Of a stretch of DNA of 64,000 nucleotides, positions 1 through 64,000 are shown one piece after another. Every line of letters begins with the position of its first letter. Within the stretch, counting starts at the first letter, position 1. The stretch is taken from positions 1,765 through 65,764 of IMG/VR virus record IMGVR_UViG_3300036985_005960; one strand, 5' to 3'. The DNA is from a virus. Its lineage: Duplodnaviria; Caudoviricetes. Both the position numbers and the translations under genes were made by a program. Under the pieces are notes generated by a model that worked only from the letters and a program-made list of their open reading frames with translations, was not told the DNA's origin and did no database searches.

Positions 1-2
1 AT

Positions 3-1706
3 AATATTCTAGATAGTTTCGATCAAGAAACAGTAAAGGATTTTGTTCAATTCTTAACTAATCATTTTTCTGATTCACAAATATTAACTTCTTATGAAGA
101 TAATATGGCGATAAAACATAAAATAGATTTGTTCGGATACAAAGTTGGTAAAGATGGCGGAAGAGTAACCTTAATGAACTTAAGAGTACTGATGGATTAT
201 TTCCAACAATACGATGATAATATGGGTGGAGAAAAAGAGATTATTAATTTATTCAGTAAAGTAATAAAATCTTCTCATAAGTTTTCTAATGGAATGTACG
301 CTTGGCCGGAGATGAACAAGAATAAGAGAGCTGTAAATAAAACATTTGGTACTTTAAACAGAAGTTTAGAAGATATTATAGAAGATGAAAGTGTACACGG
401 AAAGAATCTTTTTTCTGTTAGCATAGATTCTATACAATCTCCTCTATTATATTTATCGATAGAAAATATATTAAATTTATCTCAAGCTAATAATACAGAA
501 TCTACTAAGAAAATAATTAGCAAGTTTGAGTTATTATTAAATAAAATAGATAGTAGCAGTATAGAAGATATTGATGCATTATCTGACGAGGTTATTAATT
601 ATATGGATAAGGCTTCATCATCAGAAAAGATTGCGTTAGAAGAAGCAATAGAGAGATTATCAAAATCAGATATTAAACCTGTTGATACATTCTCTAACTT
701 AACAAAATTATATACTGATCCTAGCGAATTACAATCTGCTCTAGATAAAAATGTTGATCTATCAGATATAAATATATTATCACTTGGTAAATTAGGACAA
801 TTATTCTTTAAATATTATGATGCTAAAAATAATAATAATTTAGGAGTAATGGAAAGTTTAAAATCTCGTATTCTAGATGAGATTTCTCCTGTAAATCCGG
901 AAGTAGAATTAAAGCAAAAAACATATTTATTAGATAAGGAAAAGGAAAAAATTATATTAGATATAGAATCTAAATTAAATTCTGAGATACAATCTAAAAG
1001 TAATATTGAACCCGAAGTAGTTAGAGGAGATTACCAAAAATTATTAGATACAGCAAAATATTTTGTTAATAGTAAAGAAGAAACTAATACTGAATTGACA
1101 GGAAAATATCCTGTAATTTATAAATTGTATACAGAAATAGAAGAAGCTAGAAAAAATGATTTAAATAATGTGAAAGAAGCTTCTGAAATTTCTAAAATAG
1201 AGAAAATTTATGATAATTTTATTATGGATTTACATAATAAGGAAAAAATTAGTAGTGAGATAAAAGAAAAAATAGAAGATTCAAAACAAGCTATAGGAGA
1301 TGTAAATAAAAAATATAGCGAGGAATTAGAGAAATTAAATAAAAGTACTACAGAGAATGAAACAGAATTGTTAAATTCAATTAAATCACCTGATCAAAAA
1401 ATAGGTGAGGCTCTTGTTGAAATTAATAATATGATGACTGTATCTAATACTAATTTGTTCCCTAGTATACCTAATGTAAAAACTTTATCAGAAGACCAAA
1501 AAAGTCAGATGATATCTCTATTTTCTCAAGCTTCTAGCATAGAAAATGGATTACAAGATATTTATATAGCTTATATGAATGGTGAAGTAGAAGAAAGTAT
1601 TTTAGATAAATTGACATCAGTACTATTTGATACAAATGAAGATTTGTATTCAGCTGTAATGGAGTACAATAATAAACTAAAAACTTTTTGTCCTACTAAA
1701 ATATGA
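3..1706 (+). CDS. Large putative virion cargo/ejection protein, 5'-truncated by the window edge
   Basis: The frame is open from position 3 (NILDSFDQ...) into the annotated Met at 105. Helical, K/E/N-rich sequence; its only Cys is in the C-terminal FCPTKI. The stop overlaps the next start (ATGA). Confidence 0.6.
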   Translation, partial: NILDSFDQETVKDFVQFLTNHFSDSQILTSYEDNMAIKHKIDLFGYKVGKDGGRVTLMNLRVLMDYFQQYDDNMGGEKEIINLFSKVIKSSHKFSNGMYAWPEMNKNKRAVNKTFGTLNRSLEDIIEDESVHGKNLFSVSIDSIQSPLLYLSIENILNLSQANNTESTKKIISKFELLLNKIDSSSIEDIDALSDEVINYMDKASSSEKIALEEAIERLSKSDIKPVDTFSNLTKLYTDPSELQSALDKNVDLSDINILSLGKLGQLFFKYYDAKNNNNLGVMESLKSRILDEISPVNPEVELKQKTYLLDKEKEKIILDIESKLNSEIQSKSNIEPEVVRGDYQKLLDTAKYFVNSKEETNTELTGKYPVIYKLYTEIEEARKNDLNNVKEASEISKIEKIYDNFIMDLHNKEKISSEIKEKIEDSKQAIGDVNKKYSEELEKLNKSTTENETELLNSIKSPDQKIGEALVEINNMMTVSNTNLFPSIPNVKTLSEDQKSQMISLFSQASSIENGLQDIYIAYMNGEVEESILDKLTSVLFDTNEDLYSAVMEYNNKLKTFCPTKI

Positions 1707-4700
1707 GTAAAATAAACAAATGTATTGCTGCGGCCTATCAGATTAATAGTAATATTGATATGGCTTTGCGTTTTAAAGCTTCTGGAAAATTAGGATTTAA
1801 TGCTATGGATTATATAGCAGATTCTATATTAAATAACAGTCCGGAATTTATTAAGGCTTTAATTGGCAAGAACGATCCTGAAAATCTAGAACTTTACAAA
1901 CATTATTTAGACACAGTAGTTACTATTACGACTGCAAAAGTAGCTAGATTGTCTAGTACTAAATTTGATAATAAGATAACAGATGCTTATTCTAAATTAG
2001 GTATTCCTATGGATACTATGAGAAAAGAATTATCTGATCTTATAGAATCCAAATTATCAAAAATAGATCTTGGTATAATTGACGAAAATAAGTCTCTTGA
2101 GACTTTAACGCAATCTAATATTACAGGTTCTGAAAAAGATTTAACTTCTACAGACGCAACAGTAGAAATTAAAAATAATGTTGATGTAATACGAGATTTA
2201 GGTGTATTATCTTTCAGACCACTACCATTAATAAATAATTCTCAAGCAAATTATACCGAAATAATAAATCATTATTTCACTAGTAATCCTCAATTAATTG
2301 AAGAATTCGAAAAGTTATTCAAAGATACTTTTATGAATTCAATTTTTGATACAAATTTATATTCAGAAACACCATATAGAAATGTTAATGATGCTATATT
2401 AAATTCTAAATCTATAATGGAATCCTTAGCTCAAGGTTCTTCCCTAACATTAGAGAATGATATAGCTAATTATGCTGATTCAGATGTAAGTATTAGAAAT
2501 GGATATTATGCTCAAATAATAAATAATCATTTCTCTAATATTGCTTCTGATTTACTTCCTGGAATAGACTTTACTAAATTCGATTTTAATAAAGAAAATA
2601 ATTCTAGTATTTCATTTTCCGCTTCTATGAGCAGTGATAGTTCATATGATATGATGAATCAATTTATTAAGCAGTTATTATTAAATACTAATAAATTATC
2701 TGTTAATAAACAAGATTTATCTACTTCTATGTCTACTGGGAATAGTAGAATAACAGAATCTAATATTAATTATGCGCTTAAAACTACTCATGATTTAGAT
2801 CAATCAGATTTTGATCAATGGTGTAAAAACTTTAAATATGAAATTGATATCTTATCAAATTCAGAAGAGAAAGATATATTGTCTTCATTTTATTATAAAT
2901 ATTTTGCTACGGAACCTTATATGGTTGACAACATAGCAAAACAATCTCTTAATTATATTGCAAAAAATAGTGATAAAATATCAGAAGAAGACAGACAAAA
3001 TATACATAATATAGTAACTAATACTTACAACCATTTTGCTGGAAATTTAAATGCTGAATCTAATATATTTATTAATGACAAGATCACTTTAACACAGCAT
3101 TTACATGCTGAGGCTGCTAGTCAATTGATAGAGTCTTTTAAAAATGGTTTAGTACTATATACAGGAGGTACACAGACTTTAAAAGCTGATGTTCTTAAGA
3201 AAATATCAATAGAGCAAAACAATGAGAATTTAATTATAAAGATAAATAAACACGAAATAAAAGTATCTTTAAACAAGAATAATGGATTAACTTATATTCA
3301 AGTAGAAGAGCCTTTATCTGATGCAGTAAATGCTTCTTTAATGAAGATTCTACTCGGTGATAATTCATTAATAAATAAACGCCCTGTTTTAAAGGATTAT
3401 ATTATCAATAATAAAGGTAATGATTTTGAATTAACAAATTTAATTGCCAATATTGCCTGGGTATTAAAATCTAAACAAGATCCTAAAGCAATACAAGATA
3501 TTATTAATTCTCAACAGTCTAATGCTTTAAAACCTGTCATATTTGATTCTAATCAATTAGATTTAAAAGACACTTTATTTAATGCTATTGATAAAGGAAA
3601 TTCTAATTCTAGATCTAATATAGTGCCAAAACTTATTGAATCTTCAAAAAGAATAAGCATGGCTATTAAATCTAAGAGACTTAACTTAAATAGAGATATT
3701 GTCTCTAATATAATGAAGTCTAATATGATGTATTCTACTGAATCTAATATAAGAGAGGTGGAGAAAAAAGCTAAAGAAGGAGTAAAGACTTTGTTGGGTA
3801 ATAATTTATTTGTAAAAAGAAAATTTAAAGTTGTACAATATTATGCTTTAGAAGGATTAAAAATAGGAGATACAAGTAAAACTCTTTCTCAATTGTCAGA
3901 GAAAGAACAACAACATTTATTAATCTCTTCATTTGCATCATCTGCAATAACAAGTAATTATAGACAAGGATTAGTATTATTAACTATACCATCTGATAAA
4001 TCAAATATTACAGCTCCATTAATAGAATCATTAGGTAATAATTTAGATTTTATGCCGGTTCATAATGTTAATGGATTTGTAACTCTTAACAAGCCAGCTT
4101 TAGTATCTCAACTTATAGATACCAAAAAAACATTTCATACAGATTTAGCTAATCAAATAGTTTCTTTATGGAAAGCAGAAATTAGTAAAAATATGTCTAG
4201 TAATGTAGAATTATTAGCTAAACTAAATTCTGTTAAGGATATAAATGAATTACAAAATTTTGCTAAAGAAAATAAAATACCAGTTGATATTTTAAAAAGT
4301 TTAACTAGCGAAATACATTATAAAACTGCTTATAGCAAAGACGGTAATTATGCAGTAATTGGAGATATTTTTCTTTCCAACTATAATACTTGGAATGATC
4401 CAACCAAATCTTCAGATAAAGTAAAAGAATTAGAAAGAGATTTCTTTAATCAATTAATTAAAGACGGATACTATAAAAATAAAAAATTAACTATAGATTT
4501 ACCATACGATATTAATAAAGCTTTGTCTAATAGATTTCCAAAAAATCCTACTAGTTCTTTATTATTATCTTATTTCTATGCTAGTGCTACCATGACTAGT
4601 GAAGTAAATAATTTAGTAGGAGCATCTATATATCAATTTAAGGATGGAGAAAGAGATTCTAAATCTAAAATTGAGAAAACAGCAAAAATATTATTTGATA

Positions 4701-7700
4701 AAAAAGTTGCACAAGCTGCAATAGACAAAAAATCTATTGATGAAGCTGCAGTATATGAAGAGGTTTACGCTTCTGTAAGACATAATGAATTATACAGTAA
4801 TATGTATATGAATCAAATCAAACGTAATGCTCCTTTAACTTCCGGTATAGAAAAGCTAAGATTAGCTTCAAAGAAAGAAAAGGGATTAATGTTTGAAAAG
4901 GTTGCTTATTCAGCTGTAGTAGAAGATAACGTTTCATTTGTAGAATTATTAGGTGCTTTATCTCCGGACTTAAAACAAGAATCTACGGATGCTGTATGTT
5001 TTGTTAGCTGGTTCTATCATAAAAAGATGGCTAATAGTATTGGTGGAGTTTACTCTACTAATTTTGAAGAAGATGCACCGTTAAAAGATATTACATTATC
5101 AAAAGATTCTGTAACAGGTGTACTTACTATACAAAAGAAAGCTTCTTTTAAATTAAGTATAGAGCATTTAAAGAATGGTAGTCCTTTGTTACAAAAGGCA
5201 TTTATTAAAATGCATAATACAATAAAATTTAATAATCCATTTAATACTAATGGGATTATATGTAGTTCAGTATATGACGTATGGGTTGCTAATGGTGGAT
5301 GGGGAAATATGCAAACTGCATTTGAGAAAACGGCAGAATTCTTAGCAGAAAATACAGAATATAGAAATCAATATATAGAAATATTGAATTTTAAAAGTGC
5401 AGAGAAAACAGGAAATTCTAGTATAAACTCTTTTGAATCTTTAAATGATTTAAACCAACCGTTGCTATATAAAGAAATTAACATGCTAAATCATGGTAAT
5501 ATCTTAAGAGCAGGACATGATACAGATACAACAGATAAGACTGGTAATAAATCTGATTTATCTACTCCTACTCAAATTGTTACAGCATTAGGATTAGAAG
5601 GTGCAACACAAGATTTATCTAATGAGGTTTATAAAGCTTTAGAGCATATTTCAATAAATGAATTAAATGCTTTCAATGAAGATATTAAAGATAAGGCTGT
5701 TCATATACTTCAAAAAAAGATAGAGACTTCAGACAACACATTAAACATTGGTGCAGAAAAGATAGCAAATATTTTCTTATTAGTTAATAAACATAAGCTA
5801 CATATAAAATTATCAGAAAATGAAGAATCTGAATTACTTGGATATTTAACAGAATATAGTGCTATCGAAGCAGCAAAAAATTATATTTTCAAAGATATAA
5901 CAAAGAAAGCTTTAGCAACAAGAGAAACACATGGTCCAGGGACAGACTTGATTAATAAAGTTAATCCTGATTGGGGATCATTACAACTTAAATCAGTTTT
6001 AAGAACTGCGTTGGCTTCACATTTAGATTCATTAACTATCAAATTAAAAATGTCAGGAGGGCAACACGTTGTTGCAACAGCAGAAAAGTTTTTACAAGTA
6101 TTCACAACACCAAATGGCGCAAGATTAACAAGATCTTCTTATAATAAAGTAGCACCAAAAAATACATTAATTACAAAAAATAATAGACACTTATATTCAT
6201 TTACTGATTTAGTTACTGTTGATAACGATCCTAAATTATATGCATTTGGTGATCTTACAGAAGAAATATTAGAAAATAATATAGTAAATGGTATTGATTT
6301 AGAATCAGAAAATCTAATTTCGGAATTATCTTTTATGAAATATTTTAGATATGATGAAAATGGAAAGAGACTATATTTTGGCACAGCAGAATCTAATACA
6401 GATGTAATATACAATCAATTAAAAAATGCCGTTACAGAAGGAGATAGAAGAAATTTAGAGCATGAAATACAAATAATCTTAAATAAAGATCATTGGATTA
6501 CAGAATCTACAGAATTTATTACTCCAATGATGCATTTAGCATCTTATAATTTAAAAACTTCTGATGATATAACAGATATTATAGGTGATGTAGATGTTTA
6601 CGCTCCGAATTCTGAAAAAGAAATTATTAATAACTCAGAATCATTCTTTAGAAAACGCCTTAATGAGATTGCTTCTAATAATTTAAATTTATCTTTGCTT
6701 GTGAAGAGTAAAAATAAACAGGGATTATTATTAGATTTATTTTCCACTAGAAGAAATGGAGAGTTAAGAATAAAACTGGCAACGACTTCTGGTATAGTTG
6801 ATATAGATAAAACTATTAAAAATTTAAAGTATAATCTTAAAGGTGTAAACAGTATTGAAGCTGATACTTTTATATCAGAAATAAGAGAATCCTTAAAAAG
6901 TACCGAACAAAATATATTAAAAGCAGAAGGTGATCCTAAAGATGTATCATTATATAATAGTACATTAGGCTTATTAGGTATTAGTGCCAAAGCAAAACAA
7001 AGACTTGTTATTGACAAGCTAGCAATTTCGCAATCTAATGCTTTCTACAAAGTATTAGAATTTGTAACTTGCCGTATACCTTCTCAAGGAAAACAATCTG
7101 GTACAGTAGGACGAAGTATAGGGTTTATAAATGATACCAAAAATACTTTTTATACAGGTGTTGTCTTTACTAAATTAACTGGTCAAGATCACGATAATGA
7201 TAAACTTAATACAGTAGTTTTATCTGTCAATGAATTTGGAGAAATATATGATTATACTAAATATTTAGATGAAAATGGAAAAATATCTAGTGATAAACAA
7301 GAGGAAGTAAAAAGAAATATAATTACAGAACTAAGTGAAAAGTTTAAATCAGAAAGTGTTAGCGAACTTTCTAATAGAATAAATAATGCTTTAGCTTCTG
7401 AAAAAAATTATCTTATAAATGCATTAAAAAATTATGCATATGATAAGATGAAAGAAACTTTTAAATCATCTAAGAATGCTATAGAAAGTCAGACACCTAT
7501 TTCTATGGATTCAATACAAAGTGCTGTTAGTAAAGTTGGTACTATCTATGAAACTTCAAAAGAAGATATAGAAGAAGATGATAAAGGAATATCTAACTTA
7601 TCTGCTGCAAATTTTAGTCCTGATAATATTGCTGGTGTACCTTCTTTAATAAAAATATTAACAGTAGGTAAAGGTGTTGTTGGTATTGCTGCTAATAATA

Positions 7701-10700
7701 TGAAGATATTTGGTGCAGTATTTAATGCTAATAGCCAGGACATAGAAAAAACTTATACAAGATTCTTTGTAAATCCAGAAATGGAGAACTTGCCATTTGC
7801 TCAATCAAAAGAATATATGGATCTTTACAAAGAAACATTTGATCTTCAGAATGATTATGATTCTAATAACATGAGTCATACTGTAAAAATATTTGTTGAG
7901 GAAAAAGATGGATCTGTTAGTGTAAAAAAATCTGATGGAATAGCTAACATAAAAAGTGTTAATTTTGAGAAATCAAAAGATATCGCTGTTATTGCTGTAG
8001 CTAATAAATTCTATGAAGAAAATAATAGTTTAGTACCAGATTCTGAAGCATTTAACGATGCACTAGAACTCGAAGTAAGAAAATATTTAGATGCTAAAAA
8101 TATAACTACTCAACAAGCTTGGGAGTATATTTCTGAATTATTATCTGCTGCAACGGATAATGCTAAAGAGTTTATCTTAGGTCGTATTGGTGCTGATATG
8201 TCAACATCTGGTATTATCTCTAATATGTTGATGTTAGGTTTTGATTTAAAAACTTCTATTGATTTAATAAATAATCCTACTGTACAAGAAATATTTAAAA
8301 AATCAGAAAGAACAAGAGAATTAAACTATAGCGGAAGAGCAGTAGGTATAAGAGAAGGTATAAAAGAACATATAAGAACTAAAGCAGGTAAGTATACTTT
8401 TGATGCTGAAACTTTAAATGCTACAAATAGAGCAAAAGCTAGTAAAAATAGATACAATAAATTATTAGAAAACAAAAAAAATTCTGTTCAATTTTTATCT
8501 GAAGGAGCAAAACCATTTTCAGCATTAGTACAAAATGATATCAACAGTATATTGTCAAAAGATATTACTGTAAGCCCTTCAGAATATGCTACTATGTGCA
8601 AAAAATTAACGGATAAATATCCTGCATATAGCTTCATTAGAACAAGTAAATTAGTATCAGATAATAAAAATTTAAGAAATTTAATTAATATCGTAAAGAA
8701 TAGCGATACTACTTATGTTTTAGGCTATAAACAAGAAAATGACTATAAATCAGTATTAGCAGCTGCAGCTCTTTACTTTAATAAAACAGTATACTTTTTA
8801 AATGCTAAAGGAGAAGTAACGGATACTATTAATGGATCTAGCTTACCAGTAGCATTAGGTTCTAATTATAGTATAATAAATAATTTAAATGTAGATTTAA
8901 ATCCAGCTACAATCAATGATTCTTTATTTGATGAAAATAATGGTATCAATAGCTTTGATTTAATGTACACTATGCAAGTAGAATCAGCTAAACAAGAGTT
9001 CGAAAAAGCTGAGAACTTTAAAGCATTAGTATTAAATAAATTCTTATTAGACGGACCAAGACAATTATTACAATTCTTAGATGCACTAGATGAGTCAAGA
9101 TTATTAGGTGGTGTATTAAATATTAATCAAGGTATTAAAATAACAGATTGGGAAGAATCTGCTTATCTAGCTAAGGTTCAAACAAGTTTGGAAAATGGTA
9201 CACAATCTTCTTTGTCACAAAAGATAGATGATTTATTAAATAATACTAATATACCAAACAATTTACATAAATTTTATAATATACCATTTGTATTAAGTAA
9301 GAATCCACATTTTTTAGCTAGTATAAAAGTACAATTATTTAATCACATTGCTAATAATGAATTAAATAATATACAAAATATAATCACTTCTTTAGCACAA
9401 GATTTTGATTCATCTACCGAGAGTACTGAAGATGAATCTCTTATGATGTTGAATGAATATAGAATGGAGAAGAGTTATAAATCTATAGCAGAAATTCCTT
9501 ATAATTATGCAATATACAAAATGTATAATAGAACGGATCTTCCTGATGATTTTAAAGCTATTTCTTTTAAATTAGAAAACAATACTTTCTCTTTTAATTT
9601 AAGTAATGCTGAAGAAAGATTTAGCTTCTTAAATACATTGCCTCAAATTATTGATGAACTTAAGGAGTTACATCCTGCATTAAAAAATAATTTGTTTTTA
9701 CAATCATTAAGAATAGATTCATTAGTTGATAGTTTTACGGGTAATTCAATGCCTATAATTAAAACTGGTAATCTAATGGAATTAGAAGAATCAGAGAGAG
9801 CAAAATTAAAATTATCTTTTGATACTTTAAATAATGACAAAGAATTGGAAGTAAAATCATTATATAATGCTTTAGTTCATTACAGTATTATAATGAATAA
9901 AGGTGGTAATGACAAAAATTCTTTCTCCTTATTAATTAATCAGTTAGGTAATATATTTAATGAATGGCATAATACATTATCTAGTTTAACAAAAGAAGAA
10001 GTATTATCAGCTGTTAGTACTACTGGTGATGCTAGTATTTTGTTATCTCCGGAATCTATTATGATGAAATCAACAGCTCAAAGACAAAATGTTAGTTTTG
10101 ATGATATTGATTTAACATCAGACTTTGAAGCAGATTTAGCAGAACAAGGTATTTTTAGTAGAAAAAGTGGTAATAGAAAAAATAAATTTTTGCATGCACC
10201 AAAGAAAACTAGAACAACACCAAATATTATAAGATCTAAGGAATATCCTGATTTAGTTTTTATGTGGGGTAAAGATCATAACAATGAAGAAAAATTCATG
10301 CTTATCACTCCTAAAGCTAATCCTAAATCTGTTATATTAGATTTTAGCAATAATAACTTCGGAGATTTAAATAGAGTTGGATGGCAATTAGGACACACTG
10401 CTAATATAGATCAATTTAGAGTAGGACAAGTAGTTTACCCTATAATAGGAAGTAACCCAGAAGCTTATGCCGTAATTGTAGATAATAAATGGATTAATGT
10501 TTTAAAAGATGATTTAAAATCTTTTAATCCTAATATGGTGTTTGATGGTTTAAGAATTGGAAAAAGAGCTTCTAATGATTCTGACACTAACGAAACTGAA
10601 GACTATAAACTGTCTGGTTTAACTAAAGATCTTAATATGTATATTGGAGGTGTTAGTTACAGAATAACAGAGGAAATACCTTCTAACACTAAAAAAGGTG

Positions 10701-13700
10701 ACACAATAGTTAAAGGGCAAACTGTTAGATACGGCCAACAAAATATTCCAGTAGATGTAGAATACTTAGGCAATGTTTCTTCCGATGAAATATTGAATAC
10801 TTATTTTAGCGGAATGTCATATGAAGATAAGAGACTTGTTGAAAGAAATAAAAAGAATGGTAAAGATCAATCTTACCATGTGGTACAGGTAAAATTACTT
10901 GAACGACCTAAAATAATCTCTTCATCATCTTTCTTAAAAGTTATTACAGATAGCAAAGAAGCTAATGCAGTATTAGAAAAAGGCGCAACTTATTTCATGA
11001 GTAAGCCAGAATTAACCAAACTTAACAGAGGTAATAACATTATTTCTTTAGGAATTGGTAGAAATAGTCAATCTTTTATATTGTCAAAGATAAATGATAG
11101 TCTTTATACTCTAGACGAATATGTTAAATATACTGGTTCTTTATCAACTGCAGCATTAAATTTAGGAATTTCAGAATATGAATTGACAAAGAAATTAGCT
11201 AATCCGGAAGAAAAAAAGACATTTATTTATAAATTATATCCTTACGATAGCAAAAGCAATTTTATTAATTCAAGACAAGAAATTAATATGGTTGGTAAAA
11301 TTGATAAGCCAGCTTTAGAAGGAGTAAATATATACCAATTAAAACATACTAAATTAGGATCTGATTTGTCAGAAGTTTTTGGGTATACTTTAAAAGATTT
11401 TTCTTCGTCAACATCTTCAAGAAGAGATTTAGAAAAAGTGAAACAAGCATTAAAAGAACAAGATAGTTTTGATGATAGCATTATTGATAATAATATAGAT
11501 TTAATTAACTCTTTGATATCTTCTTCGACAAACATATTGTTTACTAATATGAAGGATAATACTTCTGTTGGTTTAAAAGGAAATGCAAGATTATTAAACG
11601 AATTTTTGGAATTAAATAAGTTATCTATTGATGATGTTAAAAATAGATTTGATTCTATAAAACAATCTTTAAATCTAAACAATAAAGATTTAGAAATTGC
11701 CTTTACATTATTATCAGAACATATAGAAAAAAATAAGAGTAGAAATCAATCTAAAAATTTCACCTCATATACTAATAATTTAGAATTACAGGCTGCTATA
11801 TTATCTGGTAAACCTTTATTTGTGTTCAATAAAAATAGAGATCAATGGCAAGAATATAATTATAAAAGTAATATGTTCGAAGATTGCAATCTACCATTAT
11901 TTGTTGGCAATGAAGTTACTATGTCAGGGGTGGAAAGACAACTAGAAAGTAATCATGATCTAGAAATACTTACTTCTCTTTTGACACATAATAATAAATT
12001 CAGAGAATTAAGCGATGGTACTCTTGGTAAATTTAGTGTTCATGGAGAGTTATCTCTTTCTGGTGTTCCAATAAATGAGGAAATTAATTCTTCTATTAAT
12101 AGCTACAACTCTAAATCAGATAGTACAGAAGATTTTTACACTTCAAAGAGTGATGAAATGTTCTTATTTAAAAATGAAAAGAATAATCCTTTTATATCGT
12201 CATCTGTTTCAGGAGATTTAATTAGAAAAGTAATTACTCTTGATGGTCAAGAATTTCCATTAGAAGATTTCAGAGAACAAGAGAATGTTGTATTAACAAA
12301 ATATGCTGATGGAGCTGTAAAAATAATTCTTACAACAAGTTACGGAGAAGTTACTTATGTAAGTATGTCACCGGAATTAATAGCAGAATACTCTAACTTT
12401 ACTGGAGAGGAACAATATGATAATTTCAAATTCAAAATAGGAGATAAATATTTTATTTTCAATAATATATTAAAAATAAAGGATGTCAGATCATTTGAAT
12501 TAAGAGATCAATTAAAGACTGAAAAAGAACAATTAAAAAAATTAGGCTTAATAGCTGCGGATCATTTTAATAATGTTATCACGCCTTTGTACAAAAGCTT
12601 AAGATTTCCAAAGAATGCAGATCCTTCTAAATCATTTAGATTCAAAGGTATAGATTCATATAATGGCTTTATTACTTGGATTAGTTCTGATAATGATTTT
12701 GATTTTTCAGAAGAAGAAAAGGTTCTTGTAGAAAAATTAATAGAAGAGAACAAGAAATACAAAAATATGGTGCAGTCAACAAGAGATTTTGTTGAGGCAT
12801 TACGTGCCAAATTTTCTAGTTCTTTGGATGCAAAAGCATCAAACATATCTTTTACAAATCCTTCAACAGAAGTTTTAGTATTCTTAACAGATGGTTTTAA
12901 TTTTGGACAAAACACTTTAATTGAAAAATTACAAAGAGATAAAGGGTTATCTTTAGCATTATCTAATTTTGATACTCAATTAGCATACGATAAAACTAAT
13001 AGCTTATTCTATTTAAAATTATTTACAGAAAATAAAATAGCTGATAATGGTGCATTAATAAAATCTATTGGAAAATTATTATATACTGCACAAGAAGATC
13101 TTGATAAAAATAAAGATTTAGCTAAGACTTTTATTTTAGATTTACCAGTAAATGGTTTAGAAGAAAAAGTATTTGGGGATATGACAGGATATGATGCTGG
13201 AAGAGCTATCTCTAGAGCTTTATCACTTTTGAAATCAAGAAATACATGGCCTAGCAATTTAGTTTTATCAAGTAGATTAGCAGAATTTGTAAATTCTACA
13301 GACGGTTTCATAAATCTTGCAACAATAAATAGAACTAAACCTTTCGAAGTTGTACACTTATCAAGTGAGTCTAATAACATTTACAATTTTAGAGGAGCTG
13401 ACTTCATGCAAAGAAATATGACCTCTGGGTCTGCTTCTACTATAGCTTCAACATGGGCAAATTGGCTAGGTACCGAAAGTAAAAATCTTTATGCTGCTAG
13501 TGAAATTGGTAGTATAGTACAATCTAGATTTAATGGCAATGAAGAAAAAGCATTTAAATCTTTATTGACACTATGGGCTCAACAAAATCCTAAAGCATTC
13601 AACAGAATTGCTTTTGATATTGGAAATAAATCTATTTTAGATTATTACGGAAAAGGAAATAAATTTTCTGTTGCAAGTGCTTTGGCATCAGTGTTAAATG

Positions 13701-16444
13701 ATAAATTTGTTGATAACAAATGGATAGAACTTCCTGCCAATATATTAGATAGAGATATCGATATGAATCAATCTATAATAGGACTAAAACCAGGAGAAGT
13801 TAAATTTAACGGAGAAGGTAAAGCCTTAATTGTTGATAATCAAGGAGTACAATTTATTATGGAAATGATATATGAAAATCATGCTCCTATAAATAATTCT
13901 ACAAGTTTATCTTTAATTAATGATTTAGGTTTAGACTTTGATAATCTACCGGAATTTACATCTAGTTCATTTAATATTGCTAAGATTGTGAAAGTTGTAA
14001 ATAAGAAATCTACTTATGAATTTGCTCCTTCTCAAATGTTAGAATTAATTGATAAAGCTAATAAAGTAGAATTATCAGAAGAGCATAGAGAGTTATTTAA
14101 AAATGCAACACATATAATACCTATTGATATATTATCTAATATTACTACTCCTTCTTCAGAAAGAATTGTAAGTAATAACTATATAACAAATATCTTATCT
14201 AGTATAGATGATAATATTCATACTAATTATACTAATACTTCTGAGATAGTATTAATAGGAACTAAATTATCAGATAAGGTTTATAATACAGATTCTGTAC
14301 AATATGCTTTTGATAATCATAAATTTTTGATTGATAAAGCTATTGCTGCTGGGGCTTCATTTATTATTGGATCCGAAACTGGTATAGAAGCACAAGCTGT
14401 ATCTTATATACTTAGTAGCGGAACTTATAGTAGAGAAGGTAATAAGCTTGTAAAGAAACCAATTATAAGAGAAAATTCTACTACAAAAGTAATAGTAGAA
14501 ACTGATTTAGACATAAACAATTTTAATGCTAATAATGATATTAACAGAGGCCAAGGCTTTAGTGGATTGTTAGAGGCTAAATTAGGATTGAATAATAAAA
14601 CAAAGAATAATAAAGTGTTTGAGTTAGAGATTGATATGGATAATGAAGTAATACCTATGTCATCTACAATTAATAATTTTGAGTCTATACTTAGATCACA
14701 TACTACTATTGGAAATGTAGACAATGCTAGCGAAATTGAGATAGAAAATATGAACAATTCCTTAATTAGTGAAGAAGAATTGTTTCTTGAATCATTAATA
14801 AAATTGAACATATTAAATAAGTATAAAGAACAACATTCTTTACTTGATTCTCCAATTGAATCTATTAGTGATTTAGATAATAAATTTGATACTCTTAATA
14901 AAAATGATGAGTACATTGAGAAACACAATGAAGTATTCAAGATCTTTAATAAGGGTAGATTAAATATTGCTATTAGAAGCCGAGCAATAACGTTAAATTA
15001 TTTGAAGAATTATTTTCCAGAATTAATTGCTCCTAGCAAAGATTTAGAGTCTTTGAAAAAATCTAAATTACAATTTACTTATAGTGATACTTATAAAGAA
15101 TTTTTAAATTCATATAAACTTACAGAAAATAGTTTCAAAGAAATGTTAAGTTCTTCAACTACTGTAGAAGATTTATATAACATTTTAAGTACTACTGGAG
15201 ACAATATTATCTTAAACAATGGAATACCAGAAGGACAAATTGCTGCAAAGATTATCAGAAATAATTTGCCAAGAATAAAAGCATTGTCTAATTTTGATAC
15301 TTTATTTGTATTAGATTACTCTGCAATTTACGGAAGTCCTTTTAGCAATCAAGAAGATTTCACTAAAAAGAATAATAAATTAAAAATAACTAGTGGTAAT
15401 GAAGCTGAAATAAAATTAGCTTCTGCACCTAGATTTACACAAATGTTTAAATATTTAAAAGAATACGGATTAATTACTCCGGATATTTTGAATGATAAAA
15501 AATTAACTGTAGAACATAACAGACACAAAGTATCTTTAGATTTGTCTGAAGGTTCTCCAGAAGTTTCAATTAATAACGCAATTACAGAGATAAAAACTCT
15601 TATCTATGAATCCGTGAAGTCTCTTTATAATGAAACAATTACTAAGACTAACTTTACTAAAGCTGAAACACAAGGTGATGTTGTAGAATCATTCCATCTT
15701 AAACAAGATTTCTTAGCAAGTAAACATATTGCTAGAAATAGATCTTTGTGGGGTAATCCTTGGATTTATATGTTACAAAACAATAGATCAACTACTGAAG
15801 TACAGTTAGACGAAAAAGGAACTTTCTCTTTAGGGAAATATTCAGCTAAAACATCTGATGAATTATTTACTGTAACAACTCCAGGTAAACTAAATCAAGT
15901 AAGATTTATGCCAATTGCTCTTGAAGAAGCTGGTATATTCTTTTTAGCCCATAAATATGGATCCAATAACGCGGTTATAGTTGAATACTTAGGAAAACCA
16001 CATGGAATAGTTGATATAAATGATTTCTTTGATAAAGAAAATATTTTCAAAGAAGTTGCTAGAATTAACATTACTAAATCTTTAGATAATATAGTGCCTT
16101 TAAACAAAGCTGCATCTTACGGTTCTAAAGAAGGAAATATATTTGCTTTCTTGTATACAGGAAATAACGAGGAAAATATTGTTGACGGTCCATTTATTAT
16201 AGAAAAAGATGGAAAAAGAACTTTAGCGGTTAAATATTCTACTGTTGATCCGACTAAGATTATTGATAAGTATTTTATCGATGAGAAAGATAAGATGTTG
16301 ATTAGTGGACAAAAACATATTTGGACTTCATTTAGCAGTAATACAAATGGAATATTAGAAAATCCTGAAGTAAAACCTAAAAATAATTCAGTATTACCTA
16401 CTGAAAAAGAAATAGATGAACAACAGAAAAAATGTGAAGAATAG
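1703..16444 (+). CDS. Giant polyvalent virion RNA polymerase (crAss-like two-barrel RNAP) with long C-terminal extension
   Basis: 4913 aa. CRIPSQGKQSG at ~7070-7102 is followed by the catalytic-type LTGQDHDNDK (DxDxD at 7187-7201). Also TDAVCFVS, QKKASF, KSAEKTG, STPTQ and ATDNAKE motifs, resembling the phi14:2 gp66/crAss vRNAP family. Confidence 0.85.
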   Translation: MSKINKCIAAAYQINSNIDMALRFKASGKLGFNAMDYIADSILNNSPEFIKALIGKNDPENLELYKHYLDTVVTITTAKVARLSSTKFDNKITDAYSKLGIPMDTMRKELSDLIESKLSKIDLGIIDENKSLETLTQSNITGSEKDLTSTDATVEIKNNVDVIRDLGVLSFRPLPLINNSQANYTEIINHYFTSNPQLIEEFEKLFKDTFMNSIFDTNLYSETPYRNVNDAILNSKSIMESLAQGSSLTLENDIANYADSDVSIRNGYYAQIINNHFSNIASDLLPGIDFTKFDFNKENNSSISFSASMSSDSSYDMMNQFIKQLLLNTNKLSVNKQDLSTSMSTGNSRITESNINYALKTTHDLDQSDFDQWCKNFKYEIDILSNSEEKDILSSFYYKYFATEPYMVDNIAKQSLNYIAKNSDKISEEDRQNIHNIVTNTYNHFAGNLNAESNIFINDKITLTQHLHAEAASQLIESFKNGLVLYTGGTQTLKADVLKKISIEQNNENLIIKINKHEIKVSLNKNNGLTYIQVEEPLSDAVNASLMKILLGDNSLINKRPVLKDYIINNKGNDFELTNLIANIAWVLKSKQDPKAIQDIINSQQSNALKPVIFDSNQLDLKDTLFNAIDKGNSNSRSNIVPKLIESSKRISMAIKSKRLNLNRDIVSNIMKSNMMYSTESNIREVEKKAKEGVKTLLGNNLFVKRKFKVVQYYALEGLKIGDTSKTLSQLSEKEQQHLLISSFASSAITSNYRQGLVLLTIPSDKSNITAPLIESLGNNLDFMPVHNVNGFVTLNKPALVSQLIDTKKTFHTDLANQIVSLWKAEISKNMSSNVELLAKLNSVKDINELQNFAKENKIPVDILKSLTSEIHYKTAYSKDGNYAVIGDIFLSNYNTWNDPTKSSDKVKELERDFFNQLIKDGYYKNKKLTIDLPYDINKALSNRFPKNPTSSLLLSYFYASATMTSEVNNLVGASIYQFKDGERDSKSKIEKTAKILFDKKVAQAAIDKKSIDEAAVYEEVYASVRHNELYSNMYMNQIKRNAPLTSGIEKLRLASKKEKGLMFEKVAYSAVVEDNVSFVELLGALSPDLKQESTDAVCFVSWFYHKKMANSIGGVYSTNFEEDAPLKDITLSKDSVTGVLTIQKKASFKLSIEHLKNGSPLLQKAFIKMHNTIKFNNPFNTNGIICSSVYDVWVANGGWGNMQTAFEKTAEFLAENTEYRNQYIEILNFKSAEKTGNSSINSFESLNDLNQPLLYKEINMLNHGNILRAGHDTDTTDKTGNKSDLSTPTQIVTALGLEGATQDLSNEVYKALEHISINELNAFNEDIKDKAVHILQKKIETSDNTLNIGAEKIANIFLLVNKHKLHIKLSENEESELLGYLTEYSAIEAAKNYIFKDITKKALATRETHGPGTDLINKVNPDWGSLQLKSVLRTALASHLDSLTIKLKMSGGQHVVATAEKFLQVFTTPNGARLTRSSYNKVAPKNTLITKNNRHLYSFTDLVTVDNDPKLYAFGDLTEEILENNIVNGIDLESENLISELSFMKYFRYDENGKRLYFGTAESNTDVIYNQLKNAVTEGDRRNLEHEIQIILNKDHWITESTEFITPMMHLASYNLKTSDDITDIIGDVDVYAPNSEKEIINNSESFFRKRLNEIASNNLNLSLLVKSKNKQGLLLDLFSTRRNGELRIKLATTSGIVDIDKTIKNLKYNLKGVNSIEADTFISEIRESLKSTEQNILKAEGDPKDVSLYNSTLGLLGISAKAKQRLVIDKLAISQSNAFYKVLEFVTCRIPSQGKQSGTVGRSIGFINDTKNTFYTGVVFTKLTGQDHDNDKLNTVVLSVNEFGEIYDYTKYLDENGKISSDKQEEVKRNIITELSEKFKSESVSELSNRINNALASEKNYLINALKNYAYDKMKETFKSSKNAIESQTPISMDSIQSAVSKVGTIYETSKEDIEEDDKGISNLSAANFSPDNIAGVPSLIKILTVGKGVVGIAANNMKIFGAVFNANSQDIEKTYTRFFVNPEMENLPFAQSKEYMDLYKETFDLQNDYDSNNMSHTVKIFVEEKDGSVSVKKSDGIANIKSVNFEKSKDIAVIAVANKFYEENNSLVPDSEAFNDALELEVRKYLDAKNITTQQAWEYISELLSAATDNAKEFILGRIGADMSTSGIISNMLMLGFDLKTSIDLINNPTVQEIFKKSERTRELNYSGRAVGIREGIKEHIRTKAGKYTFDAETLNATNRAKASKNRYNKLLENKKNSVQFLSEGAKPFSALVQNDINSILSKDITVSPSEYATMCKKLTDKYPAYSFIRTSKLVSDNKNLRNLINIVKNSDTTYVLGYKQENDYKSVLAAAALYFNKTVYFLNAKGEVTDTINGSSLPVALGSNYSIINNLNVDLNPATINDSLFDENNGINSFDLMYTMQVESAKQEFEKAENFKALVLNKFLLDGPRQLLQFLDALDESRLLGGVLNINQGIKITDWEESAYLAKVQTSLENGTQSSLSQKIDDLLNNTNIPNNLHKFYNIPFVLSKNPHFLASIKVQLFNHIANNELNNIQNIITSLAQDFDSSTESTEDESLMMLNEYRMEKSYKSIAEIPYNYAIYKMYNRTDLPDDFKAISFKLENNTFSFNLSNAEERFSFLNTLPQIIDELKELHPALKNNLFLQSLRIDSLVDSFTGNSMPIIKTGNLMELEESERAKLKLSFDTLNNDKELEVKSLYNALVHYSIIMNKGGNDKNSFSLLINQLGNIFNEWHNTLSSLTKEEVLSAVSTTGDASILLSPESIMMKSTAQRQNVSFDDIDLTSDFEADLAEQGIFSRKSGNRKNKFLHAPKKTRTTPNIIRSKEYPDLVFMWGKDHNNEEKFMLITPKANPKSVILDFSNNNFGDLNRVGWQLGHTANIDQFRVGQVVYPIIGSNPEAYAVIVDNKWINVLKDDLKSFNPNMVFDGLRIGKRASNDSDTNETEDYKLSGLTKDLNMYIGGVSYRITEEIPSNTKKGDTIVKGQTVRYGQQNIPVDVEYLGNVSSDEILNTYFSGMSYEDKRLVERNKKNGKDQSYHVVQVKLLERPKIISSSSFLKVITDSKEANAVLEKGATYFMSKPELTKLNRGNNIISLGIGRNSQSFILSKINDSLYTLDEYVKYTGSLSTAALNLGISEYELTKKLANPEEKKTFIYKLYPYDSKSNFINSRQEINMVGKIDKPALEGVNIYQLKHTKLGSDLSEVFGYTLKDFSSSTSSRRDLEKVKQALKEQDSFDDSIIDNNIDLINSLISSSTNILFTNMKDNTSVGLKGNARLLNEFLELNKLSIDDVKNRFDSIKQSLNLNNKDLEIAFTLLSEHIEKNKSRNQSKNFTSYTNNLELQAAILSGKPLFVFNKNRDQWQEYNYKSNMFEDCNLPLFVGNEVTMSGVERQLESNHDLEILTSLLTHNNKFRELSDGTLGKFSVHGELSLSGVPINEEINSSINSYNSKSDSTEDFYTSKSDEMFLFKNEKNNPFISSSVSGDLIRKVITLDGQEFPLEDFREQENVVLTKYADGAVKIILTTSYGEVTYVSMSPELIAEYSNFTGEEQYDNFKFKIGDKYFIFNNILKIKDVRSFELRDQLKTEKEQLKKLGLIAADHFNNVITPLYKSLRFPKNADPSKSFRFKGIDSYNGFITWISSDNDFDFSEEEKVLVEKLIEENKKYKNMVQSTRDFVEALRAKFSSSLDAKASNISFTNPSTEVLVFLTDGFNFGQNTLIEKLQRDKGLSLALSNFDTQLAYDKTNSLFYLKLFTENKIADNGALIKSIGKLLYTAQEDLDKNKDLAKTFILDLPVNGLEEKVFGDMTGYDAGRAISRALSLLKSRNTWPSNLVLSSRLAEFVNSTDGFINLATINRTKPFEVVHLSSESNNIYNFRGADFMQRNMTSGSASTIASTWANWLGTESKNLYAASEIGSIVQSRFNGNEEKAFKSLLTLWAQQNPKAFNRIAFDIGNKSILDYYGKGNKFSVASALASVLNDKFVDNKWIELPANILDRDIDMNQSIIGLKPGEVKFNGEGKALIVDNQGVQFIMEMIYENHAPINNSTSLSLINDLGLDFDNLPEFTSSSFNIAKIVKVVNKKSTYEFAPSQMLELIDKANKVELSEEHRELFKNATHIIPIDILSNITTPSSERIVSNNYITNILSSIDDNIHTNYTNTSEIVLIGTKLSDKVYNTDSVQYAFDNHKFLIDKAIAAGASFIIGSETGIEAQAVSYILSSGTYSREGNKLVKKPIIRENSTTKVIVETDLDINNFNANNDINRGQGFSGLLEAKLGLNNKTKNNKVFELEIDMDNEVIPMSSTINNFESILRSHTTIGNVDNASEIEIENMNNSLISEEELFLESLIKLNILNKYKEQHSLLDSPIESISDLDNKFDTLNKNDEYIEKHNEVFKIFNKGRLNIAIRSRAITLNYLKNYFPELIAPSKDLESLKKSKLQFTYSDTYKEFLNSYKLTENSFKEMLSSSTTVEDLYNILSTTGDNIILNNGIPEGQIAAKIIRNNLPRIKALSNFDTLFVLDYSAIYGSPFSNQEDFTKKNNKLKITSGNEAEIKLASAPRFTQMFKYLKEYGLITPDILNDKKLTVEHNRHKVSLDLSEGSPEVSINNAITEIKTLIYESVKSLYNETITKTNFTKAETQGDVVESFHLKQDFLASKHIARNRSLWGNPWIYMLQNNRSTTEVQLDEKGTFSLGKYSAKTSDELFTVTTPGKLNQVRFMPIALEEAGIFFLAHKYGSNNAVIVEYLGKPHGIVDINDFFDKENIFKEVARINITKSLDNIVPLNKAASYGSKEGNIFAFLYTGNNEENIVDGPFIIEKDGKRTLAVKYSTVDPTKIIDKYFIDEKDKMLISGQKHIWTSFSSNTNGILENPEVKPKNNSVLPTEKEIDEQQKKCEE

Positions 16445-16497
16445 TTAGTGATAGATTTAAAAAAAATTATTAATATTAAATATAAGATACTAATAAA

Positions 16498-17922
16498 ATG
16501 ATAAATAGTTGCCCGTTAAAAACAAGTAAAGAGTGGAAGGAATTAGTCTTTCAAACAGACGAAAGAACTGCCTGGGGAACTTGGATGTACTTTAATGGAG
16601 ATTATCCTCCTACCTTTATGACAAAGGAAGAGTTTAAAAGCAAGCTTTTAATATCTCCGTCTATGTCAGGATCTAATATACTATCTTTAAAAGATAGACT
16701 TAGATTATATAATGAAGATAATGGAACATCACATTCTATTTTAACCCAAAAGACAAGAGGTTCAGACCAATACACTGTTAATCTCAATATGAGTTACTAT
16801 CCTATTGATTTAGAAATAACAAGAAAAGATCATTCTGAAAGCCTGGGATTAACAGGAGATTTAGTATCTGGTAATACCGATCATATAGTAAGTAAATATG
16901 AATTCAAAACAGCATCAGGAAAGTTATTCTCTACTAAACTTTATGATAATCAATTAATTGATCTTCATAAAACTATTAGTGCACTAAATAATAGTAATTT
17001 TGAGAATGGCATATCAGAGGTTTATTCTACAAAGAATAAAAGACAAATTGGAGAATCAAATCAATATACAATTGATATTGTAAAAAGTTACAAATCTTTA
17101 AATATAGATGACAAAATTGTACGTTCTATAGAAAAAGATTTTGATAAGAATACTTCATCTATAAGAACAGATGAGTTAATCAGATTAAAAGAGAAAACTA
17201 AAAGTAAAGAAGTAAAAAATTCTAAAACCTTACTATCTAAAAAAGTAATTTTATATCCAGTATTCAACAAATTATCTGCTTTATTAGACAATCTTATTAT
17301 CATAAAAAGTGGTAAAGATTTTTCTATGATTAGTGATGAATATAAAGATTTAGAATCCTTCTATTTTACCGATAAATTATATATAAATAGTGATAAGATT
17401 CATATGGATTCTCCATTATACTTATATGCTGGTAATTTATATTTAAATAATTTAAAAGAAAATAATCTTAGTGATTATAATAAATTACTTCTTGAGTGTT
17501 CAAGTCATCCTTTAGCTTCACAAATAAATAGTTTATATAATGATCTAAATACAGAGGAAAAAAATAGATTATTATTCAATTTGCTTTTAAAATTAGTAAA
17601 TACAAATCAAATTAGTTCAAATATATTGCCATTAGAAGATATAGAATCTGGTGTCAGATTAGAATTAACAAAAGTATTTTTAAATTCTAAATTGATAGAA
17701 GAAGGAAAGGAATTAAGTATAACTTTAAATAATTCTTTATCTCAAATATTAAAACAATTATCTAATAATGAACTATTTAGTAATCAAAGTTCTTTATTCG
17801 GTAACGAGAATCAATATACACAAGAACAAATTAAGCAATCTTTAAATGATACAATATCAGATAAAGAATTTGAGAAACAATTAATTGAAAATGGCTCTAT
17901 ACAAACCATTTGTAAAATATAA
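16498..17922 (+). CDS. Putative virion cargo protein with degenerate zincin-like region
   Basis: 474 aa. N-terminal SCP...EWKELV resembles crAss-like cargo proteins. LYINSDKIHMDSPLY segment; C-terminal TICKI. Confidence 0.55.
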   Translation: MINSCPLKTSKEWKELVFQTDERTAWGTWMYFNGDYPPTFMTKEEFKSKLLISPSMSGSNILSLKDRLRLYNEDNGTSHSILTQKTRGSDQYTVNLNMSYYPIDLEITRKDHSESLGLTGDLVSGNTDHIVSKYEFKTASGKLFSTKLYDNQLIDLHKTISALNNSNFENGISEVYSTKNKRQIGESNQYTIDIVKSYKSLNIDDKIVRSIEKDFDKNTSSIRTDELIRLKEKTKSKEVKNSKTLLSKKVILYPVFNKLSALLDNLIIIKSGKDFSMISDEYKDLESFYFTDKLYINSDKIHMDSPLYLYAGNLYLNNLKENNLSDYNKLLLECSSHPLASQINSLYNDLNTEEKNRLLFNLLLKLVNTNQISSNILPLEDIESGVRLELTKVFLNSKLIEEGKELSITLNNSLSQILKQLSNNELFSNQSSLFGNENQYTQEQIKQSLNDTISDKEFEKQLIENGSIQTICKI

Positions 17923-17925
17923 AAT

Positions 17926-20900
17926 ATGAAGACAGGTTGTGAAACAGTTTATTTAGATGAAAAAAATAATAGAGCTAGTGTATATTATAATAACTTACAT
18001 TTAGGTCATAATATAGCTTACTCTCAGTATCTTACTTATATGAAGGGTAAGGCAAACACAATTGTACAAAATAAAACTGTCAGTTTAGATACAATTTATC
18101 ATCAGCCTAAAAATGAAAAATTAGAGGGTGTTCGAAAGATGATAAATGATTCACAAACAGATGTGATGTCAGACGGAAAAATACATACAATAGCTGAAGA
18201 TATAGTGTACAGAATGAAAGCAAAGGAATTGATTATGTCTTCTCCTGCTTCTTACGATTATACAACTTCTCAGGCAAATAGTATTATAATTGATGATATA
18301 AAAATACAAATTAATGCTAAGGCTATTGATGATGCAAAGAAATTTTATTTATCAGAACCAGAGGCTTTAAAAGCTTCAATAGATACTGTTAAATATAACT
18401 GGTCTTTTCATACTGATGCTGGTATTAATATTGACAAATATGTAACTTCATTTCTTGAATCTTATAACAAAGCATTATTACAATCTGCAGAAGAACCTTC
18501 ATTAAAGCACTTATTAGATGAATTAGATTTAAGTAAAATCGCAACTGATAAAGCTAAAGAAACAATGCGAGAAAATGTATTAACAGTTTTTAAAGCATTA
18601 AAGAGTTTTGTAGATTCTCGTGGCCTAAAAAACTATGAGTTTATTCCACAATTTAGAATTAGCAATGAACAATTGCAAATGCAGGGTATAATGGATTTAG
18701 TTATACATGATAGAGATAATAATAGAGCTATTGTTATAGATTATAAATTCAAAGAAAAAGGTAAGGAATTTTTGTTTAATAGTAATGCTCTTGGTAAAAT
18801 GACAGGGCCTTTCAAAACATTATTTAACAATAAGAAAACTCAAGCTGAATTACAATTAAGTGGGTATAAATTATTATTAGAGAAAGCTGGACTACCAACA
18901 AATAATATTGATATATATGTATTACCTCTAATAGGTAAACCTATTAAAGAGAATGGTAAAATAACTGGATATGAAAGTATAGATCCGCCTAAATTTGAGC
19001 CATTAACATATCAAAGATCCTTAATAGGAAAATATCTAAAAGCTAAAAGAAAGATTGATATTGACGAAACTATAGTAGAAGAGAATGGAAAGCATAATTC
19101 TACAAAGGAATTATTATTAGATTTAACAAATGGTAAGATACAGCCAATAACTTACGATATGGATCATGATATTGATTATATCTTAAGAAATGGTGTTATA
19201 GTAGATGCAACAACCGGTAAGGAATATTTTAGAAATACATTTACTGAGAAAAAAGAATTTTTTACAAGTGATGATATTGATGATAGAAAAGTACAATTAA
19301 AAGAATATTTAAAAAATAAAGCGGAAGATAAAGATAAATTAGCTAATAATTTGATAAGCTTCTTTTACGAAAAAGAATGGCCGGGGGATGCTAATAATAA
19401 ATTTACTAAGGCTAAGACTTTGCAGGCTAAACAAATATTAGAAGGTTTAGATTCAAAGGATTTTACTTTACAACAAATAAAAAACCTTTATGGATTTGAA
19501 AATTATGATCCTAATATATTGGTTGCTATTAATAGCAAAACAGGTGAAGCCCGTTTAATTAATGCTTCAAATGAAATAAATAAAGTTATTAGATTTGGAG
19601 ACAAAAGAACTTCTATATTTGGTAAATATATGGAGGATAATACTATAGCTTCTATATATAAATTAACAGGGCTAGAATCTAATTCAAATAATTTTAAATT
19701 AATAGAATTAGCAATAACTGCATTAAAATTAAAACAAAGAAATTATATTAGTACAGTAGAGTCATTATTTGTTGGTACAATAAATGGTAATGCTAACCAA
19801 AACGTTCCTTCAGTATCTAGTATGTCAGATATAATTCCGCAATTAAAAATCATAAATGATATATCAGGAGATAATCTTAATAGCGAATTTAAAGAAATAT
19901 TATCTGATTCTTCTTTAGATTCAGGTAGTAATAAAATTGATTGTCTTAAAGAATTTATAAAACAAATTTCTATATCTTCTTCATACATACCTTTAAAGTC
20001 TTCTGATTTTAAGGATAAGATAAAAGCATCATACGATTTATATTTAAATGAGGAAATAAATAAACATGAGTTTTTGGCAAGATTAAATGAAGCACAAAAA
20101 ATAATGTATGCTTCATTAAAGCCAACAATTGTTGCTAATAATCCTCTATTACTTGCAAAGAACAAGGAATATAGCTTATTATGTGATGCTATCTTAAGTG
20201 TTGCTGAATTCTCTATTGATCCAGGTGCTCTTACTAGAAAGAGACAGATGAAAGATTCTTTTAATTTATATGGAAATCATGACAATCCAGTTATGCAACA
20301 AGTATACGTTATGGATCAAACGGCTCAACAAGAAGTTACAAGAAGATTCGAACATTTTTATGCAGAACATAACAAGTTAGTAAAAGCTTTAAAAGAAGAT
20401 TATAATAAGAGAAATCCTAATAAGTCAACTAGTATTACATCTGTTGATCAACACGAAATATTTGCTGATTTATATGTTCAAAATCCAAATGTAGAAGCTA
20501 AAGATTTTAACAACGCGTATAAATTAAAATCTTCTACTGATCCAACTTTAACAAAAGCACAAAAAGATTATATAAATTTCTTTAATGAAAAAATAAAATC
20601 CGGATTTGCATTATCACTTTCTTCAGAACAAATAGAGAAATTTGACGAAAACTGGGAGCTTGGTACAGTGCCAATTATATCGGCAAGCTCAGAAAATAGA
20701 ATGAGTAGAGCTGTTAATGCTGGTGAGAAGTTTAAAGTCTGGGGTAACACTTTAAAATATCAAGGTGTAAAACAAGCTAAAGATGTTGTTAATTCTTTAT
20801 TTTATGAAATAGATAGTAAGTTTGCAACACAACTTAGCACAGATAGTGGAGCTCAGGGTTCTAATCATAGAAGATCTAAACTAGGTATTGATAATGAAGG

Positions 20901-22488
20901 TAAAAAAATAGATTCAGAAAAAACACCATTAATAGAAACAAATCTTGAACATATACTTCATAGATTTATGTTAGAGAATTTAATGGATGTTGCATATCAA
21001 TCTACATTTGCAGTTTATAATGCATTACAGGTAAAATTATTACTTGAACAAGATGAACATTATAAACCAACAGCAGATCTTTCTGCAGCAGTAGATAGAT
21101 ATATTAAATTAATGATATTCGATGAATATGCAGATGACGGAAAATTTGGAGAAGGATTAGATATGGCTAAAAATATAGCTACAAAAGCTGTTATGGGTTT
21201 AAGTATAAAACAGTTTTTAATGGAAACTGGACAAAATACTTTAGGTTCTATGTCATTATCTATAAATGCTACAATAGCAAAGATGTTTGGTTCTACAGAT
21301 GCTTTTGTAAAAAATCCAGCAAGCATAGCAACAGCTGCAGCTTTTACTACTTTTGATAGTACTCGTAATGATGAAAAGGCAAAAATTACTTTAGCAATTA
21401 CAAAAGAATTTAAGCTATTTGATTCTGATACCGGATCCGTAAAAAGTAAAGATTACCAGGCAACAAAAAAAGATGCTATTTTTCAAAGTAAATGGTTAAT
21501 GTTTTTAAACTCTGTTCCGTATAGAAATGCTATAACTCAATCTTTCTTCGTAAAAATGGCAGATGATGGCATTTTAGGAGCATACTCGCAAAAAGATGGA
21601 CTTGCCATATACACCCCATCAAAAGACACTCGCTTCTCAGAGATTTTTGAAAAGGATGGCAGTTTAAAAAAATCAGTTTCTAGCGAAAAAGCTTTAGACC
21701 AAATGGCATATTATGAATCTTTAAGAAAAGATTTAAATAATGAGTATGACGGTATAAAAGAAGATGGATTAATAAATAGACCATATAGTGCAAAAGAAAT
21801 GGTAGTAATTAAAGATTACTTAATGAAAGCTTATGGTTCTATGGGTAAGAATGGTAAAATAGAATTACAAGAACACGCAGTTGGAAGAGCATTATTAATG
21901 TATAAGAGCTGGTTGCCAGCTAAAATTGGTAACTACTGGTCCACCGGTGCATTTAAGGAATCAAAAGGAAGACGCGTAAGAGTAGAAAATCCTGATAATC
22001 CAAATGATTTTTATTATGAATTTCAAGCACAATGGGATGAAGGAATTTTACAAACTTTAAACCATGTTTATATACAAGTAGTTGCAGCATACAAAGAAGA
22101 GAATGGTAATATCTTAAAGGGATTAAGTTCAAAAAGATATAACATGCATCAGAAAGCTAATATGAGAAAATTAATTAGCGATCTTTTAGTATTAGCCGCA
22201 ATGATTTTAGCTATACTAACAGCAAAAAATATGGGGGTATTCTCATCTAAACAAGGAAAATACTTTTTAAAGATAGCAAATAATTCAGTAGCAGATTTAA
22301 ATATGTTATCCATTATGAATTCAACTATAACAAATAGTCCATTTGCTTTATACGGATTTGTTACTAGAACAATGAGTAGTTTAGTATCTGCAGTTCATTA
22401 TGGTATAAATGAAGATTTTGATGAAGCTATTGCTGAAGGATCAAAAATTACTGGTGCTACAAATTTTTTATACAATGTTTCTAATTAA
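17926..22488 (+). CDS. Large putative ejection protein with PD-(D/E)XK (RecB-like) nuclease domain and C-terminal hydrophobic helix
   Basis: 1520 aa. GIMDLV...IDYK...QLSGY nuclease motifs at ~18680-18870. Hydrophobic LLVLAAMILAILTA at ~22183-22224. Confidence 0.65.
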   Translation: MKTGCETVYLDEKNNRASVYYNNLHLGHNIAYSQYLTYMKGKANTIVQNKTVSLDTIYHQPKNEKLEGVRKMINDSQTDVMSDGKIHTIAEDIVYRMKAKELIMSSPASYDYTTSQANSIIIDDIKIQINAKAIDDAKKFYLSEPEALKASIDTVKYNWSFHTDAGINIDKYVTSFLESYNKALLQSAEEPSLKHLLDELDLSKIATDKAKETMRENVLTVFKALKSFVDSRGLKNYEFIPQFRISNEQLQMQGIMDLVIHDRDNNRAIVIDYKFKEKGKEFLFNSNALGKMTGPFKTLFNNKKTQAELQLSGYKLLLEKAGLPTNNIDIYVLPLIGKPIKENGKITGYESIDPPKFEPLTYQRSLIGKYLKAKRKIDIDETIVEENGKHNSTKELLLDLTNGKIQPITYDMDHDIDYILRNGVIVDATTGKEYFRNTFTEKKEFFTSDDIDDRKVQLKEYLKNKAEDKDKLANNLISFFYEKEWPGDANNKFTKAKTLQAKQILEGLDSKDFTLQQIKNLYGFENYDPNILVAINSKTGEARLINASNEINKVIRFGDKRTSIFGKYMEDNTIASIYKLTGLESNSNNFKLIELAITALKLKQRNYISTVESLFVGTINGNANQNVPSVSSMSDIIPQLKIINDISGDNLNSEFKEILSDSSLDSGSNKIDCLKEFIKQISISSSYIPLKSSDFKDKIKASYDLYLNEEINKHEFLARLNEAQKIMYASLKPTIVANNPLLLAKNKEYSLLCDAILSVAEFSIDPGALTRKRQMKDSFNLYGNHDNPVMQQVYVMDQTAQQEVTRRFEHFYAEHNKLVKALKEDYNKRNPNKSTSITSVDQHEIFADLYVQNPNVEAKDFNNAYKLKSSTDPTLTKAQKDYINFFNEKIKSGFALSLSSEQIEKFDENWELGTVPIISASSENRMSRAVNAGEKFKVWGNTLKYQGVKQAKDVVNSLFYEIDSKFATQLSTDSGAQGSNHRRSKLGIDNEGKKIDSEKTPLIETNLEHILHRFMLENLMDVAYQSTFAVYNALQVKLLLEQDEHYKPTADLSAAVDRYIKLMIFDEYADDGKFGEGLDMAKNIATKAVMGLSIKQFLMETGQNTLGSMSLSINATIAKMFGSTDAFVKNPASIATAAAFTTFDSTRNDEKAKITLAITKEFKLFDSDTGSVKSKDYQATKKDAIFQSKWLMFLNSVPYRNAITQSFFVKMADDGILGAYSQKDGLAIYTPSKDTRFSEIFEKDGSLKKSVSSEKALDQMAYYESLRKDLNNEYDGIKEDGLINRPYSAKEMVVIKDYLMKAYGSMGKNGKIELQEHAVGRALLMYKSWLPAKIGNYWSTGAFKESKGRRVRVENPDNPNDFYYEFQAQWDEGILQTLNHVYIQVVAAYKEENGNILKGLSSKRYNMHQKANMRKLISDLLVLAAMILAILTAKNMGVFSSKQGKYFLKIANNSVADLNMLSIMNSTITNSPFALYGFVTRTMSSLVSAVHYGINEDFDEAIAEGSKITGATNFLYNVSN

Positions 22489-22500
22489 TAAATTATAAAC

Positions 22501-22552
22501 AAAAAAAAAAAAATCCCCTATAACCGTATGGCTATAGGGGATTAAATTTTTA
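22501..22552. terminator. Probably bidirectional rho-independent terminator between the convergent blocks
   Basis: AATCCCCTATA...TATAGGGGATT inverted repeat (22512-22543) flanked by an A13 run on the left and a T-rich run on the right. Confidence 0.85.
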
Positions 22553-22557
22553 TATAA

Positions 22558-23148
22558 TTACGGTATATAAAGGTTTGTTGGATTATTTTTATGTATTTCA
22601 ATTTCAGGATATTTACTTGTGAAATCTCTTAAATCAAAACCTTTCGTTATTAAATGATATCCACTTTTAGAAGGTATTAATCCTAATGTTTTATCCCCTC
22701 CAGGGAAAATGCCACTGATAAATTCATTGACACCATTAACATAATTCATATCAGGTGTATCAATATCTAGTAACCATATCTTATCACCTCCATTATGTAC
22801 ACCGCAAGATGTATTCCATGCTCTTTTAACCATTTTAAAGTCTTTGTTGTGCATAACTTCAGCAACTTTCTTTAATGTGTTAAATGCAGTCTTTTCATAA
22901 CTTCTTTTATTTAAGTTCAATCCGACTCTAGCATTAAAATGATTAGCAAAAAATATCATTTCATCTTTTAGCTCATCCAAATGATCTATAGAATCTATAT
23001 AATAAGCTTTCACGAGTCTGCTACTATTGCTACTACCATTAACTCTTCCAGGATTATCTTTCTTTCTTTGCAAAATTTGAATAAAATAAAAATCATCTTC
23101 TGATTCAAATTTTAGCATTGGTTTTATTATTTCAAAATTGTCTATCAT
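22558..23148 (-). CDS. Conserved phage protein with AEP (primase-polymerase)-like motifs
   Basis: WLLDID (hhhDxD) followed by PSKSGYHL (SxxGxH). Confidence 0.45.
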   Translation of the reverse strand: MIDNFEIIKPMLKFESEDDFYFIQILQRKKDNPGRVNGSSNSSRLVKAYYIDSIDHLDELKDEMIFFANHFNARVGLNLNKRSYEKTAFNTLKKVAEVMHNKDFKMVKRAWNTSCGVHNGGDKIWLLDIDTPDMNYVNGVNEFISGIFPGGDKTLGLIPSKSGYHLITKGFDLRDFTSKYPEIEIHKNNPTNLYIP

Positions 23149-24215
23149 AGCTTTTTACTTTTGTTATCATATTCTCTTAGTTCGCAATCATCATTAAGAT
23201 GATTTTTTACTATATCAACTATATATTCTCTTCTTTCATTTGAAAACTTTAAATGTCTAGATAATTTTTCAACCATATCCGCACCTAATATCTCATGGTT
23301 TATATAATTGCTATTTCCATTTTTGTTTTCTGTTCTAACAAATGGTTTAGCAATGTCATGCAAAAGAGCTGCCCATCTTAAATCTAATTTATTAGGTGTT
23401 GCTACTACAACATTTATAGTATGTTGGTGTAATTTAAAATCATGATACTTTGAGTTTTGGTCGTAATTGTGTTGCAATTGAAGCTCCGGAATAATATATC
23501 TAAATACTCCATATTCCCATAAAAAATGAAGACCACTTTCTAAATTAGAATCATTAAGTAGCAATATCTTATTAACCTCGTCTACCCAGCGTTCTTTAGA
23601 TATTTCAAGTAACTTATTAGCCATTTTAGTTAATCTATCAGCAGTTTTATCCTCAATTGATAGAGAATATTTACTTGCAATTCGTATAGCTCTTAATATT
23701 CTTAATGGGTCTTCTTTAAATCTTATTTTAGAATCTCCAACAGCTCTTAATATTTTAGCATTAATATCTGCTAATCCATTAAACGGATCAATTAATCTAT
23801 AAGTATCACATCTAATTGCCATTGCATTGATTGTAAAATCTCTTCTAGATAAATCCTCTGAAATAGATGTAACAAATTCAACATTAGGTTGCCTGCTTCC
23901 ATTATTATAGCTTTCAGTTCTAAATGTGGTAATTTCTATCATTTCGTCACCAACTTTAAAACCAATTGTTCCGTGTCTTTCTCCAATTAAATACGTTCGG
24001 TGTTTTCCTTTTAATTGTTCTTTTACTTCTTCAGTTGTTAATTCAGAGCAATAATCATAATCTTTAGGTTCAATACCTATAATAATATCTCTAACAGCTC
24101 CTCCTACTAAATAAATTGGTTTATTAAATAAACTTTGAACATAGGCAAGAGATTGCGTTTGTTTTTCAGATAATAATTTTCTTGTGTTCATAAAGTTTTT
24201 ATTTAAATTAAACAA
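23145..24215 (-). CDS. cca: CCA-adding-type tRNA nucleotidyltransferase (class II) with HD domain
   Basis: YLVGGAVRD, DYD, RRDFTINA, EDPLRILR, LLHDIAK. The true start may be the ATG at 24191. Confidence 0.9.
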   Translation of the reverse strand: MFNLNKNFMNTRKLLSEKQTQSLAYVQSLFNKPIYLVGGAVRDIIIGIEPKDYDYCSELTTEEVKEQLKGKHRTYLIGERHGTIGFKVGDEMIEITTFRTESYNNGSRQPNVEFVTSISEDLSRRDFTINAMAIRCDTYRLIDPFNGLADINAKILRAVGDSKIRFKEDPLRILRAIRIASKYSLSIEDKTADRLTKMANKLLEISKERWVDEVNKILLLNDSNLESGLHFLWEYGVFRYIIPELQLQHNYDQNSKYHDFKLHQHTINVVVATPNKLDLRWAALLHDIAKPFVRTENKNGNSNYINHEILGADMVEKLSRHLKFSNERREYIVDIVKNHLNDDCELREYDNKSKKL

Positions 24216-24253
24216 GCATAGAGATTTTTGAATATCCCTATGCCTGTATATAA

Positions 24254-24640
24254 TTACATTTTTACTAGTTGTCTACTAACAACTTTATCGCCATCTTTAG
24301 TTTCTACAATTTTAACTCCGGGTACAAAAGTGATAGCCTCTGCTAATGCACAAGTTTTCACTATTTCTTGTTCATTCCAATCTTTCCAAATTAATGAACC
24401 ATCTTCTTTCTTTTCTTTAATTTCAGGAATTCTCATTGATGTATCATTAAATTGTTGAGTAGTCACTTGTACTACACAACCTACACCGGTGATTTCCATA
24501 GCTTTTGTAGACTTCATCCAACCTTCTTCTTTTGAAGATGCTTTGCTAATCAATTTAAAAGTATCACCGTCACCCCAAAAGATTATATCTTTAACATTTT
24601 CTTTTGCTTTACTTGCGTCTGTATTATGTAATGTTTTCAT
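24254..24640 (-). CDS. Conserved phage protein, possible Acb4-like cyclic-nucleotide sponge
   Basis: KTLHNT...KLISKASSKEEGWMKSTKAMEI...GCVVQVTTQQ...AEAITFVPGV. The family assignment is from memory and unverified. Confidence 0.4.
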   Translation of the reverse strand: MKTLHNTDASKAKENVKDIIFWGDGDTFKLISKASSKEEGWMKSTKAMEITGVGCVVQVTTQQFNDTSMRIPEIKEKKEDGSLIWKDWNEQEIVKTCALAEAITFVPGVKIVETKDGDKVVSRQLVKM

Positions 24641-24650
24641 ATTATTTATT

Positions 24651-27480
<2,830 letters not shown>

Positions 27481-27505
27481 ATTTTTATATTATAGTTATT
27501 TTTAT

Positions 27506-28111
27506 TTATGCGAATATTAATGATGATTTATTTTTAAATTTGCCATTTAGCCATGTGGCAAGATTCTTTTCGTTATAATTAAAAGCTAAAGCGGCTTCTC
27601 TGATAGAATTGAAAAATATGCCAGTATTATTACATAATACTATTTTAGATAAATTACAATTTAAACTCATCTTTAATTTATGTTCTTTAGTCGCTTTTCT
27701 ACCTAAATTATATTTATTACCAATATTAGCTAGAAGAGCTCTTTCTTTCATTAGTTTAGATATACCTCTTTCTCTAGCAATTTTACTAAGTTTTATTTTT
27801 GTTTCCTTAGAAGCTTTCGTGCCTAATGAACTACCAGCAATTTTATTTGTATTGTAAACAGGTTTTAATAAATCCATCCAATATTGCTCTCTATTAATTA
27901 GATTGGCAATATCTTCAACAATTTCTAATATTTCATATATAAAACAATTCTTACCATGTTTGGTATAAGAAGATTGTAAATGTTTACAATGGTGCTTATT
28001 GAATTTCAATTCATTTTGATGAGCAAACCACCGTTTATTAAAATTTACAGCACTTCCAATATAAAACTTACTATTAATTGTATTAGTGATTTTATAGATA
28101 CCAGATTTCAT
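27506..28111 (-). CDS. Free-standing GIY-YIG homing endonuclease with NUMOD3-like repeats
   Basis: SGIYKI...FYIGSA...RW...H...REQYW...YN. KASKETKIKLS and KATKEHKLKMS repeats; C-terminal FNSIREAA HTH. Confidence 0.9.
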   Translation of the reverse strand: MKSGIYKITNTINSKFYIGSAVNFNKRWFAHQNELKFNKHHCKHLQSSYTKHGKNCFIYEILEIVEDIANLINREQYWMDLLKPVYNTNKIAGSSLGTKASKETKIKLSKIARERGISKLMKERALLANIGNKYNLGRKATKEHKLKMSLNCNLSKIVLCNNTGIFFNSIREAALAFNYNEKNLATWLNGKFKNKSSLIFA

Positions 28112-28116
28112 ATCAT

Positions 28117-28140
28117 AAAAATCCCCTCACTAGGAGGGGA
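28117..28140 (-). terminator. Rho-independent terminator after the Hc1-like gene
   Basis: TCCCCTC-5nt-GAGGGGA hairpin with an A run on its left (U-tract on the - strand). Confidence 0.65.
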
Positions 28141-28145
28141 CTAAT

Positions 28146-28439
28146 TTATTTTTTAGAGACCTTGGCTCTCGGTGTCAACTTTCTTATCTCAAGAAAATGT
28201 TTAGAAATCGCTGTTGTATTAAGACGGAATCGTCTACCTGCAGCTTTATTTCCTTTGTTAGCTTTGTCAGCATCTAATTTGATACTTGTCAAGGCAATTT
28301 CTAGGTTGTCCATGTCAATAACTTTTGTATCGATCATTTTACCATCAATCTCTTCTTTTGTTGATTTAATCAGAGACAATTCAGCAACATCGACATATTT
28401 TTCGACTACTACCGTTTCTTCTTTTACTTTTGTTTTCAT
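28146..28439 (-). CDS. Histone H1-like (Hc1 family) nucleoid protein
   Basis: DADKANKGNKAAGRRFR...LEIRK matches the Bacteroidota/Chlamydia Hc1 signature GNKAAGxRxR. Confidence 0.7.
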   Translation of the reverse strand: MKTKVKEETVVVEKYVDVAELSLIKSTKEEIDGKMIDTKVIDMDNLEIALTSIKLDADKANKGNKAAGRRFRLNTTAISKHFLEIRKLTPRAKVSKK

Positions 28440-28507
28440 ATTTCTTATTTTTTAAGATTATGAAAGAATATTAGTAAAAATATTTTATAATAAGAGGGGC
28501 TTGAGCT

Positions 28508-28942
28508 TTAAAATTTAGTACAAATTATATCTAAAAGCATACCAACTTTTTGATCATCAGTTTTATATTCGGTACCTTCTTTGATTTTATCTCTAAAGAT
28601 ATTTAGAATTACTTCTTTATCAGGTTTAGGAACAAATATATCTACAACTTCTTTTGTATAGGTAGGTATATTCATTAACTTAAGATCTGAATCATTCAGT
28701 CTTATCGGACAATTTTGTCCATCCAATGTACAAATTGCCACCGGCCAGGTTAGATTTTCAAATCCGCATACTACAATATTCATTCCTTGTAATATTAATT
28801 TTTGACCTATTTTCAAGCCAGTAATTTCTTTAAAATGATCAATTGCTAAAGAGTCTCTAAGCTCAATTAATTCCTTTTCTTGCTTCTTAAAGACTAGTAA
28901 AGCTCTCTCAACATTTTGTAATTTTGTTTTTGTATTCTCCAT
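28508..28942 (-). CDS. Hypothetical protein
   Basis: 144-aa ORF in a tightly packed operon. Confidence 0.55.
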   Translation of the reverse strand: MENTKTKLQNVERALLVFKKQEKELIELRDSLAIDHFKEITGLKIGQKLILQGMNIVVCGFENLTWPVAICTLDGQNCPIRLNDSDLKLMNIPTYTKEVVDIFVPKPDKEVILNIFRDKIKEGTEYKTDDQKVGMLLDIICTKF

Positions 28943-29311
28943 TTAGTTTACCATTATATTTTCTTCATCTATATTTTTTCTATGAATTTCTTTTTCCGCT
29001 TGTATGTCATAGAATCTATATCCTCTTCTAAAGAAGAAATCTGTTTTCATAATACATACTGCTTTGTCTTCTTTACTTGCAACCCAACATATCGCTAATA
29101 CTTTTCCATCAAAATATATACAATCAAAATTGCATAATAAATTCATTGGAAAATTGTTTAATTCAAAGTTGCTATTAACAAATTCAACTAATTTAGGATA
29201 TTCTTTATTAAAGAATTCTAAATTTTGATTTATCATTTGATGTATTTGAAAGGGATTAACAAACATCATTAATACGTTTGCTTTATCAATACTTAATACT
29301 AGTTCTTCCAT
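28943..29311 (-). CDS. Hypothetical protein
   Basis: 122-aa ORF abutting its neighbours. Confidence 0.55.
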   Translation of the reverse strand: MEELVLSIDKANVLMMFVNPFQIHQMINQNLEFFNKEYPKLVEFVNSNFELNNFPMNLLCNFDCIYFDGKVLAICWVASKEDKAVCIMKTDFFFRRGYRFYDIQAEKEIHRKNIDEENIMVN

Positions 29312-29312
29312 G

Positions 29313-29522
29313 TTAAAAGATTTTTATTATTTTGGATTCATATTTACCAGTATATTCAACTAATAAATACTGTGTTTCCGGATTTGTTATTTTTAAATAA
29401 GATATTCTACCAACAGCAAATTTTTCATTTGAGTAGAAATGTGGATCTAATCCTGCTTTACCAGAACCAACTTTTTTTAAAGTACCACGCGAATACTTAT
29501 AAATTCTTATATCTCTTTCCAT
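29313..29522 (-). CDS. Hypothetical protein
   Basis: 69-aa ORF, translationally coupled. Confidence 0.5.
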   Translation of the reverse strand: MERDIRIYKYSRGTLKKVGSGKAGLDPHFYSNEKFAVGRISYLKITNPETQYLLVEYTGKYESKIIKIF

Positions 29523-29776
29523 TATGATAAATTTTCTTCTTTAGCCTCTTTAATCTTAGTTAGTACTGTTAAGACTTCATCAAACATTTCATCTGATGGT
29601 ATAGTAAATCTAACTTCTTTACAACCTCTTTCACGAACTATATTGCCTTCATTGGTTTGTTTATATTTAGGCTCATCAAGAATAAGTACAATTTCATGTA
29701 CTCTATTATACTCTTCAGAGCTAGATTCTTTTTTGGTATAGTAAATATTTTTTCTTATTTCTAGTAATTGATTCAT
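29522..29776 (-). CDS. Hypothetical protein
   Basis: 84-aa ORF, translationally coupled. Confidence 0.5.
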   Translation of the reverse strand: MNQLLEIRKNIYYTKKESSSEEYNRVHEIVLILDEPKYKQTNEGNIVRERGCKEVRFTIPSDEMFDEVLTVLTKIKEAKEENLS

Positions 29777-29788
29777 ATATTCTAAGTA

Positions 29789-30007
29789 TTAGCAACGTAA
29801 TAATGTACTATTTGAGGTATCAGTTAAAGCATGAATATTATTTAATGCTTCTTGATGACCTGCATCCCCCATCGAAGGATCAATTTCATGTTTAAAAACA
29901 AGATTCAAGTGTTTTTTAATTGTTTCTGTTTGTTCTTTGGTTATTGTTTCAGCTTTGCTTACTTCAAGAAACCCTTGTAGCCAAAAGGCAAAATCTCTAC
30001 TTGTCAT
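29789..30007 (-). CDS. Small conserved phage protein
   Basis: MTSRDFAFWLQGFLE N-terminus resembles a widespread small phage family. Confidence 0.55.
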   Translation of the reverse strand: MTSRDFAFWLQGFLEVSKAETITKEQTETIKKHLNLVFKHEIDPSMGDAGHQEALNNIHALTDTSNSTLLRC

Positions 30008-30248
30008 ATTTTATAATTTTTATTTTAGAAATATCTTTTCTATAACGAGTTTTTGATATCTCTAGATTTTTTATTTTTTCAATCTTCATTAAATTGCTAC
30101 CATTATCCATGAAATATTCACAATAATCATATTCATCTTGAACAAAATTGCAATAAGATTGTTGTACTTTAGTTGGGATTGCAGTAAATCTAAAGCAACT
30201 TTTTCTTAATGTACAATTTTTATTCTCACACATTGTTATATCTGGCAT
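29997..30248 (-). CDS. Small Cys-rich (putative Zn-binding) phage protein
   Basis: DITMCxxxxCxxxxxCxR...CEYF. Confidence 0.55.
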   Translation of the reverse strand: MPDITMCENKNCTLRKSCFRFTAIPTKVQQSYCNFVQDEYDYCEYFMDNGSNLMKIEKIKNLEISKTRYRKDISKIKIIKYDK

Positions 30249-30259
30249 AATAAAAAGTT

Positions 30260-30288
30260 TAAAATAGGGGATTTTTAGTCCCCCATTT
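30260..30288 (-). terminator. Rho-independent terminator
   Basis: On the - strand, GGGGACT-AA-AATCCCC followed by TATTTT, directly after the 30293 stop. Confidence 0.55.
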
Positions 30289-30292
30289 ATTA

Positions 30293-31303
30293 TTAATTGT
30301 AATAGAATGCTGCAATAATAGGAGTCTTCTTTAAAAGAAATTTAGCTCTCTTTTGTAAAGCCTCAATTAAATTGTCGTCCGAAGCATCTACAGTAACATT
30401 AGTAGAATCGATACCAAGATAAATACCTAAAGGAATAGCTTCATCTTCTCTTTCTCCGGTGAATACTAGATTCACAGAGACATTGAAGTCTTCTTTTAAT
30501 TCATCTAATAAAGCACGAACATCAGGATACGCTAAGTATGTAGATAAATTATCACCTCCACTGGTAATGATAGTCATATTAGTAGGGATATCTTTTACAC
30601 TATTATTTTTAATAAATAGAAGTGTTGCAGTACTAATTGCACCAAGTAAATTTATTCCTAATTGATTTTCAGATCTAAAGTTAATTTCTGGGTTAGACTC
30701 AAACTTTGCAATAGATTGAATATTCTCGTCAAAAGCTAAGACAGAAATCTTATTATCCAAATCAGATGATAAGTTGTCAATAATGTTTTGCAAAGAACCA
30801 TCGTCCATAGCATTTGTATCAACAATAAACACTTCATGATTAATCATTTTTGCTGGTGCAGAAGATTTAGAAGAAGTACTTGAAGAACCACTATTTGATC
30901 TAGCTGCAGATACATAATTTTTAAGTGTCCCTTCAGTATATAGCGTTCCATCACCTTTAGAGTGCATTAATCTCACAATCTCGCTATTATTCATTTCAGG
31001 ATTAGCTATTAAATATACTTCAATTAATGAGTATATAGGACTCTTAGCTTTTATCACTTTTATTTTACCAATCTTTTCTCCTTTTAAAGATTTAGCAGGT
31101 TCGATTGTAGAGCTGATATGCCCCTTTTTAGTGGAAACTGTTTTAGGTTTCATTGCTTTAACTTGAGCAATATAATTCTTTAATGATCCTTCAGAAAGCC
31201 CTAGTTTAGAATGTTTAACCATTAAACGTGCTAATTCTGAATTGTTTAAACCTTTGTTTTCCTTGATGTGTCTTTTGATGACACTAATTGTGTTTTTTTC
31301 CAT
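30293..31303 (-). CDS. Protein with duplicated HTH-like repeat and degenerate vWA-like domain
   Basis: NNSELARLM...SEGSLKNYI and NNSEIVRLM...TEGTLKNYV repeats, a Ser-rich linker, then FIVD...IITSGGDN. Confidence 0.5.
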   Translation of the reverse strand: MEKNTISVIKRHIKENKGLNNSELARLMVKHSKLGLSEGSLKNYIAQVKAMKPKTVSTKKGHISSTIEPAKSLKGEKIGKIKVIKAKSPIYSLIEVYLIANPEMNNSEIVRLMHSKGDGTLYTEGTLKNYVSAARSNSGSSSTSSKSSAPAKMINHEVFIVDTNAMDDGSLQNIIDNLSSDLDNKISVLAFDENIQSIAKFESNPEINFRSENQLGINLLGAISTATLLFIKNNSVKDIPTNMTIITSGGDNLSTYLAYPDVRALLDELKEDFNVSVNLVFTGEREDEAIPLGIYLGIDSTNVTVDASDDNLIEALQKRAKFLLKKTPIIAAFYYN

Positions 31304-31320
31304 ATTTATTTATTTATTAA

Positions 31321-31599
31321 TTATATTTTTATCATTTTTTGTCTCATATTCCAACCAGCTTTATTAGAGCCATCTTTTAAAATTTTTATATTACTACTCC
31401 AATCATCTATACCGACGTAGGAGTCAGTACTATGATCTTCCGGTTTTATTTCTAAAATAGTAGCATAAATGAAAAATGCATTTGTACCTACCATTTGGGT
31501 ACACAACACTCTATCTCCAACTTTTAATCGATTTCCTAAAGCATCTAAATCATAATTTTGAGCAGTATTCATACCACTGCCCTTACCGATTATATTCAT
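31321..31599 (-). CDS. Hypothetical protein (SH3/KOW-like)
   Basis: DALGNRLKVGDRV motif. Confidence 0.5.
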   Translation of the reverse strand: MNIIGKGSGMNTAQNYDLDALGNRLKVGDRVLCTQMVGTNAFFIYATILEIKPEDHSTDSYVGIDDWSSNIKILKDGSNKAGWNMRQKMIKI

Positions 31600-32033
31600 T
31601 ACTGATCAATATACATTACACCATCAAGAACTAGCCATTCAATTTGACGATTATCAATTAATCTTAATCCTCTAGTTTTATCATCTACAGGAATTTCAAG
31701 ATCAATAACGGAAGTACGACCTAAGTTTCCTTCAATACCATGTAAGTGACCAGTTAATACACGGTCAGATCCATCTGTTTTTTGAAATTTAATAGTAAAT
31801 ACTTTGTCTTTTGCACCTTGTAATTTATCAACCATTTCGTGTTTACTAACTTTAATGGTTTCTTTGTATTGACCAGCTGAATCTAATGTTTCAATTAGAT
31901 CAACACCATCAATTTCTAAAGTTGCACCTAAATGGTTTTCTACAATAATAGAGTCTTTTCCTTTACTTTTTACTTTTAAGTATTGAGTAAAAGACACGTA
32001 TTCATTTTCTTTTATATCTTTAAAATTTAACAT
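31599..32033 (-). CDS. Hypothetical protein with WYL_2/SH3-like C-terminal domain
   Basis: FTIKFQKTDGSDRVLTG...DLE...LRLID. Confidence 0.45.
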   Translation of the reverse strand: MLNFKDIKENEYVSFTQYLKVKSKGKDSIIVENHLGATLEIDGVDLIETLDSAGQYKETIKVSKHEMVDKLQGAKDKVFTIKFQKTDGSDRVLTGHLHGIEGNLGRTSVIDLEIPVDDKTRGLRLIDNRQIEWLVLDGVMYIDQ

Positions 32034-32054
32034 ATAATAATTTTTAGTTTATTT

Positions 32055-32441
32055 TTATTTTTTAAGTTCTCCCATGACACCACGGGCAATTCTGTCATTC
32101 ACTCTTTTTTCACAAGCTACAATAAACATTCGAAGACCTTCTATCATTGCTTCATTTTCAGGCGAAGGAAACCTATCATTTAACTTCATATGTCTATCAA
32201 GCAACATCAAAACTAATTGTTCTGATTGTAATCCCGGTGTCATTGTACCATCATCAGCTTTATGAATAAACTCAATGGATTGAAATGACTCATCATAATC
32301 TGTTTTACCATTATTAAAACCTTTACAGTTTTGTATTTGATAGTAATGACTACCCCCGTAGATTGGGTCGTCAGCAACCATAATAGTTTCTTCAGTTGAA
32401 GGAAATACTATAGCATCTAAAGTTTTCATTTTTATATTCAT
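32055..32441 (-). CDS. Tad1/Acb2-fold anti-defence sponge protein (Tad1-like)
   Basis: GGSHYY, IEF, GLQSEQLV..LLDR, FPSPEN and RVNDRIARGVMG follow the Tad1 motif order (GGAYHEY...DR...RENA...RVEDRIERNVLG). Confidence 0.7.
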   Translation of the reverse strand: MNIKMKTLDAIVFPSTEETIMVADDPIYGGSHYYQIQNCKGFNNGKTDYDESFQSIEFIHKADDGTMTPGLQSEQLVLMLLDRHMKLNDRFPSPENEAMIEGLRMFIVACEKRVNDRIARGVMGELKK

Positions 32442-32451
32442 ATTTTATGTA

Positions 32452-33144
32452 TTACCATTTAAAACACTCACTTGCACCATTGCCAATGAGTTCAACAGGT
32501 CGATAATTTATACCTATTTCTTTAAAGAAATCTTTAAATTCTTGTTCTAATTTATATAATTCTTTTATAGTACCATGTTTAACTTCTAAAATCTTTTTAG
32601 ATTTTAAATTATTAAAATTTTTTAATCGATACGTTGGATTTCGTTTAGTGAGACCTATTTTATAAAAGATGCCATCATTATTTTCTAGTTCTAAATAATA
32701 AAGATACATTTTAAAATCAGGTTGATGTTTAACTAAAGAAGATAATTTACCTGATTTAGCATTATCACCACATTTTTTACATCCTAATCCATTTAAATGA
32801 TGATCAATACTTTGATTAAAATCACCATGAATAGGACAAATTATATTAATTTTTTGTTTTCTATGGATATATTTGAACTCAATATATTGATATTTGTTAT
32901 TCTGTATTTTATTAAATTTATAGATAGTTAGTCTTTCTGGTTCTATACAAGATTTAATAGTTACATAATTTCCAAATAATAAAGACATAGGTTTACAAGA
33001 ATATTTAAAACCATCTTTATCAATTAGAGTAATATAATTCTGAACTTTTTCAAATTCATCTATATTCACAATGAAATTTTCTATAATTTTAGGATTTCTA
33101 ATACATAAAGTTTTATAAAAAGATTCAGAATTATACTGTTTCAT
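32452..33144 (-). CDS. Free-standing homing endonuclease (Zn-finger repeat plus GIY-YIG-like C-terminal domain)
   Basis: IICPIHGDF...HL...GCKKC; YLYYL...YKIGLTK...R...LEQ...GASECF. Immediately downstream of nrdA. Confidence 0.75.
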   Translation of the reverse strand: MKQYNSESFYKTLCIRNPKIIENFIVNIDEFEKVQNYITLIDKDGFKYSCKPMSLLFGNYVTIKSCIEPERLTIYKFNKIQNNKYQYIEFKYIHRKQKINIICPIHGDFNQSIDHHLNGLGCKKCGDNAKSGKLSSLVKHQPDFKMYLYYLELENNDGIFYKIGLTKRNPTYRLKNFNNLKSKKILEVKHGTIKELYKLEQEFKDFFKEIGINYRPVELIGNGASECFKW

Positions 33145-33155
33145 ATTTTGTTAGT

Positions 33156-34877
33156 TTATCCTTCACACATTGAACAACTTTCAGCTTCCATAGTAGCCAA
33201 ACCACTTCTTGTTAATGATTCTGATCTTTGGTAATAAAGAGTTTTTACACCCTGTTCATAAGCAAATAAGTGTAATTTACTTACAATCTTTGGAGATGTA
33301 TCCGGTGGTATACTTAAGTTTAAAGATTGACTTTGATCAATATAATTTTGTCTTAGTCCAGCTTGTTCGATGATACCAAACTGATTTATTTCTTTAAAAA
33401 TTAAAAAGACTTCTTTTTCTTCGTCAGTCAAGAAATCTAAATGTTGACAAGAACCACCTTTCTCAGATATAGATTTCCATACAGCTTTTGTATTTTGACC
33501 TTTAGATTCAAGTAATCTTTCAAATGCTTTATTCTTAATTAAGAAGTTACCTTTAGCCCCTTTATAAGCATAAATTAAAGCAGTGAAAGGCTCTATTCCA
33601 GCTGATACATCTTGTATATCTCCGTTAGAAGTTGTGGGTGCAATAGCAAGAAGAGTAGAATGTCTTCTCAATATACTATTTCCAGTTCTTTTATTATAAG
33701 CATCAATAACAGGAGCACTACCAAATTCTTTTGCTAATTTAGCAGAAGCTAATTCAGATTGTTCTTTTATTTTATGCATTATATTTTTCGTCATAGAGTT
33801 AGCAAAGATACCAATAAAAGGTTGATTATTATCTTGCAAGTAACTATGCCATCCAAGAATACCTAATCCTAAAGCTCTATGATTTTCAGCAAATCTTACA
33901 GCACGTTCCATATGCTTTATATTACGAGCCTTATTAATGAACTCTGTCATAATAGCTTCTAACATTTCTATTGCTAATTCAACAACATTAGAATCTTTCC
34001 ATTCATCATATTTAGCAACATTTAATGATAACAAGCAACATACAAAACTTTCTAGTTCTGAAATAGGTAATATTACTTCAGTACATAAATTAGAATTACC
34101 CTTCAATAATCCTTTATACCATTCAGGAGTACTCTTATGATAATTAATATTATGTTTGAAAGAAATATAAGGTAAACCAGTTTTATTTCTACTAGACAAT
34201 ATATGAGACCATTTCTCTAAAGCCGCTTCATTACCATTATAAATATCATTAATATCATCTTGGTCAAGAATTACACCTGTAAATAAATTCTGAATCGGAT
34301 CACCCGGAGTTTTTATATTGAGATGTTCTTTTAAATCAGGATGTTTAAAGTCCATATAAGAAGCATGTGCACCTCTTCTTGCAGTTCCTTGAGTTATCTT
34401 ACTGATAGTTTTATCAACAATCTCTAAGAAAGATTTAGGACCATCAGATGTTCCTTGATTCTTACCTATCTTAGATCCTCTTGGTCTTAGATCACCTACA
34501 TAGCTAGAAGTACCTCCGCCAAGTTGAGACATAATCGCAACTTCAGCAACGGTATCCATAATACCTGCAAGACTATCTGGCATGTAACTATTAAAGCATG
34601 CAATAGGTAATCCTCTTTCTGCACCAAAATTAACCCAAACAGGGGTGCTTGGACCAATCCAGCCTTTCCAAAGAGCTTCGAAATATTCAATCTCTCTTTC
34701 AGGTTTGTTTAATAATTTAGCAGCAGTCTGGGCTATTCTCGACATTGCATCTTTTGGTTTTTCGCCCGGTAGTAAGTATCCACTCGCTAGTGTTACTTTA
34801 CCGGAATGCCCCATCCAAGACGGATTATCAACTCCATCTATCCAAGTTTTTATGTATTTTTCGGCTCCTTTACTCAT
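33156..34877 (-). CDS. nrdA: Class I ribonucleotide reductase alpha subunit
   Basis: PSTPV, IACF, GGGT, NLCTE, RALGLG, AIAPTTS, KTLYY and C-terminal CSMCEG. Confidence 0.95.
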   Translation of the reverse strand: MSKGAEKYIKTWIDGVDNPSWMGHSGKVTLASGYLLPGEKPKDAMSRIAQTAAKLLNKPEREIEYFEALWKGWIGPSTPVWVNFGAERGLPIACFNSYMPDSLAGIMDTVAEVAIMSQLGGGTSSYVGDLRPRGSKIGKNQGTSDGPKSFLEIVDKTISKITQGTARRGAHASYMDFKHPDLKEHLNIKTPGDPIQNLFTGVILDQDDINDIYNGNEAALEKWSHILSSRNKTGLPYISFKHNINYHKSTPEWYKGLLKGNSNLCTEVILPISELESFVCCLLSLNVAKYDEWKDSNVVELAIEMLEAIMTEFINKARNIKHMERAVRFAENHRALGLGILGWHSYLQDNNQPFIGIFANSMTKNIMHKIKEQSELASAKLAKEFGSAPVIDAYNKRTGNSILRRHSTLLAIAPTTSNGDIQDVSAGIEPFTALIYAYKGAKGNFLIKNKAFERLLESKGQNTKAVWKSISEKGGSCQHLDFLTDEEKEVFLIFKEINQFGIIEQAGLRQNYIDQSQSLNLSIPPDTSPKIVSKLHLFAYEQGVKTLYYQRSESLTRSGLATMEAESCSMCEG

Positions 34878-35913
34878 GTTTATTATATTTAATTACTTCA
34901 TCTCTTGATATAGCTACAGTGTCTTTTGAAAATACTACAAGCTGTTTTTGGTATTCTGTTGGTCTTTTTGCAAAGAAATCAACTTTAGAAATTAGATTTA
35001 AGTTTTCATAAAACCATTCTGTTGCTTCTAAAGCATCTTCGTCAATATTAAATATTGGTTTTAAACCTATATTTTTTAAAGAACGATTTAATCTATCTCT
35101 TAGGAAATTCTTAGTTTCAATGATCGTAAGATTAGGTAATTCTCCTTTAATAAAGATCTGATCAATTAAACTACATTCAATGTCAAAAGTAATTTGAGCA
35201 GCGGTATAAATTGTAGATTTAAATTCATCATCCCATATTTCAGGGTTTTCTTCAATTAGAAAATTAAATAACTTTTGACTTGCAATTGAATGTATTTGTT
35301 CATCAATAGCAGACCAGTCAATAATGTTAGCAATGTTCTTCATCAAATTTCTACCATTACAAGAAAATGATTTCAATATTAAGAATTGAGAAAACAAAGA
35401 AACATACTCTGTAAAACAAGAAAATATAGCAATACTCTTTGCTAATTTTCGAGCATCAATGAATTTATCTTTTTGAAGTAAATCGCTAAATTTACTCAAG
35501 TTATTTAGTCTTTCTGATGCAATAGGATCCGCAAGCAATTGAACTTCAAGATGATCTAATTTTAACTCATTCACAATTTTGTGATAAGCATGCAAATGTC
35601 TTCTTTCGTTTTCGCAGAAAGTAATAGCCATACTTTGTATTTCTGGCTTCTCAAAATATTTCATCACAATATTTAACCAATACTCTGTACCAACAGCAAT
35701 TTCAGATTGACTAAAATTGGTTAATACCTGTTCGATAATATATTTTTCAGTTTCATTCAGATTAACAAGATAGTCTTGAACATCCGAACTGAAATCTATC
35801 TCATCATGAACCCAATATGTTTGTTGTATTTTCAATTTGAACTCTTCAAACTCTGGGTACTCTACTGGTGATATTGTGAATTTAGGCTCTAGTAATCTTC
35901 TTTTTGTATTCAT
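34870..35913 (-). CDS. nrdB: Class I ribonucleotide reductase beta subunit
   Basis: YWVHDEIDFSSD, ENERRHLHAY, EYVSLFSQF, DEQIH, DFFAKRPTEY. Confidence 0.93.
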   Translation of the reverse strand: MNTKRRLLEPKFTISPVEYPEFEEFKLKIQQTYWVHDEIDFSSDVQDYLVNLNETEKYIIEQVLTNFSQSEIAVGTEYWLNIVMKYFEKPEIQSMAITFCENERRHLHAYHKIVNELKLDHLEVQLLADPIASERLNNLSKFSDLLQKDKFIDARKLAKSIAIFSCFTEYVSLFSQFLILKSFSCNGRNLMKNIANIIDWSAIDEQIHSIASQKLFNFLIEENPEIWDDEFKSTIYTAAQITFDIECSLIDQIFIKGELPNLTIIETKNFLRDRLNRSLKNIGLKPIFNIDEDALEATEWFYENLNLISKVDFFAKRPTEYQKQLVVFSKDTVAISRDEVIKYNKHE

Positions 35914-36805
35914 TTATATAATCTAATAGTTCGGTTAAAATTGTCATTTCAGGTGTAAAAAATGTTTGTTGATGTCCTTGTATAAGAACTTTTCCACTCT
36001 TTCTTAGTGATATAGAGGATACTAAATTTTCTCCTATAATAAATCCACTAATAACTTTATTTTGTGACTTTAGAAATTCTCTAATCTTTGGTCCAAAATT
36101 TAAGATATACCCGGTGCCGGCGTATTTATTTGCAATAAAAGTAGAGGCATCAAAGAAATCTACAATGATATCATTTACAAAGAAGGAATTTTTTTCTCCT
36201 TTATATTTTAAACTAATACCGTCATAAACAGAATTCTTAGTTTTCATTTCAACGGTAAGCTCATTTTTACCAACCTCTTTAATCATTTTCTTTACTGCAT
36301 TGTATTCAATCGAAGGTTGTCTTTTACCTGTTTGCTTTCTTAAATTTAATTTGAGTAAAGAAGCTTGTATACATTCTTGTGTATTCAAACCATGAAAATC
36401 TGCATAATCAATTAATCCAGCAGAGAGATCATTAAGCTCGAATTGCAATTGTTGTAAATCTCCAGAGTGCATACATAATATAACATTGCCTGTAGTTTTA
36501 AATAAATCTGAATTTAATTCAGCCTTATCTAAACCAGGAGTATTCATTTTCACATCGATCATACTAGAATATAGGTTATCAGGAAGGCCATACGATACTT
36601 CTATAGCTGCTAAATACCATAGCATATTACCAAATTCTATTTTTCTATTCGTATTATCATTTGTACCTTTCTTACAATCTTCAAAATCGCATTTAATTAA
36701 TTCTCCAAGTTTAGCACCTAATCCAGTAGACAATACATAGAACTGTAAGTCACCATGATTTTCTATTGTTGGAGTAATTAACTTTTTATATTCTTTCCAT
36801 TTCAT
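35882..36805 (-). CDS. Protein with degenerate MazG-like N-terminal domain(s)
   Basis: GLGAKLGEL...KIEFGNMLWYLA, plus a second FELNDL helix, resembling MazG GLxxExGE...ELGDVLWY. Confidence 0.5.
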   Translation of the reverse strand: MKWKEYKKLITPTIENHGDLQFYVLSTGLGAKLGELIKCDFEDCKKGTNDNTNRKIEFGNMLWYLAAIEVSYGLPDNLYSSMIDVKMNTPGLDKAELNSDLFKTTGNVILCMHSGDLQQLQFELNDLSAGLIDYADFHGLNTQECIQASLLKLNLRKQTGKRQPSIEYNAVKKMIKEVGKNELTVEMKTKNSVYDGISLKYKGEKNSFFVNDIIVDFFDASTFIANKYAGTGYILNFGPKIREFLKSQNKVISGFIIGENLVSSISLRKSGKVLIQGHQQTFFTPEMTILTELLDYINEYKKKITRA

Positions 36806-37284
36806 ATTTTTAAAAATTTACTTTTTTCAAAATTAAATTCCGCACCAATAAAAGTCAACATCTTATCAAATTCTATATCAGAATTTATTAGAAGTATAAC
36901 AGAATCATCAGTTTTACTAAGAGTGTATTGACATAATTTAAATCGTACTCTATCTGCAGGACGAAAGAATCCTTTGCACTCGATATAAACTTTACCAAAG
37001 TTAGTGTTTATAACAAAATCTGGAGTATAAACTGCATCTTGTACTTTAATAGTACAAACTTTAGTCTTAGCAAAACCAACAGTTTTAAATGCTGGTATCA
37101 TTTCAATAGATTTCGGTTTTAATTCAAAATCATATTTAAGTTTTTTAAGTTTCAACCAACATCTCCACTCAAAGGGACTATCAAAATAGATCTTACCTGG
37201 ATTCTTTGTCTTCCAAACTTTTAATGGGCCTGTATAGAGACCATTTTCATCGACTTCATTTACTGATTTTTTAGTCTTCGTCAT
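36802..37284 (-). CDS. PD-(D/E)XK endonuclease (T7 endonuclease I/DUF1064-like resolvase)
   Basis: FDSPFE, YTPDF, YIECKGFF. Confidence 0.75.
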   Translation of the reverse strand: MTKTKKSVNEVDENGLYTGPLKVWKTKNPGKIYFDSPFEWRCWLKLKKLKYDFELKPKSIEMIPAFKTVGFAKTKVCTIKVQDAVYTPDFVINTNFGKVYIECKGFFRPADRVRFKLCQYTLSKTDDSVILLINSDIEFDKMLTFIGAEFNFEKSKFLKI

Positions 37285-37630
37285 ATCCTTCTTGTAAACG
37301 TTTTTTACTTTCTCTCATTTTATTTAAATTATTAGTATGTACTTTTTCTAATTCATATTTGTAATTTAAAATCTCATCTTCTTGTATCAATACAGTAACA
37401 ATCTCCCAATCTTCTAAAAAAATAAGTCTCTTAGTTAGATTCTCATCATAAAAATGTGAATACTTTCCTTCTCTTAAATCAAGAGGTATGCTAGGATATA
37501 GCTTACCAAATTTACTTAGATTGGTGTATGTTCTAAAAGAACTTGGTACATAAAACAGCCCAGACGGAATATGTCTGAGCTTGTAATATGTTCCAAATTT
37601 TTGTATATTGTTGTTGTTAGCAACAGACAT
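37271..37630 (-). CDS. Hypothetical protein
   Basis: 119-aa ORF; YKLRHIPSGLFY motif. Confidence 0.5.
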   Translation of the reverse strand: MSVANNNNIQKFGTYYKLRHIPSGLFYVPSSFRTYTNLSKFGKLYPSIPLDLREGKYSHFYDENLTKRLIFLEDWEIVTVLIQEDEILNYKYELEKVHTNNLNKMRESKKRLQEGYDED

Positions 37631-38721
37631 TAGAATATCTGTTTAATACTACTTGATGGTAAGTCAAAATTAGCGAAGATTAATCCACCTCCAATAATTT
37701 GTAAAGTAGCGTTTACATTAGGTTTTACTAACAAACGTTTCTGCTCAATAAAAGATGAGATAGCAGTAACTTGATTAGTTAAATCCCACATAGTAAGATT
37801 AGTACGTAAATATTTATGTATTTCTGGCTGCATCATATAATCCGGACCAAATGCATGTTTCAAATTCTTAGCATGAAACATACCCATTAAAAGATCGTGT
37901 GCTGCTTCTTTATGAAATAAACCTGCTAATCTAGTTTCAACACTTAATACTTCTTTCAAAGAAGCAGTAGTATTATAAACTCTATCTACACGATTTTTAA
38001 ATTCTTGTATTGATTTAATTTGAAATTCAGAAGTACATAATGCATCGATAAATTCAGGTACATCTTTGTTAACTTTTACAGTACGTGTACATAATTTATC
38101 TTTGATAGTATTACCATTAGAACAAACCAATCTCTGACAAAAGAAACTAGAAGATAATTCATTGTTAATAAAATCAAGAGTCATACCAGCTGTAAAGGTT
38201 TCATCTGACATGTTACCAATATTAAATTCGATTTTAGGATTTAATAATGTAGTTGTAATATCACTGTTCGGTAATAGTACCATATTTCGTATATAAGAAC
38301 CAGGGTTATTTTTTAACACCTGTTCTAATGTATCAAAATATTGTTGATCTGAAATTAATTTTGCTCCGGTAGCATAAATCTTAACAATACTATTAGTTTT
38401 TAAATTGAATACAAAAGTTAAATTTGTAGTTTTTCTTCCTTTGATAGCAGAAAGTAATAAATTTAAAAGTTCGCTATCTTCTCCAAATGACTTATTTAAG
38501 GTATTATAAAATGTTGAAGAGATACCAAATAATTGTGTTAACTCCTGAAGAGCACGTCTCTCAAGAGAAACTTCGCGACCTTCAATAACAGCAACTTTTG
38601 CTGATTTTAATTTTAGATCTTTACTATTTAAATTTACTCGGTAAAATAAATTGTTACTTAAAATTGTTTCTTTCAAATTTAAGTAGGTAGAGTCTGTGAT
38701 CTCTATTTTGTTTGATTCCAT
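37630..38721 (-). CDS. DUF932-like protein
   Basis: RLVCSNG motif and LTMWDLTNQVT. Confidence 0.55.
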   Translation of the reverse strand: MESNKIEITDSTYLNLKETILSNNLFYRVNLNSKDLKLKSAKVAVIEGREVSLERRALQELTQLFGISSTFYNTLNKSFGEDSELLNLLLSAIKGRKTTNLTFVFNLKTNSIVKIYATGAKLISDQQYFDTLEQVLKNNPGSYIRNMVLLPNSDITTTLLNPKIEFNIGNMSDETFTAGMTLDFINNELSSSFFCQRLVCSNGNTIKDKLCTRTVKVNKDVPEFIDALCTSEFQIKSIQEFKNRVDRVYNTTASLKEVLSVETRLAGLFHKEAAHDLLMGMFHAKNLKHAFGPDYMMQPEIHKYLRTNLTMWDLTNQVTAISSFIEQKRLLVKPNVNATLQIIGGGLIFANFDLPSSSIKQIF

Positions 38722-38783
38722 ATTGATTTTTGGGATTTGTTTTAGATTAAAAATTTAATAAAAAATTGTGAATTTTAGTAGTA

Positions 38784-39920
38784 CTAATCTCCTAAAATTA
38801 TAACTTCTGCAGCTTCAGAAGAAACTTCTTCTATGCTATCTTCTAGATCAACTTGATTTTCGTTAGCATATAATTCAGGGTTATTTAAGCGTTTTAGCGT
38901 TTCTTCTTTTTCAGCACCAGCTTTTTGTAATTGAGCAATGAAATCTTTCATAGTAGTCTTAGAATCTTCTGTAGCTTCATAAGAAGCTTTATAGGATTCC
39001 TCATCAAATAAGATACCGCCAGTTTCTTTGTCTTTCGAAAAGAAGACTTCTCTATTAACACTCATACCATTATTTCTGTTTTTTTCAAACATAATAAATC
39101 TCTTCTGTCCATATACATGAACATAGCTAAGAGATGAAATAGCATGGACAAGAGCACTAGCACCTAAATAGGTTCCATCTCTTTTACATTGTAAAATTAA
39201 TTGTAAATTACAATTATATTTTTCTGTCCATTTAGTAAGCTTATCAATAAGCATAAATAGTAATTTTTTTGCTTTGATCTTACCTTCGTATAATTCAAAA
39301 AGTTGTTCAAAAATTACAGAAAATGAATCTGCAATTAATAAGTCATAATTTTTGAAACATTGTTCCATAAGATCCCAATATTGATTAGCAGTAACACCTT
39401 GTCTGAAATAATTAACAAGGTAAACAAAATCAACATTTTCTATACAACGAGAGTTCCTTACTTCTTTAGCAATTTCATGTTCTACCATTTCGGCACTAAG
39501 CATAGCTGCTTTAATAGATGGATTCAGCTCTACTGCTTTAGAGAATAGTAGTAACCTGCTAACAGTTTTACCACTACCAGCTTTAGCAGCAACTGCATCA
39601 ACTGATTTTCTCACAAAACCATTATCAGATACAATCCTATCAAATAAAGTACCTGTAGGTATAGTTTCTGAAATTAATTCAGATAAATCTACATTTTTAT
39701 AGTTATTTACTTTTAATTCTATCTTATGATTATTAGTATGAGAATTATCTTTTATCTCTGTATCAGAAGCAGTATAATTTTCTTTTTTATAATTATTATA
39801 TTTAGTTCGAAAGTATTCAAATTTACAAAGACCTGGGTAGAGAGCTTCGTACGTATCAAATGCTGATTTAGCATCAATACTTAAATCAGGTACTTTTTTT
39901 ATGTATTCTATTACATTCAT
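38784..39920 (-). CDS. RecA-superfamily ATPase (RadA/Sms-like)
   Basis: IPTGTLFD, Walker A AKAGSGKT, SAEM, Walker B LLIADS, KRDGTYLG, KNR. Confidence 0.7.
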   Translation of the reverse strand: MNVIEYIKKVPDLSIDAKSAFDTYEALYPGLCKFEYFRTKYNNYKKENYTASDTEIKDNSHTNNHKIELKVNNYKNVDLSELISETIPTGTLFDRIVSDNGFVRKSVDAVAAKAGSGKTVSRLLLFSKAVELNPSIKAAMLSAEMVEHEIAKEVRNSRCIENVDFVYLVNYFRQGVTANQYWDLMEQCFKNYDLLIADSFSVIFEQLFELYEGKIKAKKLLFMLIDKLTKWTEKYNCNLQLILQCKRDGTYLGASALVHAISSLSYVHVYGQKRFIMFEKNRNNGMSVNREVFFSKDKETGGILFDEESYKASYEATEDSKTTMKDFIAQLQKAGAEKEETLKRLNNPELYANENQVDLEDSIEEVSSEAAEVIILGD

Positions 39921-39921
39921 A

Positions 39922-40140
39922 TTATGTAGATTGTGTATATTGTATTTTTAAATTTAATTCTTCTATTTCTTCAGCCAGATCACTTTTTTCTGATTCTAAT
40001 CTCTTAACAGATTTTTCTGAAGCTTCTAATTGAGATTCTAACTCTTTAATTTCGTGCTGTAATTCTGATATAACATTATTAACAGAATCAACAGCTTGAT
40101 CAATTTCTCTTTGTTTCATTATAAGTCTAATTGTTGACAA
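39922..40140 (-). CDS. Small coiled-coil protein
   Basis: Heptad-like E/K/L-rich 72 aa. Confidence 0.5.
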   Translation of the reverse strand: MSTIRLIMKQREIDQAVDSVNNVISELQHEIKELESQLEASEKSVKRLESEKSDLAEEIEELNLKIQYTQST

Positions 40141-40553
40141 GATATACCAAGAGATTTTAAAAATTCCAGTGGCTTAATATCTTTGTATTGTTTTATATAA
40201 TATATTTCATGTATGCTATTTAAATAAATAACTTTAGCACATTCCATACACGGAGATATTGTACTAAACATCCTGTAAGTATTACCTTTTTTATTTATCC
40301 ATCTAGTTTTGATAAACTGCCTTATAGCTTCACACTCCGCATGTATAACTTCCGGTCTGGTTCTATCATTTTCATCTTTATAACCAAGATATTCAAATAC
40401 TGATGGTAGACAATTATGCCCCATTCCGATTGATCTGTCTATTTCCCCTTCAGAACATACTATAACAGCACCGACTTTTAAGTGAGGATCACCAGATTTA
40501 GTAGATTGAGCAACAGCCTGAGCCATCCACTTCTTTTTATCTATTTCTTCCAT
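40119..40553 (-). CDS. dCMP deaminase
   Basis: KVGAVIV, GHN, HAE, SPCMEC. Confidence 0.88.
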   Translation of the reverse strand: MEEIDKKKWMAQAVAQSTKSGDPHLKVGAVIVCSEGEIDRSIGMGHNCLPSVFEYLGYKDENDRTRPEVIHAECEAIRQFIKTRWINKKGNTYRMFSTISPCMECAKVIYLNSIHEIYYIKQYKDIKPLEFLKSLGISCQQLDL

Positions 40554-40852
40554 TTTAATATTTTAAATTTTTGATCTGTATTATTTATATCAATAAGTAT
40601 CATACCATCTCCGGTATTATATCTTAAAGGTATATTTAATTCTTTTATTTGATTGATATCGAAGTATTCCATTAAATCATTAAATTTAATTTCATCTTTA
40701 GTAGTATCTATTGATTTATAATGAGTATCAAAAATATCAGAATCTTCTTCAAAATTAGTATCATAAATTAATCCCTTATCATCATTTAAGCAAATGTCAA
40801 TAGAAGTAATAATATCATATTGTAGATTTTCTTTTTTATTTTCTTGCATCAT
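40541..40852 (-). CDS. Hypothetical protein
   Basis: 103-aa acidic ORF. Confidence 0.5.
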   Translation of the reverse strand: MMQENKKENLQYDIITSIDICLNDDKGLIYDTNFEEDSDIFDTHYKSIDTTKDEIKFNDLMEYFDINQIKELNIPLRYNTGDGMILIDINNTDQKFKILKWKK

Positions 40853-41214
40853 TTAATTGGTATTGGTTCTTTGGTATTTTTGTATTTAGAGGTAACTAAA
40901 CCGAACATTTTATTATAGATAAATTGTATATTTTCAAAATGAGTAACCCATCTTAAATTACAAGATCTATTATCATCACGTTTGCCATTTATGTGGTGTA
41001 CCTCATTATACATAAATGGGTTGTCAACAAATACACTAGCTACAATACGATGAACATAAAATGCTCTTCTACAACCTGGTCTAGATAATGTAACGCGGCG
41101 ATAACCTTCTTCGTTTAAACTACCTTTGACAATTTTGTTTCTTTTAACATTTTTCAATTTACCGTTATGATTAATCATATAATTATCATAGCCAGGTATT
41201 GTTTTCCAACTCAT
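40849..41214 (-). CDS. NUMOD4-HNH homing endonuclease
   Basis: WKTIPGYDNY, VHRIVA, VHHING..DDN...NL.WVT..EN. Confidence 0.88.
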   Translation of the reverse strand: MSWKTIPGYDNYMINHNGKLKNVKRNKIVKGSLNEEGYRRVTLSRPGCRRAFYVHRIVASVFVDNPFMYNEVHHINGKRDDNRSCNLRWVTHFENIQFIYNKMFGLVTSKYKNTKEPIPIK

Positions 41215-41225
41215 TTCTATATTAT

Positions 41226-41549
41226 TTATACAGGCGTTTCTTCTGTAGGTTTTTTAAGATAGACTTTTTTGAGTAAGCCTTTAACTTCTTCTAATTTTTT
41301 AAATTTTTCTTCAATTTCACCTTCCAATTTTAATATCGTTACAGCAAATTCTACAACACCAAGAGATAGTGACTGAACAAATTTAAATTCATCCTCATTT
41401 TTAAATTTACCTCCTGTTGCAGCACACATTAAGTAGTGAGCAATAGCTTCCGAATCGAAATCTTTAATATGATGTTTTTGGGGGATGATCTCTTCTTTAT
41501 TTTCCATATTTTTACAGATTAGCTTTTTTAATAAAGTAATTATACACAT
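41226..41549 (-). CDS. Hypothetical protein
   Basis: ORF; the start is probably the internal MENKEE. Confidence 0.45.
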   Translation of the reverse strand: MCIITLLKKLICKNMENKEEIIPQKHHIKDFDSEAIAHYLMCAATGGKFKNEDEFKFVQSLSLGVVEFAVTILKLEGEIEEKFKKLEEVKGLLKKVYLKKPTEETPV

Positions 41550-41727
41550 CCGGTATGTGCTTCTTATAATAGGGTTGATTATCTTTGCACCAATCTTTTA
41601 TTTCTTCCTTTGTTTTAAAAGGTTTAATATGAGAGTAACTGCTTGTAATCATATTAAATATTGGCTCTAATTCATCAATGAAATCCTGGACTGTCCAGCC
41701 TTCCCATATGTGTTTTGTATTATCCAT
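41512..41727 (-). CDS. Small conserved phage protein
   Basis: IWEGWTVQDFI...WCKDNQPYYKK. Confidence 0.55.
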   Translation of the reverse strand: MDNTKHIWEGWTVQDFIDELEPIFNMITSSYSHIKPFKTKEEIKDWCKDNQPYYKKHIPDVYNYFIKKANL

Positions 41728-42097
41728 TTTTAAGTATTTTTATAAGTTTGTCTAAGCAAGCAGTTTCTGCTTCTTCATAATTTTTATAATCATTAGATTC
41801 CTCTACTAACTCATCATCCTTATAGATACTATAACAATAATTTACATTTATAGAAGAAAAAATCTCATGCTTATCCCTAAACCATCTGAAAGCTTGAGAG
41901 TAGGTTGGTGCTGAAGCAGCATTATCTAAATAATTCCACTTACCACTATGAAAATGTGATGTATTTAGTCTTACTTTTGGTTGTCTAGTATCATACCAAG
42001 CCATACAAGATTCATCAAAACCTATTTCTTTCATTAATAACGATTGTTCACAGGTTAAAAAATCTTTATTATTATTTATTTCTAGGAAATCCTTCAT
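41720..42097 (-). CDS. Conserved Bacteroidota-phage hypothetical protein
   Basis: KEIGFDE.C...APTYSQAFRWFR...YEEAE pattern. Confidence 0.55.
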   Translation of the reverse strand: MKDFLEINNNKDFLTCEQSLLMKEIGFDESCMAWYDTRQPKVRLNTSHFHSGKWNYLDNAASAPTYSQAFRWFRDKHEIFSSINVNYCYSIYKDDELVEESNDYKNYEEAETACLDKLIKILKNG

Positions 42098-42347
42098 ATT
42101 CGGTTTTTATTATATTGTAAAATTGTGTTAAGAATCCATGATCTGGTTCCATTAATTCTAGAGTATCCATCTTAGATAAACCTTTCTGTGTTTTATACAA
42201 GATATGTATATCTGTACCAGATTGCTTTGTAAATTCGGCATAAAGCGTATTATAGGCATCTTTAAAGGCTACCCCATATTGAGTAGCCATTTCTCGGATC
42301 ATACGGTTAATATGAAATCTCTTATATTTATAGCAGAACGGAATCAT
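42072..42347 (-). CDS. Hypothetical protein
   Basis: 91-aa ORF overlapping its neighbours. Confidence 0.5.
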   Translation of the reverse strand: MIPFCYKYKRFHINRMIREMATQYGVAFKDAYNTLYAEFTKQSGTDIHILYKTQKGLSKMDTLELMEPDHGFLTQFYNIIKTEYEGFPRNK

Positions 42348-42688
42348 GATAATTTTAGAAATTCATTTATCAATAAAAAAGATTCATCATTAAATTTGAT
42401 AGTTTTGTATTCAATCTCAAATTCTGTTTCTCCTACACAAAGCCAATTCAATGCTTCTTGTACCATGAAAGGTAATTCTGAGTCTAAACCATATTCTTTA
42501 ACATACATTTTATCTGAGTTAGAGGTAGCAACATCTTCTGATGATTCATCACCTGCTATTACACGATCTATCCTACCTTGGTAAAGGTCTAATAGCCAGT
42601 CTTCTCCTGTGGAGTACAAAAAAGCGTACCCACCATCTTCGACAACGATATCAATATCGCTGTCATTTTTAATTACTAATACTTTCAT
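42344..42688 (-). CDS. Hypothetical acidic protein
   Basis: 114-aa ORF, translationally coupled. Confidence 0.5.
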   Translation of the reverse strand: MKVLVIKNDSDIDIVVEDGGYAFLYSTGEDWLLDLYQGRIDRVIAGDESSEDVATSNSDKMYVKEYGLDSELPFMVQEALNWLCVGETEFEIEYKTIKFNDESFLLINEFLKLS

Positions 42689-43011
42689 CGTTGTATTATT
42701 TTTCCTGCGTTTATAGAATATTCTCCTTGATTAGCACCACCACCGGTTGCACTTATGTTTCCTGTAAAAAGAACAGAAAATACTTTTTTATAAGTACTTA
42801 ACACATTAACTTTTCTTGCTGCACGATGAGAACCAGATAACCATTTTAGATTTACATGAATAGATTTTATCGCTCCAGGATTACCACTAACAAAGAATAG
42901 ACATCTTTCGCCGCCCTTGTAAAGTTTAAAAACTTCACAAGTATCTCTATCTATAAGTACATCAGTATAGCCTGGAACCAGTCTCCTAGTTTCAGTTTCT
43001 ATATTATTCAT
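42685..43011 (-). CDS. Hypothetical protein
   Basis: 108-aa ORF, translationally coupled. Confidence 0.45.
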   Translation of the reverse strand: MNNIETETRRLVPGYTDVLIDRDTCEVFKLYKGGERCLFFVSGNPGAIKSIHVNLKWLSGSHRAARKVNVLSTYKKVFSVLFTGNISATGGGANQGEYSINAGKIIQR

Positions 43012-44164
43012 AATCTCTTACAGATTTAAATTTAGGAAAACGTAATTTTCCGTATTCAGTTAATCCAAAATATTCAACAGTTCCTTGTTGCCCAATAACG
43101 CTTATTTTGTTTTCCAAAAGATCTTTACATTTAATGTGATTCCAACCTCTTGCCATTCCAGCATCTTGTTGTACTCCATTATGTTTAATAATAATCTTTG
43201 CAGCAACACCCTTATTAGTTCCTTCACCTTCAATTACATCAATGATTTCACATTCTGTATCCATTTTTTCTTTACGTTTAAGTAAATATGGGGAGCGTTT
43301 ATCAACGTCATAAGGGGAACCTTTTAATCTTAAGATAGAGCCTTCATAACCTTCTGCTAAAGCTTTATTATGAAATTCTGTATAGTGTTCTTCAGATTCT
43401 ACAAATTCAGACTTTTCATGAAGAATATAGTCTAATTTCAAATCAGTTTTAAACCATATAGTTAAAGTTTCATCTCTATCAAGAGCATCAAGTTGAGTGT
43501 CATCCTTATCATAATAATCGTAAATATGATATTCAGCATTAGCTTTAGAATATTCACGTTCTGCAGGAGTAGGTTTTTGTTTTCTAAGAATTGACATTAA
43601 TTCCTCAAACTCATACTTTAAAGCATGATTGTAGAATTCGCCATCTAATATAATAGTTGGATGTTGTTCAAAGAATGGTTTTAAGGATTCTTTAATATGA
43701 TTGCAGTTTAACCATTCTTTTCCTGTACGTGTTTGAAGATATACTTTACCATCTTTTAACATAGCATTACATCTTGCACCATCTAATTTATTAGAAGCTA
43801 AAGCCGGCCATGATATAGGTTTCTTCTTGATATAATCAGGATAAACCATTCCTGATGGACACAACATTGGCAGCCATAATTTATTATCAGCAATTTCTTC
43901 TATTGATCTGAAATAATTACTACGAAGCTTTTTACCTACTTCTTGTTCAACCATTAAATGACTTTGTTGCTCTGGTGTAGTAGCGTTAGATTTACCAACA
44001 TTTTGAGCTTTTGCCTCAGAAAAAATTGGATCCTTGATTTTTCCGCCTAATTGACCATCAGTACAGAATATACCAAAAATATCATCTTTAGTACCTTGCC
44101 AACATTGCCAAATTCTTGTTTTACCTTTTGAATCTGAGGTGTACAGAGTTGTTTTATTTTCCAT
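43004..44164 (-). CDS. ATP-dependent DNA ligase
   Basis: KLDGAR (motif I), LDGEFY, YD, EGSILR, LLKRK, LRFPKF. Confidence 0.93.
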   Translation of the reverse strand: MENKTTLYTSDSKGKTRIWQCWQGTKDDIFGIFCTDGQLGGKIKDPIFSEAKAQNVGKSNATTPEQQSHLMVEQEVGKKLRSNYFRSIEEIADNKLWLPMLCPSGMVYPDYIKKKPISWPALASNKLDGARCNAMLKDGKVYLQTRTGKEWLNCNHIKESLKPFFEQHPTIILDGEFYNHALKYEFEELMSILRKQKPTPAEREYSKANAEYHIYDYYDKDDTQLDALDRDETLTIWFKTDLKLDYILHEKSEFVESEEHYTEFHNKALAEGYEGSILRLKGSPYDVDKRSPYLLKRKEKMDTECEIIDVIEGEGTNKGVAAKIIIKHNGVQQDAGMARGWNHIKCKDLLENKISVIGQQGTVEYFGLTEYGKLRFPKFKSVRDYE

Positions 44165-44634
44165 TATAATTTTATAATTTTCTGTTGTTCTTTACTAAAA
44201 TAACAAGGTTTAATATCTGTTGTTTTTATATGCTCCATCATTCTTGTGAATTCCGGTAATTTCAAATCATCATCAGACATCTCATGTCTAGAGAAATATT
44301 TATCTATTGATTCTTTATTAGATCGAATTAAATCTCCATTACCACATAAGTTATCAAGATTATCAAGCATCCAACTTCTACAAGCAAACATTGATGGGGT
44401 AATAAAATGATTTCTTGACGCGATAACTTGGGCTACACAGAATATTCCATATTTTGTATCATCCCAATTCCATTTATAAATAAATCCAATTGGAATTAAA
44501 CTTATATCTGCAGCACCTTTATTTTCACAATCTTCAATATATTCTTTATCATAACTTTTGTTATGACAAATTTCACATTCATATTCTATATTAACTTTCA
44601 TATTATATATCTTTTTGTATAAATGTTTTAACAA
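44164..44634 (-). CDS. Hypothetical protein with N-terminal CxxC
   Basis: YECEICH...CE. Confidence 0.5.
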   Translation of the reverse strand: MLKHLYKKIYNMKVNIEYECEICHNKSYDKEYIEDCENKGAADISLIPIGFIYKWNWDDTKYGIFCVAQVIASRNHFITPSMFACRSWMLDNLDNLCGNGDLIRSNKESIDKYFSRHEMSDDDLKLPEFTRMMEHIKTTDIKPCYFSKEQQKIIKL

Positions 44635-44824
44635 ATATTGTTCTTATTGACTTTGACGGTAAACCATCTTCAGAAAAATCACCATCCATATCATCTACTT
44701 CTGGTATACCAGATTTAGTAAATGATACAATTTGTCCATGTTCCATATTAGTAGCTTGTCTAGCCGGTTTATAGGCAATATAATCACCTACTTTAACCTC
44801 TTGTCCTATTGAATCTTTATGCAT
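44603..44824 (-). CDS. Hypothetical protein (SH3/KOW-like)
   Basis: DSIGQEVKVGDYI. Confidence 0.5.
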   Translation of the reverse strand: MHKDSIGQEVKVGDYIAYKPARQATNMEHGQIVSFTKSGIPEVDDMDGDFSEDGLPSKSIRTIFVKTFIQKDI

Positions 44825-45008
44825 TCCAGTTTCTGAGTTTTTTATGTTCTTCTTCAGTTCTCATCCATTTTAAACACGGTCTGTCTTCTGACATGGTTAA
44901 TGAGGAAATTAAACCTAACATTTCATCATATCCTAATGGTCCGCTGTTTTTCTTCCCTTGATGTACTATAAAACAACCTGTTTCTTTTATAATTTTTATT
45001 TCTTCCAT
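44817..45008 (-). CDS. Hypothetical protein
   Basis: 63-aa ORF, translationally coupled. Confidence 0.5.
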   Translation of the reverse strand: MEEIKIIKETGCFIVHQGKKNSGPLGYDEMLGLISSLTMSEDRPCLKWMRTEEEHKKLRNWNA

Positions 45009-46507
45009 TATTCTTTTCTAAAACTGTTAATATACAAATCACTGGTTAATATACTCAAAGCAACAGAAGTAGCATTAATTAAAGTACTTTCAACAGTTTT
45101 GTAACTATCTAGAATATTTAATTTTCTTGCATCTGCTGTCTTATTAGATCTCAAGTCATGAGTTACAAAGAATTTTGAAGAAATTACTTCTCCAATAATT
45201 TTATTACTTTTATAGGTTGCATCACATAATGCAAAACAACTATTAAATATTAATGCTTCTCCAAGAGACATTTCTTTTTCTCGAAACTTTTTATTATTAA
45301 GGATAATTGCAGCTTTCAGAATTGAGATTCCTCCACCTGGCAATACACCATATTTCAAGGCATTTTGACAAGCTTTTAAACCATCATCATATAAATCTTT
45401 TCTTTCTTGAAATTCAGTATCAGTAGCACCATATATGCTAAGAATAGCATTCTTACTCGATAAACTAGAAATTCTGTCTTGTAGTTTCTTTATTTTGAAA
45501 TCCACAGAAGTAGAATTAATTTGATTTTTAATCATAGTAATTCTATCATCAATAATAGTTTTATAATCCTCAAATTTAGATAGAGGTTCAGAAATAATAG
45601 TTTTATCTTGAGTTATTTTAAAACCTTTGATACTACTAACCATAGAAGCATCACATTGTTCATGTACTGCTATGCTTGTATTACAATACAAAGCTAAATC
45701 TTCTAAGAAAAATTGTCTTTGTTCGCCAAATTCAGGTAATTTTACTGGTATAATAGGAACACCATTCTTAAAGTTTTTAATACAAAGCTGTATAAAACCA
45801 TTAGAAAAATCTTCTGCTATTACTAATAAAGGTTTACCCTTTGTCATTAAAGAAGCTATCTTCTTAAGATCCTCAAGTTTTTCATTGAAAATTATAACAT
45901 TTGATTCAATACTAAATTCACATGAATTACTTTGTACATTATTAATAAACATTGGAGATATATAACCTCTGTTAAATTTATATCCATTATTAAGTAAAAA
46001 AGAATCTATGTTAAAAGATTGTTCATACTCAAAATGTCCATTTATACCACAATGATCTATAATATCTGTAATAATTCTTGCTATTTCGGTATTACCATTA
46101 CAAGACGTTTTTGCAATACCAAATAAATCAAATTTAAAGCTAACCTTTTTCTTTAATTCTTTTAGTAAAGAACTAACTACATTATTAGCATCAGTTTTCA
46201 ATTTATTGATATCAAAACTTTCTGGTAATTCTGCTTTTAAAATCATATCACTAGCAAAAATAACAGTACTAGAAGTACCATCACCAGCCATTGATAAAGT
46301 TCTATTAGCAGCTTGTCTAACAATTTCTATACCAGCTTGAGTTTCTGATTCTTCAAATTTGTTAGTATTATTAGCTACTGTTACTCCATCTTTTGTTATT
46401 ATCAATTCTCCGTCTAAAGTATGTATAATTACATTCTTTCCAAGCGGACCAAAAGTTTTAATAACATTATCATTTAGTAATTTTACTCCTTTTCTTATAT
46501 TATCCAT
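45008..46507 (-). CDS. groEL: Phage-encoded GroEL-like chaperonin
   Basis: TFGPLGKNV, ITKDGVTVA, AGDGTSS, GYKFNRGYISPMF, PLLVIAED, PEFGEQR, GVLPGGG. Confidence 0.9.
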   Translation of the reverse strand: MDNIRKGVKLLNDNVIKTFGPLGKNVIIHTLDGELIITKDGVTVANNTNKFEESETQAGIEIVRQAANRTLSMAGDGTSSTVIFASDMILKAELPESFDINKLKTDANNVVSSLLKELKKKVSFKFDLFGIAKTSCNGNTEIARIITDIIDHCGINGHFEYEQSFNIDSFLLNNGYKFNRGYISPMFINNVQSNSCEFSIESNVIIFNEKLEDLKKIASLMTKGKPLLVIAEDFSNGFIQLCIKNFKNGVPIIPVKLPEFGEQRQFFLEDLALYCNTSIAVHEQCDASMVSSIKGFKITQDKTIISEPLSKFEDYKTIIDDRITMIKNQINSTSVDFKIKKLQDRISSLSSKNAILSIYGATDTEFQERKDLYDDGLKACQNALKYGVLPGGGISILKAAIILNNKKFREKEMSLGEALIFNSCFALCDATYKSNKIIGEVISSKFFVTHDLRSNKTADARKLNILDSYKTVESTLINATSVALSILTSDLYINSFRKE

Positions 46508-46510
46508 TTA

Positions 46511-46732
46511 TTATAAGTATTTATCAAAATAAATATCTTCAAAAGTACCGATAGATTCTGTATCATCTACTTCTGACCTTACACCAGTAACATTATGTTT
46601 TTCAAAAAATTTACTAACAGTTAATTTATTGTCTTCAACTTTTAACACTTTATAGATTCTGTTAAAATTACGGTCATTAAATTCCGGAACCAGTATAACT
46701 AATTCTTTTTCTTTAAAATTCTTCATCTTCAA
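46511..46732 (-). CDS. Hypothetical protein
   Basis: 73-aa ORF upstream of groEL. Confidence 0.45.
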   Translation of the reverse strand: MKMKNFKEKELVILVPEFNDRNFNRIYKVLKVEDNKLTVSKFFEKHNVTGVRSEVDDTESIGTFEDIYFDKYL

Positions 46733-47288
46733 TTAAATCTTTTTCTTCGTTAATATTGTTATCTTCTTTTTCACCAAAATCGTCAGATGCTTCTACACCA
46801 CATAAATTTTCATAGCCAAAGCTTAGTTTTTTACATTTAGTAAGACATCTTGTAAATTCTGCTGAATCTCGGTATTGTTTGAAACTTGTCTCTCTTAAAT
46901 CATCAATTTTATCCCAATAAACATCAGGACATAAAGGAAATAATTCAATAAATTCATCTGGAAAATTATCCATTAATAAAATACATTTATCCAAAAATAT
47001 TTCAAATCTTTTTAAATGATCTGAACTCCTTAAAGTAAATTCTACTTTTTTAAGTTTTCTGGTATATCCGTAGTAATAATTGAAAATCTCTAGCCATTTT
47101 TCAGCTATATCATCTTCGGTTTTTGTTCTGTTTTCGTAAAGTTCAAATACAAATAATTTTAAATTTATCGGTAGTTGAACATATACTTTTTTAAATTCTG
47201 TTTCCGAAATGCTATATAAATAAATTAGTTTATCACTAACTTCATCCATATATTTCCTGAAACTAAATACTGCTAAATTAATTTCCAT
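46713..47288 (-). CDS. Hypothetical protein
   Basis: 191-aa ORF with an acidic tail. Confidence 0.55.
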   Translation of the reverse strand: MEINLAVFSFRKYMDEVSDKLIYLYSISETEFKKVYVQLPINLKLFVFELYENRTKTEDDIAEKWLEIFNYYYGYTRKLKKVEFTLRSSDHLKRFEIFLDKCILLMDNFPDEFIELFPLCPDVYWDKIDDLRETSFKQYRDSAEFTRCLTKCKKLSFGYENLCGVEASDDFGEKEDNNINEEKDLIEDEEF

Positions 47289-48355
47289 GATTTTATTAAT
47301 TTTATAGTTTCTTTTTCTTTATGATTATCACGAAAATCTGATATATCTTTATCTAATACTTTTAGTTTATCATTCATCATAATACGTTTTGTAGATACAA
47401 ATCTGTAGTCAGTTAATCCTAATCTTCTGCAATGTTGTACAAATTTAACACCGGCCAAATCAAAATCAGCTACTATAAATATCTTTTTATATCTCTTTTT
47501 GATATATTCAACAAATTCTAAATTTAGATTTATAGATTCTGCATGTGGGGCAATTACATCAATCGTGTATTCTAAAATTTGAAACAATTCATAAAAACAC
47601 ATTATATCTTTATTACTCTTGGTAATAAGTAATGAGTCATTATCATCAGAAAGTTGTTCAAATCCTTGATAATATCTAAAATCGTCACCTGGACACTTGT
47701 TTCTAAATTTAAATTGCTTTATTTCCATAGGTCTATAAAGTTTTACTTTATCCCATATTTCATAAATAAAAGCAAGATCGCGTAGTTTAAATTCTTTTAA
47801 AATAGTATTGTCTTCGGCTATTAAATATTTTACAGATTTTACTTTAAATTTTTTAAGTGTAGATTCTTTGATACCATATCTTCCCCAATATTCTAAATCA
47901 TTTTTAGTATACGGTCTTGATTTATATAGTATATCGAAATCTTTGTGGACTAGAGTTCTCTCAATTCTTTTAGAAATAGGCTCCTGATTTTTATCAAATA
48001 AGCCTAATTGCATTTGTTGATCAATGAAACTTATAACAGAATATCTTGTATCAAGTTCTAATCCAAATTCATGAAAGGCAATATATTTAACAAATTGAAA
48101 AACATTTCCAAATCTTCCATCTGCTAGATCTTTGAACCAAATCTCATCCGGTCTATCTAATTGTATACGTGTTGGTAAATAGATGCAAAATGACGGTACA
48201 TCATCTACATCTCTAATTGGTGATTTTACTGCCTGGCCGAGTTCTATATCAAAGCCAAGAAAAAACGAATAAATAGAGTAGTCATCAATCAATAAAAATA
48301 ATTTATCGGATAAGCTAACTCTCTTTAAAATAACTTCTCTTAAAATACTCTTCAT
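47273..48355 (-). CDS. DNA primase (crAss-like, TOPRIM)
   Basis: SPIR..D.PSF, FKD..DG, YWGRYGI, LITKSNKD, DFDLAG, KDISD. Confidence 0.8.
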   Translation of the reverse strand: MKSILREVILKRVSLSDKLFLLIDDYSIYSFFLGFDIELGQAVKSPIRDVDDVPSFCIYLPTRIQLDRPDEIWFKDLADGRFGNVFQFVKYIAFHEFGLELDTRYSVISFIDQQMQLGLFDKNQEPISKRIERTLVHKDFDILYKSRPYTKNDLEYWGRYGIKESTLKKFKVKSVKYLIAEDNTILKEFKLRDLAFIYEIWDKVKLYRPMEIKQFKFRNKCPGDDFRYYQGFEQLSDDNDSLLITKSNKDIMCFYELFQILEYTIDVIAPHAESINLNLEFVEYIKKRYKKIFIVADFDLAGVKFVQHCRRLGLTDYRFVSTKRIMMNDKLKVLDKDISDFRDNHKEKETIKLIKSWKLI

Positions 48356-48364
48356 AATTGATAT

Positions 48365-48400
48365 AAAAAGAGGACTCTTAATTAAAAGAATCCTCTCTTA
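48365..48400 (-). terminator. Rho-independent terminator
   Basis: On the - strand, an AGAGGATTCT...AGAGTCCTCT hairpin followed by TTTT. Confidence 0.65.
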
Positions 48401-48417
48401 TTTTGTTTTTAAATTTA

Positions 48418-49134
48418 TTAAATTCCAGATAACACACTAGATTTATCTGAAGGAGCTTTACCTTTTTCGTCAGGAACTGAAGTCTGAGGAACCAATGCAG
48501 ATTCTTTCATCTTTAGTTCATAAGCACTGATCTTCAGGAAGCTATAATCACCAGACATTAAAGAACAGAATTTGTCTTCTCTTGGTAATTGTAAGTATTT
48601 ACCAGATTTTTCGGTAACAACTTTCAAAGCAATTAATGGACTTTCGATTCCAATTTTGTCTGCTACAATTTCTTCAAAATCATTGTACATCTTATCTTGC
48701 AAAACTTTACAAGACTTAGGAGCTTTCAAAGCTTCTTCGATATCTTCTGCTGATTTAAAACCAGTTGTAGGATCATAAGTCTCATCTGGTGCTAAAATCT
48801 TAGCTAGAACAGTCAACTTAGATAATTGTTCAACAAAATTATCGAACGTATATTTAGATTCAGGATCTAAATTAAAGAAATTAAATTCTGTTTGTCCAAT
48901 AACTTCATTCTTCTTGTTATATTTAGCAAATGTTAAATATGTATTGCGTTTAACGACTTCACCTTCTCTCATACGAGGAGTGTTATCAATTTTAACCAAT
49001 CTACAATCTAAATTTACTCCAAAGTCCAATTGTGGACTATGTTGGTTAAGACTCATTAAGAATCTTAAAATGCTTGTTTCTTCTACTGTTGTATCAGGAG
49101 CTGGCTTAGCTACTTCTTTCTTTTTTGGAGGCAT
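48418..49134 (-). CDS. Putative ssDNA-binding/replication protein, paralog 1
   Basis: Visible similarity to 49399-50058; lies between the annealer and the primase. Confidence 0.4.
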   Translation of the reverse strand: MPPKKKEVAKPAPDTTVEETSILRFLMSLNQHSPQLDFGVNLDCRLVKIDNTPRMREGEVVKRNTYLTFAKYNKKNEVIGQTEFNFFNLDPESKYTFDNFVEQLSKLTVLAKILAPDETYDPTTGFKSAEDIEEALKAPKSCKVLQDKMYNDFEEIVADKIGIESPLIALKVVTEKSGKYLQLPREDKFCSLMSGDYSFLKISAYELKMKESALVPQTSVPDEKGKAPSDKSSVLSGI

Positions 49135-49135
49135 A

Positions 49136-49399
49136 TTAATCTTTTATTAAATTAGATGGTGTAAAAAATACTGTATTTGATGATAGTATAAAGGTAGCTG
49201 TCAATGGATCAAATATTACGATTGGTTGAAATCTAGTCATAGATTCATAACCTGGTAGCACGAAATATTCAGATTCAGGTATACCTTTCGGATATTTGCT
49301 AGAAATTATTCTCACGAATCGATCTGCAAATCGAAAGCATTGTATCCTATTCCATTTGTAATGTTTGGACTTTATACTTTGGAATAATTGTAAATCCAT
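49136..49399 (-). CDS. Hypothetical protein
   Basis: 87-aa ORF, translationally coupled. Confidence 0.45.
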   Translation of the reverse strand: MDLQLFQSIKSKHYKWNRIQCFRFADRFVRIISSKYPKGIPESEYFVLPGYESMTRFQPIVIFDPLTATFILSSNTVFFTPSNLIKD

Positions 49400-50058
49400 T
49401 AAATAGCTGATAAAGTTTTAGAACTCACCGGTGTATTAGTTATTACATTACGGCTTTTAATTTCGTTTTCTATTTCATTCTTAGAAAATTTCAATTTAGA
49501 ATCTTCTTTAGCAACTGAGGATTTTTCAACAAAATTATTATATTGAGGTTGCCCAATATATTTTCCTTTAGAATCAAATGTTAATTTAAGACGAACTGGC
49601 TCTTTATTCAAATTATCAACCATAGCAGCGGTATAAGCTTTAGCGATATCTAACATAAGATTTTTATTGTTGTCTTTATCTTTTAGAATATTCTCTAATG
49701 ATTCTTCATCAACAATTTCAAAATCAGCTAAGATTGGATCGAAGATTGCATTAACTTCCGTTGGTGTATGAAAACACTCAAGAATATTAACTAATTGGGT
49801 GATCTGTGAAGTAAATTTACTCTTAACAAATTCATTACCATTGTCTAATTCATACCAACTAACCTCTTTTTCTCCCATAGTATTACCATCTTTGTCGAAT
49901 TTAACAAATTTAGTATTACAATTCCATTTAGAGGCTTGACCTTCTTTTCCTGGCTTACCAGCAACCGTCACTTCTGTGATAACACAATTTTCATGAATAT
50001 CATGACCTAATTCTGCTTTCTTTGCTTTACTTAATAGACTTTTTAATAAGTTACTCAT
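49399..50058 (-). CDS. Putative ssDNA-binding/replication protein, paralog 2
   Basis: IHENCVITEV...VRLKLTFDSKGKY...PQYNNFVE; same genomic context as paralog 1. Confidence 0.4.
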   Translation of the reverse strand: MSNLLKSLLSKAKKAELGHDIHENCVITEVTVAGKPGKEGQASKWNCNTKFVKFDKDGNTMGEKEVSWYELDNGNEFVKSKFTSQITQLVNILECFHTPTEVNAIFDPILADFEIVDEESLENILKDKDNNKNLMLDIAKAYTAAMVDNLNKEPVRLKLTFDSKGKYIGQPQYNNFVEKSSVAKEDSKLKFSKNEIENEIKSRNVITNTPVSSKTLSAI

Positions 50059-50080
50059 AGTTTATTATTTATTTATTTAA

Positions 50081-50731
50081 TTATTTTACTTCTGTGAAAT
50101 CAACATCAACAACACTTACTTCGCCATTTTCTTCTACTTTTAATTCTATGTTAGGATCTTGTTCTGCTAATTCCTCAACAGTATACATACCTAAAAGAAT
50201 TTCCGGTGCAACAGCCCTAACAGCGGCAGATATACATCTCGCTCTAAGCATTGCTTTAGGATATTTTTTGTAAGTAGGATTAGATTCAGTTAGACCAGCA
50301 AGTTCTAATTCTTTCCAAGTCATTTTGAATTTTTGAGAAATTTCTCGTTTCAAAGCTTTGGATACCCAGAAGATTTCAATTTCTGTAGTAATTCTGGTAG
50401 CAGGTCCTTCTCCTTCAACATCCCAATCTTTAGTCCATATATACTCATAACCTTTCTTTTTTAATAAGGCTCCAAGCATAGATGAAGCAACAACCATTTT
50501 ACCAGCTATAATAGAAACACTATTAATAGCGGTTAAAGGGTCCATTCCTAATTCTTTACCGTATTGTGTAACAGCCATCAATTTTTCTTTTGTATCAATG
50601 GCTTTGGGCATTATACCTGAGTTTAATAAATCTTCAACAGACGTACTAATAGATATATCCTTTAATTTTAGACTCTTATTTTGAGTAATAGCTAGTTCGC
50701 TATTTTTTTCAATTTTATCCTTTGGAGGCAT
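50081..50731 (-). CDS. RecT/Redbeta-like single-strand annealing protein
   Basis: GKELGMDPLTAINSVSIIAGK; YPKAMLRAR; PEILLGMYTVEE. Confidence 0.75.
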   Translation of the reverse strand: MPPKDKIEKNSELAITQNKSLKLKDISISTSVEDLLNSGIMPKAIDTKEKLMAVTQYGKELGMDPLTAINSVSIIAGKMVVASSMLGALLKKKGYEYIWTKDWDVEGEGPATRITTEIEIFWVSKALKREISQKFKMTWKELELAGLTESNPTYKKYPKAMLRARCISAAVRAVAPEILLGMYTVEELAEQDPNIELKVEENGEVSVVDVDFTEVK

Positions 50732-50746
50732 ATTTTCTTATTGGAT

Positions 50747-50756
50747 TGCAAAGTTA
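50747..50756 (-). promoter_or_regulatory. Bacteroidota sigma-A -7 promoter element
   Basis: TAACTTTGCA on the - strand (consensus TAnnTTTG), in an intergenic gap ~16 nt upstream of the annealer start. Confidence 0.6.
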
Positions 50757-50774
50757 ATAATTTTTTCTGAATCT

Positions 50775-51833
50775 CTAATGTAAAGGTCTTAAGATGTTAA
50801 TAATTGAATTGTAGCCTTCTATGTCATTAGACGGAGGGGCTTCAGCTAAATAGCCACATTCTCCAATAAATATTAATCCTTTCCCAACTCCGGTTAAACC
50901 ATTTATATTTCTTACAATAGTAGCAGTCCTGAATCTATTTTTTCCATTAATAACTAATTCAGTTATAGGATATTGTTGATAGCCATTATTATTTTCATTG
51001 TAAGGATTATACATAATTATAGTTAAATCAGCATTGGATCCGAAGATACCAGCTTCTTTATAATTAGGTTCTGTTTCTCTGACTAATCTTGTTAGCATAG
51101 GTTTAGAGGGAGAAACGATAACAGTTGTTAAATTATACATCTTTTTTAATTCGATAGTATAATCGTACATTTTTTTCTTGACACCGGATTGATCAAGCAT
51201 ATTAAAACCATCAGATTCTGAGATTAAATAGTCTAAATTATCGATATACAAAATAGTTATCATTCGGGCGTTATCACCTGAAAAGATAAATTCATTTGTT
51301 TTACGATCAGTTTTACCATAATCTTCCATGATAGTTTTGGTTCTATTAAAGATACCAGTAGGTGTCATGGAACCATGTACCAGCACTAAACACTCATCAA
51401 ATAATTCTTTGAAAAATGTTTCAGCGATTTTTATTTTATCAAGATCGTTTTGGTCTAACTCTCTTAATTTACCTATACCACTATTTAAAGTAGGTATATC
51501 CATAATTATATCAAATTCCAATTTTAAGTACAAACACAGCCACTTTTGAATTTTATTCTTGAGTGTATGCTTCATACTAAAATAAATAAATTTTAACTTA
51601 GGTCTTGTGCTTGGATCCTCTTTTGACCACCATCTGAATATGCTTATAAAATAAGTATAATCCATCATAGAAGTCTTTCCAGATTCAGGCTTACCACCAA
51701 TAACAATTGATTGACCTTTTTGTATATAATTAGTATATTTACTGAATTTAGTTAATGGTATTGGTATACCAGTATTACCATAGGATCTTCCGTATTTTAC
51801 GGGTTCTTCTATAAATGTTTTGAAATAATCCAT
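50775..51833 (-). CDS. DnaB-like (SF4) helicase, divergent
   Basis: GIPIP, Walker A GKPESGKT, IYFSM, YIDNL, NAD. Confidence 0.65.
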   Translation of the reverse strand: MDYFKTFIEEPVKYGRSYGNTGIPIPLTKFSKYTNYIQKGQSIVIGGKPESGKTSMMDYTYFISIFRWWSKEDPSTRPKLKFIYFSMKHTLKNKIQKWLCLYLKLEFDIIMDIPTLNSGIGKLRELDQNDLDKIKIAETFFKELFDECLVLVHGSMTPTGIFNRTKTIMEDYGKTDRKTNEFIFSGDNARMITILYIDNLDYLISESDGFNMLDQSGVKKKMYDYTIELKKMYNLTTVIVSPSKPMLTRLVRETEPNYKEAGIFGSNADLTIIMYNPYNENNNGYQQYPITELVINGKNRFRTATIVRNINGLTGVGKGLIFIGECGYLAEAPPSNDIEGYNSIINILRPLH

Positions 51834-52093
51834 TATTTTAATGTAAAGAGTAAAAGTGATTTATCTTTCTCGTCTGGTCTTTGAACAGTCCAAGAGTCAT
51901 CCTCGCCAAAAATTTTAATAACAAACTCAATACTTGCTTTGGAAAAATTGCTTAATCTAATTTCAACGGTAAGACCTTCGAGTAAAGAATTAGCAAAATC
52001 TTCAAGTAAAGCATTAACTTCAGAAATTATTTTATTTTCACGAGCTAGTTTAATCTTAGAAAGTTTTTCTCTTGTAATAGGTTTTGTTTTCAT
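51833..52093 (-). CDS. Hypothetical protein
   Basis: 86-aa ORF, translationally coupled. Confidence 0.5.
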   Translation of the reverse strand: MKTKPITREKLSKIKLARENKIISEVNALLEDFANSLLEGLTVEIRLSNFSKASIEFVIKIFGEDDSWTVQRPDEKDKSLLLFTLK

Positions 52094-52094
52094 A

Positions 52095-52853
52095 TTATAT
52101 CATAATAATATTATTTGTATCTACTTTTTTAGCGGGTTTAGTAAATGTATCTAATTCACCGTTTAAAAGCATAGCTTCTGCTGTACCATACCAATAATCA
52201 TATTCTCTCCAATAATTTTCTAAACTTTTTACAAAGTATTGATTCTTTTCTTGATTATGTGATTCTTTTATGAACATATATGTACCTAATAAAAATAAGC
52301 CTATGTCTTTCGTCTTATAAACCTTCTTAAAGTTTTTGACAGTCATATCAGTTATTCTTCTTAAATTTACATTTGTCCAGGTACTGAAATGTTTATCCCA
52401 ATGTTTATTTTTACTAGCATTAGAAGTAGGGAACATATTCATAAACATAAAGAAGAATGGAGCCATAATAGCATTATCACATTTTTCATTATATTGCTTA
52501 TAATCAGATCCTTTAAACATATCGCCAAAGAAATGAATTGATAATCTTTTAACAATATTTCCAGTTTCGAGCGTTAATATAGGTAAAGAAGAATTTATAT
52601 TTTTAGATTTAATTTTACTTGATTTATCATCAAATAACGCTAAACCTTCTTTAGAAATTTTTCCATTTTTTATATAGCCTCTTTGGATTATTGATAAAAA
52701 GTCTTCATCTTTTATTTCAATTTGATGAGTTCCGGTTGCAGCCCAAAATAATATGGCAAGAGCAGCAGTATGATTTAAACCACTATTCTTTGATATAATT
52801 TTTGATTGTGCAATAATACTTTTACAGTATTCATTTATTTCTATTTCTCCCAT
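52095..52853 (-). CDS. Hypothetical protein in the replication module
   Basis: 252-aa ORF between polA and the helicase. Confidence 0.55.
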   Translation of the reverse strand: MGEIEINEYCKSIIAQSKIISKNSGLNHTAALAILFWAATGTHQIEIKDEDFLSIIQRGYIKNGKISKEGLALFDDKSSKIKSKNINSSLPILTLETGNIVKRLSIHFFGDMFKGSDYKQYNEKCDNAIMAPFFFMFMNMFPTSNASKNKHWDKHFSTWTNVNLRRITDMTVKNFKKVYKTKDIGLFLLGTYMFIKESHNQEKNQYFVKSLENYWREYDYWYGTAEAMLLNGELDTFTKPAKKVDTNNIIMI

Positions 52854-53521
52854 ACTGAACTTAGTTTACCTTCACATTTTTGTAATTTATTATCTAAGAC
52901 AAATTCTCCTGCTTCTTCCATAATTTTAGATTTAATCTTCAACCATTCTTCAGCAAAATCATCAGTTACTTTAGTTAAAATTTCATCATGTATACTAAAT
53001 AAAAATTTAATTTTGTCTGTTAAATTATTATTTTCGATATACTTTTTAATTAAAACTGCAGCGTATTTAGACATATTAGCAGAACTTCCTTGAATAGGCA
53101 TATTCATTGCTTCTCGAAAGATAGCATTTTCTTCACTTCTATTATCAGGGCTTTCAAAGAATCTAATTCTTCCAAAGACATCTTTAGTTCTAATATGCAA
53201 TTTTGTAACTGCTTTTTCAGCACCATCTGATAAATAAGAGTGCAATTTAGGAAATGCATTTCTAAATCTTTGTACTAAATCATCACCGGTAATAACATCA
53301 GGTAAAAATAATCCTTCTTGACGTTTTGTTTTAACAAAAGTTTTCTTGGATATTTTATTTGATTTTCCATTATGGTTTTCTAGACAAAACAATTTATACT
53401 CTTCCGCAGAATTATTGATTAAATCTTCAATTTCATTAGGAAATGCTTCGATAAGCGATTCTGTAGTAGCATGAAGATTCAAACTTTCTGCTAACCCAAT
53501 AGCAGATTTTCCATACATTAT
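52841..53521 (-). CDS. polA: DNA polymerase family A, exon 2
   Basis: Begins ATA ATG TAT GGA (IMYG), completing motif B. Contains FPKL, GRIR, NMPIQGSSA and motif C IHDEI. Confidence 0.92.
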   Translation of the reverse strand: MMYGKSAIGLAESLNLHATTESLIEAFPNEIEDLINNSAEEYKLFCLENHNGKSNKISKKTFVKTKRQEGLFLPDVITGDDLVQRFRNAFPKLHSYLSDGAEKAVTKLHIRTKDVFGRIRFFESPDNRSEENAIFREAMNMPIQGSSANMSKYAAVLIKKYIENNNLTDKIKFLFSIHDEILTKVTDDFAEEWLKIKSKIMEEAGEFVLDNKLQKCEGKLSSVWEK

Positions 53522-54666
53522 CAGTTTTGTTATCGTATAGGCTCTTTATCCTATACCTCTGTAGTTTCATTTTGTTATTTCTACAGCTCAGACTATATCA
53601 TCACCTTATAAAAGGTGTTGGATGTTCGTGGATATATTATATTCTAATTATTCTTATATAGGCATATAAGTATATAATCTCTACAATCTAGGGCCTAAAT
53701 CCTATTAGTATTCATATTATAATTAGTTTCAATATCTAGTCGTTGAACCCGCATTAACCATTTAGATTAATGATAGGCTGCTGATTGTCCTCTACAGGAG
53801 TTTCCAGCAATTTATCCAATTTTATTTCGGCTTAATGTTAAAATATTAAACACTTTTAATCTTTTTCTTTCTAAACAAACATTGTAATTATTATATAAAA
53901 GATTGTAAAAATTAATTCTTCCTTCACTTAAGATTTGAACATCATAAATAGGATTTATTGAATTTTTATCACCTTTTTCACGGTAATTACATTTTATACT
54001 ATTTTCATTGAAATAATTTAATAATTGATCTCTAAATAAAGGGCTACTAGTAGTTATTTTTGGTATATTATTAGTTGAACATGAGCCATCACCATCAAAA
54101 ACACCTCTAATGAAATGCCCAGTGATTTCTCCTAAATAATTTAATGTTCTACTCTTTGCAGATGTTAAACCTAGATTATTTAAAAATTCATGTACTTCTT
54201 TGTTTCCTGTGCTAAAACCCATAGATTCATTACCATTTTTATTTAAGCAAGATACTAATTTAATATCTTTACATAAAAAATCACGAAATAAAATCATATG
54301 AAATCTATCATCATTTGCCTGATAACAACTAAAGTAGTATTTTGAAGCAGAAATATATCCATCTGCTGCTAGAAATCCTAACCAATATTGAGTTTCTGGA
54401 TTATCTAAATCAATAAACGGATTATGATTCATAATTCTATTTTGACCACCGCTACCTTTTTTAGTCTTTAAATTAAATTTTTTTAATTTTCTATGCAAAG
54501 TTTGTCTACTAATATTTAATCTAGTAGAAATTTCTTGAGAAGTTAAATTTTCTTCAATTAGATCTTTTATTTTTTGTTTGTATATTTCTTCCATATATAA
54601 ATATATGAAATTTATTTAACTCTTGTAAGTTAATAGACCAAAAATAACATTTTGTAACTTTTGTTA
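53522..54666 (-). mobile_element. Group I self-splicing intron in polA
   Basis: Exon 1 ends in U and the intron ends in G. P AATTGCTGGAAA (53801-53812), Q AATCAGCAG (53778-53786), R GTTCAACGACTA (53737-53748), S GATATAGTC (53591-53599). Splicing restores KAVSFG|IMYG. Confidence 0.93.
53812..54594 (-). CDS. Intron-encoded LAGLIDADG homing endonuclease with N-terminal HTH
   Basis: YWLGFLAADG and HFIRGVFDGDG motifs; N-terminal SQEISTRLNISRQTL HTH. Confidence 0.92.
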   Translation of the reverse strand: MEEIYKQKIKDLIEENLTSQEISTRLNISRQTLHRKLKKFNLKTKKGSGGQNRIMNHNPFIDLDNPETQYWLGFLAADGYISASKYYFSCYQANDDRFHMILFRDFLCKDIKLVSCLNKNGNESMGFSTGNKEVHEFLNNLGLTSAKSRTLNYLGEITGHFIRGVFDGDGSCSTNNIPKITTSSPLFRDQLLNYFNENSIKCNYREKGDKNSINPIYDVQILSEGRINFYNLLYNNYNVCLERKRLKVFNILTLSRNKIG

Positions 54667-56280
54667 ACCGAAACTCACGGCTTTACTCCAACCGCGGAAT
54701 TTGTCTCCATCTTTAGTTTTAGGCTTACCTTTAGGGGAAGGATCTTCACCACAAGCAATCCATTCTTTAGGAAACATCATAGAAGCACAAATACTGTGCA
54801 TATCCCAACCATTTTTCAATGATTCTAAGATGATATCTTCTTCAGATAAAGTTGCAGCAACTACAATCTCTTGACTAGAATAATCTATTCCACATATTTG
54901 CCATCCCTTTTCTGGGTAAAAGCATCCTCTATATTCACCTTCTTTTGGAAGAAGCTGAAATAATTTCATAGAAGTTCTACCAGTTTGTACAATTTGATTA
55001 ATATCTGGTATTCTCAGCATACCATCCTCATCAACTGCATCAAGAAAATTTTGACCATAAGACGAATAAAGTTTTGAAGCCTTCATATATCTTTGATAAA
55101 TACTAACAAGAGGGTGTTTCAATTTCTTAATAGTATCTTTGTTTACTGCTTCTAATGTTGGATCAATTAATTTAAATAATTGTAAAGTTTGAATAGGAGA
55201 ATTAAGATTCAATAATATTGTACCTTTCGCAATGAATAATCCAGAATCGGCAAGAAATTGCTGATGATTTTGAATAAAGTATAATTCTAATTTCTCAAAA
55301 TTACGTGCCAAAAACAATTCTATAGGTTGAAGATCAACATCAGTTTTAGTATCAATCAACAGATTATAAAACTTCTTATAAGCTGGTAATGCAGTACATT
55401 CAGAAGGTAATGAAGGATATACTAATCTCATTAAATCTTTCTTCATTTTACCGGAACCCCAGGAAAACAAATAAGTATCTTGAGCTTGTATAAATTCAAG
55501 TTCTTCACATTCTGCTCTTAAATCGGCTTTTATAAAGTCAAACAATTCGATTTGAATTTCCTTTAATTCTTTTTCTTTGACAAGCATTATACTTCTCCAC
55601 TTTTCTTGATTCAAATAAAGATTATTTAATAATCCATCAGAGAATGGTCTAATAACAGCACATTCAAGTCTAACAGTATTTTCTAATCCCCATTTATCAA
55701 TATCAACCTGTAGAGCGTCATGAAGCTTACCTAATAATGCAACATCTGTGGCAGCATAAAGTATTTGTTCAATAGACATTGGTTCAGTTGTAAAGGTAGT
55801 TTGAGAAGCTTTATCAATATCAATCCTTAAGTAGCGTTGTAAACATCCAGCTAAACCATGAAAACCTTTAGGCATTAGTAATCCAGTATAGAGAATCTTA
55901 CTCATCAAGAATGTGTCTCTAATTTTATCAATATCAATACCAAAAGCTTTTTGAATAATTGAATATTCAAACATAGCATTATGTATAATTTTTTGTATAT
56001 TATTATTAGATAAACATTTCTTCAAAGAATTCAATTTAATACTTGATAATCCAATTATATCAAAAATCCATTGATCTTTACCTTCATAGTCTCCTATTTG
56101 AACAACATATAATTCTCTATGAATTAATTTATCAACAACATTAGTCTCTGTATCCAATTGAATCCTATTATGTAAACTAATCCAATTTTCGAATTCTTTT
56201 GCGCTAGATAATTGAATGTCTTCAGATGCAAGTTGTATAGGATCATAATGATTTTCTCGACTCGTTATTAGATATATCAT
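54667..56280 (-). CDS. polA: DNA polymerase family A, exon 1 (3'-5' exonuclease plus polymerase motifs A and part of B)
   Basis: LDTET, HNAMFE, YAATDV exonuclease motifs; TGR, motif A IDYSSQE, DMHS, R..SKAVSFG. Confidence 0.92.
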
Positions 56281-56686
56281 TTTTTAAATTTAAATTAAAT
56301 TGTTTATTATTTTCCATAGCAATAATGTATTCTTTAGTATCTTTACTAAATTCTTTTACTTTAAGCCTAGGAAAACCTGGATTTTTTATATATCCTAAAT
56401 CTTCATACTTTTTTATAAGAGATATTTGACCTTCAGATAATTTTAATCCATTAGGAATTACAATCATATTAAATGGTACATCAAAGTAACCCATTAATAC
56501 TACTTTAGGAGTTCCTAATATATTATCTTTAATCACTCCAACACCATAGTATTTAGAAGATTTCTTTTTGTATAATCCAGCTTCAATAAGAGTTATTCTT
56601 TCACTACTAATAAAAGGATAAATTTTATCTTTGCATTTTTCATTGTATTCCGCATTTATTAATACAGACTCAGTTTTCACATCCAT
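56243..56686 (-). CDS. Hypothetical protein
   Basis: 147-aa ORF. Confidence 0.5.
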   Translation of the reverse strand: MDVKTESVLINAEYNEKCKDKIYPFISSERITLIEAGLYKKKSSKYYGVGVIKDNILGTPKVVLMGYFDVPFNMIVIPNGLKLSEGQISLIKKYEDLGYIKNPGFPRLKVKEFSKDTKEYIIAMENNKQFNLNLKNDISNNESRKSL

Positions 56687-56687
56687 T

Positions 56688-57131
56688 TCATTCTAATTTA
56701 TTAAATATATTATTTAAGAGTTTTTGAGATAAAGTAAACGCTTCTAAATCAAAATTTGATAACTCTTTTCTAGGTACTAACGTTATAGATTCACATTGTA
56801 ATTTATTATTAAATGTTGCAATAACAGTTTCCCCTTTCGTAGGCAAAAATTCTATATCTTCTAATTGATTAAACCATAAAGTACCACTACAAAAACAATG
56901 TTTGACTTCTTCAAATAAACATTCCTCTCGATGACCTAATATGGATAATACTTCCATTAATTTTTCTTTTGAAGCAACACGCAAATTAACTATAAACCTA
57001 GATTTACTACCATCATTTATAAGATAAGACGGTTTTACTGTTGTTGCACATTTGCAAAGAAAAGTTCCTGGCTTTAATATCTGATATAGATATAAATGCT
57101 CTCTTTTAAAAATCGGGGCATTATTTATCAT
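56688..57131 (-). CDS. Hypothetical protein
   Basis: 147-aa ORF, translationally coupled. Confidence 0.5.
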   Translation of the reverse strand: MINNAPIFKREHLYLYQILKPGTFLCKCATTVKPSYLINDGSKSRFIVNLRVASKEKLMEVLSILGHREECLFEEVKHCFCSGTLWFNQLEDIEFLPTKGETVIATFNNKLQCESITLVPRKELSNFDLEAFTLSQKLLNNIFNKLE

Positions 57132-58546
57132 AATCCTAATTCATTTTTAATTGATTCAGGTAATAAACTTTGTGATACTTTATATTTTTTATTGTAAATG
57201 AACAAAATATTTTTTGCTCTTGTACAAGAAACATATAAAGACTGAAGTTTATTTTTGACTTTATTTTTAGTTACAGATAAAATATCATCTTCAAAGACAA
57301 TTACATTATTATAAGTAGAACCCTGACTTCGATGACTATTGTTTGCAATAGCATATTCAAATTCACAAAATTCTTCTTTAAATTTATAATAGTCTTTCCA
57401 TTGACGTTTATCCATTTCCGCTGCTCTTTTTAAAGTAAGCAACATATCATTATATAACAATTTACCTCTCTTAGTATCTAATACTACTATTTGTTGATTA
57501 GTGGTTTCAGATATTGGATTAGGATCTAATTTTAAAGACAAACACGGAATGTTATGTGGTCCATTTATCTCAATAAAAGATACGATTTTAAAACATTGAT
57601 TATTATGTATTAAACCATTTTTGTATCCACCTGAACTAATAACAACTTCTCCACTAATAAATTGAGGGAACTCATCGTAATTAGATGTACCTAATTGATC
57701 TTTGTATAGATGAACTCTCATTTCAGTATTAATAATATCGATAGTTTTTCTACGATATGCAATAGATCGTAAATCATTTATACCATTATCTTTGGTATGA
57801 TACAATTTAGTAATTCTAATAACATCTTCTATATTATTAAGATATATAACTCCTTTACCGTCTTCACTGATTTCACTTGTTCTTTTATCAAATCCGCGTC
57901 TTGTGGCAAATTCATTTATAAGATATTTTGATCCAGCCTTACCAGAATTTATAACAGAAATTTCATCTCTAATAACTTGTGCTAATTCATAAATATGACC
58001 TCCGTATCGGACTGATTTTAAAAGTTCAGCTTTAGTAAACTTAAAACTTACAGAATCTGTTTCATTGATTTCATTAACAGCAGGTAATTGAAATGGATCT
58101 CCAGTATAAATAACTTTTGCTTTAGTGCTTTTAAAGTGCATAACAAGATTATGAGTATTCTCATCAACCATACTACACTCATCAATCACAATTATATTTG
58201 CATCCTCAATAGGTAATCTAAAATTTTCATTAAATTTATCTATTCTTGGTACAAAAGAAATTTCGCCATCTTCATCAATAGTCTGTCGCATGTTAAGCAA
58301 TTTTGCAATTGTCATACAAGTAGCAACAGAACCTAAGATGTCTTCCAACACTGATTTCGCAACGTGAGATACGGTAGCAGCAATTATATTATCATAGCCT
58401 GTTAAAACATTCTTTAAAATAGTAGATTTGCCTGCACCTGCTACACCTTTCAAAGTAAATATTTCTTCTGATTCAGATTCTAGAAATGCTAGCATAGAAT
58501 CGGCAACAATTTGTTGTTCGGGTGTTAATATTATTTTTTCGCTCAT
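57128..58546 (-). CDS. Dda/RecD-like SF1B DNA helicase
   Basis: GVAGAGKS, IDECSM, GDPFQL, HRSQGSTY, YVSCTRA. Confidence 0.9.
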   Translation of the reverse strand: MSEKIILTPEQQIVADSMLAFLESESEEIFTLKGVAGAGKSTILKNVLTGYDNIIAATVSHVAKSVLEDILGSVATCMTIAKLLNMRQTIDEDGEISFVPRIDKFNENFRLPIEDANIIVIDECSMVDENTHNLVMHFKSTKAKVIYTGDPFQLPAVNEINETDSVSFKFTKAELLKSVRYGGHIYELAQVIRDEISVINSGKAGSKYLINEFATRRGFDKRTSEISEDGKGVIYLNNIEDVIRITKLYHTKDNGINDLRSIAYRRKTIDIINTEMRVHLYKDQLGTSNYDEFPQFISGEVVISSGGYKNGLIHNNQCFKIVSFIEINGPHNIPCLSLKLDPNPISETTNQQIVVLDTKRGKLLYNDMLLTLKRAAEMDKRQWKDYYKFKEEFCEFEYAIANNSHRSQGSTYNNVIVFEDDILSVTKNKVKNKLQSLYVSCTRAKNILFIYNKKYKVSQSLLPESIKNELGL

Positions 58547-59532
58547 AATTTTATTTGTTTTCCATTATTTAATTTGCATAATGAAATTGCATTTTTATTC
58601 GTAATACCAGTATTAAAAATAAAAACTTGATTATTCAATATTAAACTAGACGGCATAAAATCTTCTCCATCGTTTAATATTATTAGCTTTTGATTAAAAA
58701 ATCTTTTAGATATTTGCTTGAATAGCTTCTCATAATCAATATCCATAGAATAATATTGTGTTGTAGAAAATTTATTTAACTTTTCTTCTAAGGTCTTTAG
58801 AATAATAAATTCTCCATTACAATAATAATGAATATCTTTGTTCATATAAGAAATAAAAGATTTTAACAAATTACTTATTGTCCTATTATGTTCAGACGAC
58901 ATAGAACTAGAAGTATCTTCTATAAATATTAGAAAAGATTTTTTATCATCATCTAATTCATTATGTTTACCTGATTCTTTAGTTAGAATATAACTATAAT
59001 CCGGCCTCATTAAATTATGTTTCTTTAATGATAATGGTTTCTTAAATCCAATTATTTTATTTTTAGTCTTACAGCTATCTTCTTCATAACTGAGTAAACT
59101 ATTAATGGAATTTAAAATATCATTATACTGAAGATTCTCATAAGTACATAAATTATTATCTAATTTGAAATCAAGATTATTTTTGTAATTAGTCAGATTA
59201 TCTTCAACATCATTAATGGTATTATTTTCTATCATCAATAAATCTGTCTTATTTCCTAAATACTTAAGAACATACAGAGCTTGATGCAATACATTAGACT
59301 CAGACTTGTAAATACTTATAATATTATCTGGTATCTTTGATAGAAAATCAGTAATCTCATCTTCTACAGCAAATATATATTTATTAGATCTATTTTTATG
59401 TACAATAAAATGTATCAAATCATGAAGAAATCCAACAGGTAAATAAAAATTATAACCGGTATATTCTTTATCTAATTCAATATTACAGAGATTTACTACA
59501 CAGTTACTTTTTATTACTCTAGGATGGTACAT
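58543..59532 (-). CDS. vWA (MIDAS) domain protein
   Basis: IEDTSSSM (DxSxS) and ILNDGED; directly downstream of the MoxR-like ATPase. Confidence 0.65.
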   Translation of the reverse strand: MYHPRVIKSNCVVNLCNIELDKEYTGYNFYLPVGFLHDLIHFIVHKNRSNKYIFAVEDEITDFLSKIPDNIISIYKSESNVLHQALYVLKYLGNKTDLLMIENNTINDVEDNLTNYKNNLDFKLDNNLCTYENLQYNDILNSINSLLSYEEDSCKTKNKIIGFKKPLSLKKHNLMRPDYSYILTKESGKHNELDDDKKSFLIFIEDTSSSMSSEHNRTISNLLKSFISYMNKDIHYYCNGEFIILKTLEEKLNKFSTTQYYSMDIDYEKLFKQISKRFFNQKLIILNDGEDFMPSSLILNNQVFIFNTGITNKNAISLCKLNNGKQIKL

Positions 59533-60637
59533 CAGGATAAAGAGATTTTATATTTTTATATTTTATATCTAATGAATACATTAATTTAGAAGAGTGTTCC
59601 TCTACAGATATTAATAATTGATCGACAACTTTACTATTAGTATTAGAGAATTCAAACTTGTTTAAAAGATTCCTCACTAATATTAATTCATAAAGATTAC
59701 CTTCAAAATTATTACTAGAATTGATAACAGACAATCTCTCTCTAATCACTTTGAAAATGCCATTTTCAATAAGTAACTTAGATTTTAATTTAGTCTGAGT
59801 TTTATAAATATCAATCTTAGAAGTATCAATACCAGAAACAGTATCCAAATAATTTATATTTAATTTTAAAATAACATCTCCGCCTGCAGCAGCAATACGG
59901 GGACTAACTATTGTTTTAGTATTAGCACATAATTCAGATAGCAAAAGAAATTCATTTTCTTTTCCTTCGATTTTTTCTTTAAAATAAATTTCGAAAAATT
60001 TATAATAAGATTCAGCACTAAAATCCTTCCACACCATTAAATGTTGTAAAGGAAAACGTTCATTATAAAAAGCTTTTAAAGTATCACTATAATTGAGATC
60101 TTGAGGAGATTTATTTCCAATAATGATAATATTCGAAATTTTACTTTCTTTAAAAATATTACCTTCTCTTAAACCTCTTTGTGAAATAATATCTTTCAAA
60201 CAAGCAGCAACAGTAGGAGGAATATCAAGTCCTTCTTCTAATACTAATACGCTTGGTTTACAAAATATACTATTTTCAAAGGCAGTTTCTATTTTACTTT
60301 CATTTAGTAATTTTTGTAAATTAGGTATACCAAGTAATTCTTCTGTTGTACATTCTTCATGTCCAACTTTAAATGTTAAAGGAATTCCTAATAATTCAAA
60401 AAATGAAACTACTAATTTAGATTTACTAAATCCTCCAGGTCCGAACAAAATAACATTTTGTCCTGTCGCGATTGAAGTATATAATACTTTAATAGATTCC
60501 TCTTGAAAAATAAAATTTTTACTGAGCTCTTCTGTTACTTCTTCTAATGAAACTTCTAAAACTCTTGCTGATATCTTTTCGCTAATAATAGCGTTAGTAT
60601 CCTCAAGATCGAATTTTATTTCATCAAATTTTTTCAT
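59519..60637 (-). CDS. MoxR/RavA-like AAA+ ATPase
   Basis: VILFGPGGFSKS, EELLG, VLEE, GN, ERF. Confidence 0.75.
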   Translation of the reverse strand: MKKFDEIKFDLEDTNAIISEKISARVLEVSLEEVTEELSKNFIFQEESIKVLYTSIATGQNVILFGPGGFSKSKLVVSFFELLGIPLTFKVGHEECTTEELLGIPNLQKLLNESKIETAFENSIFCKPSVLVLEEGLDIPPTVAACLKDIISQRGLREGNIFKESKISNIIIIGNKSPQDLNYSDTLKAFYNERFPLQHLMVWKDFSAESYYKFFEIYFKEKIEGKENEFLLLSELCANTKTIVSPRIAAAGGDVILKLNINYLDTVSGIDTSKIDIYKTQTKLKSKLLIENGIFKVIRERLSVINSSNNFEGNLYELILVRNLLNKFEFSNTNSKVVDQLLISVEEHSSKLMYSLDIKYKNIKSLYPDVPS

Positions 60638-61101
60638 TATTTTTTCATTAATTTCTCGTCAACTATTTCACCTAATCCTTTTAATGCACAGTTCACCAGA
60701 AATGAAGGATTCATAACTCCACGTATACTCATAGGCATATCAATAAATTGAGATCTGCCTAGACCATATTTTTTCTCAAAATTAACTGAATCTGTACCTG
60801 GATTATCAGAAGAATTAAATAGTTCAATTTTTTCTCGTAAATATTCAGCACATTTAGTATACCACATAGCTTTAACCATATCTTTTTCAATAGATACACC
60901 TTCTTTAATCCCGGCTCTATCTCGGTACTTGTCTACTTGCATAAAACATAAAGTCCATGCTAAGAATGTACCATAGCATCTCTCTTGTTTATCAATATAT
61001 TCTAGTACTGCTTGTTTATAATGTGCAGATGATCCAGTAGAACTATATTTTCCGCCATCTTTACTGCCTAATTCGTCTTTTTCAATTTTTTGTTCTTCCA
61101 T
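60637..61101 (-). CDS. DUF3310-like protein
   Basis: AHY...EYID...KYRDRAGIK...KDMVKAMWY. Confidence 0.65.
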   Translation of the reverse strand: MEEQKIEKDELGSKDGGKYSSTGSSAHYKQAVLEYIDKQERCYGTFLAWTLCFMQVDKYRDRAGIKEGVSIEKDMVKAMWYTKCAEYLREKIELFNSSDNPGTDSVNFEKKYGLGRSQFIDMPMSIRGVMNPSFLVNCALKGLGEIVDEKLMKK

Positions 61102-61102
61102 C

Positions 61103-61597
61103 TTATTTAGTTTTTAATCCAATTGGTAAATGTGTTTCTCTTGGTGTATTCAATTCCATCATAATATCTAACAAATCAGCTTTGTCTTTTGGTCTATTAT
61201 ATTGCAATTTAGCATCAAGAATAGCCTTTAAAGGTATTACAGAAAGGTCATTATCATATTTGGCATAACTGTTGATATATAAAAAATGTTTATAAGTAAT
61301 AAAATTTATAAAAACAGCTTTTCCTTTATGCAAAGCCTGTATATAAAATATATCTTTATCACGATCAGCAGTTGTAGTTGGCCCATAGCTCTCACTCTTA
61401 TAGTGAATATCAAAATTTTCTCTAATCCAATCTAATTGTCTTTGACTAAAACCATAGATAATAATATCTATGTCTTCTGTTTCTCTTTTTAAAACATCAT
61501 ATACATGCTTCAGAACATAGCTACCACCCAAAAATACATGATGAGTAGTAGTTACTGAGAATGATTCTAGTTTATGGAATATTTTCTTTAGTTCCAT
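61103..61597 (-). CDS. Pol-beta-superfamily nucleotidyltransferase-like protein
   Basis: GGSYVL...DIDII; C-terminal K...RPKDKADL. Start taken at the ATG at 61597. Confidence 0.6.
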   Translation of the reverse strand: MELKKIFHKLESFSVTTTHHVFLGGSYVLKHVYDVLKRETEDIDIIIYGFSQRQLDWIRENFDIHYKSESYGPTTTADRDKDIFYIQALHKGKAVFINFITYKHFLYINSYAKYDNDLSVIPLKAILDAKLQYNRPKDKADLLDIMMELNTPRETHLPIGLKTK

Positions 61598-61599
61598 AA

Positions 61600-62001
61600 T
61601 TATCCTTTTAAAGCAGTATATTCTTCTGCAGTAATATAAGACCATTGAATTCCATCAATAATTTTATTATCCTTGCATCTTTGTCTGATAGTTGTAGGAT
61701 TTAGTTTAACGTTATCAGCTGCAACAGCTGCATTACTAAATACTTTAACATATTTATTTTGTTCAATATTAAAATTTAATATCATCATAGGGCCGGTAGA
61801 CTCTCCAATAATAGCTAATTCTAACAATCCGTTTGCTCCATCATTAGTAATTAAATTACTAGCTGGTTCCAAAACTTCTGTAACGACTTCAGCAACTTTT
61901 TTAGATGGATCTAATTTTTCTAAAACTGAATCTACTAATAAATGGAATTTATCCAGTTCAATAGCATCAATTTCTTGAGGTTTATTTGTGTTTGGGTTCA
62001 T
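61600..62001 (-). CDS. Hypothetical protein with C-terminal NUMOD1-like HTH
   Basis: VFSNAAVAA...TTIRQRC...GIQWSY. Confidence 0.5.
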   Translation of the reverse strand: MNPNTNKPQEIDAIELDKFHLLVDSVLEKLDPSKKVAEVVTEVLEPASNLITNDGANGLLELAIIGESTGPMMILNFNIEQNKYVKVFSNAAVAADNVKLNPTTIRQRCKDNKIIDGIQWSYITAEEYTALKG

Positions 62002-62013
62002 ATTTAATTTTTA

Positions 62014-62868
62014 TTATAAATCGATTAATTTACTATGTTTTTCGGAATCTTCAACTTTACCGATAAATTTATTTATTGTTGGATTTTCAGGGAAATCAAA
62101 ACGAGGTTCACTGAGCATTCTTAGTAATACATAATTTTCTAAAAATATTGGTAAATAATCTTTTCCAAATTTTTCTATATATACATCACGAACAACACTA
62201 AAATAAGATTCATGCGTATCATCAGCTCTTTTTGCTAATATAGTATGACCTTTACTTGTTCTTTCGCCTGATTTATCTTGCCCTATTCCTGGTATACCAA
62301 TAATAGAATCTCCATTACAACCAGTAATACATTGAAGATACCATTCATATCTACTCATATCAGGAGTAAGAGTATGAAATTTCTTTTTGTTTGGATTATA
62401 GCATTTTACAGATTCATTAATCATATCAGCAATCTGGTAGAAATCATGATCTTCATACACCATTGTTATATCATACTCTTTATGATATTTAACAAGAGCT
62501 ATACTACAAAAATCATCAGATTCAATTTGTGACATAGCATGGGAATTCCATTTATCTCTCAAGTGATCTTTTAATGGTTTTTTAAAATAGTTGGACCAAG
62601 TATCAGTACGATTATTACGTGCTTCCTTATAAGGTCTTAGAGTTGCAACATCATATCTAAAGCATTTACTTCCCGGTTCCCCATGAGACATAATATAAAA
62701 ATCAGGATTGATTTTTTCTAAAACATCATGTATAAGTTTATCTAAAGCTTTCTTACATAATAACACTGATAAAGCAGTTTGATTATCTCTATGAGCCCAA
62801 GACGCAAGAAATATAAACATATCACTATCAATAATAGCTAAGGTAGGTTTTTTAGTTATTTCATTCAT
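62014..62868 (-). CDS. 5'-3' exonuclease/flap endonuclease (T5/T7 gp6-like)
   Basis: IIDSD, FRY, YK..R, ESDD, DHD, G...DSIIGIPGIG. Confidence 0.85.
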   Translation of the reverse strand: MNEITKKPTLAIIDSDMFIFLASWAHRDNQTALSVLLCKKALDKLIHDVLEKINPDFYIMSHGEPGSKCFRYDVATLRPYKEARNNRTDTWSNYFKKPLKDHLRDKWNSHAMSQIESDDFCSIALVKYHKEYDITMVYEDHDFYQIADMINESVKCYNPNKKKFHTLTPDMSRYEWYLQCITGCNGDSIIGIPGIGQDKSGERTSKGHTILAKRADDTHESYFSVVRDVYIEKFGKDYLPIFLENYVLLRMLSEPRFDFPENPTINKFIGKVEDSEKHSKLIDL

Positions 62869-62901
62869 TTATTAGTTTTTATTTATTTGTCAGTAATGGA
62901 A

Positions 62902-63024
62902 TTAAAACTGAAGAAATTTACAAATGACAATTCCAACGATAACTCCAACAGTGTATATTATAATAAAAAAGGTTCTTGCAATTCTCCATTCTAAATATTT
63001 TTGTTCGTCTTTTTCCTTAGTCAT
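62902..63024 (-). CDS. Small single-pass membrane protein (below the ORF-track cutoff)
   Basis: Manual translation MTKEKDEQKYLEWRIARTFFIIIYTVGVIVGIVICKFLQF*; its ATG overlaps the upstream TGA. Confidence 0.55.
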   Translation of the reverse strand: MTKEKDEQKYLEWRIARTFFIIIYTVGVIVGIVICKFLQF

Positions 63025-63203
63025 TTTTTAGTTCTTAATTTTTTGTTTTCTACTATCTTCGACATACCATATTCATTTAGAATAACACTAATTCGGCATT
63101 GGGATAAACCAAAAGCATTTGAAAGTTCCTTGAGAGTATTACCATCCTTAACGGCGGCAATAATCTCAAGATCTCTTTCTTTTTTATTTAAACTATAACC
63201 CAT
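63021..63203 (-). CDS. Small HTH DNA-binding protein
   Basis: RDLEII...GNTLKELSNAFGLSQCRISVIL. Confidence 0.65.
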   Translation of the reverse strand: MGYSLNKKERDLEIIAAVKDGNTLKELSNAFGLSQCRISVILNEYGMSKIVENKKLRTKK

Positions 63204-63460
63204 TAAACTGAAGTAGGTTCAAATCTAGAACTATGACACCAATGATTTGTAGGAGATAGTGTTTCTCTACATTTATAGCATTCTACAAAATTTAATTTTA
63301 AAGGAAGTCCAATGTTAAAGTGCTTTTCTCCACATTTACACACATAGACATCTTTTATATCATATAGAGTTCCCACTTTTACTTCAGGGCCTATTGAGTT
63401 ACCAGGCATTGGTTGGTCATTAATACATAATCCTGTATTAGGTTTAGTTAATTCTTCCAT
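63203..63460 (-). CDS. Small Zn-ribbon protein
   Basis: CKCG and CYKC pairs. Confidence 0.5.
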   Translation of the reverse strand: MEELTKPNTGLCINDQPMPGNSIGPEVKVGTLYDIKDVYVCKCGEKHFNIGLPLKLNFVECYKCRETLSPTNHWCHSSRFEPTSV

Positions 63461-63461
63461 A

Positions 63462-63875
63462 TTATTCTTTATGTTCCGGTATACAGGGGTGAGGAGCTAA
63501 TTCTTCACATAATTTGTAAATTTCTGACCAATGTGGCATACCTTTTACTTTCCATTCAATAGAAGAATCATCTATATAAGCTGTTGCCCATACTTTACGG
63601 GTATCTTCATTATTAAATTGTATTAATTCTTTTGGTCTCGCTGAATTAACTTTATCATAAGGAATACCGTTATCAAGTAAGTACTGTTCTGCTTCCAACT
63701 GGTGCATACCACTTCTGCAAGTCCATACTATAATAAAATAACCTTCATTATAAAGTTTATTAATAGCTTCTACAGCCCCATCTAATGGTTTTCCTATTTT
63801 AGGAAAAGCATCTCTATGTGCAATAGTAGCATCAAAATCAATACATAATACAATATCGTTTAATTTTTGTCTCAT
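63462..63875 (-). CDS. HAD-superfamily phosphatase
   Basis: IDFDATI, WTCR, RK, YIDD. Confidence 0.8.
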   Translation of the reverse strand: MRQKLNDIVLCIDFDATIAHRDAFPKIGKPLDGAVEAINKLYNEGYFIIVWTCRSGMHQLEAEQYLLDNGIPYDKVNSARPKELIQFNNEDTRKVWATAYIDDSSIEWKVKGMPHWSEIYKLCEELAPHPCIPEHKE

Positions 63876-63889
63876 TTTTATATTTAGTT

Positions 63890-64000
63890 TTAAAATTTTA
63901 TTGAATAGACAACTTCATTTTCTGATGAAGTACCTTCGTGTTCTAATTTCACCATTTTATTTTTGAATTCCCCTAGATCATCATATCTATCAAGGTTTTC
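63890..64000 (-). CDS. 3' end of a gene truncated by the window edge
   Basis: Open frame ENLDRYDD...YSIKF* running from the window end. Confidence 0.45.
   Translation of the reverse strand, partial: ENLDRYDDLGEFKNKMVKLEHEGTSSENEVVYSIKF

What the first reader, a model, noticed from the sequence alone, without database searches (positions are those of the whole stretch)
1689..17940. Cysteine 'daisy chain': each virion-cargo protein ends in a Cys and the next begins with one
Seen: at all three junctions of the + strand operon a near-C-terminal Cys is followed by a near-N-terminal Cys. They are ...TFCPTKI* (TGT 1689) / MSKINKC (1721); ...QKKCEE* (16433) / MINSC (16510); ...QTICKI* (17911) / MKTGC (17938). 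The proteins are otherwise very Cys-poor. By eye there is 1 Cys in the visible ~567 aa of ORF1, about 8 in 4913 aa, 3 in 474 aa and 3 in 1520 aa, so 6 of ~15 Cys sit within 7 residues of a terminus. The last gene has no C-terminal Cys and ends with a membrane helix, as expected for a chain end. Inference: the cargo proteins are joined head-to-tail in gene order by disulfides or shared metal sites. This would form a >7000-aa post-translational 'polyprotein' that could be packaged stoichiometrically, threaded through the tail as one string and released by reduction in the host. I do not know of a description of this mechanism.
Basis: partly seen in the sequence, partly recalled or inferred. Interest (0 to 1): 0.88.

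Follow-up and report, generated by a model that had tools for sequence, protein, structure and literature searches.

The report
Terminal cysteines chain phage cargo proteins
Four giant neighbouring proteins of this crAss-like phage each carry a cysteine at the end that faces the next protein, a rule kept by distant relatives, which points to still untested end-to-end disulfide links like one already seen in another phage.

Summary
All six junction-facing termini of ORF1-ORF4 carry a Cys within 7 residues. These proteins hold 0.20% Cys (15 of 7,474 residues); the window's other 58 ORFs hold 1.58%. Chance probability is 5e-11 to 4e-7.

The rule is conserved and paired. It holds in this lineage's few relatives and in 25 of 29 informative loci from a scan blind to Cys. 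It also holds in crAss001, cr85_1, phi14:2, DAC15, crAss002, phi4:1 and Lbo-JY46. The topology is always C-only, then N+C, then N-only.

ORF3's first ~110 residues are a widespread unannotated N-terminal domain whose Cys is invariant (145 of 145).

One such link is already published. Cryo-EM of cyanopodophage A4 shows a Cys1715(gp27)-Cys5(gp26) disulfide (PMC12002296), and the A-4L record has the same sequence signature. I found nothing on crAss-like cargo.

The bond itself, single-thread ejection and release by reduction remain inference. This scan has noted the same pattern on other DNA many times. Verdict: real, a new multi-link variant of a known kind.

The parts
3..1706 (+). ORF1: 3' part of a protein of at least 1155 aa that runs off the contig's 5' end. 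Cys563 of the window frame (TGT 1689-1691) lies 5 residues from the end (...TFCPTKI*). Its stop overlaps the ORF2 start (ATGA).
1703..16444 (+). ORF2: 4913-aa giant protein and the 'N+C' link. Cys7 (1721-1723) and Cys4911 (16433-16435) are terminal; there are 6 internal Cys. It is the probable virion RNA polymerase.
   Evidence: The relative P0157 (4899 aa, 56% identical) keeps Cys6 and Cys4896 (...KKCNEE).
7187..7201 (+). ORF2 residues 1829-1833, DHDND within FTKLTGQDHDNDKL. This stretch aligns with the catalytic GSDFDxDK of crAss-like virion RNA polymerases.
   Evidence: ORF2 1783-1835 aligns with phi14:2 g066 1314-1367, crAss001 gp50 1439-1489 and L005_A 233-332 (E 1e-4). A collinear second block is ORF2 2141-2200. 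The motif is invariant in P0157.
16498..17922 (+). ORF3: 474-aa middle link with Cys5 (16510-16512) and Cys472 (17911-17913), plus one internal Cys334.
   Evidence: Relatives P0002, P0027, P0078, P0082 and P0060 all end C-K-[IV].
16498..16827 (+). N-terminal 'CPxK..EWK' domain of ORF3 (about aa 1-110). It is a widespread, unannotated N-terminal module whose Cys is invariant.
   Evidence: AlphaFold2 model pLDDT 90.2, with the first 10 residues in coil.
17926..22488 (+). ORF4: 1520-aa last protein, 'N-only'. Cys5 (17938-17940); no Cys within 768 residues of the C-terminus.
   Evidence: In relatives P0153-P0155 (68, 53 and 27% identity) the only Cys column kept in all 4 sequences is column 5.
22162..22227 (+). 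Hydrophobic, transmembrane-like segment of ORF4 (aa 1413-1434), about 90 residues before the C-terminus.
   Evidence: Kyte-Doolittle 19-residue mean 2.14.

Best explanation
ORF1-ORF4 are the cargo/ejection proteins of a divergent crAss-like phage, with the virion RNA polymerase in ORF2. As in other ejected phage proteins, cysteine has been selected out of them. The exception is one Cys kept at each end that faces the next protein. I propose that inside the assembled particle the C-terminal tail of protein n docks on the N-terminal region of protein n+1, and that the two thiols oxidise to an intermolecular disulfide. This would give a linear covalent chain ORF1-S-S-ORF2-S-S-ORF3-S-S-ORF4 that is capped because ORF4 has no C-terminal Cys. 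Such a chain would fix 1:1 stoichiometry and order of the cargo. It could let each protein be held, or pulled, by its neighbour during packaging and ejection, and the reducing host cytoplasm would open the links. What is shown: the sequence rule, its conservation, the pairing, the chain-end topology, and one solved precedent in another phage. What is inferred: the bond in this lineage, its timing, single-file ejection and reductive release.
For: 1. The window pattern is far beyond chance.

2. Relatives of this lineage keep every terminal Cys that could be checked.
- P0002, 51% identical to ORF3, has MILDSCP...VCKI.
- P0157 against ORF2 keeps both ends.
- In the ORF4 family of 4 sequences, the N-terminal Cys is the only Cys column conserved in all; 0 of 4 other Cys columns are.

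3. A scan blind to Cys used the pattern PNKxxKEWK without the Cys codon and returned 40 loci.
- 9 were chance matches and 31 were true N-terminal domains.
- 31 of 31 have Cys just before PNK.
- 29 have upstream sequence. In 25 of these the preceding large ORF has a Cys within 5 residues of its end, with at least 14 distinct tail types. Many of these partners have no other Cys.

4. A profile search found 151 clusters. 145 of 145 proteins with the domain at the N-terminus have a Cys in residues 2-9. Inner Cys frequency is 0.035%. 46 of 63 proteins of at least 1000 aa have that Cys alone, and 29 short ones have exactly two, N-terminal plus one in the last 6 residues.

5. Named phages were picked by homology, not by Cys.
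- crAss001: gp47 (sole Cys, -3), gp50 (Cys5 ... Cys at -9), gp49 (sole Cys5).
- phi14:2: g067 (sole Cys is the last residue), g066 (Cys3 and Cys2179 only), g065 (sole Cys3).
- cr85_1, DAC15, phi4:1 and Lbo-JY46 follow the same C-only / N+C / N-only order.
- L061 and L062, found through ORF2's polymerase block, do the same.

6. Fusion removes the pair (crAss002 gp33).

7. Precedent: the A4 cryo-EM disulfide Cys1715(gp27)-Cys5(gp26), with gp27's C-terminal helix docked in gp26 (passages of PMC12002296). In the A-4L record each of these proteins has that Cys alone.

8. Disulfides do form in crAss001 virions, in the tail hubs, rings and gp57 (passages of PMC10172136).

9. A co-fold of ORF2's last 150 aa with the ORF3 N-domain gave weak support: score 0.44 against a best control of 0.00 over 3 controls. 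That mark was reached by 58 of 80 solved complexes and 2 of 110 mismatched pairs. At 0.60 or under it was reached by only 7 of those 80 and by both mismatches that passed. The runs share at least 38% of contacts and the partner's pLDDT is at least 35.

10. Cys5 sits in a coil before the first helix of the modelled domain, so it is plausibly exposed.
Against: - No experiment shows the bond in any crAss-like phage. In crAss001 the proteins gp47, gp49 and gp50 were not resolved (PMC10172136 passages).
- ORF2 keeps 6 internal Cys, 4 of them conserved in P0157, so this lineage is not 'terminal-only'.
- Four of the 29 informative loci lack an adjacent terminal partner.
  - L033 and L035 (the contigs of L009 and L010) have a 6249-aa protein whose sole Cys is 351 residues from its end.
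  - L041 has an unrelated upstream gene.
  - L020 is too short to tell.
- The N-terminal Cys is kept in all of these, so it may have a role that does not need a terminal partner.
- Many loci of the survey are close relatives, so its binomial P is overstated.
- The profile was built from sequences that have the Cys.
- No sequence or fold homology to A4 gp26 was found, so the precedent is an analogy.
- The co-fold pass is weak and the partner's own fold is uncertain.
- Virion localisation of ORF1-4 is inferred from synteny and a weak polymerase alignment only.
Confidence: 0.6

Rival explanations
1. The terminal Cys do form disulfides, but not head to tail between neighbours. They could form homotypic links (N-N or C-C dimers, or N-to-C rings of one protein), or links to another virion part such as the portal or inner capsid.
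For: The N-terminal Cys persists in the 4 of 29 loci with no adjacent terminal partner. crAss001 virions hold several structural disulfides. Sequence alone cannot tell which thiol pairs with which.
Against: Homotypic pairing gives no reason for the first protein always to lack an N-terminal Cys and the last always to lack a C-terminal one. That was true in all 8 named phages examined. Only 1 of 63 long N-domain proteins has a C-terminal Cys. The number of terminal Cys per operon is even, and the A4 structure shows hetero-pairing.
Confidence: 0.13
2. The Cys mark a non-covalent docking site. They would contribute to a shared metal site or simply to packing between the C-tail of one protein and the N-terminus of the next, with no disulfide.
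For: Pairing and co-occurrence would look the same. The host cytoplasm, where assembly takes place, is reducing. The co-fold gave a weak pass for docking itself.
Against: Each terminus offers only one thiol. In the 26-sequence N-domain alignment only C5 and P37 are invariant, with no conserved His, Cys, Asp or Glu nearby. Residues around the C-terminal Cys vary freely (CKI, CEE, CGK, CD, CYL, CIGF, or C as the last residue). The distance to the end varies from 1 to 9 residues, which is poor geometry for a defined metal site. A mere packing residue would not have to be Cys in 145 of 145 proteins.
Confidence: 0.1
3. The Cys serve a chemical step other than a disulfide. Examples are an N-terminal nucleophile after removal of the first 2-6 residues, or thioester-based (intein- or ligation-like) joining or cleavage of the proteins.
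For: A Cys 3-7 residues from the start resembles a short propeptide before an N-terminal nucleophile. The Drobysheva preprint says that some crAss-like phages encode the three proteins as one polyprotein that is probably cleaved (passage).
Against: No His-Asn precedes the N-terminal Cys (MINSC, MKTGC, MSKINKC). The terminal pieces of 0-8 residues are far too short for intein halves. The modelled N-domain has helices and a small sheet and gave no clear match to any solved fold. The one solved case shows a plain disulfide.
Confidence: 0.04
4. Chance or shared ancestry with no function: a few Cys left over in Cys-poor proteins happen to sit at the ends.
For: Depletion of Cys in ejected phage proteins is already known and explained without any link (Schitoviridae; passages of PMC11445570).
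Against: P is 5e-11 to 4e-7 in the window alone. The rule recurs in lineages with no detectable sequence similarity at the termini. Internal Cys are not conserved while terminal ones are. Schitoviridae purge Cys completely, so retention at the ends is not a by-product of depletion.
Confidence: 0.01

Closest known systems
Cyanopodophage A4 (Anabaena phage A-4L, Saffermanviridae) pre-ejectosome proteins gp27-gp26, with a Cys1715-Cys5 disulfide (PNAS 2025, PMC12002296; I read the passages returned by 'find')
   Same: The upstream giant protein has its only Cys 3 residues from the end (1717 aa...NPCQF*). The next gene's product has its only Cys at position 5 (1114 aa, MSKHC). The genes are adjacent and both products are ejection proteins inside the capsid. 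The C-terminal helix of one docks into the other.
   Different: - A4 has one link between two proteins, in a T7-like 42-kb phage without a virion RNA polymerase. This window has three consecutive junctions across four proteins of at least 8,062 visible residues.
- No sequence match of the ORF3-type N-domain to gp24-gp29 was found.
- No clear fold match was found in the PDB.
- The paper's passages treat the bond as a local stabiliser and do not state a general terminal-Cys rule.
crAss-like virion RNA polymerase module: phi14:2 g067-g066-g065 (vRNAP structure paper, preprint 10.1101/2020.03.07.982082) and crAss001 gp47-gp50-gp49 (PMC10172136)
   Same: - Giant proteins in a row are followed by an opposed replication module.
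- The same C-only / N+C / N-only cysteine topology holds.
- ORF2 aligns weakly but collinearly with the catalytic block.
- In phi14:2 and phi4:1 these proteins are annotated as virion proteins from MS/MS.
   Different: - ORF2 is twice as long (4913 aa) and carries DHDND instead of DFDxD.
- There is an extra 474-aa middle link, as in phi4:1 gp037.
- ORF4 has no HExxH, which phi14:2 g065 has.
- There are no Pfam or PHROG hits.
- Neither paper's text mentions terminal cysteines of these proteins: 0 hits for 'disulfide' and 'Cys' in the preprint, and the disulfide passages of the crAss001 paper concern the tail and gp57 only.
Cysteine suppression in Schitoviridae (N4-like) ejection proteins (PMC11445570; passages)
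   Same: Ejected giant proteins, including a virion RNA polymerase, are strongly depleted of Cys. The paper's rationale is passage through a periplasm that makes disulfides.
   Different: According to that paper, N4-like proteins have essentially no Cys at all, the ends included. Here one Cys is kept at each facing end.

Membership tests
Terminal-Cys disulfide pair of phage ejection proteins (A4 gp27-gp26 type) | The upstream protein has a Cys within a few residues of its C-terminus | tested here: met
   ORF1 at -5, ORF2 at -3, ORF3 at -3
Terminal-Cys disulfide pair of phage ejection proteins (A4 gp27-gp26 type) | The next protein has a Cys within a few residues of its N-terminus | tested here: met
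   ORF2 Cys7, ORF3 Cys5, ORF4 Cys5. These are conserved in relatives.
Terminal-Cys disulfide pair of phage ejection proteins (A4 gp27-gp26 type) | The proteins are otherwise free of Cys | tested here: inconclusive
   Cys frequency is 0.20% against 1.58% in the window's other ORFs. However, ORF2 has 6 internal Cys, ORF3 has 1 and ORF4 has 2. A4 gp27 and gp26 have none.
Terminal-Cys disulfide pair of phage ejection proteins (A4 gp27-gp26 type) | The disulfide is physically present in the virion | not testable with these tools
   This needs a non-reducing gel, cross-link MS or cryo-EM. The co-fold gave only weak support for docking (0.44 against a best control of 0.00).
Terminal-Cys disulfide pair of phage ejection proteins (A4 gp27-gp26 type) | Sequence or fold homology to gp26/gp27 | tested here: inconclusive
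   The N-domain HMM gave no hit on A-4L gp24-gp29. Foldseek against the PDB gave a best E of 0.35 and the wide VIA search a best Z of 5.0. Only the 120-aa N-domain was modelled.
crAss-like virion RNA polymerase module | DFDxD catalytic motif in a giant protein | tested here: inconclusive
   ORF2 has no DFDxD, but DHDND at 1829-1833 aligns with the motif of four references. The best E is 1e-4, and there is a collinear second block.
crAss-like virion RNA polymerase module | Flanked by large virion proteins and followed by an opposed replication module | tested here: met
   The order ORF1-ORF4 and then minus-strand RNR, ligase, primase, polymerase and helicase genes matches phi14:2.
crAss-like virion RNA polymerase module | The last protein carries the Zincin-like HExxH of phi14:2 gp65 | tested here: not met
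   ORF4 has no HExxH; phi14:2 g065 has HEIMH at 245. crAss001 gp49 also lacks the plain motif in the same scan.
crAss-like virion RNA polymerase module | The proteins are present in the virion | not testable with these tools
   The contig comes from a metagenome and there is no proteome. This is inferred from relatives only.
Split intein / ligation-type junction | Intein blocks, with His-Asn before the downstream Cys | tested here: not met
   The N-termini are MINSC, MKTGC and MSKINKC. The C-terminal pieces after the Cys are only 2-4 residues long.
Bacterial lipoprotein | A signal peptide of about 15-25 residues with a lipobox before the Cys | tested here: not met
   The Cys is at residues 2-9 in 145 of 145 N-domain proteins, which leaves no room for a signal peptide.

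The most novel reading that the evidence does not exclude
Across crAss-like and allied phages the whole injected cargo, RNA polymerase included, is built after translation into one covalent, ordered 'train' of up to four proteins. In this window the visible proteins total over 8,000 residues. Dedicated end modules, such as the CPxK..EWK domain, would act as couplers that catch the previous protein's C-terminal tail. The train would leave the particle in a fixed order and be uncoupled by the host's reducing cytoplasm, which would switch the polymerase on.
Probability: 0.35. Interest if true: 0.8.

Novelty: new variant of a known kind. Interest (0 to 1): 0.62.

Why it matters
How podophages store, order and inject megadalton amounts of protein, including the polymerase that starts infection, is an open question. 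In crAss001 these proteins could not be resolved (PMC10172136 passages).

A simple sequence rule that predicts who is joined to whom gives that question a direct handle. It names the exact peptides to look for in non-reduced virions and the exact residues to mutate in culturable phages (phi14:2, crAss001, DAC15, phi4:1).

It would extend a single structural observation in phage A4 to a general principle covering the most abundant phages of the human gut. The rule also helps annotation. It identifies cargo genes, their true start codons (crAss002 gp33) and fusion or split events in phage genomes that have no detectable homology, as in this window.

Tried and rejected
- Family and structure look-ups for ORF1-4. 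Pfam gave only a sub-threshold PD-(D/E)XK hit in ORF4 (E 7.6e-4, 19.9 bits against a cut-off of 22). PHROGs gave nothing apart from a 0.0084 hit of unknown function in ORF2. PDB by sequence gave nothing for ORF2.
- tblastn of ORF3 and ORF4 against 50,697 phage records found no match.
- Single-protein scans found nothing: ORF3 in viral contigs and the ORF2 N-terminus in metagenome contigs. The alignment A4 in metagenome contigs also found nothing. As a result the ORF1/ORF2 junction of the nearest relative (P0157's contig) could not be seen.
- BLASTP of ORF1, ORF2 and ORF4 against the reference cargo proteins and against the 400-aa-or-longer members of the hit set gave no hit at E 1e-3. Homology of ORF1 to gp47/g067 and of ORF4 to gp49/g065 is therefore unproven.
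- The fold of the ORF3 N-domain gave no clear match (Foldseek best E 0.35; wide VIA search best Z 5.0, generic small alpha/beta units). This does not show that the fold is new.
- A nucleotide-level explanation (a junction signal that happens to encode Cys) was rejected. In crAss001, cr85_1 and DAC15 the C-only gene lies on the other strand, away from its presumed partner, and small ORFs can sit between partners (L008, phi4:1).
- Lipoprotein, CaaX-like and intein readings were rejected (see Membership tests). The CaaX comparison rests on my recall of the motif.
- Literature. Six searches and 'find' look-ups in four papers turned up no description of terminal-Cys links in crAss-like cargo. Supplementary files and extended-data tables were not seen. 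Extended Data Tables 2 and 3 of PMC10172136 (disulfide list; reduced and non-reduced MS samples) may bear on the claim.

Full report
**1. The observation**

ORF calling and direct reading of the three junctions confirm every coordinate.
- ORF1 ends ...TFCPTKI* (TGT at 1689).
- ORF2 (1703..16444, 4913 aa) runs from MSKINKC to ...QKKCEE*.
- ORF3 (16498..17922, 474 aa) runs from MINSC to ...QTICKI*.
- ORF4 (17926..22488, 1520 aa) starts MKTGC.

The four proteins hold 15 Cys in 7,474 residues (0.20%), and 6 of the 15 lie within 7 residues of a junction-facing end.

The window's 58 minus-strand ORFs hold 1.58% Cys. Only 4 of 58 have a Cys in the first 7 residues and 6 of 58 in the last 7.

The joint probability is 5e-11 if each protein's own Cys are scattered at random, and 3.6e-7 from the empirical end rates.

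One detail fails. ORF4's hydrophobic helix (aa 1413-1434) is about 90 residues from the end, not at it.

The window is bases 1765-65764 of a 65,764-base virus record estimated 41% complete. ORF1 runs off that record's 5' end (at least 1155 aa), so the start of the putative chain is unseen.

**2. What the genes are**

None of the four proteins matches Pfam or PHROGs convincingly, and ORF2 has no sequence relative in the PDB.

The rest of the window is a minus-strand replication and nucleotide module. It encodes RNR subunits, a GroEL-like protein, DNA polymerase, Dda-like helicase, ligase, primase, RtcB and a CCA-adding enzyme. This layout mirrors Cellulophaga phage phi14:2, where g067-g066-g065 are followed by opposed replication genes.

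ORF2 lacks a literal DFDxD. Its stretch FTKLTGQDHDNDKL (Asp triad at 1829-1833) aligns with GSDFDxDK of phi14:2 g066, crAss001 gp50 and the metagenomic polymerase L005_A (best E 1e-4). A second block, ORF2 2141-2200, aligns collinearly with six references.

I read ORF2 as a divergent crAss-like virion RNA polymerase. This is supported but weak.

**3. Conservation within the lineage**

ORF3 has one close relative in 5.8 billion proteins, P0002 (51% identity), which starts MILDSCP and ends ...VCKI. More distant full-length relatives (P0027, P0078, P0082, and P0060, which lacks its N-terminus) all end C-K-[IV].

ORF4's three relatives (68, 53 and 27% identity) share only one Cys column, the N-terminal one. 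None of the four other Cys columns is kept in all.

ORF2's relative P0157 (56% identity) keeps Cys6 and ...KKCNEE. It also keeps 4 internal Cys, while 5 other internal Cys columns are not shared.

**4. A coupler-like N-terminal domain**

ORF3's first ~110 residues match the N-termini of much longer proteins in other viral contigs.

A profile search of 1.84 billion representatives found 151 proteins at E up to 1e-3, and the match sits at residue 1 in almost all of them. I dropped 5 hits where the match was internal or the protein began mid-domain (P0060, P0062, P0069, P0083, P0112). For the remaining 145:
- 145 of 145 have a Cys at residues 2-9.
- The inner Cys frequency is 0.035%.
- 84 have that Cys alone, including proteins of 4594, 3502 and 3232 aa.
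- 29 have exactly two Cys, the second within the last 6 residues (lengths 60-826 aa).
- Of 63 proteins of at least 1000 aa, only 1 has a C-terminal Cys.

Two caveats apply. The profile contained the Cys column, and some representatives may be cut by contig ends.

In a 26-sequence alignment only C5 and P37 are invariant. The domain folds with confidence (pLDDT 90.2), and its first 10 residues, Cys5 included, are in coil. It has no clear solved relative.

**5. Pairing, tested blind to Cys**

I scanned viral contigs for PNKxxKEWK without the Cys codon and obtained 40 loci.
- 9 are chance matches (L021, L022, L028, L030, L031, L044, L045, L050, L053).
- 31 are true N-terminal domains, and all 31 have Cys just before PNK.
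- Two of the 31 have no upstream sequence (L046, L051).
- Of the other 29, 25 have a preceding large ORF with a Cys within 5 residues of its end. One search gave 23. In L043 and L052 a spurious overlapping ORF had hidden a 1383-aa protein whose sole Cys is its last residue.

These 25 fall into at least 14 distinct tail types, so they are not independent. The binomial P of 3.6e-21 is therefore overstated, although the effect is plain.

There are four exceptions.
- L033 and L035 belong to the L009/L010 lineage. Its contig encodes a 6249-aa protein with one Cys 351 residues from its end, then 630-aa and 137-aa proteins, then a 1359-aa protein with a sole Cys3. That is still one Cys on each side, but the upstream one is not terminal.
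- L041 has an unrelated upstream gene.
- L020 is too short to judge.

**6. Named phages**

I picked these by homology to the last cargo protein.

| Phage | C-only | N+C | N-only |
|---|---|---|---|
| crAss001 | gp47, 2341 aa, sole Cys at -3 | gp50, 2412 aa, Cys5, 1334 and 2404 | gp49, 1349 aa, sole Cys5 |
| phi14:2 | g067, 1797 aa, sole Cys is the last residue | g066 vRNAP, 2180 aa, Cys3 and Cys2179 only | g065, 1421 aa, sole Cys3 |
| phi4:1 (not Crassvirales) | gp038, sole Cys is the last residue | gp037, 517 aa, Cys4 and Cys516 | gp035, sole Cys3 |
| Lbo-JY46 | 1552 aa, sole Cys is the last residue | none | 2748 aa, sole Cys4 |

cr85_1 and DAC15 follow the same order. In phi4:1 a 119-aa ORF sits between gp037 and gp035.

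L061 and L062 were found through ORF2's polymerase block. Each has a protein of at least 4158 aa ending KRCYL*, followed by MAC... in a 1762-aa protein, and each of these proteins has that Cys alone.

In crAss001, cr85_1 and DAC15 the C-only gene lies on the other strand. The rule therefore belongs to the proteins, not to the gene junctions.

crAss002 gp33 (4245 aa) fuses the polymerase with the gp49-like protein and has no Cys between 2140 and 3119, where the junction must lie. Its Met33 is followed by SC, which suggests the annotated start is too early.

**7. What is in print**

A note from earlier work of this scan led me to PMC12002296. The passages I read report a cryo-EM disulfide between Cys1715 of gp27 and Cys5 of gp26 in the A4 pre-ejectosome, with gp27's C-terminal helix inserted in gp26.

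In the A-4L record gp27 (1717 aa) and gp26 (1114 aa) each have that Cys alone. This is the same signature as here, but I found no sequence homology to the ORF3-type domain.

Passages of PMC11445570 show that Cys suppression in ejected Schitoviridae proteins is known. It is ascribed to passage through the periplasm.

The phi14:2 polymerase preprint has no occurrence of 'disulfide' or 'Cys'. Passages of the crAss001 atlas describe disulfides in the tail and gp57, and report gp47, gp49 and gp50 in virions without resolved density.

Six searches found no description of cargo end links in crAss-like phages. I did not see supplements or extended-data tables.

**8. Mechanism**

The best reading is a head-to-tail disulfide chain.
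- Selection removes Cys from ejected proteins, yet one is kept at each facing end.
- First proteins are C-only, middle ones N+C and last ones N-only.
- Fusion removes the pair.
- One such bond has been solved.

A co-fold of ORF2's last 150 residues with the ORF3 N-domain gave weak support. The score was 0.44 against a best control of 0.00 over 3 controls. That mark was reached by 58 of 80 solved complexes and 2 of 110 mismatched pairs. At 0.60 or under it was reached by only 7 of those 80 and by both passing mismatches. The runs share at least 38% of contacts, and the partner's pLDDT is at least 35.

A metal site is disfavoured. Each end offers one thiol, no second ligand is conserved, and the spacing varies.

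Homotypic or other-partner disulfides cannot be excluded from sequence. Bond formation after assembly, single-file ejection and reductive release are inference.

**9. Verdict**

The finding is real and conserved.

It is a multi-link variant, including the polymerase, of a link known from one structure in an unrelated podophage. It remains experimentally untested in crAss-like phages.

The scan has recorded the same pattern on other DNA many times (one search lists 364 notes in at least 296 genomes). My score rests on the tests above, not on those notes.

Noticed in passing
window 7187-7201 (ORF2 aa 1829-1833): The presumed polymerase catalytic motif reads DHDND instead of the DFDxD of known crAss-like virion polymerases. 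It is identical in the 56%-identical relative P0157.
   Followed up: partly
window 16498-16827 and proteins P0003-P0151: A widespread N-terminal domain of about 110 aa (M-x(1-8)-C-P-x-K..EWK..L..Q.GE) heads proteins from about 200 to 4594 aa. It has no Pfam or PHROG family and no clear solved fold.
   Followed up: partly
window 23145-26036, minus strand: A tRNA nucleotidyltransferase (CCA-adding) gene and an RtcB RNA ligase gene lie close together, separated by one 128-aa ORF, directly after the cargo operon. They look like a tRNA-repair pair.
   Followed up: no
window 45008-46507, minus strand: A phage-encoded GroEL-like chaperonin (PHROG 5725, E 7.5e-86).
   Followed up: no
window 18508-18951 (ORF4 aa 195-342): A sub-threshold PD-(D/E)XK nuclease match in ORF4 (E 7.6e-4, 19.9 bits against a cut-off of 22).
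   Followed up: no
L016 9270-22007 (crAss002 gp33): The annotated start is probably 32 codons too early. Met33 is followed by SC..., which would give the usual N-terminal Cys3.
   Followed up: partly
G001 (contig of L009) 19706-38455: A single 6249-aa ORF with one Cys, 351 residues from its end, lies upstream of a 1359-aa protein with a sole Cys3. It is either a fused form of the cargo proteins with an appended tail or an exception to the terminal rule.
   Followed up: partly
L008 4070-4543, L005 1-432, L017 15308-15667: Small Cys-containing ORFs of 119-157 aa are interposed between partners of a terminal-Cys pair in some phages. Their function is unknown.
   Followed up: no
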